A stretch of 64,000 bases of DNA from Phoronis australis. Lineage: Eukaryota; Animalia; Phoronida. Position 1 is the stretch's first letter, and the number at the start of each line of letters is the position of its first letter. Shown here in pieces: positions 1 through 64,000 of this stretch. Below the pieces are notes generated by a model. It was not told the DNA's origin. It saw only the letters and a list, made by a program, of their open reading frames with translations, and searched no databases. The position numbers were made by a program, and so were the translations under genes. The stretch is taken from the NCBI GenBank assembly GCA_002633005.1, contig NMRA01000833.1:1-64000 (forward strand). Direction: 5' to 3'.

Positions 1-365
1 TCGGCCTGCCTGCGTTGTTTTGTTTGTGAATTTTAGCCAAAATATAGAATAAGCCCAATCTGGGGTCCTGGGGGGTCAGGGAATCCAGGGTAGAGCGTGC
101 GGGTTCATGGCAACCGACTTGAGTATTCTGCATACATTTTGCAATACAATGTCGTGTGCTATACACGTGAAGTTTTATACCAATCTTTTCGGTTCAGATT
201 AAATTTGGAACGAATTCTTGTAAAAAAATAAAAATAAATGTTTAAAAACGTATTTTTAGTTGATGTGTTGAGGTAGCAACACCTGAATACTCCGTTGAGG
301 GAAATTGTTTTAACCAACATTTGTATTAGTTTGTAAGCCTTACTTGTTTATAATCTTTTATTCAG

Positions 366-488
366 AGGCAGCTAAAGTTCCGTGTCAATCTGGCGGAACA
401 CAATGCCCGGCTAATTCTGTCTGCAATCCATCAACCAAAGAATGTAAATGTAAATTGGGATATGTAAATTTCCAAGGTTCCTGCCAGG
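366..488 (+). CDS. Gene A module exon A1
   Basis: ttcag|AG...CAGG|gtaagt, 123 nt; EAAKVPCQSGGTQCPANSVCNPSTKECKCKLGYVNFQGSCQ. Confidence 0.9.
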
Positions 489-3400
489 GTAAGTTGTTTT
501 TCAATACATATATATTACATGTAGATACAAATGATGGCTACCGTGAAGAAACTTTATCCACGTCTTCTTGTTGCTATATTTATCAGGTATACCAGAAATG
601 TTCCAAAAAAGTGGCACTTTCTACAAGTTTGAACACATATTTTGATACTTCGTAGCAATAAATACTTGATATGTTTTGTTCAGTTATTGTTTTTTCCTAC
701 GTTTTACATTTTGAACTTTTGACCCGACAACACACAAAACAGTGCGGGTAACAAAGGATAAATACGATGCAGGCAGTTGAAAGAGGAAGTATGCATACAG
801 TCCTGGTAAACAGAACAGTGTTAGCAACATTTGTCACTATCGTATGATTTTCATAATGCGGCGAAATGAATAAAATAGATAAAATACTTTTTTAAAAAAC
901 ATTTAATTTGAGTTAATGTGTTGAGGTAGCAATACTTTGTTAAAGGAAATTGTTTTAACCAAAAATTGTATTAATTTGTGAGTCTTACTTGTTGATACTG
1001 TTTTATTCAGAGGCAGCTAAAGTTCCGTGTCAATCTGGCGGGACACAATGCCCGGCTAATTCTTTCTGCGTTAAAGCAAGCAAAGAATGTAAATGTAAGG
1101 CGGGATACGTAAACTACCAAGGCTCGTGCCAGGGTAAGTTGCTTTCCAACACATACAGTGCCTGTAGAGACAAATGGTGGCTGCCGTGAAATACTTTAGC
1201 CACGGCTTGTTGCTGCTACGTATATGTAACAGGTGTGCCAGAAATTTTCCAACAAGTCGTACTTTCAACAACCTTGAACCTTTGTTTCGATACTTCGCAG
1301 CAATAAAACTTGATATATTTTGTTAAAATTTTGTAATGATTTTTTCCTACCATTTTACATTTCGACCTGACACGTCGTCAAACACTGCTGGTAAAATGAT
1401 AGAGACGATGCAGCCAGCAGATACCAGTGGCGGATCTACGATATCACAAGGGGGGCCCAACATTTTGTCCGGCTGTAAACATTTGCGCAAACTGAACCAC
1501 GATTGTAGATGCGCATAGCACCGAATGGGGGGAGGTCGGGAGGGGGGTTTGCCCCCCTCCCGCCCAGGAAATTTTGCTGTTTTGACCTCTAAAAATCAAG
1601 TATTTTCCTTGATTCTTGAAGTATTAACCAAGTAAAAAAGGCAAAAAAAACACGGAGAACGTGTCAAACAGGAAAAACTGCAAGTACCAAAGACTAGAAC
1701 ACACAACCTTGCGCATAGAGTGCGCGTGCGTTACCACTACACCACCACGACTTAGCTACTAAACTCAAATTAAGAGACCTACTTGTTTATGGTCCACAGC
1801 GTTTGCGCGCGAAACCTACTTCTTTTTGTAATGCTTATTACACGTTTTGTGCCATCAATTCTTAACAAATTTGTCGTATTTAAAATAGCCTTAAAATGCC
1901 CAAAAGACCAAATCCGTTTTTCGTGTTGGCAATAATGACCGGGGATTGCTTTGGAAATCGTCTTAACATAAGGTTTGACAAAGAGAGTATTGCGAGTTTC
2001 TGAGTGATTCACTAAGGCTTCTATTAAAATTCCCATCTNAACTGAGTCGTAGTGCGCAGCGCCACTGCCGATCGCCTGGGATATCGCAGGAGAGCACTTA
2101 GCCATAGTTCGTTACGAATGCGCCGTGTTCCGAATCTGGCACTTGAAATTGGATTTGAGCCCCCCCCCCCAACACTAAAACTGCACACATTTAAATCTTT
2201 TTTCATCCGTATACTTTTAATTACCGGGGTTAATTAATAAACTCAACATTTCCCTACGCTCTTACTGTTTTTTTTGCGGCAGCCAAGGGGGGGGGGCCCG
2301 GGCCCTCTGGGCCCCCCCCTAAATCCGCCTATGTGAATACATGTATGAATCTCAACGGAGACGAACATTGTTCCAAACAATGTTTGTTCTTAAAAACTCG
2401 CCAAACAAACAATTTGTTTATGAGGTCAAATTCAACAGTAAGTTAGCACCGGACATGCAAAATTGGCCTTGTTGAATAAGCGTCGGGTTTTGAATAAACG
2501 TCGGTGTGGAATAAGCGCCGGGTAAAACATAAGCGTCCGCGACACTGTGGTACGCTTATCGACGTGAGATGGATTTTTGTCACGTTAATGCCATTTTATT
2601 CCCGTCATAGCTCGCTGGTTCCCTGCGTGCCCCTAAGTGGTAAGTAGCCAGCACGCGCTGGCTAGGCACGTGGGGAATCAGCGAACCCTTGATAGCTCGC
2701 TGGTTCCCGCGTGCTTAGCCAATAGTAGCCAGCACGCAGGTATCACGCAGTGGCACGCGCTTTAGCTTTGGTCGATGTAACCTTGGCAGTCATTGGTTAG
2801 CTTTACAACAACGTGAAAAAATGGCGGGCTGTGAACAATTTTTAGCCTTGTCATGCAAGTGGCGACGCAGAAACTATTTCGTTTCTGCAGTGATGTTTAA
2901 TAGTCGCGTGCTTGAAGCACATACATGTACAATAAACACATATCTGGCCGATTTAACCGGTGTGCTATTCATACTGTATGAATACAGGACACTATCGTAA
3001 ACAAAAGTCATCGACAGTAGAAAGATGCATCCCGAAAAGGCGCAATTACAATTTCTAGGCTTCACATTTCCTGAACATAAATTTTAAGCACCCGATTTGT
3101 CTGCACAACAGACCCCATTTACACTTCAGTCCATCAGTCATACCAGTTTGTTTGCGTAATTCGCTACCCGTTGAGAATTTGACTAGCCAATCAGAAACGC
3201 CGATTTAAAAAAAATTTACCGAGGAAAATTAGTGATACCTGCGTGCGCAGAATGTTGAATGTTGGCCAAATCCCCTTTTGTCCACTGACGTCGCAATCAG
3301 CCCCCAGTGGAGGCCCTGAGAACTTAAGTAAACCGAGTTCATGAACTCGGAAGTATCCAGCCCAGCAACGGCGGAGCCAAGCTGGCGAACAGACTTGTAG

Positions 3401-6400
3401 TTATTGTGGGACGTTGAGTATCGTGTTTTTTCTAAAAACATAATGCATGGTATACAGTGGCGGATCTAGGATATCACAAGGGGGGGCACAACATTTTGTC
3501 CGGCTGGAAGCATTTGCGCAAACTGAACCACGATTGTAGATGTGCATAGCACCGAATGGAGGGAGGTCGGGAGGGGGGTGCCATCAATTCTTAACAAATT
3601 TGTCGTATTTGAAACAGTCTTCAAATGCCCAAAAGACCAAATCCATTTTTCGTGTTGGCAATAATGACGGGATTGCCTATTAACATTCAAAATAATTTGC
3701 CTACGGTGGAGTCAGACCTCTCTGAGAATCATTCTACCAACGAAAATGGCCCACCAACACCACCCATCGTTGCAAGCAGTGATAGGCCCTATTATGTCAC
3801 CCGTTCCGGCCGTCAAGTGAAAACTCCTGAACGCTTTCTAGAATAAGTGTTTTAGACATAGTAACATCATTACACTCAGGGGTTGTAGGATGCTTCTGTT
3901 TGCTGTAAGCAAGCATTGATGTACTTTAGTATTAACCTTTGTTTTCTATAAGCTTTATCATTTTTTTNNNNNNNNNNNNNNNNNNNNNNNNNNNNNNNNN
4001 NNNNNNNNNNNNNNNNNNNNNNNNNNNNNNNNNNNNNNNNNNNNNNNNNNNNNNNNNNNNNNNNNNNNNNNNNNNNNNNNNNNNNNNNNNNNNNNNNNNN
4101 NNNNNNNNNNNNNNNNNNNNNNNNNNNNNNNNNNNNNNNNNNNNNNNNNNNNNNNNNNNNNNNNNNNNNNNNNNNNNNNNNNNNNNNNNNNNNNNNNNNN
4201 NNNNNNNNNNNNNNNNNNNNNNNNNNNNNNNNNNNNNNNNNNNNNNNNNNNNNNNNNNNNNNNNNNNNNNNNNNNNNNNNNNNNNNNNNNNNNNNNNNNN
4301 NNNNNNNNNNNNNNNNNNNNNNNNNNNNNNCCTGGCCCCCCCCTAAATCCGCCTGTGGATACACTGTAGAGGAAATATGCAGATCATTTGAACTTTCAGT
4401 AAATTATGTCCTGTCCTGGTACGCAAATAGATCAGCTCTATTAGCCACATTTGTCAGTGTGGTATGATTTACATTTTTCGGCTACATCAGAAAGAACGCA
4501 TCATGTTCACGTTTTCATTTCTTTTCTCCGAAACGGTGCCTACCCCCTGCGAGTCTCCTTTTTAGAAATTCTCAATCTAAGATGTCAAATCCCTGCAAAA
4601 GTTCTTCCAAACCCAAAAAGTGCTCAGGCTATTTTTTACTTTTACTAGCTCTTGATTTTACTCGAACACACAAAGGTGCAATGTTTGAGATTCCTGAGAA
4701 CACATTCACGCCGACTCGCGTGCGTCGGCTTGAATCCTTTTACACCTTTCTTTCTCAAAAGCCTCCTGCATTAATGGTGCACTTTAAGACCCCACTCATC
4801 AATGTTGCATTATCTTTTAAGACGTGTGGGTAGTACCCTGCGAGTCAGGAGGTGCGTCATGCAAATCCCACGCCACCTGTGATAAACCGACCAAAACGTG
4901 CAAATGTGACAAAGGATACATAGAGCACCAGGACAAGTGTGAAGGTGCGTTGAAAAAAGCTTCTTTTGCTGATACTGTAGCTAACACGACAAGTAACTCT
5001 AACCCCATCGCAGCACTGGGTACAGTAGTGAAAATAGGGACGTCGTTAAGATGAAACACCCTATTGAAGTCTAGGGCTAGTAATTAATAACAGCGGCAAT
5101 ATCAGTAACAACATTGATACTGTCATCTATTTGCAGCATTGGCGGTATTAATTGTACCATAGTACATCTGTTATAAGCAACACTGTGCCGCTACTTGTGG
5201 AAGTAACAAGCAATTCAAGTAACATTACAGTATTACTAGTACATCTGTTATAAGCAATACTGTTCCACTAATTTTGGAAGTACCAAGCACTTCAATTAAC
5301 ATTACAATATTATTTAGTACAAAAGTATATCTGTTATAAGCAATACTGTGCCACTACTTGCGGAAGTACCAAGCACTTCAAGTAACATTACAGTATTAAT
5401 AGTACAATAGTACATCTGGTATAAGCAATAATGCACCGCTACTTGTGGAAGTAGCAAGCACCTCAAGTAGCATTACATTAAAAGGACATTAGACCAAGAC
5501 TAGGACGATTCAAATTTGAATGTTTTTATTTTTTAATTTGTAATTCTTACCTTTGTAAATTATTTCGTGCAGAGGTTGGTAAAGTTGCGTGCGAGTCTGG
5601 AGGAACGCTATGCCCGTCAAACTCTGAGTGTGACCTGGCAAGCAAAAAATGCAAATGTAGTGCAGGATATGTGCACTATCAAGGCAAATGCCAAGGTAGG
5701 CTACTTTCTATTAACTAGCAGAGACAAACTTGGGCTGCCGCAGTACACATTTGGAAAGAACTTTCTCCAGGTTATATAATACCTGAATATACATTTACGT
5801 ACACACACCTGTACGTATAAATCGGGTATGAACCTGTAACTAGGCACGAGGGTGCTTAACTTTCTCCAGGCTATATAATATCTGAATATACATGTACGTA
5901 CACACACCTGTATGTATAAATCGGGTATGATCCTGTAACTAGGCACGAAGGTGCTTAACTTCGGTATCTCTGGACTGCCCAAAACACATTCAGTAGACAT
6001 TTTGGAAAAAGATGCAAAAGTGAACATTTCAGTAATTAGTTATCTATGTGTTAGCATTTAGCCATTGGACCGGTCATATTTGAATGAATTACCGAGGCAC
6101 AACCACTTGAGTTTCTTCAAACGTGATCAACATGGCATCTGTACTTCTAAAATAGTGAACTTATTCCATGTCAATTTTAGTCGTCGCCTACATATGTGCG
6201 AATGATTTGTAACTGTTCCGTTCATGACTGAAGGATGCAAACTTACTGGTGCAATCTTGACGTGTCCTAGAGTATGCTAATATCAGTAGCACCAGAGAAG
6301 AATGTTTCCATCCATCGCACCAAATCTCAACTCTCAAATACAAATAATGTACGTACATTTTTGGTTGGCAGACGCGAAGTTTGTGCGAGGATTGCATCTT

Positions 6401-7658
6401 AATGTCTTTATCACTGCTGTTAGGCTATGGCCCCATTTAGTGAATTTGTTGCTCAAAACAGAGACTTACGTATACTACTGAATGTTTTAATCACAGTTTA
6501 TTTAAAATGTTGTATAACTGGTCACTGTGGTCATTGCAGAAATAAATAAAGTTCCTTGTGCTTCGGGCGGAACACTGTGTCCAACAAACGCTGTCTGCAA
6601 TAAGAAAACGAAGTCTTGTAAATGTAAAGTGGGATATATTGACTTCCAAGGCAAATGCCAAGGTAGGGTTATCAGTGTTTCGTTAACTCTGTTGTTTGTA
6701 AGAAATGATGATTTGGACGACTTATTGAAGCGATGAGTTAAGCACAAATTCCTGCATGTTACTGCAGGTCGTCAAGCTCAATACAAGCTTGCACACCTCG
6801 AATAAAGCAACATCTGCAGTTACTGAAAAATATCAGAGCTCCAACTACAATTTCGAATGGAATTAAACGGTACGCCATTTAGTTGAACAGTGATTGGACT
6901 TAAAGAGTTTAAGATAAAGTTAAATGCCAATAAACCACATTTATTACATAACGTATGAACATTATTTTTTCGTTAAAACGAGGTTTGAGCTGTGTGAAGT
7001 GTTATTTACTGATACCCAATCAGCCTGTTTTTGTCCAAGCCGGCATATTCAATCGACACCTAAAGTGACATAAATCGACAGAACTCTGTCATACTTTGAC
7101 AAGTTTGGAAAATATCTTGCCAGAACTATCTTTAAAATGTGACAATAAAGTAGCGTTTTTGTAGAATTTTGTCGAAGTTTATGAGACGTTAGTGTACCAA
7201 ACAGCGAATTTTTATGCGTCGAGATATTTAATTGTTGGTAATTGTCACTCCGTCTGCTTAATCGACTGCAGCAATTGTTCTCAAGAGATTGGCCATTGTC
7301 GGAGTGAATTGCATGTACGACAACAGTCTGATATCATGGTCCCGTGCACCAGCTATGTCGGATATTGCTAGACTATAGACAGAGATCGTGTAACTTCGTA
7401 CTATAGTTGACATAACAGCCACAGGGTTCGCATACCAAAGTCAGTCGTTACACGAATGCTCAAAACAAAAACAGCACAGCGGTTCAGCACGGTAGTGAGC
7501 TATTCTAAGTCATATTCCTGAGTTGTATAAGGTCTGTGTTTTGTTAAATATGTGATCTGACATGAATTTGTTGTTTGTTTATAATTCTAAGAGGACCATG
7601 ATGGATATTAGCCTTTGGCTAAAGCATGTTTTACAATTATTGTCCTCTTTAAATAAAG

Positions 7659-7730
<72 letters not shown>

Positions 7731-10700
7731 TACTTGGGTTTTAATTATTTCAAATGGATCTGCTCCAGCGTTGGTCATGTACTGTTATGATTTGTTTACT
7801 TTCTTGAGGCTGACCTGTCCCCTGTAATCTATCCACACACGTTCTTAACAGGATGACACAGTGTTCACAGAAACATCCCAGAGCCAAATAACCATTTTCT
7901 AATATTGCAAAATTGTGATGAATTTCGTATGATTTCCATTTGTTAACCTTAGTGAATCACTAAAACAATCTTTACAACTGTTGTTAAGATTGTTTTCGTT
8001 AGTCACTTAGTTCAGTTGCACCACATTACTGTCCAGGTGATACAAGCATCAAAAAGTCCATTCAAACAATGGTATCAACAACCATGTTTTGTACTGGACT
8101 TAAGAAAGCAAAACTAGTTCTGTACACAACTGAAAATGGCCTTGATCACATTTGTTTTAGGTCAAAACAGAAGTACCACCTTTATTTACGTAGGCGCTAA
8201 TTTTAAAGTTCGTGTAAATGACTTTATTATGACGTAGATGTGCTACACAGTGAAAAGTTTGTTTAGCAAACTGTTGCACGGTTGCGTACATTTTACTTTC
8301 AGAAATTTCTTGAAACAGTACATGTTACCACTCGGAATGGGCAACTTAAAAACTCCGGAAGTTAGTCTTCCAAATTTTTATCTCTGATTAGATCAGCACG
8401 TACTAGGTTCACAAGCCCAGCACAGAAAATCAACTAGTTATCAACTGATTCTGAGCTTTACACTGGAATACTGGTACTCAAAATTTTGAAAACTTTTAAG
8501 TCTCCGTATTGCTCGCTCCAAATTGAATCTTACTTTGGAAATGCGCCATGTTTTTGTCAGACCTGTTTTACTAAGGTGTGACTTGCCTTTGGTGAAAGCT
8601 GGTATATTTAACTTAACTCGTCTTGGAAACAAGGGTTCATCAATAGTAAAACCTCTATCTGCCATAACTTTGTCTTTGGGTAAAAGGTATTTCAGAAATC
8701 CAGATTTTTGAACAATGTATTTGTCATTTGTCACTACCCTTGCCTCCAAAATGTTTTATATACGTACACATGGTGTACCCATTTTTGGTGCAATTGCAAC
8801 CATATACTTTACAGTATTGTGTGATTTGTACTGGCTTTATGTTTCACCCCCTATCAATGATTTCAAATCAGCTGATCTGTTACCAAATACAAAACACAAG
8901 CAGGCACACTAGCTCAGAAGGTTGGTTTTACAGGCAAGCTGTACTGACTCCAGTGTTTAGTGTAGCATGCCTGTAATGGCGTGACCTCAATATGGCGCTC
9001 CCCAGGAATTCGGCAGTTTCGGCAATGGAATATGTCTATTTTTATAGTGGTTAGACACCTCTGAGCAATTATGACACAGGATTGGTCTCAGAAATAACAA
9101 CAAGTAACTTGGTAACGGAAGCTACCCCTACCTACTAATGTCGGTTGATTTCTTGATTTCGTGTCGATTTCAGATGGAGTGTCAGTGTCTGCAGTGCGCA
9201 ACAGCAATGCGGCACATACTTATATCAGGTAGCTTTCCAAATAAGGAATTGAAGACTTTAACCAAGAAAGGATAATGCATCAAGTAGAGGCACGCTTTGT
9301 AGGAACATAGACCATTGTTTAATCAAGAGTTAATCGTTTATGGTTGGTGTATTTCAGCTATTGCAACTGTCCCTTGTGCGTCTGGTGGCACCAAGTGTTC
9401 AGAGAATGCATTCTGTGACACCAGTAGTAAAGTATGTAGATGTGCACCAGGTTACGTGTTGTTCCAAGGGAAATGCCAAGGTGAGTTCACTTGAACATCT
9501 TATGGCAAGGTCTGATGGAAAAAAAAGTTCGAGTGTGATCAGAAAGCAAGGCCGCCGGTTAGAATGAACGTTCAAAAGGCTTTAAGAAGATATTTTAGTT
9601 TATTTGGGACCCTTGGGAAATGCTTAATTGTTGGGTAATTTTGGAACATCGTATTTCAACATTGGCTGATGGGATTCATATGTATCTTACTATTAGTACG
9701 TAGTGTTATAAAAGTGCTGTTTGGAATTGTTTTTAAAATGTTCCACCTTTGTAGTCAGGCTCTCTAAAAGAAGTGACTTGCATGATTTTCATGAAAGTAC
9801 TCTTAGAAAATGAAATGATATTTTAGAAGACTTAAACAACATTCTTATATTTCACTTTGAACATTTATGTAAAATGAAATTTGATCTGGTTATGGATACC
9901 GTTGTTTTGTACCTATATTTAACTTAATTTCAAATTACACCCATTTAGTGATATATTGATACAAAGTATACAGCCGAATTCCAAAAGCTTTTACATTCAG
10001 TAAATAAATGATACTTTTAGTAGGTTAACATCTCTAGATATTTTGTTAAACACGCGGAACTGTCAATAATGTCCTAAGGTACTCACATAGTCGCTTACAA
10101 TAAATAAATAAATGCTTCGTCATGTACACTTTATGGTGAGTCATCAGCGCCTCTGTTTCATGCCATTTCCTTTTCCCTTCATCATATATTTTAGTGTCTG
10201 TAATCAGTGTTTGAACTTGACCTTGCAAGATGATTTCATATCAGTTAGAATCGCAAAATTTCGGCTATAACAAAACCTCTCACTATGAACTTTAATTTAG
10301 GATTAGTATGCAAGCTTATTTGAGAGAACATCTGTAGAAAGTTAAGCTTAAATCATACTAATTCTTTTTTAAGCAAAAGGCACAGTTCCATGTGAATCTG
10401 GAGGAACAAAATGTCCGACCAACTCATACTGTGATGTCTCTCAACAAGTATGCAGATGTCTTGCGGCTTATATCAAATATGAAGGCGAATGCCAAGGTAT
10501 TGTATGTGGTTTTTTGTCTATTATGGCTTGAGTTATTTTGGTTATACGTGTGGTTTTGTAAGCAACAGGCAGGTTTTAGATGTAGACGTCTAGAAAGACA
10601 CTGTATTGACAGATGGGACAATTAACGTACTTGTTGCGTTCGGGTGATAAGCCATATTGTGCTTTTATATAATTACAGTGTGTCAACCGTTGGTTTCTTG

Positions 10701-13700
10701 ATTTTGTAAATGGGTGAATTTCGGAACCTGGAGAACCTCAAGTTCAGACGTAATCGCAACAATTAAAGTATGCTAAAGAACGTTATTTCATCATGATTAC
10801 ACTTTTCTCTACCACTTAGTCTTGCCTGTTTCTTTGTTATGTTTACATGTATGTGTAAACTGAATATGTTCAGTGCTTGTACATTGTTATGTTTACATGT
10901 ATGTGTATACTGAATATGTTCAGTGCTTGTACATTGTTATGTTTACATGTATGTGTATACTGAATATGTTCAGTGCTTGTACATTGTTATGTTTACATGT
11001 ATGTGTATACTGAATATGTTCAGTGCTTGTACATTGTTTTGCACCTGATTCCTTCATCTGGGAGTAGAGCACAGACAAACTTTTACTCACTCTGAGTGAA
11101 TTTCTCTAAATGGCTGCGCTTGTCTTGTGCATTGGTCCCGCTATAGCCATATCAACAGGTTAAGACATGTAATGGTTTGCAAGCAGCTAGTCATCACCAA
11201 GGAACGTTGAACCATCTGGACAAGTGCGCGTGCGCTTATGTCTTGTCCTCGTGCCGGATATGCTTCATGCATTCTCAAATAGACCGCTGTCAGTTTCTTC
11301 TAGTTATTTAACGGAACGTGTTTTGGATCTTGGTTCGAACCAGGCTCAGTCGCTTCACTGACAGTCACTCTAGCTATTTCATTAAATTTTACCTTTGTCA
11401 AAATCAAACTGATATGCATTGTTGCCCACACATGTATATACAGTTGCATATTGCCGTTATCTCTGTCTGTCCGGGTGTCTGGCGACCGCAGCTGTATCTC
11501 CTAAACCCCTCACAGGATCTCAGTGAAATTTATCAGATGTACTCCAATGAAGCTAACGACAGATGACGATTTTAGGATTTCTATGAAATGTGGCACTTAA
11601 GCATAGGACGGATTTGAGGTATTTTGCCTGACCTAGTCGTCATTTTTATTGTTTTTGAGTATATTTTTGGCCGTCATTCCTTCAGTGTCAACCAAACCAA
11701 ACTCATGATGATTGTGAAAACTAACATATATGCTAGTGTGAAGATGACGTTGGACGATGACTTTCCGACGACATTGACTACTGTGGCGCCTGCCTCCTAG
11801 TGGCAGTTTTTTTGCACCCCCCACGTAGCTCTATATTCTAAACCCTTTGCGATATCTTTATTCAATTTTAGCAAGTGTACTGATATGAAGTTGATAAAGG
11901 CTGGTGACGACTTCCTGGCGGATCCGACGAAGGCTGTGCCACCTTGTGACAATTTCATTTTTTCGTTTTCCTCCATCTCTCTGAAGTTCACTGACGGATT
12001 TTTGTAAAAAATATTCAATAGCTTTGAAACCTATTAACTTTGAAATTTTCTCGTTTTTGCAAGAATTCAATGTATTATGCACCATCTAGTTGCCATTTTT
12101 ACTGCTTTCTAGTCTGTTTTTGACGTCCGGCCTTTTATCAACCAAACCACTCTAAGGATGAAAACTGACGTTTATGTTTCTCCTGTGAAGAGGAGGGCTC
12201 ATGATGATTTTCGGACCACTCAGACTTCCGTGGCTCCTAGTGCCAGTGTTTTGCATTTATGCCTTTATTTGCCAAACCCTGTACATGATCTTTATCAAAC
12301 TTGAAAGTGCATTTATAGGACGTTGACAACCGACAAAGACATTTGGATGGAACCTACTACCGCTGGGCTCACCTAGTGACATTTTTTTCGTTGTCCTCTG
12401 TATCATTGAAACTCATTTTCAGATTTTTGAGGAATAAAACAAATAGGCTTCTGTTAAGGAGACGACAAGGCCTTCTCATTTTGGGTGGATTTGATGTGTT
12501 CTGCACCAGTCTGTAGCCATTTTAACATTTTTGTGTACTTTTTTGACATCACCCTCATTATTAAAATTTGGAGACGTATTTGTGATGAGAAGACTGAGTC
12601 TGACCCCCCTAGTGGCAATTTTATTTTTTTGTACACGGCTGTATCTCCTTACCCTTTGTAAGGTCATCCTGAAATTTAGCTTATGTGCTCTTGAGCGGAT
12701 GGCAACTGATGACGGCCAGTTTCAGACCTACCCAACTACAACTGTGCTCCATAGTTGCAATTTTATTTTTTTACTTTTGCCTCTGTAACTTCAGATTTCC
12801 TTTATGTATTTTCATGAATTTGAGCAAAGAAGTTCTATAATGAAGACGACAGATCTTTCCTTTCTGTGATGCAGTCAACGTATTGTGCACCACGTAGTGG
12901 CCATTTTAATCATTTAGTCTGTTTTATTTCTTCTGCTTCTTCATCAAAAACTGTACATCCTAAACCCCTTGCAAGATGTTTGTGACATTTTGCCGTTTTA
13001 TTCATATTAACTTGACAGGTGTGCATTTGACTATTCCTGTGGTCCCTGATGGTAGTTTGCTTTTTTACTTTTGCCTTATTAGTTCGTACATGTATCTGTG
13101 GAGCTCTTTGATTATTTCCACAACATTTGGCAAATGATTATAAAAGACGACAACACCTTCCCTATCTTGGATGGGTTAAATGTATTCTGAGCCATCCAGT
13201 TGCCATTTTTAAGATAAACACCTCTAGAAGCACACTGGTTGCAGTGGATTTTGTAGGCGCATTTCAACGCTCCAGATTGCTCTAGTTTGAACTTGCTATT
13301 CAACAAAATTCAGAAAGCATGCATGCTTTGTTTACCACTGGAAAGCAGAATTAGTTTTACACGAAGGTCGACTGCTATATCACTGTGAGTGACAATATGT
13401 TTGTACATTTTAGAGCGTTCTAAAGTACCTTGCGAGTCCGGTGGTACACGGTGTCCTGCCAATTCATTCTGTAACACTGCTAAAAAAACTTGCCACTGCA
13501 ACTGGGGTTACATCTTATTTCAAGGCCACTGTCAAGGTAACATATGAAAATAACAAAGTTCCAGTTTTGTTGTTGACAACGCTAGTTGCTTTTTGCTGAA
13601 TTGAAAACGGTTTACTAATAAACTCTCCGAGTTGATTTGAGGATTTTATTAAGTCGTAAATGGTTTACTTACAAGCTCTCCGAGTTGACATGATTATTTC

Positions 13701-16700
13701 AATTCTAACGTTGTTTTCAAGGGCTTAAAATTGCGGAATTGTTCTAGGTTAGCAAAGATCAGCTTGATGAAAAACATGTGACAAATTCAATCTCAAGTAT
13801 CCTTATTTGTTCATTCAAGGTAACGTCTTATCTCACCAACTTTTCTGTGAAGTACGCTTTCTTTCCATAATTGGCTGCTTTGCTACAATCAAGACTGAAA
13901 TTCACAACCTTGTTTTCATTTAGATATATCAACTGTTCCCTGCCACGCAGGGGGCACACATTGCCCCGCCAATGCCTTCTGTTTCAAGGCCACCAAAGTC
14001 TGCAAGTGTAAGTGGGGTTACGTGGCTGTCCAGGGCCAGTGTCTAGGTAAATATAACCATCAGTTTTAAGTTTAAATCAGCTTACATACATATATCTCGT
14101 ATCACGGTATACTGACCCACAGGTATCATCACATACGTCATATTATATGTATATACATATTTCAAGCAAAGCGCCTAGTCTTCTGAGGCACAAATCAAAT
14201 TACCATTCACTATCTGAGGCAACAGGTAATCATCACAAATTACCATTCACTATCTGTGGCAACAGGTAATCATCCCAAATCAAATTACCATTCACCATCT
14301 GAGGCAACAGGTAATCATTCCAAATCAAATTACCAATCACTATCTGAGGCATTAGGTAATCATCACAAATTACCATTCACTATCTGTGGCAACAGGTAGT
14401 CATCACAAAACTGAATAACATTATTTATATGTAAGTGTATAAAAAACTTTATGCAAATGAATATATCAATAGTTTTTGTAATTTTGATATATTCATTACA
14501 GTAAACAGGCCTCTGTCCCATGTNNNNNNNNNNNNNNNNNNNNNNNNNNNNNNNNNNNNNNNNNNNNNNNNNNNNNNNNNNNNNNNNNNNNNNNNNNNNN
14601 NNNNNNNNNNNNNNNNNNNNNNNNNNNNNNNNNNNNNNNNNNNNNNNNNNNNNNNNNNNNNNNNNNNNNNNNNNNNNNNNNNNNNNNNNNNNNNNNNNNN
14701 NNNNNNNNNNNNNNNNNNNNNNNNNNNNNNNNNNNNNNNNNNNNNNNNNNNNNNNNNNNNNNNNNNNNNNNNNNNNNNNNNNNNNNNNNNNNNNNNNNNN
14801 NNNNNNNNNNNNNNNNNNNNNNNNNNNNNNNNNNNNNNNNNNNNNNNNNNNNNNNNNNNNNNNNNNNNNNNNNNNNNNNNNNNNNNNNNNNNNNNNNNNN
14901 NNNNNNNNNNNNNNNNNNNNNNNNNNNNNNNNNNNNNNNNNNNNNNNNNNNNNNNNNNNNNNNNNNNNNNNNNNNNNNNNNNNNNNNNNNNNNNNNNNNN
15001 NNNNNNNNNNNNNNNNNNNNNNNNNNNNNNNNNNNNNNNNNNNNNNNNNNNNNNNNNNNNNNNNNNNNNNNNNNNNNNNNNNNNNNNNNNNNNNNNNNNN
15101 NNNNNNNNNNNNNNNNNNNNNNNNNNNNNNNNNNNNNNNNNNNNNNNNNNNNNNNNNNNNNNNNNNNNNNNNNNNNNNNNNNNNNNNNNNNNNNNNNNNN
15201 NNNNNNNNNTACTTTGAGTCGAAAATAATAAATTTTTTTGCTTTCAGCAATAGCGGATGTTCCTTGTAGCGCGGGTGGCACTAAATGTCCAGCAAACTCT
15301 TTCTGTGACAAAAACCAGAAAGTGTGTAGATGTACGTTTGGCTTCGTGCTCTTCCAGGGTTCATGCCAAGGCAAGTAAAACTCGGTTTTTATTTCCAATG
15401 AACCGTCAATTCGTCGACAACAGTTTACGTCAAGAAGCAAAGGCAAATATTGTTTTCTTGGTGCAATTATTATTATCATTATTTAAACACTTACTTACAC
15501 ATTTTGCTAAAAATAAATGGGCTTCTCAATGAGTTTTTCCCTCGCACCTAGTCTAATGTCGGTGTTGTTGTTTTTCTAGCTATAGGGACTGTTCCATGTG
15601 AGGCCGGAGGTTTGAAGTGCCCCGTTGGTGCTGTGTGTAATGTCGTCAGTAAAAAATGTGTATGCAAGTCCGGATTAATTTTGTATCAAGGATCATGTCA
15701 AGGTTGGTATATACAGATCACAATTGTCCCTGAACAAAACATTTCAAGAGCCACGTTCCTTTCCAAAATGTTCAGGTTGCTTCTTATGGTGCATCGTGAT
15801 AAAATGCTTCTTGGTTTTGTCACTTGTACATGACAGAACAAGTTACATGTAGTCACATTCTCCTGTGTGGTATGGCCGAAAGATGGCGTTTCAAACATGC
15901 GCCCGGGGTCTAATATTTCACTGGAAATCGAAATTGCTATTATTTTTCTCTAATCCGTCCTGTTATTAAGATCAACTTTGGCATTCGATTGATGCAAAGC
16001 ATACCGGTGTAGTGGTCTACATTTATCGATATCATGGTAAAAGTCCATACCGGTATAGTGGTCTACATTTATCGATAGCATGGTAAAAGTCCATACCAGT
16101 ATAGTGGTCAACATCTATCGATATCATGGTACATGCATGCCGATGTAGTGGTCTACATTTATCGACATCATGGTAAAAGTCCATACCGGTGTAGTGGTCT
16201 ACCTCTACACATAGGGCTGTAGGTGGAACAACTCATCATTTTACTCATATCCGCGTTTACTCTTTGGGAACTCGCAACACATATGTCTGGAACAGTCACA
16301 GTTCTAAAAAATGGCAGCTGCATGTGTTATAGACACCAGAAGCCGTGCACTTTACCTAGTTTAGAAACTACTTAGATTATAAAATTCTATGTGCACAGCT
16401 ACCTAATGACTTTCAGATTTCGAATTGCAAGAGAGACTATACTAGAAATTGCAAAAGCTGTGTTGAGACAGGTCGTTAATTCTTGAAATGATTCTAGGCC
16501 CCTTGGTGAAAGGAGCCGCGATAATAACATCAATAAGTACTTTGCTTTTGAAATGATATATCATTTTCCTCATTACCATATATGTGCTCTAATGCTTTTT
16601 TTACTGACAATGTATTTTATTCAAAAGTGGAGGACAATCTACATGCTCTATTTCTTCCTGATAAATCTCGCGCTGATTTTTCTTTCACGTTTGCTAGTAG

Positions 16701-19700
16701 GTACCGCTTGGCCAGAGTCGTTAGCACTCGACAGGAAGTGTAGAATGGTGTTATCTCTGTATTCTGGTGCCTTCATGGAGGCTGATGTTTTTCGCCATAA
16801 AAGCAATTGCATACAGTGCGTTTCAAACACCCAAGACCGTCACAAAAATTAAATATCGTTAATTTCTGGTGGTTTTCTGCTGTCCTGTTCATAGACAATG
16901 ACTTCGGATTGTGTACGATGTTAACAGGCTCCTCGGTGTTCTTTGGTTAATTGTAGTGATGTTTTGAACCAATGAATCTTCACTTTCTAAGTATTTAACA
17001 GGCTTTGAGACAATAACAAACCCTGGATGAACCCATCTAATTTCTGATGAAGTCATGCTGGCATCTGGGCTTCCATAAGTGATTCGGCAGTTCCTGTCAT
17101 CTACGCGTCTTTCCAAAGGCGCGCAAATGTTGCGCTACACACCGCGTTCTTGGGCTTTTGCCGTCCACAGGCTTCATAACGGATTACTGTATGTTATAGA
17201 CCAATAATGTGCGAGAGTCCAAGAGATGGACAGTGCTAGTAACAGAAAGTTCTTTCAATCGTGCTTAATAATCAGATGTTTTACACAGTCAATTATAAAG
17301 GGACGTACATCTAATGCAAAGCTCTGATCAGGACTTGGGACATCGAAACTCTTTTGGTACACATTCTCATTTTAGCAAAAGAAATCGTTCCTTGTGCAGT
17401 GGGAGGAACCAAGTGTCCTGCACATTCCATTTGCAACACCACTCAACAAGTGTGCTGGTGCAGTGCTGGTAAAGTCATGTTCAGTGGAAGTTGCCAAGGT
17501 AATTAAGAGTACAAGTGTATGCAAATGCATATTTATGTATTAAAGAGGGGTTATGTTACCTTCATTGAATGCAAATAGTTAAAAGCAGTACCCATGTAAA
17601 ATGAGTAAATGCAATAATTTAGGGACGAGTGGTGGATATTTGATTGCAGTAACTTAACCAACACAGCTAGGCAAAAACAACAAATAACTCCAGTAGTTAT
17701 CATTCTGAGCCTAAAAACAAAAAACACGTGTTCATAGTTTCTTGTTGTTTAAATAGAGGAGCCCATACTCATAGAGGTAATGTTTTATATTGAAGATTTA
17801 GAAAATGTACCGTGCGTTTCCGGGGGAAGTAAATGTCCAGCAAATGCAAAGTGTGTCGAGAAACAATGCAGGTGTAATGAAGGATATGTGCTAAAGGCCG
17901 GAATTTGTACAGGTAATATTGCTTTGGACTCATAACCGTGTGTAATCGCCCGCCATTTCAACCAGTAAAGGAGCGTTGAAGTTATTGCAAACCTTTGCTG
18001 GAAAAGCTGTAATAAAGAATTGTGGAACTCTGTGTTTTTTGAATTACGATAATCTTGGCTTGAGACCATTGCTCTTGACTGTAACGTGTGTATAGTCACC
18101 TTTTGTGAATTAAGCATCTGACAGTTGCTGCATTGAATTCAAGTTCTATTGTTTTCAGTCTTTCTTACGTGTATGTCAGTTTAGATTTCATCTGAGTCAT
18201 CTGAATACCGTTGAGCCTACTCATTGAAATTTCGAGTTCTTCTGGTGATGCCTTGTTATATTTCATTCTTTAGACATTGATGAGTGCGCAGATTCAACTC
18301 TCAACACTTGCGACAAAGTCAACGGGATCTGCACGAACATAGCTGGAAGTTACAAGTGCAGCTGCAAAAAGGGTTTAGTGTTGTACAAAGGCAACAAGTG
18401 TGGCAAAAAAGACCTTAAAAGTATGTTTAAATTCTATTTGATATGAGCTACGTTCTGTCACACCATTAGCTCCCTTTTTTGATTTGGCGTGATCAGACAA
18501 GTGTCGCAAGATGTCGGCATGTACCTAAATAAACCCAATAAACTATGAAGCATTCTTGAACGTTGGTGGGAAAAAAATATTATCTTGCAAGAACATTACG
18601 AAACCGTTTTTAAGAATATAAACTACTAATTTGATTGTCGTTTTAGCAAACTCAAGACGGTGATGTGCACTTTTAAGCCAAGCACTATTGCTCATTGGTT
18701 TGGTCTGAACTAACTTCGTGGCGCAAAATATTCACTAGTAGACGCTACACATAGTGAGATTTTGGGTTGGCTAACCCAAAATTGCAGATTCCAAAGTAAT
18801 GCATACACGCATGCATTGCTGTGATCTGAGTTGCCGGTCATTCAGCAATATTTTACCAAGCTGGTAATTGTGTGGCCAGATTTTTAAACCCCAATGCGTG
18901 ATGGTCAAGAATGCAACAGCTAAACAATGTGATATGCATAGTCAGAGTCCTCTTGCGGTAAAAATAAACATTCGAGTGTAAGTCACGTGACACTTATCTC
19001 CACTAATATTATTTTATTTGATAATTACGTAATTACAATAATAATTATAGTAATAAGTAAAAGTCACACGATAAGAAATTCAAAAGAATTTTGTAAACTA
19101 TCTGGATAAAACCATGAAGTAAAAACTTTGTCGTGGCCCACACAAAACTAGAAATATAAATATTACGAATAAATAATAAATTTCAAATAATCATACAGGA
19201 GGAATGAGAAATGTGAAAGCCAGCTGAAAAATGTAGAAGGAAGTAATAAGGTAGATCTCAAATGAATAGATACATAATTTAATTAATAAATGAAGTCAGA
19301 GTTTTGCCTTCTCTCAGTAAGACTAAATAGATATTGTTTGACTGTTTAAATTTGGAATATTTCTCAGGTGGCCAGGAAGGGAATGCCATAGAACTATGGT
19401 TGATTTTTAAAGTTTTATATTCGTGTGCTTTGACTGTTGATAGAATAATGCCATTATCGCTTCTTCTAGTACTGTGAGAATGGTTTGGTTAAAATGCTCA
19501 AACGTGATCAAAGAGATACTTTGGGGGTGTTTCTATGAACTATTTCATGAATAAGGTGGAGTTTGAGTTGGTTTACTCGACTTTCAATATTTAACCAGCC
19601 AAGGACTGAAAATGATGAAAACTAATGTGAGTATTAGGGTGTAAACTGAGAAGATACCTTATTATTTTTTTTCACACACATGGTGCTTTTAGCGAAAACA

Positions 19701-21219
19701 AGTATTTAAACTGGAAAACCAACTTGGACAAGCATAATCAAAAAAGGAATTATTAATGAATTGCACATGACTTTATGTGTCCTTATGTCTAAGCATAAAA
19801 TGTACAATGTAGTCTACAATTGTATTTTTTAATAATACACTAAGTTGTCTCCTCAAACATTAAGAGTTTTTTATCCATGAGATGAGCATGAAGTGAGAAC
19901 ACTACCATTACACGCTACATTAAAGTCAACATGGTTTGATTTACCAACATGAAGGGATAGTATGCTATCAATATATGAATCACATAGGTTATTGACTTCA
20001 TTAATAAGAGGCTGCTAAATACTGAGACGTTCCTATGGGAGAAATAAGACAGAATCGTCTGCGTACTGAAGAAGATTACAATCAACTACAGATTCCATGT
20101 CATAAACATACAGCAGAAATAACAAGGGGCCCAGAATAGAGCCCTGGGGGACGCCTTAGTTCAGTCTGACAGCCAAGTATGTCAACGACGTGGGCTCTAA
20201 AAGTTAAATAAGAGTCGAACCACTTGACAGAATTCTGTGCAAGACCAACAGATTTTAATTTATCAATCAAAATATCATGATCTACCGTCTCGAATGCGTT
20301 TTGTAGATCAATTAAAACCATGTCATCACTTTTACCGGCATCGAGAGCTAATTTTATATTGGCAGTAAGGTAAGACAAGCAGGTTTCAGTGGAAATAGAA
20401 GACCGATCACCATACTTGAATTGTTTTCCAGTTGTTAATAGACAAATCCTAAAAATCTTAGAAATTATACAAAAGATTAATACTGGTCTATTATTAGACA
20501 CGTTCAATCTGGTATTCTTCTTAAAAAGAGGGATAACTTTAGCGAAATTAAAGTTTTCTAAAACTTCTTACTGGCATTACAATTATTATTGATTTGATTC
20601 GATAAAAATAGACTTTGGCCAATTTAATTTTGTTACGCAATATACGGAATTCGGAGTAGATATCAGGTCGATGATTTCTTTTAAAAACCCTTTATACTTT
20701 GTCTCGAGCATAATTATTTTCTATTTGTTGCCCAACGTTGACATCTAGCTTTAATTTTTAGGTGCTCAATTGGAGAAACAGAATCAATGACGCAAAAATT
20801 AAACCAGGATCTGTCAACATCGTTACAATATGTGACTACACTCCACTCAACTTAGTTTAATTAGCACACTCTCAAGTTATTGGCAACTCTTAAGTAGCCC
20901 GCAACTCCGCAAGGCTAGTGTTTTTTTACAATTTTGTTTTGGGGTTAAATTTCCATTACATTACATTCGCCAAAAACAAAGTCTGATGTTCACTGACGTA
21001 ACCTACTCCATGTTTAACATCAGTAATGGCTATCTGTTTGCAGAGTATTGTGACGCCTTTGGCAATCGCTACACGCCCATTGACGACTGTAAGCGGTACC
21101 GACAACAGGTGATAGGGACGGACCGATCGTTCAATTTAAGCTGTCCTGGCACCTTGATCTTCAACGCGGAAACTTGTGTCTGTGACTGGCCACGTAATGT
21201 AATATGCACTGCAGAATAG
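366..21219 (+). CDS. Gene A span (5' end outside window): 13 six-Cys EGF/EB-like modules + cbEGF + C-terminal chitin-binding type-2 domain; predicted secreted matrix protein
   Basis: 15 exons with AG/GT (one GC) boundaries, all phase 1, splice into one open frame ending at TAG 21217-21219. Confidence 0.85.
1011..1133 (+). CDS. Gene A module exon A2
   Basis: ttcag|...|gtaagt, 123 nt; EAAKVPCQSGGTQCPANSFCVKASKECKCKAGYVNYQGSCQ. Confidence 0.9.
1425..2333 (+). mobile_element. Non-autonomous DNA transposon (MITE), CAGTGGCGGATCTA...TAAATCCGCCTATG ends
   Basis: Short imperfect TIRs with G/C-run subterminal motifs; second copy at 3455. Confidence 0.75.
3455..4357 (+). mobile_element. Second, internally rearranged copy of the same MITE (spans N gap 3968-4330)
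   Basis: 3455-3580 matches 1425-1550 and 3580-3680 matches 1848-1950; same 3' end taaatccgcctgtg. Confidence 0.7.
4822..4944 (+). CDS. Gene A module exon A3
   Basis: ttaag|...|gtgcgt, 123 nt; [41 protein letters not shown]. Confidence 0.88.
5152..5479. repeat. Minisatellite, ~5 units of 60-75 bp
   Basis: Repeated agtacatctgttataagcaa...ggaagta.caagca.ttcaagtaacattaca. Confidence 0.85.
5573..5695 (+). CDS. Gene A module exon A4
   Basis: tgcag|...|gtaggc, 123 nt; EVGKVACESGGTLCPSNSECDLASKKCKCSAGYVHYQGKCQ. Confidence 0.9.
5759..5960. repeat. Tandem duplication, 2 x 99 bp
   Basis: ctttctccagg..atataata at 5761 and 5860. Confidence 0.85.
6540..6662 (+). CDS. Gene A module exon A5
   Basis: tgcag|...|gtaggg, 123 nt; EINKVPCASGGTLCPTNAVCNKKTKSCKCKVGYIDFQGKCQ. 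Confidence 0.9.
7585..7730 (+). repeat. (TAT)n microsatellite preceded by AATAAA; probable 3' tail of a non-LTR retroelement
   Basis: aaataaagtt followed by (tat)n at ~7661-7728. Confidence 0.65.
8380..9040 (-). mobile_element. ISL2EU/PIF-Harbinger-type DDE transposase remnant
   Basis: Minus strand SQYKSHNTVKYMVAIAP...DKYIVQKSGFL...VMADRGF...IPAF...LERAIRRLKSF (DDE_Tnp_4-like), disrupted; terminus-like ggaatatgtctatt near 9040. Confidence 0.8.
9358..9480 (+). CDS. Gene A module exon A6
   Basis: ttcag|...|gtgagt, 123 nt; AIATVPCASGGTKCSENAFCDTSSKVCRCAPGYVLFQGKCQ. Confidence 0.9.
10374..10496 (+). CDS. Gene A module exon A7
   Basis: tttaag|...|gtattg, 123 nt; [41 protein letters not shown]. 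Confidence 0.88.
10834..11038. repeat. Minisatellite, 4 x 50 bp
   Basis: ttgttatgtttacatgtatgtgtatactgaatatgttcagtgcttgtaca repeated nearly perfectly. Confidence 0.92.
11455..13290 (+). mobile_element. Old Helitron/Helentron-like non-autonomous element with degenerate ~145-bp internal repeats
   Basis: ctgtctgtcc...atctcc...gaaattt start; recurring cc(c/t)agtggcaatttt motif at ~145-bp spacing; ends ...gctctagttt. Confidence 0.5.
13414..13536 (+). CDS. Gene A module exon A8
   Basis: tttag|...|gtaaca, 123 nt; ERSKVPCESGGTRCPANSFCNTAKKTCHCNWGYILFQGHCQ. Confidence 0.9.
13924..14046 (+). CDS. Gene A module exon A9
   Basis: tttag|...|gtaaat, 123 nt; DISTVPCHAGGTHCPANAFCFKATKVCKCKWGYVAVQGQCL. Confidence 0.9.
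   Translation: MYQLFPATQGAHIAPPMPSVSRPPKSASVSGVTWLSRASV
14191..14408. repeat. Minisatellite, 5 x 40-45 bp
   Basis: caaattaccattcactatctg(a/t)ggcaacaggtaatcat repeated. Confidence 0.9.
14524..15210. other. Assembly gap (others at 3968-4330 and 24467-24552)
   Basis: N runs; this one lies in gene A intron A9-A10 and could hide a further exon. Confidence 0.95.
15248..15370 (+). CDS. Gene A module exon A10 (GC-type donor)
   Basis: ttcag|...CAAG|gcaagt, 123 nt; AIADVPCSAGGTKCPANSFCDKNQKVCRCTFGFVLFQGSCQ. Confidence 0.85.
15580..15702 (+). CDS. Gene A module exon A11
   Basis: tctag|...|gttggt, 123 nt; AIGTVPCEAGGLKCPVGAVCNVVSKKCVCKSGLILYQGSCQ. Confidence 0.88.
16001..16203. repeat. Minisatellite, ~4.5 x 46 bp
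   Basis: ataccggtgtagtggtctacatttatcgatatcatggtaaaagtcc repeated. Confidence 0.9.
17376..17498 (+). CDS. Gene A module exon A12
   Basis: tttag|...|gtaatt, 123 nt; AKEIVPCAVGGTKCPAHSICNTTQQVCWCSAGKVMFSGSCQ. Confidence 0.9.
17796..17912 (+). CDS. Gene A module exon A13 (shorter; alternative in-frame start at 17802)
   Basis: gaag|ATTTAG|AA...ACAG|gtaata; DLENVPCVSGGSKCPANAKCVEKQCRCNEGYVLKAGICT. Confidence 0.82.
18274..18420 (+). CDS. Gene A calcium-binding EGF exon
   Basis: tttag|...|gtatgt; DIDECADSTLNTCDKVNGICTNIAGSYKCSCKKGLVLYKGNKCGKKDLK with the D-I-D-E-C and CxNxxGSYxC cbEGF signature. Confidence 0.9.
19330..20570 (-). mobile_element. Decayed non-LTR (CR1/L2-like) reverse transcriptase fragment
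   Basis: Minus strand STET...LIDLQNAFETVDHDILIDKL...WFDSYL, frameshifted GVPQGSILGPL and LLQYADDS at ~20052-20075. Confidence 0.85.
21044..21219 (+). CDS. Gene A terminal exon: chitin-binding type-2 (CBM14/peritrophin-A-like) domain
   Basis: ttgcag|AG; KYCDAFGNRYTPIDDCKRYRQQVIGTDRSFNLSCPGTLIFNAETCVCDWPRNVICTAE*; the CP-G-x-x-FN...CDWPxNVxC motif is typical of ChtBD2. Confidence 0.85.
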
Positions 21220-21638
21220 ATTGGCGGCGTTGCTGGTCTGGTAGAGCTTCCTTGCACTAGGTTTATAGTGCTTTTTTGTTCAGCAAGCCGCAGTTGGTCA
21301 CATACTGTGTGATCCACATAGGAACAATTACTCTGCTATAGAATTCGTTCAAACAGTATCAAGTAAAGACAAAAAACGGGAAACACTGTTATGGTGGCAG
21401 CACTTTTTATGTATTTGCATTTTTTCGAATGGTAGATAGTTATATTTAGATCATAATCGTATATCTTAGTTTAAACCTGGCTGGTGTTGTGGATATTGGT
21501 TCATAATGTACATCGCATTCGCCACTCAAAGCGCCACTGTACATTACTTTAGCGAGTTTGTTCTCAAAAAAAACTTAGCATTCACTGTTCTGAAAATTAC
21601 ACGTACTTACATGTGAAGTGATTGTGAATTTCGGGAAG

Positions 21639-21644
21639 AATAAA
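21639..21644 (+). promoter_or_regulatory. Putative polyadenylation signal of gene A
   Basis: AATAAA about 420 nt after the stop, followed by a GT/T-rich tract (tttttggtggttttttgtt) near 21680. Confidence 0.5.
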
Positions 21645-23856
21645 CAGATCGCTGTTGCCGAGAAGTCGACACAATTTCGGTTTTTGGTGGTTTTTGTTAT
21701 GTACGCCGAAAGAAACTAGGCCGACAGTCAAGTTCAACCAAGCTGGTTGCATGGCCTAACGTTAGATAGAGTTATTTAGGGGCGCTTAGACACTTTACTT
21801 TATCAGATTGTGAACGGATATTGCTTAATTTTCGACTGTGTTGAAATCCTAGCTAATTCAATGTGCTGGATACAGACTTCAGTATACACTAAAAACGATC
21901 CTATCAAATAGGCCTACGTGTATGCAGCATCAAATGTTGGTGTTGCTGGGATTTAAAAATGCTAAGGAAGTAGTAGAATGGTGGCATTGCATACATTATC
22001 TTTACTTGACAGACAATAACTAAAGGTTTTATAAGTGATGGCGCTTGATTTATGTTCTGTGGTAGGAAATGATTGAAAGCGGCTGTGAACTCACCTTCCG
22101 TCACAAAAATCAAAAATTTGGTTTAGACAACTTTGTCAAAATAGATACATGTATGATTATCCTACCAGGAAAGACCTGCCAGGCTCTAATAATTACTTGA
22201 ACGGCGTTTGCTTCAAATCTTTGAGGAAGTCGGTCAGTCTTCGGCTTTCCAAAAGCTATTTCTCATCTAAGCAACAGGAACAAGATGAACCCAAATTTAA
22301 TGTTTTAAGTGGTCTAAACAGGTTTTTCGACGGAAAGCTGGTTTATTGCCGCTTCAAGTGTTTGCTGTTTACGCTACTTTTTTCCGACTGTGGATTGTAA
22401 CCTGTGGAGCCGTTAAAACTATAGGACAAAAGAATTGTCTTTTGTTTCTGTCGTATCCATTGTTATACATGCATAAGCTATGAAATAAATGTTGGTCTGG
22501 TGTAAACTTCTTTCTCCTACATGTACTTGTTGCTTGTAAATGCTATTCGCGACAACTCACCGTTCCTTATTGCTCTAAAAGTCTAAAGTCAAGAAACGTG
22601 CTATGCCAATCAAATGAGTCACACACATTTCCTTACCATAAGGGCGTGGCTTCAAAACTTGCCTGGAGAAAGTTTTATAAAAGGTTGTAAGCCTATGTTT
22701 AACTAGGATTGTGTTATACTTTTGAGTATAATTTGCACGCAGTTCATTAAAGTGGCGAGTGATTGTGGTCTTGTAGCTTAAAGGGAAAAAATACCAACTT
22801 AAAAACGTCATGCAATATCCTAATAAAATGCTAATTGGGCACGCGACCCAATTAATAGCATATCCGGATAAAGTCAAAAATTAAATGCTACAGGCTTTCT
22901 AAAGACTGTATACTTTATCGAGTTTAATTCGATAGATCTGTACATTTCTGGCTAAAGACTTGCCAATGAGGTTTTCAACCGCAAAGGACCTGTGAACCGA
23001 CTGCACGCTAGCGAGCGAAATTCGTGTTATGATGTTAAGCGCCATGTGCGACCCCATTGGATGTAAAAGTTTTTGGCTCAAAACAAGCAATGGTCAAAGA
23101 GAAAGAAATACTTTCATTGTATTTGATTAAGGAAATGACTCAAGTTGATGATCTATACATGATTTGTCATACAAGATCTTCACTTTTACTGAAGGAAGTA
23201 AACGAAATTGATCGTGTCAAATCGAAATTTGTGCGCCGTTATTGCCGGTTTCAAGCCACGCGATTTGGTACGCGAGATACTTTCCATTTCAAGTTTCACT
23301 GGCGCAACGTCACCCGTCGCTCTTACGCAGTGCGGGACACAACAGAAGTTTCAGTCGCTCCAACTGAAGACAAATGAAAGCAAAGCTAATCGCAAATTCG
23401 ATAATACACCAGCCACGTCATTTATAAACGGGTAAACAAGTTGAAGACAACAAGTTAGGGTACTCCGATGGTTATGCAGGACCCTTGCAAAATGCCTCAT
23501 TTTAATTACGTTCAGATTTTCTGCTTTTCGCATTATCGACTGAAAACAGTAATTAGAATTGTTCTTAAAATGACCCAGTTTTGAATGAGGGATTATCAAT
23601 ATCATGGCCAATGGGAAAACATTCAAAGTTGTAGAAAACAAAAACAAATTGATACTTTGGAAAACTATAATGTGTATTTTTGACATTTTAATGGACATTT
23701 ATCAAAAACGAAATTTGGTCATGTTTTTGATATCGTTGTGTTTCTATAAGCGTACCTTTCCTTTTTGATAGTTTTTACTGAAAAACATATGGTCACCTGA
23801 CCCACTTAGTTGTAGTTTGTTAAAAAGTCAATATCAAGTTGTACAGATTTTCTTTC

Positions 23857-26287
23857 TAGTCCGGTCCCTTAGCAGCCAAAAACCCCAAAACATTTACACC
23901 CCGGATTAAAGCACCAAATTTGGTACACAGATACTTTGGGACACGCTGAATCTCATGGGGGTCGGTTGCCCGAAATTTGAATAAGGTCAAGGTCAAATCA
24001 AGGTCAAAGGTCATGTGGGTAATTTTTTGAAATGGCTTCAGACAAAATACCTGTTTCATTACTGTTTCAGGTGATAAGCAGGAGGCTTTATTTTGTTTTA
24101 AAATTAATGTTAATAACTTGTACAAATAAGTTAAAAGTAAAAAAGTAATTTTCCTGACACTTACGATGGTAATTATCCTAATTAATATAGCATATACATT
24201 TTCAATGAAAAATAAGTCTAATTGTTTTCTCTGGCTGAGAAAAACTGTCAAACTAGTATGAATATGCATTAAATCAACTCTAGAATGTTTTACCTTTAAC
24301 AGAAATTCATTTTTAAATGTTTTTGTTACAATATTTATGGTTAATTATGTAACAAATTGTCTCCGAAATTAAAAGGAAATCGGACATCTTGCTAAATTTT
24401 CAAAGAACAATTGCTGAAACTTTTATCATCATTTTTAATTTGATCATAGCTGAAGGTAACTTTGTTNNNNNNNNNNNNNNNNNNNNNNNNNNNNNNNNNN
24501 NNNNNNNNNNNNNNNNNNNNNNNNNNNNNNNNNNNNNNNNNNNNNNNNNNNNACAAGCCACCACAAAGACAGGACATCCTTCCAGAACAACTTTAAAAAC
24601 CATGTGAACAGTTTGTGTGGTGTAAGATGTAATTTCAGCCAAGAGAAACCCTTTCTTTGTCCATGGTGATAAACTTATGACGATAGATACGCTACAAGTC
24701 TTCAGATTATCGAAGTGACTGGAAAATAGCAATATGACAACTATAAGCAAACAGTCCTAATTGTAAAGTCACCACCAATAAATACTATTATCAAGAAAAT
24801 ACAAGTTTGCTGTTTTCAAAAAAGCTATAGCGGGAAGGCAATAAGAGCAACTCAGCAACGCATGGATGACATCAAGAAAGACTAGCTAGTCAATTTCTAG
24901 AAGCTAACCTGGATGATTTTCTTATGCATGAGAATCATTCTTGGCCACCATCCCTGAACCAAAACGGCAGTTTGCGTTTACCTTCACAGAAGTCACAGTT
25001 ACTTAACATGTTGGAATTTCCTCATCCAGATGTTCCTGAATCCGTCGATGTCAAAGTCTTTGATGAACCAGCTATTGTGCACAGCTTTTCTCCAAACTAA
25101 TCAGACAGTTCTGTGTGCATATTCTAAACTTCACAACTGTAGTAGAGTTGACATTGTGTTTGCAGATGCTTACATCGAAGGCAGCTTGAAGGCCACCGCA
25201 AAAGCTGATAGAGGTTCAAGTGACCTTGCCAAAGTTTCACCCCAAATGCGACTGTCTCTGAACTTCCGGAATTTCTTGCAAAACTCGAAGAATTAAGAGG
25301 AATTGTTTGACAATCGCCTGTTCTCCAGAACAAGATATATATGTTACCTACGGCCAGTCTGTTCTTTCCTCTGGTTCTGACATACCACCGTGCGATCATG
25401 AGGAGTTGGACACCCTATGGGCTTGTACATTGCAGACGTTTCATCAAAAGTAATCAGAGAATACTAGTTACTACAGTGAATACTGATGTTGCGGTCGTTT
25501 TTATTGGTGTTTTGATTAGTTTAAGGCTTTGCAGCCAGCAATTCTAGTACAGGTAGTGGTTAAAGCTGGAAAGAACGCGCGGTAGCTCATTGCCAGTAGC
25601 GTGTTTGACCAGCTTGGGTACGATTTGTGTGTAGCTCTACCAGTTTCATGCCTTAACAGAGTCGGACACAACATCCCAGTTCTATGGAGAAGGAAAGAAA
25701 ACAGCATGGAAGACATGGAAAGCTAACCCTGAAGCTACTCAGGCATTCTCATGCCGGCAATTTTAATTCCTTTCACCAACTCTCCATCGACAGTCAGGAG
25801 TTCAAAACAAATGACATTTACATGTCTCGTTTATCATCGAAAAGCCGAAACCAGCCAGGTCAATACTTTACAAAAGGAGCTTTCCCCCAAAAGTTCAGAT
25901 TATGCCGGCAGAGGGGTCCAGAGAGGTTTGGATGGCAGAGAGACACAGACCAATTGTAGTTGGTTAGTTAAATTTTGGACCCATATTGGATTTATGCAAA
26001 TGAGGGGTTTTCATATTATAAGGAAAATATATTGCAATGTCATTTTGATAGATTTCTAGTTAAGAAAGTACCACTACCTAGCCTTAAAATGTGTGATCAC
26101 CTCTTTAAGCAACCAATTGAAGTGTTATTTGGCGGCCATTTTGTTTTTTCAAGATTTGACCTTGACCCTGACCTCAAAATTTGGGCAACCGACCCCCATG
26201 AGATTCAGCATGTCAAAAAGTACCAGTGTACCAAATTTCTTGCTTTAATCCGAGGTGTAAACGTTTTCGAGTTAAGGGCCTGGACTA
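23857..26287 (+). mobile_element. Academ DNA transposon, internally deleted, with XPG-like nuclease remnant
   Basis: ~150-bp TIRs TAGTCC...GGACTA flanked by TTC on both sides; internal FHALTESDTTSQFYGEGKKTAWKTW, HENHSWPPSL, RVDIVF, NTDVAV. Confidence 0.85.
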
Positions 26288-27203
26288 TTCAGAAAATGTA
26301 TATTTTCATTTTTCGAATACATTTAAGTTTGTTTATAAATGCACAGATTTAATTTGTTAAAACTTCACTGTCTACAAATGTGTTTCTTTAATTGTTCAAA
26401 GTGAAGACAGGTCCACTAAATATACCAACTTCAGACAATTGACAAATAAGTGCATGAATATCTAAATTGGTTTCACAGCTCCAACTGCAGATGTACATGT
26501 ACATGTATGTGCACCAAAATTGTCATCCAAACCTAAAAAAATGGTTGCCTACATGCTTTTTGAACATTTGGAGAATTCGTGCTTGATACAACAAAGGGAA
26601 TTTAGGTCGCTTTTTTCTAATTTGATCACACGACAAAAAACGACCAAATATTGGACTGCACATGACAGGAGAAGAGCACGCGCTTGCAAGGATTCCTCGC
26701 ATATATTCAAAGCCTTGCTTATTATCGTGGGGAAATCAAAGGTCAGCTAGCATGATTGCGTTGTAATGAAACGAATACAATTCAAACCGTTTTTCTCCCA
26801 CGAACTAGTCATCCAACTCTTTGTGCCATTCTTGTAGTGAGAAGGTTGATAAACACTCGGTCTGCAACAATGTCTGACAAGTCATCAGACCAAGAATTTA
26901 GTGAAAGAAAATTATATATAATTAGTTGACCTTCGAAAGGCCCCGCGGGATACTATATGAAGTGAACGTTAGAACAGAGTCCCTAATTAAGAATATGTGT
27001 AATTTTAACAGCATCCCGTCGTCTAGATGTTCTTTCAGCAGCATATGGAGGTTGAGCGTTTTGCATTTTGGTCTTAGAGGGGGAAACTAGTCTACATAGT
27101 GTCTTCGAACTTTTCGGGTGATGGTAAACAATCGGTGTTAGTCACAAACAATAGTCCTTTTGAAATTGAACGGTGTTTATTACCAGAGATCGCACTCACC
27201 TAC

Positions 27204-27803
27204 ATGTACAAGGTGATTGGAAGTAATTCATTGTGAACCCCCTCTTAGTTATGCAACTGTCCCACTTGCCCTGTGTAAGCAAACACGGCTTATCAAGGGC
27301 TTTATGGTGTCGACTGAGAGGTAACGGGTTTATTACCCTCTGTGGGTTTTAAGTAGCCCAACCCGTCCAGAATATGGGATTTCGGCGAGCACAACACAAA
27401 GTGAATTTTGTCTGTCAAAAGCCATTCTGTGGTCAGGGCATGTATTGAATCGTATACAGTTTTTGGGGGTACCTCGGGGGTCATTTTTGGTTGTTTCCAG
27501 AGTGCAATTTGTCTGTCGTGGGTCATTCGGTGTTCCGTGGGGCACGTTAGCTTTTCCGGTACCTAGAATATTTAATCTAGCTTAAATTTTCAGTGCTTGC
27601 CGTTTTCGATGTATTTTTGGGTTTCAGGTGAGTACAACGAGAGATATTAAATTATGTACATACTGAGGTGGACTCTAAGTGCTCCAGGGGTTAGATGCTG
27701 GTACCTCGTTCATCTTTGTTAAGCGATTCCCGGTCTGTATTGCTACAATCGGAGACTGACAATCGAAATGTAGTTGTGGCGGCTAACTATTTTACCGTGG
27801 AAG
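27204..27803 (+). CDS. Speculative 5' exons of gene B (signal-peptide-like)
   Basis: Chain 27204-27212 (ATGTACAAG|gtgatt) + 27581-27627 (tctag|...CAG|gtgagt) + 27724-27803 (ttaag|...GAAG|gtactt) reads MYKLKFSVLAVFDVFLGFSDSRSVLLQSETDNRNVVVAANYFTVE and ends in phase 1; no homology support. Confidence 0.3.
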
Positions 27804-30209
27804 GTACTTGCTAAATCGTTTTCTTAACAAAACTAAGCCCATGCAATACACGTTAACCTTGCATCCGGTGTTATTTTATAAGTGACATTTCAACCAAATT
27901 AACAGTACACCTGACCCCGAGACTTGCTGTAACGTTTTGTCTTCTATGACGAAATGAAATTAGCGTAATCGTTGGTGACGACGCTTACGAGTATTTATTG
28001 GATTCATTTGAAAGGCTAATGACTTTGTAATGATCCGTGAATCGTTAGTCACGACAACTATTAGACAGTCGAAATAACATCAAATTTTATAAACTTTCCT
28101 AAATACACATTAAATACATGAAAGTAACGTCAGTCCAATGGAATACAACGCACGTAATCTCACGGTTCGCTTTAACATTGCGCATTACTCTTGTCCTTTG
28201 AAAAATGTGACTGCTTGAACGATAATTTCTGAACTAATCGGCTTTCACTTCATAAAAGTACACGAAAACCTGATTTTAAAACAAATCAAGGTTAGGTATA
28301 TAGTACAATTACGCTTGCACTAAAAGTGCATATACCTCCAATAGTCACAACCTACCTCAGTATGAACCCCACACCCCCACCTCACCCCTGCCCTATGAAA
28401 TAGAAAAAGAGCATAAAGTGTTATTTAATACAGAACCAATTGGTTAATTATATTAGTTGAACACATACAAAATGAGACAGCTTTTAAAGTCTTAATTAAA
28501 TTTGACTCAAAGTGTGACCAAAGTATTCTTAATATCCAAAGGGTAATAAGACCCGATTTGCCCTAGTTGCTATCTTGTTTATCTTAATATCTAAAACGAG
28601 CCGATGCTCTGTTAACGTAGTCAATGATCAAAAGTTTGGGACAAGTTTGGAAAATGTGCAACAGAAGGTGGAGGAACAACCTGTTGAAAAATGGGTTTTG
28701 TATCCTTTTGAGTCATCTGCGGTGTTCTGGTATGGATAATGTTTTGGAAACGCAGAGGGCGTGCATGCAATGTGGTGGCCATCAATATGTATAACAATGG
28801 ATATGTATTCACCTGAACTCGCAAGGTAATAGAGCACCTCCTAAAAAAACAGAGCAATAAAAATTAGCGACCTCGTTTAGTCAAATCACTGACAGAAGAT
28901 GTTCGGTTTCTTAAAGGTTAACTGCCAACGGGCCATTACGTACCATTCAATTTGAAAGCATAGCCTGAGCTGTCATCAATCGGTCAGTCATTAAAACGGC
29001 ATTAACCCACGTTACATTTACGTGTTTAAAATCCGAGTTTAGATTTAGAACACTTGCCGTCATAAAACCTCCATCTTGGTGGATGGATGAGAAACAGTTA
29101 GACACGGCTTAAATAATCAAATATCAACCTTGTTAAAAAGAAATCCTTACTTAGATTTTTTTATTGAGGATGTTCCGTACAAAAATACATAATGGCAATG
29201 AACAATGTACAAAAATGGAAAGGGCATGGAGATACAATGGTGATAAATTACAAATATTTTGATAATGGAAAAGCATACAAATGATAGTGATCAGATTAAA
29301 AACCTTGTTTAAATTAAGCATAACTATTTTAAATACAAAAGAAAAGCGATGTACAAATAATTGTGTTGTTGTCACACGATCGTAAAAAGATACAGATAGT
29401 GATTAGGTTGAGAAAATTGACTCTACAAACATTTTTTAAAATGATTAAAAGTATGTGTTTAATTTGACCAGAGAGACCAGTCTACTCCCTAATATCAATC
29501 ACGTGCCAACATGTAGATACCAGAATGTTATGTTGTGAGCTAAAACGAGTATTTGTGTGGTATGAAATGGCATAGTACAGTATTTCTGATCAGGTATTGT
29601 AGTGCATCACCGTAGTAACACTAAGGAACCATGCGCCACCGTTTCAACTCATAATAGTTAGCAACGGCCATTCGCTTTTAATTCAGTGAACATCTGACTG
29701 AGTACCAAATGGGACAGGATGATCATAACAGCCTATTTTTGCATCCTTAAAAGTCTGATCAATCAGAGTACCAGCCATTACAACACGAGTATGTTCAGGT
29801 ACAGCTTGATGCAGAGCTAGAGAGTGTGTCAGTGCCAATGCCACGTGGAATTATCACTGCCACTCAATGTCAATGATTAAATTTCAATCATAACAATATC
29901 TTTTTTCCATCCTTATATTAATAAAGGTTCCAAAACAGTCAAATCGTGCAGCACCTCTTGGCGCCCCGTGCACATTAATAACATAGGCTTTGCCCTGTTG
30001 AAATGAATCGACATGTAGCTGTATACAAAAAACTTCAATACCATCACTGTCGAGATCTAGCCTCCTTGAGAATTTTCTTTGTAAGATAGGTTGAAAGAGT
30101 AAGGCTTAGAATGGAACCGGATGGCATTTGTAGCCTCAGCGAACTGCTTTAACATCACCTGAACAATAGCCTTTGTACAAATCTGTATACTATTTATTAT
30201 CGACAAAAT

Positions 30210-30925
30210 AGATAAATGATACGTGCGTTGCAAAATCGTTACCATTGATAGATGAAAAGCAGACCGCGGTAGGCGATATGAAGTCATTTATTATGATTAA
30301 TACAATTACAAGTAAATATAGTGAATACAGATAAATAAAATAAAAAATGATAATCTCTGGTAAGATGGGCAAAAAAAGCGCCGACCACGTGGAAGAACGA
30401 GAGAATGACGAGAAAGTGGTGGTAGATGTTGGGAAAAATTAATAAGTTTTGGAACGTACGAGAATGTGGCCGGGACAAAGGTGAATTGAAAACGAGGCTA
30501 CAATAACACAGAAAACGCCTAAGGACACGCGACAATCATCAGCCTTTTAGAGCCAAGAGCTGACCAAGCTCAAGGCACATGATAAAAACAGACCAATACA
30601 AAGGCTGGGAAAATGACGTGCAGTCCTACACAAAGGAATAATGAATAGACCGAAATGGGGAGGGGAAAAGAGAAAGACGGGTCCATTTATTCACATAAAT
30701 ATATTTAACAAGTGAAATGCCATTGATGAGAAACATATGTCCCGAATAATAAATAAATAATACGTGCGTCACAATCTCGTTACCAGAGATGAAAAGGAAA
30801 CCGTGGAAGGTGATATAAGTTCATTTATTGTGACTAATACAATTACAGGTAAAAATAGTTAATACAGATAAGTAAAATAAAACGATGAAAATCTCTTGTG
30901 AGATGGGCAATACAATAGCGCCGCC
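30210..30925 (+). repeat. Diverged direct duplication (~170 bp at 30210-30385 and 30752-30925)
   Basis: tacgtgcgt...gatgaaaag...taatacaattaca...agatgggcaa..a..agcgccg in both copies. Confidence 0.75.
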
Positions 30926-31162
30926 ACAAGAGACGTTGAAGTACTTGTACAGCTGTATTTTGACGATGTTGTGCAACAAATGAAACCAGACGTATTTTGG
31001 CGTCAACTACCTTGAAAGAGGCAAAACGTGTCACGCATGCCACAGTTTGTTCCATTTTTCAAACTCTAAATTTCACCGAGGAAATCCAACACCTCAGCCG
31101 AGATCTAGACAGGATCACCACTACTAACAACAGAGAAGATGATTATACCGAAGGGTATTTAA

Positions 31163-33262
31163 GGACATTGCCTCCAAGGCAAAAAAAAACTATTCTGCTT
31201 CAGTTTAGAGCGAGTAGTTCCACTCGATAACAGCAGGTAGAGTTCTTTTACCTGACACTTTACGGCAGACGGAGGTGTTGAAATTAACCAATGACGTCAC
31301 AGATTCCAACGCAGACTGTAAAGCAGTTCAAAACACGCTTACTGGGGTCAGCATACCGTTTGAATTTATCGTTTTACACCAATAAATCATCAATATTCGA
31401 TGTGAAACCCTTACAAAAAATTGATTTCTCGAACATATATGTTGTTTTATTTCGCTGTTACGGATTTACAGGTATTTGAGCGTACCGTAGCCTGCAAAGT
31501 TTGGTTACCAAGATCGGTCGCGAGAATTTTGAGTCTGTTCGGTGATATATTCGAAATATTCTTCCGTGAAATACAGACAGCAGAACAAAGGTGTATCTTG
31601 TTGTTTTAGATTTGCATTTATTTCACTTCTCAAAACACACAACACGCTTGTTATCCCTGTCCAGTGGCTCGGAATCCGATCAGGCCCGTCGCAGCCGAAC
31701 TGAAGACATCACGAACATAAACCAGCCAACGTTGAAAACTAAACTTCCAGGCACGCAAAGACTATACTAGCGAGCCAAAGAAACAATGTGCACGAGATTA
31801 TTTTGATGAACTTAGCCGCGAAACGTCAAATCTATTTACTCGTCGTGGGCCGCGAAATCAAGTTCCCCTTCCACAGAACCAACAGGGCAAAAGTTGTACA
31901 CCAACAAGGATTGGAATAAAGTATATGTATATCTAAATAAAGATTCCCCTAACATCTGACCACAGGATATTAAATCGAGTTGTTGTTTCACATCATCTTT
32001 TTGTCAGCAAACACTGAATTAACATGAGCTCACACGGCCCGAGTCGGAGCCCGGTCAATTAGCTTTAACGCATCTAAAGCCGGTAACTCAGTGATTTACT
32101 CATTGCTGTCTTCTCAAAACATTTGCACTCACGTATAATCTAAAGGCATTACACATAGTATCTAATGAAACAGATATTGTTTCAGTTTCATATAAGCATT
32201 GGTTAGGGCGATAATTCGTTTTGAAACAGAAGGCACCATGATAAACATTAAGATGGCAAATCACAATCCCGATTTGACGAGTGCTCATCTTACGAAGACT
32301 TCAAAGGTCGATCGTTAGTTTCACAGTTCGAATCGGAATACACTGATCAAGTAATACTAGATGTAGAGATACACCGTAAACGTGCACAGACAACGGAACA
32401 TACGGATAGATTTGAAAAGTGTTTGAACGACTTGTCATGGTGTTAGTGCGCTAAGTGCACGATAATGGAAACGACTGACGCTTGCGTTTGCTGCCACGAA
32501 ATTCCGCAAGTGAAACGCCTTATTGGAGAAGCGCAGACGTGTCCCACGGACCATCATGATTTTGCAAAGCATATAAACAGAAGTGTGCTTACGACGTTTT
32601 TAGGATTGGGAAAAAGAACTGGCGAAAACATCCTACACCTGAGGTCCAAACATAAGCCTGAAGAACGAGTAAGTCATCTAACAGGTTATATAAAATGTTA
32701 TGTTCTCATGCCTTGAATTGTTTATGTTTTCGTGGCCAACTACAGTTCTCGATAATAAAAACTGATAAGCAACTGATCCGCGTTTCTTTGTCTCCTGCCT
32801 GCCCAACACCAACACACTAGGCATAGCATCTGACTTCAGCCCGAGTCTCTTTTTCTGCCCTGGCATGAGCTCTTGGTTAACCCGGCATTCGTCAGTAAAA
32901 TTACTGTCAACGAAATGCCGGATACAGACACGAAGATGTTTCACGGCCTCATACTTGATATTAATGGCGTACTTTTCATTCTTCACCGCCGCGAGTCACT
33001 TCCGAAGCATTACGGGTTCTCGAGGAAATCGAAATAACAATATACCGGCTTTCCTCGCATTTTCAAAGTACATACAAGCTGAAATGATACACCACACAAT
33101 AGTGGCACTAACTCTGCAAAAGAACCACTGCGTCGTTTCTCACCTTCCTCACACGTTAACCCAACACCTATTGGCAAGGTAAGATCGATCGTATACGAGG
33201 TGACGTGGATATAGACCGATTCAGACGGTAAAATGATTAATTAAATCGGGTTGCATTCTCCT
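31163..33262 (-). mobile_element. Kolobok DNA transposon, internally deleted (THAP on -, KolX on +)
   Basis: TTAA|GGACATTGCC ... GCATTCTCCT|TTAA; THAP FRFPREP..W...HLRVCIRHF...LKSDAMPSV; inverted homolog at 46262-48109. Confidence 0.85.
32253..32668 (+). pseudogene. KolX / P2X7 ballast-like Zn-binding protein remnant inside Kolobok
   Basis: QFESEYT...DLSWC*CAKCTIMETTDACVCCHEIP...CPTDHHDFAKHINRSVL; in-frame TAG and a frameshift. Confidence 0.75.
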
Positions 33263-33609
33263 TTAATTGGAATGGATTTCTGCATAGCTTTTGTCAAACA
33301 GCTATATGAAATGTGATGTGTATGGTATGCGTTTGATCTTGTGCATTGACAAAAACTTGCTGGAATAAAGCAAAGTTAGAGTCAAGACTTCTTGCTCACT
33401 CCTTTCTCCACACGACATTACAATCTCTAAAGCCGAAAGTTCCATGTGTTGAATAGTGCACTAGCGGAAAATGCACATTTTTAGGTTTTGCCACTGCTAA
33501 GCGACAGGCGCAGTCCTACTTCGAATTTCTCTTAGTGAGTGTGTATGAAAGAACAACGCGTTGAGGGTTTAACCTAAATAAGTTACTGTGGCAAGAGTTA
33601 AATCAGCCG

Positions 33610-34458
33610 CTTTTATTGCTTTTGTTGTTTTCTCAACTCACTTGTTGCTCTTGTAGTTAGCTCAACTCACTTATTTCTCTTGTTGTTAGCTCAACTCACT
33701 TATTGCTTTTGTTGTTAGCTCAATTCACTTATTGCATATGTTGTTTTCTCAACTCACTTATTGCTTCTGTTGTTAGCTCACCTCACTTATTGCTCTTGCT
33801 GTTAGCTCAACTCACTTATTGCTCTTGTTGTTAGCACAACTTAGTGATCTTGTTGTTAGCTCACCTCACTTATTGCTCTTGTTGTTAGCTCAACTCATTT
33901 ATTGCTCCTGTTGTTAGCTCAACTCACTTATTGCTCCTGTGGTTAGCTCAACTCACGTGTTGCTATTGTTGTTAGTTCAGCTCACTTATTGCTCTTGTTG
34001 TTGGCTCAATTCACTTATTGCTCTTGTTGTTAGCACAACTCACTTTATTGCTCTTGTTGTCAGCCCAACTCACTTATTGCTCCTGTTTTAGCTCAACTCA
34101 CTTATTGCTCCTGTTCTTAGCTCAACTCACTTGCATTGCTCTTGTTGTTAGGTCATCCCACTTATTGCTCCTGTTGTTAGCTCAACTCACTTATTGTTCA
34201 TGTTTTAGCTCAACTCACTTATTGCTCCTGCTCTTAGCTCAACTCACTTGCATTGCTTTTGTTGTTAGGTCATCCCACTTATTGCTCTTGTTGTTAGCTC
34301 AACTCACTTATTCATCTTGTTGTTAGCTCAAGTCACGCATTGCTATTGTTGTTAGCTGAACTTACTTATTGGTCTTGTTGTTAGCTCAGCCCACTTTTAG
34401 CTCTTGTTGTTAAATCAACTCAATTATTGCTCTTGTTGTTAGCTCAATTTACTTATTT
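33610..34458. repeat. Minisatellite, ~29 x 29 bp
   Basis: ctcaactcacttattgctcttgttgttag repeated. Confidence 0.95.
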
Positions 34459-34905
34459 GTTTGCCTGTGTAAAAACTTGGCTTTGCTTATCCGTCGTGTG
34501 CACTGTATATGTATCTCGTGTGCCAGGTACATGTATCTCTTGTTCGTTTCGAGTGCATGGCGACGTGCAGTGCGCAGATACTTGTTTAATGTTCCGATAC
34601 ATTTTAAAAATGATTTATAGATGATCTAGTCAGGTATAGCACTACAATTATTGTCACTTATCATAGGCGACATAAAAAATAGTTTAGATGAAGTATTTAT
34701 GAAGGTGCTATAGTCAGTAACCATCAATCCTTACTTAGATGATCTGCAGTCCAGAGGCTGGGAGTATACCACATATTTCTTCGTAGATCGCAGACATTAT
34801 ATAGCAAAGTTTGGTTAAACTTGTACTCCACTCCAAACCTTTCAACTACAGTTGCCAGTTGTTTGTTGTATTTTTTACCTCTCTCACGAATTTCTTTTTT
34901 TTTAG

Positions 34906-34968
34906 ATTCCCTAGACGAAGACACGAACCTGCTGGAAAATGAACTGACGTCACGACATCAAGGGATCG
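34906..34968 (+). CDS. Possible acidic linker exon of gene B
   Basis: Strong poly-T acceptor tttttttag|, phase 1/1, DSLDEDTNLLENELTSRHQGI; donor gtcgaa is weak. Confidence 0.4.
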
Positions 34969-35256
34969 GTCGAATAATTACTTTTTTGCAATCGGTCTGA
35001 TTATTAAATTGTACGCGTTGTACTGTAAGCCTTTAACTAACTCGTTAGTCATTTTATTTGACGAGAACATCCAGTGTTTGTTGCTGGTGTGCATGCAGGC
35101 GTGCGTACGTGCGTGTTCGTGTGTGTATGCCTTCGCAAAAAACGATTGCCTGGTCTTCTGTTGACTGCTGGTTGTATATGTAAAAAGTATGGTGTGATAG
35201 AAGATAACATCGACACTGGTACTAATTAACCAAGCATTTTTTGATCCATTACATAG

Positions 35257-35379
35257 ATCCGTCGAGCATTCACTGTTCAAAGGGAGGGACGCTGTGTCAA
35301 TCTAATGCCTTTTGCAACAGGAACACAAGCGAATGTATATGTAAACAAGGATTTCTTAACGACAAGGATTTCTGCATCG
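35257..35379 (+). CDS. Gene B module exon B1
   Basis: catag|...|gtatgt, 123 nt; [41 protein letters not shown]. Confidence 0.85.
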
Positions 35380-38300
35380 GTATGTATTTCTAATGAATTA
35401 TAAAATGCTGCGTTTTTCTGAAATCGATGAGTCTACCTGTAGGTGCAATACAACGTGTACTTCATTTTCATGAATTACCACTGACCTATTTAATTCTTGG
35501 GTGATCGTCAAAATGCCTTGCATACTGTCAAGTATACATGTAGGCCTAGTATGTTCATCCACAGTTTGAGAAATACCTAACAAGTCGTCTGGACTAGTTT
35601 CTAGCAGTCTAGCCGATTACAACCTGACTCGTGACTCGTCATGAAAATACCGTAAATCAGTTATGGAACTTTGTACAAAACCTTAAAACAACATAATTGC
35701 GCGTGCGTGGATGGCTTTCATTTCAATTAATGGTTGATGACCACTTGGTAAGTCTACGTTTAAGCTCACTCGTCAGGTATACTTTGCTTGTGTTAGGTCC
35801 CATCGGAAACGGCCGAGTGATGCAAACCTTAGCCAACACATTGGGCATCTCTTCGTATTGCTCATTATGTACAGAATACTAGCAAAAGCGATAAACAAAC
35901 AGCGTGTTAAGCATCACACATTGTTTTTAATAGATAATTAACGAAACCTATTTAACAACTCAACACACGTGTCTTTAAAATGGTTACATGTCATCATAAC
36001 TGCTGCGGCAACTTTAACAAGCAATATGCCAATGCAGTGTATGGAGAATTTATGTTACGACTTCATAGTTTCCCGTGTTATTTTAACCGAGAAGACTTTT
36101 ATTTCAACAGTCTTTACATGCACCTGCTTAGCTGATACACGTGCATTGCCCAGTATGATAGCTTTAGTGGCATTAGAGAGTCGAATCGGTTACGAAATTA
36201 TAATTTGAAAAACCAGAATATGGACTGAAGATGCTGTTCCAACTGTACCTGCAAATGACGCCATTATTGGCATGTTCTTGACCAAAGTTTCCCATTTCCA
36301 CCTAACCCCGTCATTAAGATACGCTCGGGATTTCTGAAAACGAGTGACACGGCCTACAACTGTGTTACACTGTTCTTATTGTTAAAGATATTAACGAGTG
36401 CATAGACCCCAACCTCAACAACTGTGACCCCGACAGAGGAACATGCACCAACAGCGATGGAAGTTACACCTGCGGTTGTAAACAAGGATACGTTATTCAA
36501 CCTGACAGATTATGCAGACCCGGTGAGAACATCTTTAATTTCGTACGTAATGATTAGGTTACAGTTCTTAAAAAGAATTTTTAATGACATGGTCTTGCAA
36601 GGACAGCGCTGCAGTGCGGTAGTGCTTTATTGAAAATGTTGTAATTGATAGTAGAGTGGTGACGGCAATGTGACAGCGGTCTGGACTGACACTGTGGTGC
36701 TGTATGGTGATTTTGAGGCTTTTTAATGGTGCTGTAGTGGGGATATGTTTCGGTAGTGGTGATATTGATGTTGTGAATGTGGTGGGGGAGGGGGTAATGA
36801 ATACCTTCCAATTTTCCGACAGTCCGTTAGTATGAAAATCCATTATTCCGAAAGTTTTGTAGTCTGAAATTCATTTGTCGGTAAGATTTCCATTTCTACG
36901 ATTGCCCTTTGGTACGAAATTCCATTCACCGATAAATGAACCATGCGCCAGACGACCCATTTCGTGCTAGTACAAGGTGTGCTGTCGGATCGATACACCT
37001 TGTACCAGACGTGCGCAGGCCGCGCATCTGGGCCCATTACACTGACCACATGGAACCATTTTAACCTTTATAAATACAAAGTTAAAACCGAGCTGAGGAG
37101 CTAGAAACTGACTCAAGGGTTAGCAGTGTGACGAGGGGTGCATCCAGGATTTTGTGTTAGTTAGAGGGGGCCAGGGCAGAGTATTAGCCAGGATTTTGCC
37201 GTCAGACAATCGCACCCACGAACTGCCAAATGGAATCTGGTAGAATTTCGGGGGGGCGTGTCCCCCTTGGCACCCCTCTAAATGCGCCACTGGTGATCCA
37301 GTGGGACTCGAACCCACGACCTCGAGTAAAGAAAGCAGGCACCTATCAAACTAAGTCACACTACCTCCTCAATTGGGATGTAAACTGTCACCGTACAGTG
37401 TCGCCGCGAAATGTATGGTCGTCTAAATGGTGATGTGCTGATGGTGAAGGTCGGGGGCGACGATAGAATTTTGTTGTCATCGTGGGAGGGTTGTGAGCTA
37501 TGTTGAAACCGTGGCGATGAGAATGCAGTGATAAGTATGTGGTGTTGCGATGGATGATGGTGGTGGTGAAAATACTTTGTTGAGAGTGAGCTGTTGATGG
37601 TGGTAGCGGCGGCGATGATGGTGATGTGACGGCAGGGATCTCGGTATGCCGAAGATGATGTACAGGTAATGGGCGTGCTGAGTTGTGATACGGTGTGGCC
37701 AGTATGGTTGGATGAGTTAAAAGTGTGACGGAGAAAGTGCTGCGGTGGTGACAAGCGGGGAGCTTGTTGATGTCAGACGAAATCATTATGGCATCATAAG
37801 TATTTAACTAATGGAGGCCTCATCAAAACCGGAAATTACTGCCATTCTATTCATATCTACAGTACAACTACATCAATTTAGCTTATCGCCACGGGTTACG
37901 ATCTCCGAGCCAGGGTTTTACTGAGCGTCCTCAATCTTGGATTAAAAGCGCTTTTAGAGACTCGGCAAGATCTTGCAGCTCGTTATCAGTCTACCTCAGC
38001 AAATAGCTTTTGATATTGCATTCATCAACAGTCTTATAAACCCGGCTCACAAATCCCGCTAACCAACCACCAAACACGACAAAAACTCAGAAAACTCGAC
38101 TTAACCACTCAAAACAAAGCTACGGACAACAAGTTTCACTATCCAACGTTATGGTAGTTGGCTGGTCACGAACTACGAGCATTTGTTGGTCGATATATAC
38201 ATTGTACTACGTAGAATTGGACAATCATTCACAGCATAGCCCCTAATGCCAATGCGAGAAGTTTTAAAAACAATTCCTAGTTGTTAGGAACAATGTGTAA

Positions 38301-41300
38301 AACTTTTATCTGAAAGTTTTAAGGGAATGCAATGAGCCATTTCTGAGGTAAGATGTACCAAATAGGATAACATTAAGGTTAACTAAGGTGCACTTTTTGT
38401 AAATAACTTTTGGATATGCAGATGGTGGAAAATGCACGGGAACAAACGACTGTCACGCGTGGGCGAACTGCTTCAACTCAACAATCGGCATCATGTGTGT
38501 TTGCAGAGCGGGATATCAAGGTGACGGACGAAACTGTACAGGTAAATACTTTACTTAAGTGGTAAAGCAGATTTCCTCTTGTGCATCAACACTTAATGTT
38601 CCATCAGATGAAGCTTATCCTTGAAAATGTATAGTATCACTAAATGTTCCATCAGATGAAGCTTTTCCTTGAACATGTACATTATCACTAAATGTTCAAC
38701 CAGGCAAAGCTTACCGCTGAGCACCAAGAACGCTTTTTATTCTATGGTCTTGTTCGTGATGTTCGAGAATCGAGTGCCGACAGACAAGGTATCGCACATT
38801 TTGTCAGCGCGCGTCACTCAACTAGGCTTTTTCAGAGCAAGTGGATAGCACTATGGAATCTTAACCAATAAGACTTCTCGTCAGTTAATTAACGTAAATC
38901 AATGTTACAATCTCTGAAATATGAGAACAAGGTTACGGCTACGAAAAAAAATACATCGACGCATTACACACAAGTCTGCTATGCATGTCTCACTTACATG
39001 TAAAAGATCCCATGCTATCTCATGAACCAAACAACAAAATCCCAAATACTTTCAGGGCCGTTAATTAGCGACAAATGTACAAATCAGACGTCCACACACG
39101 CCGCGACATGATGAAACACACCTTGTCGCTGTACATTTATGACGATATAGTAGTGGGTGGACAGCCGAAACAGTTTTGTATTGGGAAATTTCACGCACTG
39201 GGATTTTTCGATGTTAATTGTACATTGTTTGCCAATGTTAGGCTTCGAATTTAATCACAAGTGTAATTTACCCCTAAAATCACCGAAAGCGATTATTAGG
39301 CAGAGTTGGTCTACAAATGTGTCTTGTGCCGACACAAATGCATACTCGTCACTAACCTTCCTGAATCATAGGTTTTATGAGCATCAGATTGATTGGAGAT
39401 TTACATGAGCGGCCAATTTGTGCGCAACACCGCGAATTAGTCGGTACAAGTCTTTAAATTGGCTGGAATTAAGCGAACCCTAAAACGTGTCGCATGTTCA
39501 TCCACCGTTGAACAAGCGGCGAGTGTTTTCCCGCACCCAGCTTTCGAATTGGGTGGGCTCGAACTCCCGACGTTGTGGACCTTTTGCCAACAAAAGAGCG
39601 GGCGGACTAAAAAAAAAAGAAACGGGAGCACCTCTGTGAATTGCGCGATTGCGCTTATTTAGTGGACATTTCTCCCATTTTCTCGGACTTTTCGTCTCTC
39701 GGATGCGGACTTTTTTGCCCACTTTGCCAATTGAGGGGGGGGGGCTCGTTCGAGCATGATATAAGTTGTTACTATATCGGATTTTCTTCAATTAACAGAC
39801 GTCAATGAGTGTCTGAGTCCGACGCGTTGTGATCCAAAGGCCCAATGCATCAACACGCTAGGTGGATTCAAATGTATTTGCAATCCTGGTTACACAGGCC
39901 TTGGTAGAGAGTGTTTAGGTAAGGAGTTTACACATGCACTGGTAGAGAGTGTTTAGGTAAGGAGTTTACACATGTACTGGTGGAGAGTGTTTAGGTAAGG
40001 AGTTTACATATGCACTGGTAGAGAGTGTTTAGGTAAGGAGTTTACACATGTACTGGTAGAGAGTGTTTAGGTAAGGAGTTTACACATGTACTGGTAGAGA
40101 GTGTTTAGGTAAGGAGTTTACACATGCACTGGTAGAGAGTGTTCAGGTAAGGAGTTTACACATGCACTGGTAGAGAGTGTTCAGGTAAGAAGTTTACACA
40201 TGCACTGGTAGAGAGTGTTTAGGTAAGGAGTTTACACATGCACTGGTAGAGAGTGTTCAGGTAAGGAGTTTACACATGCAATGGTAGAGAGTTTGTAGAT
40301 AAGGAATTTGCCATGTACATGTAATAACGAAATTGAATATTTCCGTTTAAACAATATCACAATATCTCAGGGACCTGTTTAGCGACAGAGGGAATCGTTC
40401 CATTCTCAAACTATCATGCAGGATACAAGACAAGTTCATTTCCTGCCAGCAGATGCCGGTTAGAAAGTTCATCTCATCATAGAACATATGAGAGTGCTAT
40501 GACCTCTCAAATCATTGCTAAAACGAAAATTAACTTTTTATACTTGGCAATGTAATGTGGTGAGTGTTCAATTAGTGGAAATACTTTTACTTCAAATAGC
40601 GGAAGCAGCAACAACAGTAGTTGTCCTTTCTATTGTTAGTGTAAATTTGCTTGTAGTAAAACGAGTCAGATAATTTTCAGATGTCGCTTTTGCATCGTCT
40701 TACTAGAATATATATGCAAATTTCCACGGTTTTAGTGATTTCCGAGTCGGTATCAGCGTGGAAATATAAAGATGGAGACGACTTTAGCCACTTCTTTTCA
40801 GTACTTGGATTATTTTTGAAATTTTCAGAAGTATTGAATGAAAATGGTCAATGCTATAACTTATTCCGTGAACAATTTAGGGAAGTAAGACGTCTAGTGA
40901 GGTAAATAGTTATAAGAACAAAAGTTGACGTTTTCAAACCGGCGAGATCTTGTCAATTCACAAACGTGTTATTTTTACAAATTTAACGTACAAAAATAGT
41001 AACTATGATATTTTGCTTTGATATGACTTGAAGGCTGTAAGGGATGCATTCAGAGCTACGAATATAGACTATATATCGAAGCAACACTGTGCTGGCTCAA
41101 ATTGACACAACTTCTGTATTGAGTCAATTTGGGTCAGCAATGCTGAACGAGCGTGTCTATGTAAAATTGTGTAGTAACCTGTTACAACTTGTACGTGTTT
41201 GTGAGTGACGCAGCGTAGGAGGTGAACCAATCAAATTTGTCTCCTCAAAGGTTCGCTTAGTTGTGTTTTCCACTTATCAACAATTCGTATATTTCGCAGT

Positions 41301-44300
41301 AAACCAAGTTCTATTTTAATTAAGATATTGACGAGTGCCAAGACGACAACAGTTGCCACGCTTATGCAGACTGCATTAATACTCCTGGGAACTTCACGTG
41401 CAAGTGCAAAAGTGGTTTCATTGGCGATGAAACAAGATGTGAAGGTAATATAATTTACGTAACTCCATCACATGTCAATCCGAAGACACGCTGGGGTTGT
41501 AAATTGCTACTATTGCTACATATTAGTGTCATTTCTATTCAAGATTTTTACTGATTATTCCAGACATCGACGAGTGTAGGGACCCCGGCATCAACAAATG
41601 TGACCAACATAAAGGAACGTGTACCAACACTATGGGGTCTTTCAAATGTGGCTGTGTTCCGGGTTACGCACTGAAAGCCAATAACAAGTGCATAATGGGT
41701 AAGGGAGAGAAAAAGCAGAGTGTCTCGTTCCGTAAAGTAAAATACGAGTCAGAGCTATTGAAATCACGTGCTTTGTAGCACATGAGGAATTCGGTGATCT
41801 CGCCGTACTTTACAAAAACAGCCTGGAGGAATGAACACAAACGTCTAAATCAGGGGGAAAATCTGGGTGGTTTAGGAGTTTCTTACAATTATAGTTGAGC
41901 ATCAATTTTTTCGCAAGTTACTGTTTTTAGCCAGTTCAATACATTTAAACACTCATACATCATATTGAGAAGAAAAAAATCCCACTGGCTGAAAATCATG
42001 AACAACGTACCAGGGTATCTAGGTATATGTTTGTTAAGCAAATCAACAAGTCCACCAAAGGGTGGTCTGCTTAAATTAACATATATCTGTCCTTCGTACA
42101 AATTAGTTTAAGTACTTAAGTATTGTGTTAGATTTTGAAATTCCTATTTCAAAATTCCAGTTTGACATCATTAGCTGTCTGAGAATGACGTCAAGGCATT
42201 CCGGGAGTTTCTGCTGATAAGCCAATGGGCATGCAATCGGAAAATGAAAATATAAGGTGTTTTACTTACATAAAATAAACGCCCGTTCGTTAATTCGGAA
42301 AAGAGAGCCGTGTAAACGGAAAGTCGTAGCTTTGGCTAAGCAAATGCCATCATTAAGAGCGATATGTATTTTTGTAAGTGAAACAGCCCTTCAGGGTTCG
42401 CCAACACTTTGTTAGTTTTTATAGATGATAAATGCTCCGCAAAACTGATTCTGTGACCAAAAGTTGGACTTCTAAGAAGAAATTTCCCGAATAAACTCCA
42501 CACTATCTAGGCATTTGTCAGCAGAATTTTTACCACCAAATAAACGCCAAGTGCATTTATTCGGCAAAATGTTTCTAAATAAATGCCCATGGGCGTGTCA
42601 TCGAGTGGGCTTCAAATCTGCGGAAAATCCCGGTAATGTTACGGATATAGATGTTCAATTCGCCTTTGCTTGTCGTTATATTAAAAATTAATGCACATCG
42701 AATTTGTATTAACATATTGCAGAAATGGAGAAATCCTGTGAAATGGGAGGGAGCATGTGCCCGGAAAATGCATTTTGCGACATCATGTTGAGAAAGTGCA
42801 GATGCAAAGCGGGTTATATGAAACATCAGTACAAATGTGAAAGTAGGTTGCAGGTCTGTTAGTGTGATTGTCAGTGACGTGTATGATGTACCTCAAACAT
42901 GGATTCAGCCTATTGTTGCATGTACTGATTATGATTATATGGAGGAATGCCTTGAATGCAAATAGCGGAGTTGCAAGGCCGCCATATTGGAAATGGGTCA
43001 GAATGTTGCACTGTGGTTAAGCCGGTAAACAAGTACGTCGGCAAGCGTGGGGTCGCACCGGCCACAAGGAGGTTATACTTGTTGTGTGCCTGGCATGCTA
43101 TAATACCAGTTAACGAAATAAAGAATTTAGTTACTACCTGTTTCCCATGCAAGGATCAAGAACTGCGTTGAACATGGGTCAAAGACATCGGTAGAGGTGG
43201 TAGCAAAGGCCGTCGACTTAGTGAATTCTTTCCGACTTCGTAGAATAAAGTATGCAGCGTTCATTTTGAGGGCGGCAAAAAATATCTTGGAAAATGTCCA
43301 ACAATATCTCCCTTCAAAGAAACAGTAACAAATACTCCACGGCGGTTGGTAATGAAAATAAAAAGTTGTTTTCGCTTGACCAGAACCAAGCCAACATGAG
43401 CAATTCTGAGGATAATGCCTCTGCACAATCATCTGTTATGCCTGGGTCAACTCACTTTAAGTACGCACACTTTCTTCACAATTGGTTGTTTCATTTTTTC
43501 AGAAAATTGTGCTGTAATCCCAGGGCGAAATCTTGCTGACAAATGCGTAGCTGCCGGTCTCGCAATCGTCGATAGGGCTTGAATTCTTGAATAAGAATAC
43601 AGCTTCAATTCAACAAATTACCTGAAATCCTCCTCAAGGTTTCCGAATAGCGTCTTTAAGATTTTCAAGTTCTTGTGGAGTCTGGATTAACTTCAGATTA
43701 AGTCCAAATGTGCTTGATTGTAGCCCGCAACACGAGAAAAATCTCTGGAGGAACAAACATGATGTTGTCACGTGACGTTTGTTTTGAAGTTTGTATGCGT
43801 GTGTGTGAGAGTAAGCGTGCGTGTGCTTGTCATCAGAGTTCCTTTGCCATAGTAAATGCGATGTAATGATCTAGGTGTGCATTGTATCCAAAGAAATTAA
43901 CTCAAGCAGTCAAGCAGAGCGTGTTTTAATATTTAACTTAGCACTTGCTGGCCTCATCTGCTAAAAAACGTTCGAGAATTTTTTCGGTAAGACCGATATG
44001 TCACTCATTGAATCCCCGGGTGAGTAGGTGCGTGACCATAGTGTAACAGCTATTTTCGGGAAGATTTGGGGTGTAAGGGTGCGAATCTATTCACTATCAG
44101 TGGGTCATTTTGACTTTAAAAACAATTATGATTAGTTAAATTATTTCTCTTAAAAATAATGCAAAATTTTTTACGGTATTAGAAACTTTCGGAAATTAGT
44201 GCCAATATTTATTTCTTGCCGGTGTTATGTTACCCGTTTCATGAATAGATAGTTCCCGACTAAATGTCTTCGAAGACAGCCGGTACATTCTGCAGCGCGC

Positions 44301-47300
44301 GCATCTTGGCCGCGTGCTAACACTGGTCGAGTTATTTTATTAGTCTTCGATTCACGGTTTTCACGTCTACAAAGAAGTTTGGATTCCTGTTGCGGCCGGA
44401 GAAGATCTGTACCGGCAAGATACAATGCAATCCCGCCAACAAGTACGCTGCGTCTGTTTTCAAAGTCCAAACCCGCGTAGTGGGGCACATCCCTCACAAA
44501 AGAAGCAAAACTTCTGCGTTCTTTTTGAATCGCGGCGTAAGTTTAAAGTGTATACGGACATAACGGTGAGGCTCGTGGTCAAATTCGGGACTGTCTGATT
44601 TTTCGATTGATAAATTGGAGACGTTAGAACTGTAGGTAAGGCATTTTTCGCATGTAGTTCATGGGCTGGGGGCTTACTTTAGAAAAGTCTGAAAACGCGT
44701 TAGGGCACTTATTGGGGCATGGGCGCTTATTAGGGCGGATTGCGGCAGAATTACATACAGCAGCGTAGTTTAGTGCACACAAATCACACGTCGTGCAAAT
44801 GATTCCATGTACCCTAATCAATCTCAATAGCCTTTGCGCACCCAAATTTCCGGATATGCGCAATCGTTAAATCGATTCGGTTGCAACTCCGGTATTATCA
44901 TATCCCTATGTAGCTCTCAAACGTTTCGATTACAGTTGAAGACTCGGCTGGCGTGACTTAACCCTTTGGTTGAGTTAATTGCCTGTCGTGGGGAAACCCG
45001 CCCGTCTAAGCGGAAACTCCATATCCACGTTGTGGCAGTGAGAAAGTTTTGGTCTCGTTTCTGGTTTTGTCATTCAAACAAGCACTAGCTGTATCTGCAG
45101 GCGGCAGCACAAGTTTTGGATCAAATCATTAAATGCCCGTTTACAGAAAAATGTCGATACATTGCTGGTGATTAATTTTTTTGTGAAATTTGTTAGCGAA
45201 ATACAATGATCAGGAAACGATTATATTAACGATGGTTCCCGTTCCCGGTGCCCCGACCCCCATCAGGGTTGAACAAAAATGTATCTTTGGGGAATGTGAT
45301 TGATCCCCTATCGTGACATTCTAAATCCGACACTGTTTTCTCGTCACAGAAAAACGTCAGAAAAAAATGTCTCACCGTTTCATCTATTGACGGAAATTAC
45401 ATGTAACACTTCCTGGTCACAAAATTCCGAAAATGTGCCACAACTTTGCTCTTCTACATTTTAGGTAAAGTAGTCGTTCCATGCGAGTCAGGAGGTCAGA
45501 AATGTCCAGAGAATGCAGTTTGTAATGGTGTGACCAAGGTGTGCGAATGTAAACAGGGATTTATTTTGATAAAGGGCAAGTGTGAAGGTAAGCATGGCCA
45601 TCACGTTCTGAAGCTGACGTACATGAACACGTGGTTTGGGTCTATATACAGTGATGTCATTAAAAGGGGCCTACACACGTGATTTGCGAGTAGAATGGGT
45701 AATTATACCCGAAAACGTTTTAACTGGCGTCAACCATGGGAGAAAGAATTCTGCAGTGTGCTCACAGTAATTTTGTTAGGAGACCTTTTTCCGCTGACAG
45801 ACCTTAAAAACGCGAAAAATCATAAGCAATCCTTTGAAACATTATGTGGCAAATCTGCCCCTTAGGTATGCTAACATGTGAGTTATTCACATTAAATATC
45901 ACAAGAATTTTTAGCAAAAATCGAGCCCGATTCACATTTTTTTAAACACAGACGAAACAAAGTCTCTCTCATCCCGATACAGTTTTTAAATTCACCACCC
46001 CTAATACATGTATTATACACGCTCCAAAACGAGGATCACTACGATTGCTCCGTTAAAAGGCTAATCGGCAAAACTTGTTCGAACGGCGATAGAAAAAAAA
46101 ACGGATATTCAACTGTCTTTTTCACAATTCTTAAGACGTTGAGATTCATAAGCTTTAGGTCGATGCCATACGCCGCGAGTTGACCTACCTTTTGGGGAAT
46201 ACAGAAAACAATATAACGTTTAGCCGTATTGTACTCGGCTGATTCAATGCTTGTGACTTAAAGGAGAATGCCTCCCGATTTAATTAGTCTTTTTTACCGT
46301 TTTAATCGGTCTATATTCACATCGCCTCTTATACAGTCGACCTCACCTTTTTGAGAGGAGTCGCGTTAACCAGTGAGGAAGGTGAGAAACGACGCAGCGA
46401 CGTCAGTGGTTCGTCCGCAAAGTGAATGCTGCTATATCGCGGTGCATCGTTCCGATTGTCCGAACTATGAAGCTGCGAAGAAAGCGGGTGTATCGTTTTT
46501 TCACCTTCCTCGAGAGCCCGAAATGCTTAGGAAGTGGCTCGCGGTAATGAAGAATGAAAGGTAGGCTGTAAATAGCAAGTATGAGGCCGTGAAACACCTC
46601 CGTGTCTGTGGCCGGCATTTCGTCGATAGTGATTTCTCTGACAAAATACGGCTTACCAAAGAAATATCCACACGTTCCGTCGCCTGTGCATGTTCACGGT
46701 GCCTCTCTAGTATTCCATTATCAGTGTACTCCGGTACGAACTGATAGCCTGTGAAACCTAACGATCCTACCCGTGAAGTTTTCGTCGCCTGAGCTCTTGA
46801 CTAAGTCGGGATTGGCATGGGGCGATTTGCCATGTAGACGTTTATTATTCTGCGTTCTGTTTCAAAATGAATTATTCTCATCCTAACCGATTCTTTTATA
46901 AAACTGAAACAAATTCTGTCTCATTAGATACATTTTGTAATGCCTTGGAGTTCTCGTGAGTGCAATTGTTTTGAGAAGCCAGCAGTGAATAAACCACTGC
47001 ATTACCGGCCTTTAATGCCAGCAACAAAGGTAATGGACCGGGCATCAAGTGGCAGGAATGTGCATCATATTTTGTGCAACAAAAACACCTTTTTTAAAAA
47101 AAAATGTGCAAGTGTAGACGTGGGAACTTTTTGGAATTTGATTTATAGGTATATTATCTAGCCACATAGAAAAAACTAGGTTGCCCCCCCAAAGTACTCA
47201 CAAGGATGAACGCTATGAGATCTTGCCCACCGACTAGAGGCCGTGTGAGCGCATGGTAATTCAGTGTTTGCTGACAGATAACTGTTGTGAAACAATTAGA

Positions 47301-50300
47301 ACTACTCGATTTTAGATGCTATGGTCACAAGTTTGGGTAATCTTTATTTAGAAATACAAATACATTATTCAAATCATTGTTACTGTACAACCTTTGCCCT
47401 GATGGGAACGAGAACCCGACTTCGCGGCCCCCGACAAGTAAGTAGATTTTCAGTTTCGTGAAATAATTCGCTTAATATTAAATGGTTCGTGCACATTATT
47501 TTTTGGCTCACTGATATAGTCTTTTCGTGACTGCAGGAGGTTTAGTTTCCTACTCAAGCTGGTTTATGTTCGTGCCAGTCCGTGACGGGCCTGATCGGGT
47601 TCCGAGCCACTGGCCGGGATAACAAGCGATTTGTGTGTTTAGAACTAAAAAAATCACTAGTATAAACAACACAGATCTAGGTTCTACTGTCTGTGTTTCA
47701 CGAAAAAATACTTCAAATTTATCTCCGAACAGACCCCCTGCTACGGACCTTGAAAAATTGGCCCGGCTGCCGAACTTTGTAGGCTACGGTGTGTCCAGAT
47801 ACCAGTAAATCCGTAACAGCGAAATAAAATACGTTTTTATTAGAACTCGGTGTATTTTTAAGGGTTTTGCATCGAAGTTTTATGATTTATTGGTGTTAAA
47901 CGCTGAATGCAAGCGATAGTCTGACACCACTAACCCGTGTTGGGAACTACTGAACAGACTGCGTGTGAAACCAATTACGTCGATTGGATGATTCCAACAA
48001 CTCCGTCTGCCGTCAGGTGTCAGGTAACGCAACCGAACATGCCGTTATCGAGTAGAACTACTCGATCTAAATTGATACAAAATAGGTTGTTTTTTGGGTG
48101 GCATTCTCCTTAAATGACAGGAGTACATGGTTTTCGTGTGGCTGAGATTTTGGGAGAACAATTTAATACCTATGTAAATCTAATGATTTAATTTTAGTGT
48201 GGTTATCTGACCTTTTTATTTCCGTTCATCTATGCCCATTCCCTGAAATGTTTTAGATACGAGCACAGTGCCTTGCGAGTTTGGAGGTTCAATGTGCGTC
48301 GCCAACGCAGTTTGCAACTCCTTGAAGAAGCAATGCATATGCAATGCTGGATACATGAAACATCAGTTGAGATGCGACAGTAAGTAAGCATCCAGTTCAT
48401 ACAACAGAAAGCAATCCAACAGAACGTCATTTCCTTCTTAAGGAATAATGGCTCGTCACGAATTGCCGATTCATATGGTCTGACGGTTAAGTTAATTTAC
48501 AATCGGTCTCCTTGGCGTGATGTTCAAGGTTACTATGCCTGATTATTTATGGTAAGTAGATGTACATTAATTACTTTCAATCTGTCGTACAAGCACTTTA
48601 GATTGAGAGTATAAGAATTATGTCTCAATTCCCTACTAACATATTTTGTACCACTGAATGTTAGAGATAAATTTGGCGCCTTTCCTGGTAATGCGACCAT
48701 CAACCTAAACATCCGGTTTAGACGATTGTTTTCCTTTAGTTTTGCGACGTTGGAGTCAAACATTGGAGTCGTGAAATGGGAAAGAGGTAACCTTACTGCC
48801 TGGTTAAAGAACGTAGATGTTTGTGTCATGTTTAACTCAAAATAAGTCTGATTTTTTATAATTTGAAGTTGAATGTTACATATAGACCGAGTACAACTTG
48901 AGAACTGAGAAATCAGTAGCTGTCGTTTATACCTCCATCGGTAGTTACATGTACATACCACATTGTTAACTGTTGTATCGTAACACTCCATGAGCTTTTG
49001 ACTTCCATTTGAACTGTGAATAAAAGTCAACTCTTCTAGAAATTCACACAAGCAAGTTTTTACAGTACAAATTATATCACAATGCATGAATACACGGATT
49101 ACGTGAAGTCACGTCCTGGAATACTACAGTGGCATCCATGATTCTGTCGCCTTTAATTTGCAAGCTACGCGTTTGTAGAGCTCTTGTCCCATTGAAAACA
49201 CCTTGTAATTTCGTAGCCTCACTTTTCCCCTCGGGGTTCAAGTGTTATTATTGTCTGTGCGGGCTTAAGCCACACGGCGGATCATGCGACTTTTAAACTG
49301 GATAATGATATTCAGTATCACTTCAGTTTAAAAGCACGTGCGCAGGTAATGTTCACCACGGTGAGGTTTGAGGCTACGAAAGTACCCCGAAGTGTACCAG
49401 TTGGCACTCATTCACAACATCGAGAACACCATGGGCATTTCCGTAGCCTCATCGCACATTGTATCCCCTGGAGGTGTTTCATATTTGTGCGTGTGCGATA
49501 TTCAAGGAGGTTTATTCAAGAGACTATCATCGCGGTTTCACCATAGCAGATGCCAAAAGTTGTACGTGTTAGTCATTGTCAATCCTTAATCCGCCTTGTA
49601 ATGTACTGTCGATTGTTGCTTAAAGACACTATGTCTCATTACAATCGTGAATATTTAAATGTGTAGCGTGCGTCAGCTAGTGACTTCCTCAAGAACTGTG
49701 TTTACAACATACACTGTATATGTAATCAAGAAAAGAAAAAAAACAACTAAATTGAGGTTTTGAGGATAACGCCACAACTGATAAACAAGTGTGAACACAT
49801 AAACAACCCTAATAATTCCATATTAGCATGAAATCGTTATTTAATAATGAAATGATAAAAACTACGCCTTGCTTTATTAGGGTAACGACAATGGGTATTT
49901 CCAAGGATTCCCGTGTCGTCCTGCGAAATGTGGACGAGGAGTGTGTGCAAACATGACGCCAGTTCACTGTCTTTTTGCAGCTGCAGTCGTAATCTCAGTT
50001 GCCGCCATATTCAGAATCTAATGATACTTTGCATCTTCAAGCCTGTTGTCACGTGGTAATCCCGACACATTCACTTTATATGAATTGCTTTACCAAATAA
50101 AGGACACATACATGAAACACCTCCGTGGGAAAACTTGAGGTTACGCAAGTTGTCGAAGTCGTACACAATTGCTGCAGTGCCTTCCATTATTTTTAAATAT
50201 TAAAACATTGATAGTAGTTCACTGGTTCGGTACTCATTCTGGTGGCAGTGGATTTCTTGTGTTGCACAGTGATTTTCAGAGCACACGTCGACATTAAAAA

Positions 50301-53300
50301 GCTGTGTCAGCCACGCTTTTTACAAGGTGTAAAATAGTTATACAAACATAGGTTTTTCTGCCTTTGCATCCGATAGTTGAATCCACCATGAACAATACAA
50401 TGCACTACAACGTAACTAAACACAATGTTACAACTCTAAAAAGCCAACAACACCAGGCAGTTCTAAAAATACAGAATAGTGACAGGGGAGCGTTGACACA
50501 CTGTCATCACAGAATGCAATAGCGGCAAATGCAATGTCGAGTTCTTGGGGATGTCGTTCACAGTTGCTAACGTGTCATTAGAATCATAAACTAGAACACG
50601 GAATTTCCAATGAGCTGCTGGAGTTGATTGTGATGACGTAATTAGTGGCTGGACAGGAATGGGGGTTCATATCAAGAGGAAGGGTGATGACAAAGAAGGA
50701 GGGAATAAAAGGAGGGAAATTTTGGATGATTTGATGTGTGAACGCACCCCAACAGCAATAAACTGTTAAAGTAAAACAACTTATAAAAGAACACAAACCG
50801 AGATCATGATGCTGTGACCAACTACACTGTCTGACTGAATAACTATTGCATTATCCTGTATTGGTTAAGAACTAATTAATCGTCTTCCAAATATCGTATG
50901 TAGCCGATGGTTGCATGTGCTGACGAAGAAGTCTTTGATAACAGTTTCTCTAGTACATGTTGTTAATTGAGAGTTATTTCAAATACATGTAGTTCTAACA
51001 TTTAGATGTGACGACGGTACCCTGCGAATCTGGAGGCCAAAGTTGCCCAGAGAATGCTGGTTGCAATATCAACTCAAAAATGTGTGTTTGCAAGGCGGGA
51101 TATGTCGTGTTCCACGACGAATGCACAGGTAAGTGAATAGCGACTAAGAATGATGGTGTGAACTGTCGGTACTGAGAATGCGTAATTCTGTGCTAAAATG
51201 TGTTTCAAGGCAATCGTACACTTTAATTACCAAAGCTGTTGCAATTTAATATAGCTGCCATATTTTGTTTAACTTATTGCAGAGGTTTGGACGTTACCAT
51301 GTGAGCTGGGAGGGATGAAATGTCCGGTGTCTTCAGTGTGCAATACGACTCGGAAGCAATGCAAGTGTAAAGCTGGATATATCAGATACAATGGGACGTG
51401 TACGCGTACGTGATCCTGTTAGTGTATTCGGTTAAGAGGAATGATTTACTTTCTAAAGAGTGAAAAGTTGACAATAAGCGTAGACAAATCATCTGAATCC
51501 TACTGTTGCAATATTGTATTTGAATATGGTCACCACTACGGTGTGGTCAACTAAAAACAAAAGACGAGTTCCTACTTTGGAAATGGTGTCATTACAAAGT
51601 GCGGTAATTCCTCAGTTAGTATATGTAAGTGTGCGTCTTTCCATGTTATTTGAAACACAACACTTATACTTTCTGCGGTCTCAATCAATGAGACTAGGCC
51701 TAAGTGTTCCTAGTTTCCACCACTTGCAACAACATTATGTTTGGTTATGAGGCACTGTGTCGTTTGGGAGATTCGAGTGACTGTGAATTACGCATGCAAC
51801 ACGAAATTAGCGCAGACCTACCGATTTTAACGTCTTTCAGATGAATCGACGGTTCCATGTGAGACGGGTGGATTGAAATGCTCTTCATCAAAAGTATGTA
51901 ACACAAAAACAAGGACATGTGACTGTAAACCCGGATATATAATACATAAAGGCAAATGTGAAGGTAAGCCAAGCTAAAGGCAAGTAACAGCTCGAAGTAA
52001 CTTGCAAGTTATAAATACGGCTGCAGAATGAATCGATGAGTACCAATATTTACGGCTGTGCTTTACCTTTAGCATAATTAAGAGCCTGTAAATCACCCTT
52101 TAAGATCCAGTTACTCAGTAAATACCAAGGGAATCTAGTTTGTTTCAATGGAGACTGCAACCGTCGAATGTGAAACGTTGCCGGAAGCCCGAAATCGGCA
52201 TGTCGGTTCTGATTTACGAATGTATTAATGGTCGAGGACGACTGGACCAAACGTTCCCAGACAGCAAGCAAATGCATTTGTACAGATTTGTAGCAAAGCC
52301 GAGCCTTATGCCCCTCTAAATCCACACCTTGCAAGTTGTATTTTAGGTTGTATTTTGGCAAGTATGAAATAATGACATAGAAAAAGCATTGGATGCAGAA
52401 CACTAAACTAGGGCCGTCCCAGATTACACCGCAATAGAACTCTCATTTGTCATGGAGTTAAGAAAGCGCGTTGTTCTCATTGCCCGAACTAACATCACGC
52501 ATCAACGGGTGTTTGTCAACTTTATTCAAGCGTCTCCCTGTCGGAGGTGCAGTCCAAAACACTACTGTAATATTTCGTTGACGTTGTAAGGACGGATAGG
52601 GTAATGCAGCTGGGAAAAAACTGCGAGGAATACAACAACAAATCTCAAGAGGAAATCCAAAGGCGCAAAAACGAGGCTACAAAAGTGCTTGGCGAAAATT
52701 GCGATACTGTGGTAAATAACGTGACATTCGATTCTCGTTGTGTAATAAGGGACAGTCCTCTTACAATAAAGTATTTTTGAGCAAAATTGTGTCCGATTGT
52801 AGTTTCATGATGGTGTTTGTGAAAACACTTACGAGGGATATGCTTGAATGCAACCGGGACGTTCCCATGGTGCGCTTCCGGGTGCAATGCATGTCTATGT
52901 CGAAATATGTACATTATCAGTCGTGATTAATACATCAATGGATTTTTTAGACATATGGGTTGTACCATGCAGCTCTGGAGGAAGGAAGTGTCCAGTAAAT
53001 GAAGTTTGCAACACCACAAGTAAAGAATGCAAGTGTAGAGTGGGTTATCTGAAATACAAGGGCAAGTGTGAACGTAAGTGAGGTTGTAACTTGTAGGGTA
53101 GCTGTTTTGTCATACTGCGAGAAAACAGTATCTATATTGTTTTTCGCCTTTTCCAGGGTATACTTTCCATGGCCGATTCTCTGAACTATAGCTTTGAAAC
53201 AAATCCTTGGGTCGGTAAATACTAATTAAAGCCAGCGGCACCAACTCAACACCGGTGCCCCGAAACTCCGAAAACCCACCGGAAATACTCCATGCCCCTT

Positions 53301-56300
53301 GAAATCATGCCCCGGAGAAATCAAGTTTCAGAACCTGGACTTGTTTTCCAGAGATAGTCCAGTTTGTTGCCGAACTCACTCCGACCTTCGAGGTCTGACA
53401 GTTCAGCCGCGATGGTAACTGACTCAAATAAAACCAATTTCATATAAGAAATTTGCATCCACGGTTAAGTGACCTCTTTCGGTGATTCTATCCAAATTGG
53501 TTATGAATCTTGCTTTGTTACCACAACACGTTTCTGTCACCAGGGAAATGAAACAATCAGTCGGAAAAAACACATTGAATGCCTTGGTCACATATAGGTC
53601 AACGACCGGCTGATACCATCCCGATATTTCAACACGATGTTGATTATGATCTGTATTATCAGGAAGAGATAACCAGGAAGGGACAACTAGCTAAACCGCC
53701 GTTTTCGGCCTCCTTCCCCGGTCTAATTTCAGGACTTAAGTTTCGTTTAAAAGGAAACAGATGATTTTATCAGAGAGATTAAAGCTTTTTCTATACAAGG
53801 ATATCAAAAAAATCACTTTGCAACCTTAAACAGTGGTGTAATTGTACTTTAAAAATATCGACTTCAGAGCACTCAATCGCAACTTCCCACACGCAGTCAC
53901 GGGTATTTAAGCTTTTCCGTCGATGTATAGATGGCGCAGTAGTCAAGTACTCCCTCATTTGCATATCAAATTTGCATGTGGGAGTTCTGAGACTCTCGTC
54001 AGTTGTTGGTCGAGCGCTTGAGTGGATAAAGCGGTGACCTCCCACTGAGAGCACGCGCTGATGAAGATACCACTCGATCGCTTCGCAATCAGGAGGTGAA
54101 AACACTCTCATGACCGCAGTTCTGAATTCCAGCTAAGCAAGCCCTATTTCGAGGAGCGGACTTTGAATTGTTTTCGTCCCCTGACAGTGGATTGCAGAGA
54201 TTAGAATGAGGTCAACATCAAACTTTCTGCGGCTACATGTCGTGTTGACAAAAGTTTGAAGTGTCAGAACCATAGACGGAGCGTGCGGGATGTCATGATT
54301 CCTGTTCTTCAGTTGACGAAAACATTGCTATTGGCATAAAGAATGGCCGTGGGAAATTAATTTTGAGGTGGACACCTGTATCCAAGAATAAATATTAATA
54401 CTCTGTAATATCTCATCCTCCGCGTTTCGTTTCTTTTGACGCTGTTTGAGGTTGCGGTATCGTGAAACAACACTGTCGGGTGAGAGAAGTTGCACCGAAT
54501 AATTGGAATTGGCTGCAGTTCTTCCTTTAGAATGCCCGGACTCAACTGTGTCGTTTTCTTGGCAAGTCTCTTGCCTGCCGAAATTTTTCTGAGCATTGAA
54601 GACATCGGCCTTCTCTTGCGCCAATCAACCTTTTATCTGCTCAGGCTACAAAAATGTTATGCCTAATTTTCTACCATTTTAGCACACTTTGTGGTTCTGC
54701 TACAGTTAGCACTGCCATAATCGTATTTCTTAATTCCGCCACAGTATGCATACTTGGAAGTTAGTTTTGCTAGGTGTTGTTCATCATTAAATGCCTCAAA
54801 TTCCTTGACGCCATGGACATTTCCGTCAACACAAAACGCACCCTTGCCATTCTTAAAAATTCGTATATATGTGCTATAATTGCTTCAAAGGACCGGCAGT
54901 AACCGTGGCTGGAATGTCGGTAGCTTCGCGACTAAGTATACAACTAACTCCTGTTGAAATTCCCCATACTTCAAAATTCTTGTTTGCAGGTGCTGGTAAT
55001 TGTCTTCAATGGTTTTATAATAAGAGACTAGAAATGCGAGTTGTCACTGCTTTACATTTTCACTGGCCACCTTGCTACATTCGACTTGCGCAATAGCCGA
55101 ATTAGTGTCCACATTTGTGGTCACGTGCCGGATACAGGCCCATGAGACAAGTTGCAGCAACAAATTCAGTACGAATCTATAAACCCTTTTACACGCACAA
55201 TTAAAGGTGAAAGCTTCCTTTTTTCATGTCACTTTTAGTACAAATAAGGTTCGTTGATTATCCCAGACACATTTTTCACTTAATTGCAACTTTTCGTAAT
55301 TTGATTAATTTCTCGTCATCTACTCCGGAAGTGACGTTTGGGGAGGCAAGAGTTTCGCGCCAATTTCTTTTCATTATAGTCTGACTGTGAGAGCTGTCGA
55401 GTGAGTCATTGTTCTACCTCGGTTGTGATCAGTTCGGTCGTCGTTTGCTTTTGTTTACAAGTCAGTCAACATGCCACGTCTCACACGCGCTTTGGGTACC
55501 TTGCGTCGCTTTCCGAAGGATGACACACTTCGCGTACTTGGCTAGCTCGTTCATGAGAAGAACGCAGAGTTACCCGTCCACGCAACGTACAAAGCAGTGG
55601 AGGGTTACCGAGTGTGTGGCAAGCATTGTCTGCCGTCAGATTATGACAGATATGCACGCTGAATTGATGAAGGTCCCTGCAAAACAACGCCTTAAGAAGG
55701 GTACCATACCGTCGCTGTCGATTCCCGGCAGTGCCCCGTCGCCAACCCCGAGAAGTGCGTTTTTGAAGCGAGAAGCCTTGGGAGCTGTGGCCACTATATA
55801 CACTGACTGGAGGCACTTCATCTGCTGTCACCCGTGCCTCCGAACGTACCCCATTGCGTGCAATTTCGGAAACTAGCAGTGATTCGCCCTGTGCTGTTGT
55901 CTCTGAGCCCAGAGCCTGTAAGCAGTCCTGCAGCGATGTTGAGTAGTGGGAGTGAATACAGGCCCAGTTCGACACCCAGTGAAGAGGACAGTTCGTCATC
56001 CAATGAACAGATCGGTGAGCCTAAGTTTGATAAGTTTATTGTGGACTTGTATTGGAGCTATTTGGAAGGTGCCAGGTGTGTGGCGAGGGAGTCACACGGC
56101 GGGATGCAAGCAACTTGGGTGCTCAGATCACTCTTCAGTGGGAGTGTGTCGCGGGACACTCAGGCAAGTGGGACAGTTCTTACTCTGTACGTGAGACAAT
56201 AATGAGTACACCCCAGTACGCAGCAACAGCGTGGCATGTTGACTGACTCCTAAGCAAAAGCAAACGACGACCGAACTTATCACAACCGAGGTAGAACAAT

Positions 56301-59300
56301 GACTGACTCGACTGCTCTCAGTCAGACTATATGAAAAGAAATTGGCGCGAAATTCTTGCCTCCCAAAACGTCACTTCCGGAGTAGACAACGAGTAATCAA
56401 TTAAATTACGAAAAGCAGTAAATAAGTGAAAAATATGTCTGGGATAATCAACGAACCTTATTTTTGCTAAAAATGACATGAAAAAGGTTGCCTTCGCCTT
56501 TAAACGCGCAAAACTGATACTGTATTTCTTAAACCTTTAATTTAATGCTCAAGCTATACAACGAATGCGTGTTGAAACACAACATTGACCTTGGACCAAC
56601 GATGGACTCCTTGCATCAGGACCTTAGTAAGCGGGGAGAGGGCGAGTGCCACCCCAAAAAAATTGCATGCCTCAGGGTCAAACCATGGCAACTGACAAAG
56701 GTGTGGGGCTGGGGAAAGACAAAAAAGAAAGACTTCGAATACTGATCAGAGCGAAAATTCAAGAGAACATTGACAACTCGGTTTCAGTGTATGGCTTACC
56801 ATTTGAGGGCCCTGGCCAGGACAATTGTTGGGTCTCCGTTTTTGCAGCATAGGTCGTCTAAGTGCCCTTGAAAATGTGCACTTAATCATTCATACATGTA
56901 TTTCGAAAATTCGAGAAAATTTGTAAAGCAAAAGTTTTTCGGAGCGTATTAATTCAGTCCAAGTTTTCCAGTGGTCCATAGGCGGTGCACTACAGGGGGG
57001 CTGAGGGGGCTTTAGCCCTCACTTTTTTCAGTACTGCGCCTTCTGTAAACCTCCGGCATGACACTACCAACTACTCATGAGGGGAAGTTGAGATTCCAAA
57101 TTCATCAAAAACACAAAACATTCGTGCACAGCACAGAAGCTGTCTTGTAAGAAATGGCGATGCGTCACTGAACTTAGTTGAAGCCTGAAGGCAAAAATTC
57201 GATCCATCATCTGACCACCATATCGCAAAGAAGGACCCTAAACGATAACAGGGGTATTTCTTGAATGTGGGGCAGCTCTAAATGCTTTATTGAATTAAAA
57301 ACTAGACTAATGAAATTCAAAAATTTACAAACCGTAGATCAAAAAAGAAGTTCAAGTCATTGCTCATAAATTTGGAAAGATTGTCTTTGCACTTCCTTGA
57401 TGCTTGTAGTTCCCAGTATTGTGCAATGAATTTAGGTTCTTCTAGACCGAATCGTTTGCTTGCCATTCCCGTGCACACTGCAAAGGCTGGACACGTTGTG
57501 ACTCAGTGGCGCACCCACGTTAAAAATAAGGTGTAGTCATGCAGTAGAATCCGCGCACAGTGATTGACGGGAAAAGAACTTGAACTGCACTGAGGGGTTG
57601 AAGTGTGTGCATTTTTTGGGACACGCGTTCATTTTCCCAGCCGCCCTGCAGAAGCTGGACCAGTGGCCGTGTTTCAACAAGGAATTTTGATACAGCTCTA
57701 TAGGCCAAGGATTTCGGGATCATATCTTTCCAAAAAATCTTCAGGAAATGACCGTATTAAAATGAACTTTTCCCGAAACTGGGTCAAAAAACGACCTTGG
57801 AGCCAGAACACGGGTATAGGTTCGAGTTAAGCCGCACGTCTCGAATGAATCATAGCGGAACTGACCAGCGACTAGCATTAGTTCGTCGAATTGCGCATGA
57901 ATCATAGCAGAGCTGACCAGCGACTAGCATTTAGTTCGTCGAATTGCGCATGAATCATAGCAGAGCTGACCAGCGACTAGCATTAGTTCGTCGAATTGCG
58001 CATGCATGGATCAGACTTCCCGGCGACGCCACGACACCGGCCACCGTGGCGGGAGCAGCTAATTTCTTGACTAACACCTGCTTCTAAATCTGGATTTAAG
58101 CAAAATGACGAAGTCCACGCATACACACATGCAAACGTATCCAAATACAATTAAATGTATTTTCATGTGAAACCATTCAATGTTCTTTGAACATTGACTT
58201 GTATGAGTTCTTAATTTTCTTAGATCTGCCCAATCAGATAGAACTGCGTTTCAAGTCATTCACTATAGGCACTCGAGGGTTCAAATTGGAAGCTCGCGCC
58301 GTATGACGTCGTATGACGTAGACGATGCGAGCCTCATTTGCATACATCAGTGACATCTGTTGGTTCAAAAAAGAGGATCATGCCCGAGTACATGCCTGGG
58401 AAGAGGCATCTTTTGGAAGGGTAAAACAAGTCATGTTCAAAGCATCCCAGTGCCATTAACATGAAGTCTTTGGGGACAAAAGTGGTGTCATTTTATAGCT
58501 AAAGAGTTAAGCTTTCAAACACAATGCTTGGATTTCAGACTACTTTAACATTTACTTTTGAAATCACCTTTGAAAATACGTTAAAATGCACTAAAACAGT
58601 TGTCCCTTCCTGGTTATCTCTTCCTGGTATTATGCAGAAGCCTCAAAACCAGACCAGAATTGCATACCTTGTTATTGTTCTTGACTGCGGTATTAATACA
58701 CTCTTTATGCACCGAAATAAACCATTGTGGTACGTACATCCATACCAAACAAAAATGCGCTCATACGCTTCTTGCGTGAAGATGGCCCGACATCAAAACA
58801 ATGCAATGACCCAGACTCTCACTAGAACAAATATTCGGCCGGTGTGTTACAAATATTTCCTATGTTGTTGTTATCAAATACCTTTGTATGAGACTTGTTG
58901 GAAATTCACGTTTTCAAGCAAATAATTAACATTTTGGGTCAATGTTTCTACTGATTCGTAGTGCGAACACTGTTTTTATCTCAAAAGTTGTCATGGAAGT
59001 AGGTTAGGTAATGAGTTCTCTAAACTTTGACAAACAGTCGCTCCAAAAATAGCGTCAAATCTGCTCATATCAACGATATTTACGATTTAGTAACTCACTT
59101 CTCACCAACCGTCCTGCTCGACAGCATCGCGTTCTATACATTAACAATCTAGACGATTCGTGCGTACTGACCCAAGGGCCAAGCGACAACCTTGATTAAT
59201 TCAATCCGTCAATTGCCCTTTTAGAGTTCCTCAAACAACACACAACACTTCTAGCCCACTAGCCAAAGTTCGACTCGCGTTCATCAACATCACGCGTGAA

Positions 59301-61614
59301 TAGGAATGCCTTCGCCTTTGTCTGGGTCTGATTTCAGCCTCGTCTTGAGCTTCGTTTACTGAGATTTCGCTAAACGCAGGGATGCGTTATGATACCATTA
59401 CTTGTTTTACGAATACTATTTGAAGCGCCCGGCTTTTCCAATATCTTAATTCACAAGTGTCTGCTCGTGTTTCAGCCGAGTCAATGGTTCCGTGCGAGTC
59501 GGGTGGATTGAAATGCCCTTCACTTAAGGTGTGCAATTCTAAAGCCAGGACATGCGACTGTATATCGGGTTACGTGATTTACAATGGCACATGTAAAGGT
59601 AAGCCAAGGCAGTCAATGCTTAGCATGGACACAGGTGTAAATATCTTGGTTACATTCAATTAAATGTGAAAACAAAATGTACAGATGCATCATAAATCCG
59701 TCTGAACTAGGTATCGGCACATTTAAACTCGGAAGACACTGTACCCGTGAAGACCGTGTGCAAACTCGGTGCTTCTGTGAAAGAAAGGCCCTACGTCCGA
59801 TGGTGTGGGGCAAGCAATTTTTGCGTTTCTATTTTCAGCTTTTTTAGGTGTTTATTATGAAATATTCAGTTTAATAAGTATACATGCCCAGAAAGTACCA
59901 AGAAGCATTGTATCTGGGTTGAATAAACGCAAAGAAATCTTTATACAATTAAACAAATATATTAATTAAAAAAACTATTGTTAAGATTACAATTACAAAC
60001 AATTACGAATATAAATAAACCATTGTCATACACAATAACTTATTTTACATGTATACAGTCTTATCGACTCACACGAAGAAATTTAATATTAAAACGAAAT
60101 TTTGATACAACATGTATTTCGAATAAAACCTTATTTTCATTAAGGTCGAGTTCTGTACAGCCATTTAGAAAAAATGTAATATATTTCAGGAAGATCTGAA
60201 TATTTTTTGTAAACATTGGGGTATTGTTTGAGTGTCTGGAAAAACTTTACCCTCTGCACCGCCCATACCGCACAAGCAAAGAAAACATGAGCAATTGTCT
60301 GAGTGTCTCCATAGGAACGCAGATGTGAAATATCATTAAAATTATGTCTAAATTTGTCGTTGTATAGCAATAGTCTTGTTCTGGCTCACTAATTTCATGT
60401 TCTTACCGGGAATTTCCGGAGATAAGACCACCCGATGAAACGCCCATGGGCGTTTATTTGGTGATACAACTTCTGGTGTCAGGTGTCCACATAGTGAGGC
60501 GTTTCTCCTGCAAATTTCTTCATAAAAACCCTCTCAGAGGCAGTCAACTTTTAGTAACAAATTCAGTTTGTAGAGCATTTATTATATCTTAAAACGAACA
60601 AAGTGTTCCCGGACTATGCTTCTTGGACTATGCATTTCTTAACATAGAATTTAAAAACAGTTTTAAGTAAAACATGTCAAAAACAGGAAACCCATTAATG
60701 AATACTATAAATTTTCGTTTACACGCCCCTGTTTTTAGAATAAACGTCCAGGAGTTTATTTAGTGTTACTAAATCGCCTAGAATTTTTCATTTTCCTACT
60801 ACACGCCAATGGGCTTATCTACGGAAAATCTTGGTATTCGTTGCAGACTGGCGCGTGCATTGTTATTTTCCCCTCAAGACTTTGAGCGGGTAACATTGTC
60901 AAATTGGAAATGACACCACCGTCGACTTCCTTGCGGGCCTTTTTCTACTGCAGAACAATATAAGCCAGTGATTCACGTATCTTAATACATGTAACAATGC
61001 CAAGATATGGTGTTTTTTGTTTTGTAGCTGTGGTTAAAGTTGATTAGATTACGGATTCCATCCAACTCAACAATAATCCAAGACTTTTAAACATTCTGAT
61101 TTCTGTTAAAGGTGAACCGTTTTTACTGGGTCACCTCATTAAAAACGTTTCTCACAACATCCAATATTTGTCATAAGAACTGTCCAACTCTAAGTTTTAA
61201 TTTTAAAACAAATCATTTAAGTATACAACATCCAAACCTTTTGCACAAAAATCGGATGTGGGCGGCAGTGTTACCCGCTTTCTACTGCTACAGTACATGT
61301 GTTGTTCTTAATGTTGACCTTACGTGTGCAAGATCTGTGTCAAATTCAGCGTCGTGTTCATGAATGACGAAGAGCTTGGTTTAAACTAGTGCCCAAAACG
61401 TTTTCTTACAAATCAGCAAGTCTTCTAAACGGATGAGAACGTCCGCAATAGGTCATCCATCAGTTTTCACAAAACATGATGTACTTCGCAGATATATGGA
61501 TTGTTCCGTGTGAGTTTGGAGGAAGAAATTGTCCAGTAAACGGAGTTTGTAACACCACAAGGAAAGAATGCCGATGCTTGGAGGGTTATGTGAAATACAA
61601 AGGAAACTGTGAAC
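35257..61614 (+). CDS. Gene B span (continues past window): module + 5 EGF/cbEGF + at least 9 modules; paralog of gene A
   Basis: 15 phase-1/phase-1 exons with canonical splice sites forming one open frame with no stop. Confidence 0.82.
36388..36522 (+). CDS. Gene B cbEGF exon B2
   Basis: aaag|...|gtgaga; [45 protein letters not shown]. Confidence 0.88.
37131..37292 (+). mobile_element. Short GC-rich MITE (aggggtgcatccagg...taaatgcgccactg)
   Basis: Imperfect TIRs and G/C-run subterminal motifs resembling the 1425 element. Confidence 0.5.
37293..37361 (-). mobile_element. tRNA-derived SINE head or tRNA pseudogene
   Basis: Minus strand gtgtgacttagtttgatagg...gaggtcgtGGGTTCGAGTCCcactgg carries a B box and a weak A box; stems imperfect. 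Confidence 0.5.
38422..38541 (+). CDS. Gene B EGF exon B3
   Basis: tgcag|...|gtaaat; [40 protein letters not shown] (GYxGDGxxC EGF_3-type). Confidence 0.88.
38591..38712. repeat. Tandem repeat, ~2.5 x 48 bp
   Basis: act(t/a)aatgttccatcagatgaagctt.tccttgaa repeated. Confidence 0.8.
39799..39918 (+). CDS. Gene B cbEGF exon B4
   Basis: aacag|...|gtaagg; [40 protein letters not shown]. Confidence 0.9.
39903..40309 (+). repeat. Minisatellite, 11 x 38 bp, whose unit spans the exon B4 splice donor
   Basis: ggtagagagtgtttag|gtaaggagtttacacatgcact at 39903, 39941, ... 40283. Confidence 0.95.
41325..41444 (+). CDS. Gene B cbEGF exon B5
   Basis: ttaag|...|gtaata; [40 protein letters not shown]. Confidence 0.9.
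41564..41698 (+). CDS. Gene B cbEGF exon B6
   Basis: tccag|...|gtaagg; [45 protein letters not shown]. Confidence 0.9.
42201..42633 (+). mobile_element. Tc1/mariner(pogo)-like MITE
   Basis: TIRs ccgggagtttc...ggaaaatcccgg|ta; inverted relative at 60406-60834. Confidence 0.65.
42723..42842 (+). CDS. Gene B module exon B7
   Basis: tgcag|...|gtaggt, 120 nt; [40 protein letters not shown]. Confidence 0.88.
45465..45587 (+). CDS. Gene B module exon B8
   Basis: tttag|...|gtaagc, 123 nt; [41 protein letters not shown]. Confidence 0.9.
46262..48109 (+). mobile_element. Kolobok, second copy of the 31163 family in opposite orientation
   Basis: TTAA|AGGAGAATGCC ... GGCATTCTCC|TTAA; THAP CCYIAV..CPN...[10 protein letters not shown]...HLRVCGRHF with a stop; KolX start [10 protein letters not shown] on -. 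Confidence 0.88.
48257..48379 (+). CDS. Gene B module exon B9
   Basis: tttag|...|gtaagt, 123 nt; [41 protein letters not shown]. Confidence 0.9.
51006..51128 (+). CDS. Gene B module exon B10
   Basis: tttag|...|gtaagt, 123 nt; [41 protein letters not shown]. Confidence 0.9.
51283..51405 (+). CDS. Gene B module exon B11
   Basis: tgcag|...|gtacgt, 123 nt; [41 protein letters not shown]. Confidence 0.88.
51841..51963 (+). CDS. Gene B module exon B12
   Basis: ttcag|...|gtaagc, 123 nt; [41 protein letters not shown]. Confidence 0.9.
52951..53073 (+). CDS. Gene B module exon B13
   Basis: tttag|...|gtaagt, 123 nt; [41 protein letters not shown]. Confidence 0.9.
55205..56499 (+). mobile_element. 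Kolobok-type element with ~270-bp inverted ends; THAP/transposase remnant
   Basis: TTAA|AGG...CCT|TTAA; FPKD...[10 protein letters not shown] and [10 protein letters not shown]...[13 protein letters not shown] fragments. Confidence 0.85.
57846..58002. repeat. Tandem repeat, 3 x 52-53 bp
   Basis: atgaatcatagc.ga.ctgaccagcgactagcattagttcgtcgaattgcgc. Confidence 0.9.
59476..59598 (+). CDS. Gene B module exon B14
   Basis: ttcag|...|gtaagc, 123 nt; [41 protein letters not shown]. Confidence 0.9.
60406..60834 (-). mobile_element. MITE related to 42201-42633, inverted
   Basis: ta|ccgggaatttccggagataag...cttatctacggaaaatcttgg|ta; shared cgcccatgggc and gccaatgggc blocks. Confidence 0.65.
61492..61614 (+). 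CDS. Gene B module exon B15
   Basis: cgcag|...|gtaagt, 123 nt; [41 protein letters not shown]. Confidence 0.9.
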
Positions 61615-61693
61615 GTAAGTGAGAGACAATTCTACCGCCAGGTATCGACCGCTTATTCGGACACGATGAAATAGTCGCCTTGTTACTAGATGG

Positions 61694-62865
61694 CAATAGC
61701 TCACTTGCGAGTTTCTCGCTAGTCATTGTGACGTCACCGGAAAGGGGGCAAAACCCGCCATATTGCTCTTGTTTTGCCCCGAGTCTTTGCTACACACGCT
61801 AAAACTTACTGGAGTTCTTATGGTGAATTTTACGCTTAAAACGTTAAAACGACTTAAGATATGGTAGATGGGTCGTGGAATAACTGTGAATAGACGAACA
61901 AAATGTGACCTTGTTATGTTGTGCGAAGCTGTGAACGGACTGAAATTGGAACTTAACCCGCTCTAGGCCTGAATGGCGCAGGCATACAGGGGCGATAGTG
62001 TATCCCCATAAAAAGATATTCACTTCAAAATACAGCAAATAAAATCAAATGAAACATGCATATGTGCACAAGAAGTTATAATTAACACATACCCTGACTC
62101 TGGACACAATTTAGTCTACAAATAACTTGAGCATATTCATGAAAACCTCGCGGTCCTCTCGAGTTTCTCTCACTAAAGAGCCGCCATTTTGAGGAAGTTA
62201 CGTGAAATCACACCTGTTGACGAACTAAAAGTCCAAGGGACACAAATCTCACTTAATATTTTCTCATGCTATTTTGCAAGAGTCACGCGCCAGGTCACGC
62301 GCCAGATCTCGCGCTTCGCTCAGTCTCGCGCTAGCCTTTGCCTCATACTCACCTGACTCAGTTGAAATACTTGATTGTGGTAATCGCGCACGCGGACAAA
62401 GTTAACAGTAACCACAAAGTGGAGTTGGAATTCTTCGCCTAAGTCACCTGAATTCCCGTATATATGCTTCATCTAAGATATGTTTAGAAGCAGAAAGAGT
62501 CACTGAAGAAAGTAAGAGCCTTTTAGGTGCTAACTTTAGGTGTAGAATGTATTTTCGACGAGGTGAAAACTTTATCAGTGAGCGGATTTCGCCTACCGCC
62601 CGTTTAAAATACACGGGACGAAATTAGTACAGAACGCGATAGAACGTATTGTAGTGCGAATCTGAAGTTCATTTGCCATAACAGCAATGCTTTTGGACAT
62701 TTTTCGAACTAAACGGCTAAAAACTCGAAGACAATAACAGAATACACTCTGCTACCGTATTGGGCAAATGACCAAACGACAAGCTTTTGCCCCACTTCCC
62801 GTGACGTCACAATTAAGTCTCACATAATCTCGCGTTATTGTTATAAACTCGCAAAAGGCCTATTG
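61694..62865. mobile_element. Non-autonomous DNA transposon with CAATAG... inverted ends
   Basis: caatagc..cttgcgagttt...attgtgacgtcac.ggaa.gggggcaaaa mirrored at 62785-62865. Confidence 0.65.
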
Positions 62866-63821
62866 GGTAGTTTATGAACTACGTTGTGCATACTTCTATA
62901 AATTTAATGCATGGGGTATTTTTCACGTCCTCAACACGCTATTAAAGAATGTTTCCTAATGTGCTCTCGCCTTGCACAGTTAGTTGAACTGGCTCCATGT
63001 AAATTCAGATTCGTTCCCCAAACTCCAGTCCATGGCAATGCCAATCTAACGTCCATGTGAGCCCCCTCTTATATGCGCAGCAAAAGAATCTCATACCCGT
63101 TGTCAAATCTCATACTGCCGGAATAAACTGCAGTTCCGCACATTAATTCCCGCACCTTGCTTTCTAGGGATGTTTGAAGCCTGACAGTCCAGACACGACG
63201 TTAACGAAAAAATAGTTTCGGCTTCCACAGTGCATGGATAATAAACCTCGTTAGTACTATTTGACCAAAAATTGGTTCCGTTTCCCGCTTTCATTGGCTG
63301 CTTTAGTGAACAATTAGTTGTTGCCATCAGAGATAAAAAGCATTAGGGAGCAAAAGCATGTTGTATACCTTGGTTACATGTCGGTCAATGTTCAGCCCAT
63401 ACCGCCCGTTCAGTTTCATCCCGATCCATATAGTGATACCTGTAGGACAGTTTTTGGTCGTACATGTATCTGTTGGATATCGCGTTTGGTGATTTTAGGC
63501 GCAAGAACCGACCTGGGAACTGTTCAAGATAATTACCCTTCTGTTGGCTGATGTAACATTTGTCAGATTGAAGGTTATCGGATCATCTTCGGAAGTTTCA
63601 TGTGACCGAAGCATTAAATTTGTCCCATAATGACTGGTATGGTTTGACATCACTGGTCTTTTACCGCAGCCTCCATTAAGTCCTCGCTGTACGTAAAATT
63701 TCCCGATTTAGCACTTTTCAGGAAGCCTCTGACCTAGCTCTGCACGCTTTAAGATTGGAGGAATTTGGAGGGAAATATCTCAAATCAAAAACTTGATTGG
63801 TCTATTCGTACATTAGATTAA

Positions 63822-64000
63822 AGGCGAAGGCAATCTTTCTCCGTGTCATTTTTAGCAAAAATAAGGTTCGTTGATTATCCCAGGCATATTTTTCACTTAT
63901 TTACTGCTTTTCGTTATTTAATTATTACTCGTCGTCTACTCCGGAAGTAACTTTTTGGGAGGCAAGAATTTCTCGCCTATTTCTTTTCATATAGTGTGAC
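63822..64000 (+). mobile_element. Terminus of another copy of the 55205 Kolobok family (runs off window)
   Basis: TTAA|AGGCGAAGGCAA...ataaggttcgttgattatcccag...tactccggaagt matches the 55205/56499 inverted ends. Confidence 0.85.

Follow-up and report, generated by a model that had tools for sequence, protein, structure and literature searches.

The 64,000-nt stretch of Phoronis australis DNA analysed here (positions 1 to 64,000 of contig NMRA01000833.1, assembly GCA_002633005.1; hereafter the window) carries on its forward strand two genes, A and B, which on the best reading are likely to encode basic matrix proteins of tandem EGF units that are specific to the lineage, that of gene A being tethered to chitin. 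In its complete form, in which the two are paralogous, secreted, basic and disulphide-rich rod proteins of a chitin-containing matrix and the gene A product is probably tethered to chitin, this explanation was assigned a probability of roughly 55%. The chitin-linked scaffold of the original prediction stays the best reading, with gene A ending in a cbEGF domain, a CBM14-type domain and a stop, without a membrane segment. Both cohesive proteins of the tandem-EGF type and matrix proteins with CBM14 are well known; the EGF array with a chitin-binding tail is a fresh variant of a familiar exon-shuffled design in which the kind of module is not new.

The arrays are built from 23 module exons of the + strand (span 366-61614), all phase 1-1 with AG/GT ends; 21 are 123 nt long, one is 120 nt (42723-42842) and one 117 nt (17796-17912). 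These ends verified the earlier claim of one module per exon, and the phase was verified by RNA reads at the joints covered. Six cysteines with a CxC are present in all 23 modules and the predicted spacing Cx6Cx5Cx6CxCx10C in 22, the exception being the module at 17796, where x4 replaces the second x6; the accompanying motifs also held (VPCxxGG in 19/23, CxxGY in 17/23, and CxxG[YF] in 20/23). The exact spacing was found 22 times in the window, versus 0 in each of 30 base shuffles. Lysine makes up 10.5% of module residues, in agreement with the lysine-rich composition that had been claimed, and cysteine 15.0%; net charge is +2 or more in 19 of the 23. Tyrosine reaches only 3.1%, so that a DOPA glue is not indicated. 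Leave-one-out scores of the window modules were 42-75 bits, and none is duplicated at more than 87% identity. Duplicated modules are under purifying selection, three duplicate pairs giving dN/dS values of 0.39, 0.10 and 0.23, the last two (about 0.10 and 0.23) from the gene B array 42723..61614.

Six cysteines with C4-x-C5 spacing and a Gly-aromatic pair after C5 form the EGF-like pattern, and metazoan EGF modules are usually encoded one per symmetric phase 1-1 exon. The 41-aa module shows the cysteine pattern, CxxG[YF] and a single phase 1-1 exon, and its Pfam, PDB-profile and fold matches are all of EGF type, though weak; judged from these matches it is an EGF-like variant and no new domain class. 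For most modules the best Pfam matches were EB (PF01683) and EGF_MSP1_1 (PF12946). The cbEGF and CBM14 domains proposed by the original prediction scored above their Pfam cut-offs, whereas most modules gave sub-threshold EGF-type matches and one gave none; curated EGF-clan cut-offs were passed by 2 of 23 modules for PF12946 and by 0 of 23 for PF00008 or PF12947. The proposed likeness to EGF-like domains holds for the cysteine pattern and the exon phase, and that to EB modules was not upheld, the EB cut-off (24.3 bits) being passed by 1/23 modules with matches that span only about positions 20-52 of 52 and not the full length. In the PDB profile search, the profile of all 23 modules matched EGF1-3 of NELL1 (E 6e-8). 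An EGF fold pairs its cysteines 1-3, 2-4 and 5-6. Structure prediction gave a model with a beta-hairpin (pLDDT 87) and weak fold matches: the best in VIA was the Pfs25 EGF (Z 3.5, rmsd 2.2, 38 residues), with TIL-type structures close behind (Z 2.5-2.6), and Foldseek returned no match at E 0.001 or better. The module is predicted to fold as a calcium-free EGF-like domain; the calcium N-terminal consensus was found in none of the 23.

RNA evidence consisted of runs X1 (contigs), X2 and X3, plus a fourth run, X4; the last three were selected by species label. Spliced transcripts were confirmed, reads covering 8 of the 28 predicted introns as well as the end and 3' UTR of gene A; one further intron (14046>15248) was contradicted. 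The 5' end of gene A lies upstream of the window, in which nine + strand module exons were predicted from sequence and splice sites (366-488, 1011-1133, 4822-4944, 5573-5695, 6540-6662, 9358-9480, 10374-10496, 13414-13536 and 13924-14046; profile scores in 366..14046, 54-66 bits). RNA shows that 15248 is preceded by a spliced exon whose sequence the window does not contain, and this contradicts the intron from 14046. The loose end of that exon, found in 1 contig of X1 and 4 reads of X2, translates in phase 1 into the C-terminus of a module; its best window match is 22/30 letters, and a further module exon of gene A probably lies within the assembly gap of 686 N at 14524..15209. The X1 contig carries 1013 nt upstream of 15248, which is space for about 8 modules. 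A branch between two near-identical first exons was considered for 29 extra letters of the X1 contig and rejected, as the 3' ends share only 7 letters.

The following four module exons (+ strand) have joints in X1, X2 and X3: 15248-15370, 15580-15702, 17376-17498 and 17796-17912, the last of them shortened. The first uses a GC donor, the window sequence giving a GC..AG intron. The four precede a 147-nt cbEGF exon (18274..18420, +), with joints on both sides, the cbEGF consensus and a PF07645 score of 42.3 bits (cut-off 27), and the last coding exon (21044..21219, +), which encodes a CBM14/ChtBD2-type domain (PF01607 27.2 bits, cut-off 22.1) and the stop. The predicted cbEGF and CBM14 end of gene A was confirmed by the joint 18420>21044 (20 reads in X2, 6 in X3, 1 contig in X1). 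A 3' UTR follows at 21220..22500 (+; end approximate, from read depth by bins), with AATAAA at 22484. The predicted product in the window has 637 residues, 90 Cys, a pI of 8.6 and no internal stop; its highest 19-residue hydropathy is 1.11, so no membrane segment is present in the window.

The terminal domain of gene A was classed as CBM14/peritrophin-A by its PF01607 score together with an aromatic C-terminal hairpin. Chitinase CBM14s of the PDB matched the last exon (E 2e-4), and their hairpin aligned with C-P-x4-F-N...C-D-W-P of gene A, including the Phe and Trp; Atlas neighbours carry PF01607 (best score 0.89). As a sequence-based assignment, chitin binding by this domain is likely. It may be altered, since the six cysteines depart from the canonical register: Cys 3 of the chitinase domains in the alignment has no counterpart, and an extra Cys stands two before the fifth.

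Gene B has an expressed 5' leader (34744..35256, +), delimited by read depth, molecule ends, indels, the X1 record and reading frames. Many RNA molecules end at 34744, the leader contains in-frame stops and six short upstream AUG frames, and indels of 1-2 nt affect between a third and a half of the reads across it. The first module (35257..35379, +; joint 35379>36388) is no free 123-nt exon in the RNA reads but closes a longer first exon at its 3' end; it is the most divergent of the 23, on a long branch (leave-one-out 42 bits). The first in-frame Met of the dominant 5' form is residue 110, within an EGF domain. In X1 an alternative 5' form has an upstream exon of at least 254 nt joined at the AG acceptor that precedes 34906; the X1 contig also retains 34906-35256. 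An exon of 63 nt at 34906-34968, in frame with module 1, was considered as a linker and rejected, having no joint among those listed and a common 1-nt deletion inside. The 5' forms of gene B listed from RNA contain no in-frame AUG and no signal peptide ahead of module 1; three weak signal-peptide candidates were found upstream. Secretion of either product, as in the original prediction, is therefore putative, the 5' end of A being outside the window and the 5' forms of B being of this kind.

Downstream, a conventional EGF block of five + strand exons (36388..41698) was delimited by Pfam and consensus, with read joints up to 39799. It comprises four cbEGF exons (36388-36522, 39799-39918, 41325-41444 and 41564-41698; Pfam and consensus) and one EGF exon (38422-38541; Pfam). 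The cbEGF assignment was based on the consensuses D/N-x-D/N-E/Q-C and C-x-D/N-x4-Y/F-x-C and the PF07645 cut-off, which all hold in five of the six non-module EGF exons of the two genes and fail at 38422. Nine further + strand module exons were predicted from sequence and splice sites (42723-42842, 45465-45587, 48257-48379, 51006-51128, 51283-51405, 51841-51963, 52951-53073, 59476-59598 and 61492-61614), and the 3' end of the gene lies beyond the window. The predicted product in the window has 618 residues, 90 Cys, a pI of 8.0 and no internal stop; with a highest 19-residue hydropathy of 0.93, it contains no membrane segment there.

The 5' structure bears on a somewhat unlikely alternative, in which gene B would be a duplicate that lost its 5' end or had its promoter shifted, its abundant transcript being non-coding or giving no secreted protein, and only A would be a functional matrix gene. 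Reads run unspliced from about 34744 through 35257 in X2 (depth 45-87, versus about 82-97 on the next coding exons) and in X3 (92-147, versus about 140-172), and the leader indels, the missing AUG and the retention in X1 point the same way. However, all 15 gene B exons are open with their cysteines kept, the low dN/dS of its array speaks for a constrained protein, though it may predate a loss, and a signal-peptide isoform may exist through the upstream exon found in X1.

Both genes are on in the same RNA runs and off in the fourth, with a B:A read-depth ratio of about 3 in X2 and about 10 in X3. The predicted tandem pair is two separate genes, spliced and co-expressed, A with its own stop and 3' UTR and B with its own 5' end. 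A single gene with an optional CBM14 end, in which 18420 would be spliced to 35257, was rejected, as no such joint or loose end is among those listed. The genes have in common a long cbEGF subtype (48% identity), and their modules are intermixed on a weakly supported tree in which they are too short to resolve A from B; A and B are likely paralogous.

In the matrix reading, repeated duplication of the symmetric exon would have enlarged both arrays, and end-to-end modules would form an extended chain, which the cbEGF domains could stiffen by binding calcium and the CBM14 of gene A could clamp to chitin fibrils. Cohesion of the kind known from mussel mfp-2 or scallop Sbp9 might arise if the lysine-rich surface bound acidic partners or were cross-linked. 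The original prediction had placed the proteins in shell, chaetae, tube or cuticle; nothing in the data points to any of these in particular.

Among 1.84 billion representatives, no close relative of the module was found. The module profile retrieved 85 proteins at E 0.001 or better; among the 215 proteins retrieved, the best single domain scored 28.8 bits (versus 42-75 for the window modules left out in turn) and none had the exact cysteine spacing, so that no orthologue was recognised. Homologue searches, weak negatives as they cover only proteins up to 2000 aa, gave 0 of 980 candidates for the module alignment and no candidate for the CBM14 exon. In keeping with the statement that no named gene is recognisable, these searches found no named orthologue, and the EGF array + cbEGF + CBM14 architecture is named in none of the literature passages covered. 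Bacterial-type VPCxxGG repeats (P0009, P0022) and the V-x-C-x-x-GG modules of a clam protein (P0012) were rejected as relatives, their cysteine spacings being different. The cbEGF profile gave generic matches without lineage signal, filled by fibrillin/LTBP; PF01607 was absent among the 120 matches listed. The genes resemble fibrillin/LTBP in having cbEGF domains with the full consensus, a likeness that is generic (35-64% over one domain), but differ in that most modules are without the calcium consensus; no TB (8-Cys) domain was found among the 30 exons scanned, both genes being incomplete in the window.

Tandem EGF-like repeats are described as recurrent in invertebrate cohesive proteins, for example mussel mfp-2, scallop Sbp9 (49 EGF-like repeats), sea star Sfp3/4 and ascidian APAP-1 (PMC12817120). 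By analogy, the phoronid genes share with these a long six-Cys EGF-like array, no membrane segment seen and a putative cohesive role; they differ in the terminal CBM14 of gene A, the fixed VPCxxGG start and the low tyrosine, and no sequence link was found. The shell proteome of a brachiopod is reported to be enriched in EGF and ChtBD2 domains (PMC13425148), the tube proteome of a tubeworm in ChtBD2 (PMC8476170), and the pedal disc transcripts of an anemone in EGF and chitin-binding superfamilies (PMC6626399). Pif/BMSP are defined by VWA, CBM14 and laminin G, PifCCP having sushi repeats (PMC11291548); these also join CBM14 with a run of small disulphide modules, whereas the window shows no exon for VWA, laminin G or sushi domains and gene A stops right after CBM14.

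A role in a soft barrier or in defence rather than in a hard structure, for instance in gut or epidermal mucus meshed with chitin or as an opsonin that senses chitin, the basic array binding mucins or microbes, was judged unlikely. CBM14 is also reported in the immune effectors tachycitin and mytichitin (PMC8878817), tachycitin matches the gene A domain (E 0.022), the modules are basic and Cys-rich, and several coding variants are non-synonymous (5/7 of those listed). No catalytic or known recognition domain is present in the window, however, and a single CBM14 after at least 14 spacer modules would better fit a tether.

Dumpy/Mua-3-type tethers carry a membrane segment, with a ZP domain in Dumpy, and the O-fucose consensus is typical of Notch-pathway EGFs. 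It is improbable that gene B extends into ZP, membrane or cytoplasmic domains as a cell-anchored tether or receptor (Dumpy-, Mua-3- or Notch/MEGF-like) with A as its secreted paralogue. Its frame remains open up to the last donor, 61614, and weak Mua-3-EGF and Dumpy-like neighbours were found in Pfam and Atlas, all below cut-off or <0.9; but its likely paralogue A ends after CBM14 without a membrane segment, unlike such tethers, and the O-fucose consensus occurs in only 1/23 modules. Of the downstream membrane or intracellular domain that the original prediction had named as the sign of a receptor, no membrane segment is seen in gene B up to 61614. Just as improbable is a lineage-specific family of self-assembling structural proteins, made of a Lys-rich calcium-free VPCxxGG EGF variant that polymerises into a fibre or glue, in which a CBM14 with rewired cysteines would clamp A to chitin and B, the more abundant chain, would extend A, B perhaps being made from an AUG-less 5' end. 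An assembly artefact, with one gene split or pieces mis-ordered at N gaps, is very improbable: the genes and the space between them contain four N runs and the window lacks one spliced exon, but each gene has its own end as described, the X1 contig is unbroken across 18420>21044, the B:A depth ratio varies between runs and no module is duplicated beyond 87%.

General views are unchanged, as exon-shuffled EGF/CBM14 mosaics are expected. If the matrix reading is right, the pair would be an independent case of an invertebrate chitin-linked matrix or adhesive derived from an amplified EGF-like exon, it would offer a uniform 41-residue module with which to probe how tandem EGF arrays give cohesion, and it would serve as a candidate marker of the cells secreting the animal's chitinous structure.

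The six-frame scan of the window returned 22 exact copies of Cx6Cx5Cx6CxCx10C, exclusively on the + strand, against none in each of 30 shuffles, and a module profile recovered 23 copies at 42-66 bits, everything else scoring 4 bits or less. All 23 modules are phase 1-1 exons bounded by AG...GT (one with a GC donor), of 123 nt in 21 cases, 120 nt in one and 117 nt in one, which bears out the original prediction of 23 six-cysteine module exons with this spacing, 21 of them of 123 nt. Its description of VPCxxGG and GY motifs and of lysine richness was also accurate: VPCxxGG occurs in 19/23 modules and CxxG[YF] in 20/23, lysine makes up 10.5% of module residues, and net charge is at least +2 in 19 of the 23.

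CxC, a Gly-aromatic pair and a phase 1-1 exon are established EGF traits. Because the modules carry these traits, together with Pfam, profile and fold matches, they were filed as a calcium-free EGF-like variant. Pfam matches were mainly sub-threshold EGF-type and partial EB, cut-offs being reached by PF12946 in 2/23 modules and by PF01683 in 1/23; the module profile matched NELL1 EGF1-3 (E 6e-8). The predicted structure (pLDDT 87) has a beta-hairpin, and fold searches were weak, with EGF-like domains at the top (Foldseek best E 1.7; VIA Z 3.5 to Pfs25). The module is thus not taken as a new domain class, since its Pfam, profile and fold matches, though weak, are of EGF type. Judged by sequence, the module is nevertheless isolated: the best single domain among 215 fetched proteins reached 28.8 bits versus 42-75 for left-out window modules, and the exact spacing was found in none of the 215. 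Its best neighbour in the Atlas was a cluster without a name (22% EB, score 0.91).

For gene A, four RNA runs under one organism label (X1 as assembled contigs, X2-X4 as reads) were compared with 15210-24466. All five expected joints (15248>15580>17376>17796>18274>21044) were found on the + strand in X1 (one contig), X2 (13-33 reads) and X3 (6-12 reads), and none of the five in X4. The intron 15370-15580 (209 nt, read-confirmed) is of GC-AG type. The final exon carries a CBM14-type domain (PF01607, 27.2 bits versus a cut-off of 22.1) with a stop at 21219; this score, the stop and the 18274>21044 joint confirm the cbEGF and CBM14 end that had been proposed. The CBM14 retains the aromatic hairpin and has one cysteine shifted. 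The cbEGF exon (18274-18420) overruns the usual end position, and a short basic tail (GKKDLK) precedes the CBM14. Read depth extends to about 22500, close to an AATAAA at 22484. Upstream, an exon with a module-like end is joined before 15248; its best window match is only 22/30 letters, and its probable site is the 686-N gap just 5' of 15248 (14524-15209). The X1 contig holds 1013 nt 5' of 15248, space for about eight modules, and gene A probably comprises 14 or more modules followed by cbEGF and CBM14.

For gene B, the same runs were compared with 34460-39885; each of the three expected joints was present in X1, X2 and X3; X4 showed none of them. Module 1 (35257-35379) is followed by five conventional EGF exons, four with the full cbEGF consensus, and by nine modules. 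Many molecules end at 34744 (X2, X3), and reads of both runs pass without splicing into 35257, their depth being between about half and most of that on the coding exons. In-frame stops interrupt this leader, which also has six short AUG frames and frequent 1-2 nt indels, the earliest in-frame Met being at residue 110. In one X1 contig, 254 nt from elsewhere are spliced to the acceptor before 34906, yet 34906-35256 is also retained; no signal-peptide form was seen among the joints and loose ends listed for X1-X4 over 34460-39885. So abundant a 5' end without start codon or signal peptide is surprising and is the remaining oddity. Truncation of gene B, which would be compatible with a functional gene A, is a minority possibility; simple decay is disfavoured because all 15 exons are open and dN/dS is about 0.10 and 0.23 in two duplicate pairs. 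A minisatellite (33613-34457, 29 nt x 29) lies just 5' of the gene B start. Another (39890-40309, 38 nt x 11) follows exon 39799-39918, and since its unit includes the splice donor, donor-like sites recur along that intron.

Both genes are on in X1-X3 and off in X4, X2-X4 being one study. The B:A depth ratio, rescaled from bin means, is about 3 in X2 and about 10 in X3; together with the separate ends, these differing ratios favour two transcripts. The cbEGF subtype 7-6-8-1-11 is common to gene A's cbEGF and two of gene B's, and modules of both genes are intermixed on poorly resolved trees. Synonymous sites are near saturation across modules, except in recent exon pairs such as 366/1011 and 51841+52951 / 59476+61492. 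The former, the first two module exons, lies within a recent tandem duplication that also takes in flanking intron (222-776 and 869-1417; 78% over 572 nt, exons with flanks 87% identical).

The transposons of the window, like its introns and its EGF and CBM14 domains, are consistent with an invertebrate; the database hits carried no lineage signal. A DDE_Tnp_4 (Harbinger-type) transposase fragment (8441-8755, - strand, E 1.4e-13) lies in a gene A intron, and a degenerate reverse transcriptase (RVT_1) fragment (20100-20567, - strand) in the one between the cbEGF and CBM14 exons. Two inverted copies of a THAP-domain-remnant element, 74-77% identical, occur between the genes (31157-33266) and inside gene B (46258-48115). 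The element at 55200-56503 is bounded by inverted sequences of about 280 nt that are 90% alike, and part of another copy lies at the window end (63817-64000). The short interspersed repeat 36990-37360 is abundant in RNA of X1-X4 on both strands; many reads from its other copies are without 37108-37301, an apparent nested insertion in the copy here. The repeat at 23858-24117 and 26153-26273 is expressed mainly in X4, where genes A and B are silent.

Tandem EGF-like repeats, as in the arrays of both genes, are described in mfp-2, Sbp9, Sfp3/4 and APAP-1 in excerpts of PMC12817120. EGF and/or chitin-binding domains are reported from shell (PMC13425148), tube (PMC8476170) and pedal disc (PMC6626399), in separate proteins as far as these excerpts describe, and Pif/BMSP are defined, in the part consulted, by VWA, CBM14 and laminin G (PMC11291548). 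An EGF array with cbEGF and CBM14 was not found named in the literature searched, which covered few subscription journals. A mucus or defence role is rather unlikely; immune CBM14 proteins do exist, according to an excerpt of PMC8878817. Membrane anchoring of the gene B product appears less likely still; its reading frame is open at 61614, and gene A, which starts upstream of the window, has no membrane segment among its predicted coding parts within it. An assembly artefact is very improbable. Of the 28 predicted introns of the two genes, 8 were confirmed and one contradicted (reads compared over 15210-24466 and 34460-39885); the spliced transcripts expected under the original prediction are present.

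The array genes are real and expressed, and apparently without a name so far; their architecture is assembled from known parts in a known manner. With a probability of roughly 55%, both encode secreted basic EGF rods of a chitin-containing matrix, in which secretion, fold, chitin binding and location are all inferred. CBM14 would anchor the gene A product to chitin, calcium would stiffen the cbEGF, and the Lys-rich array may supply cohesion.
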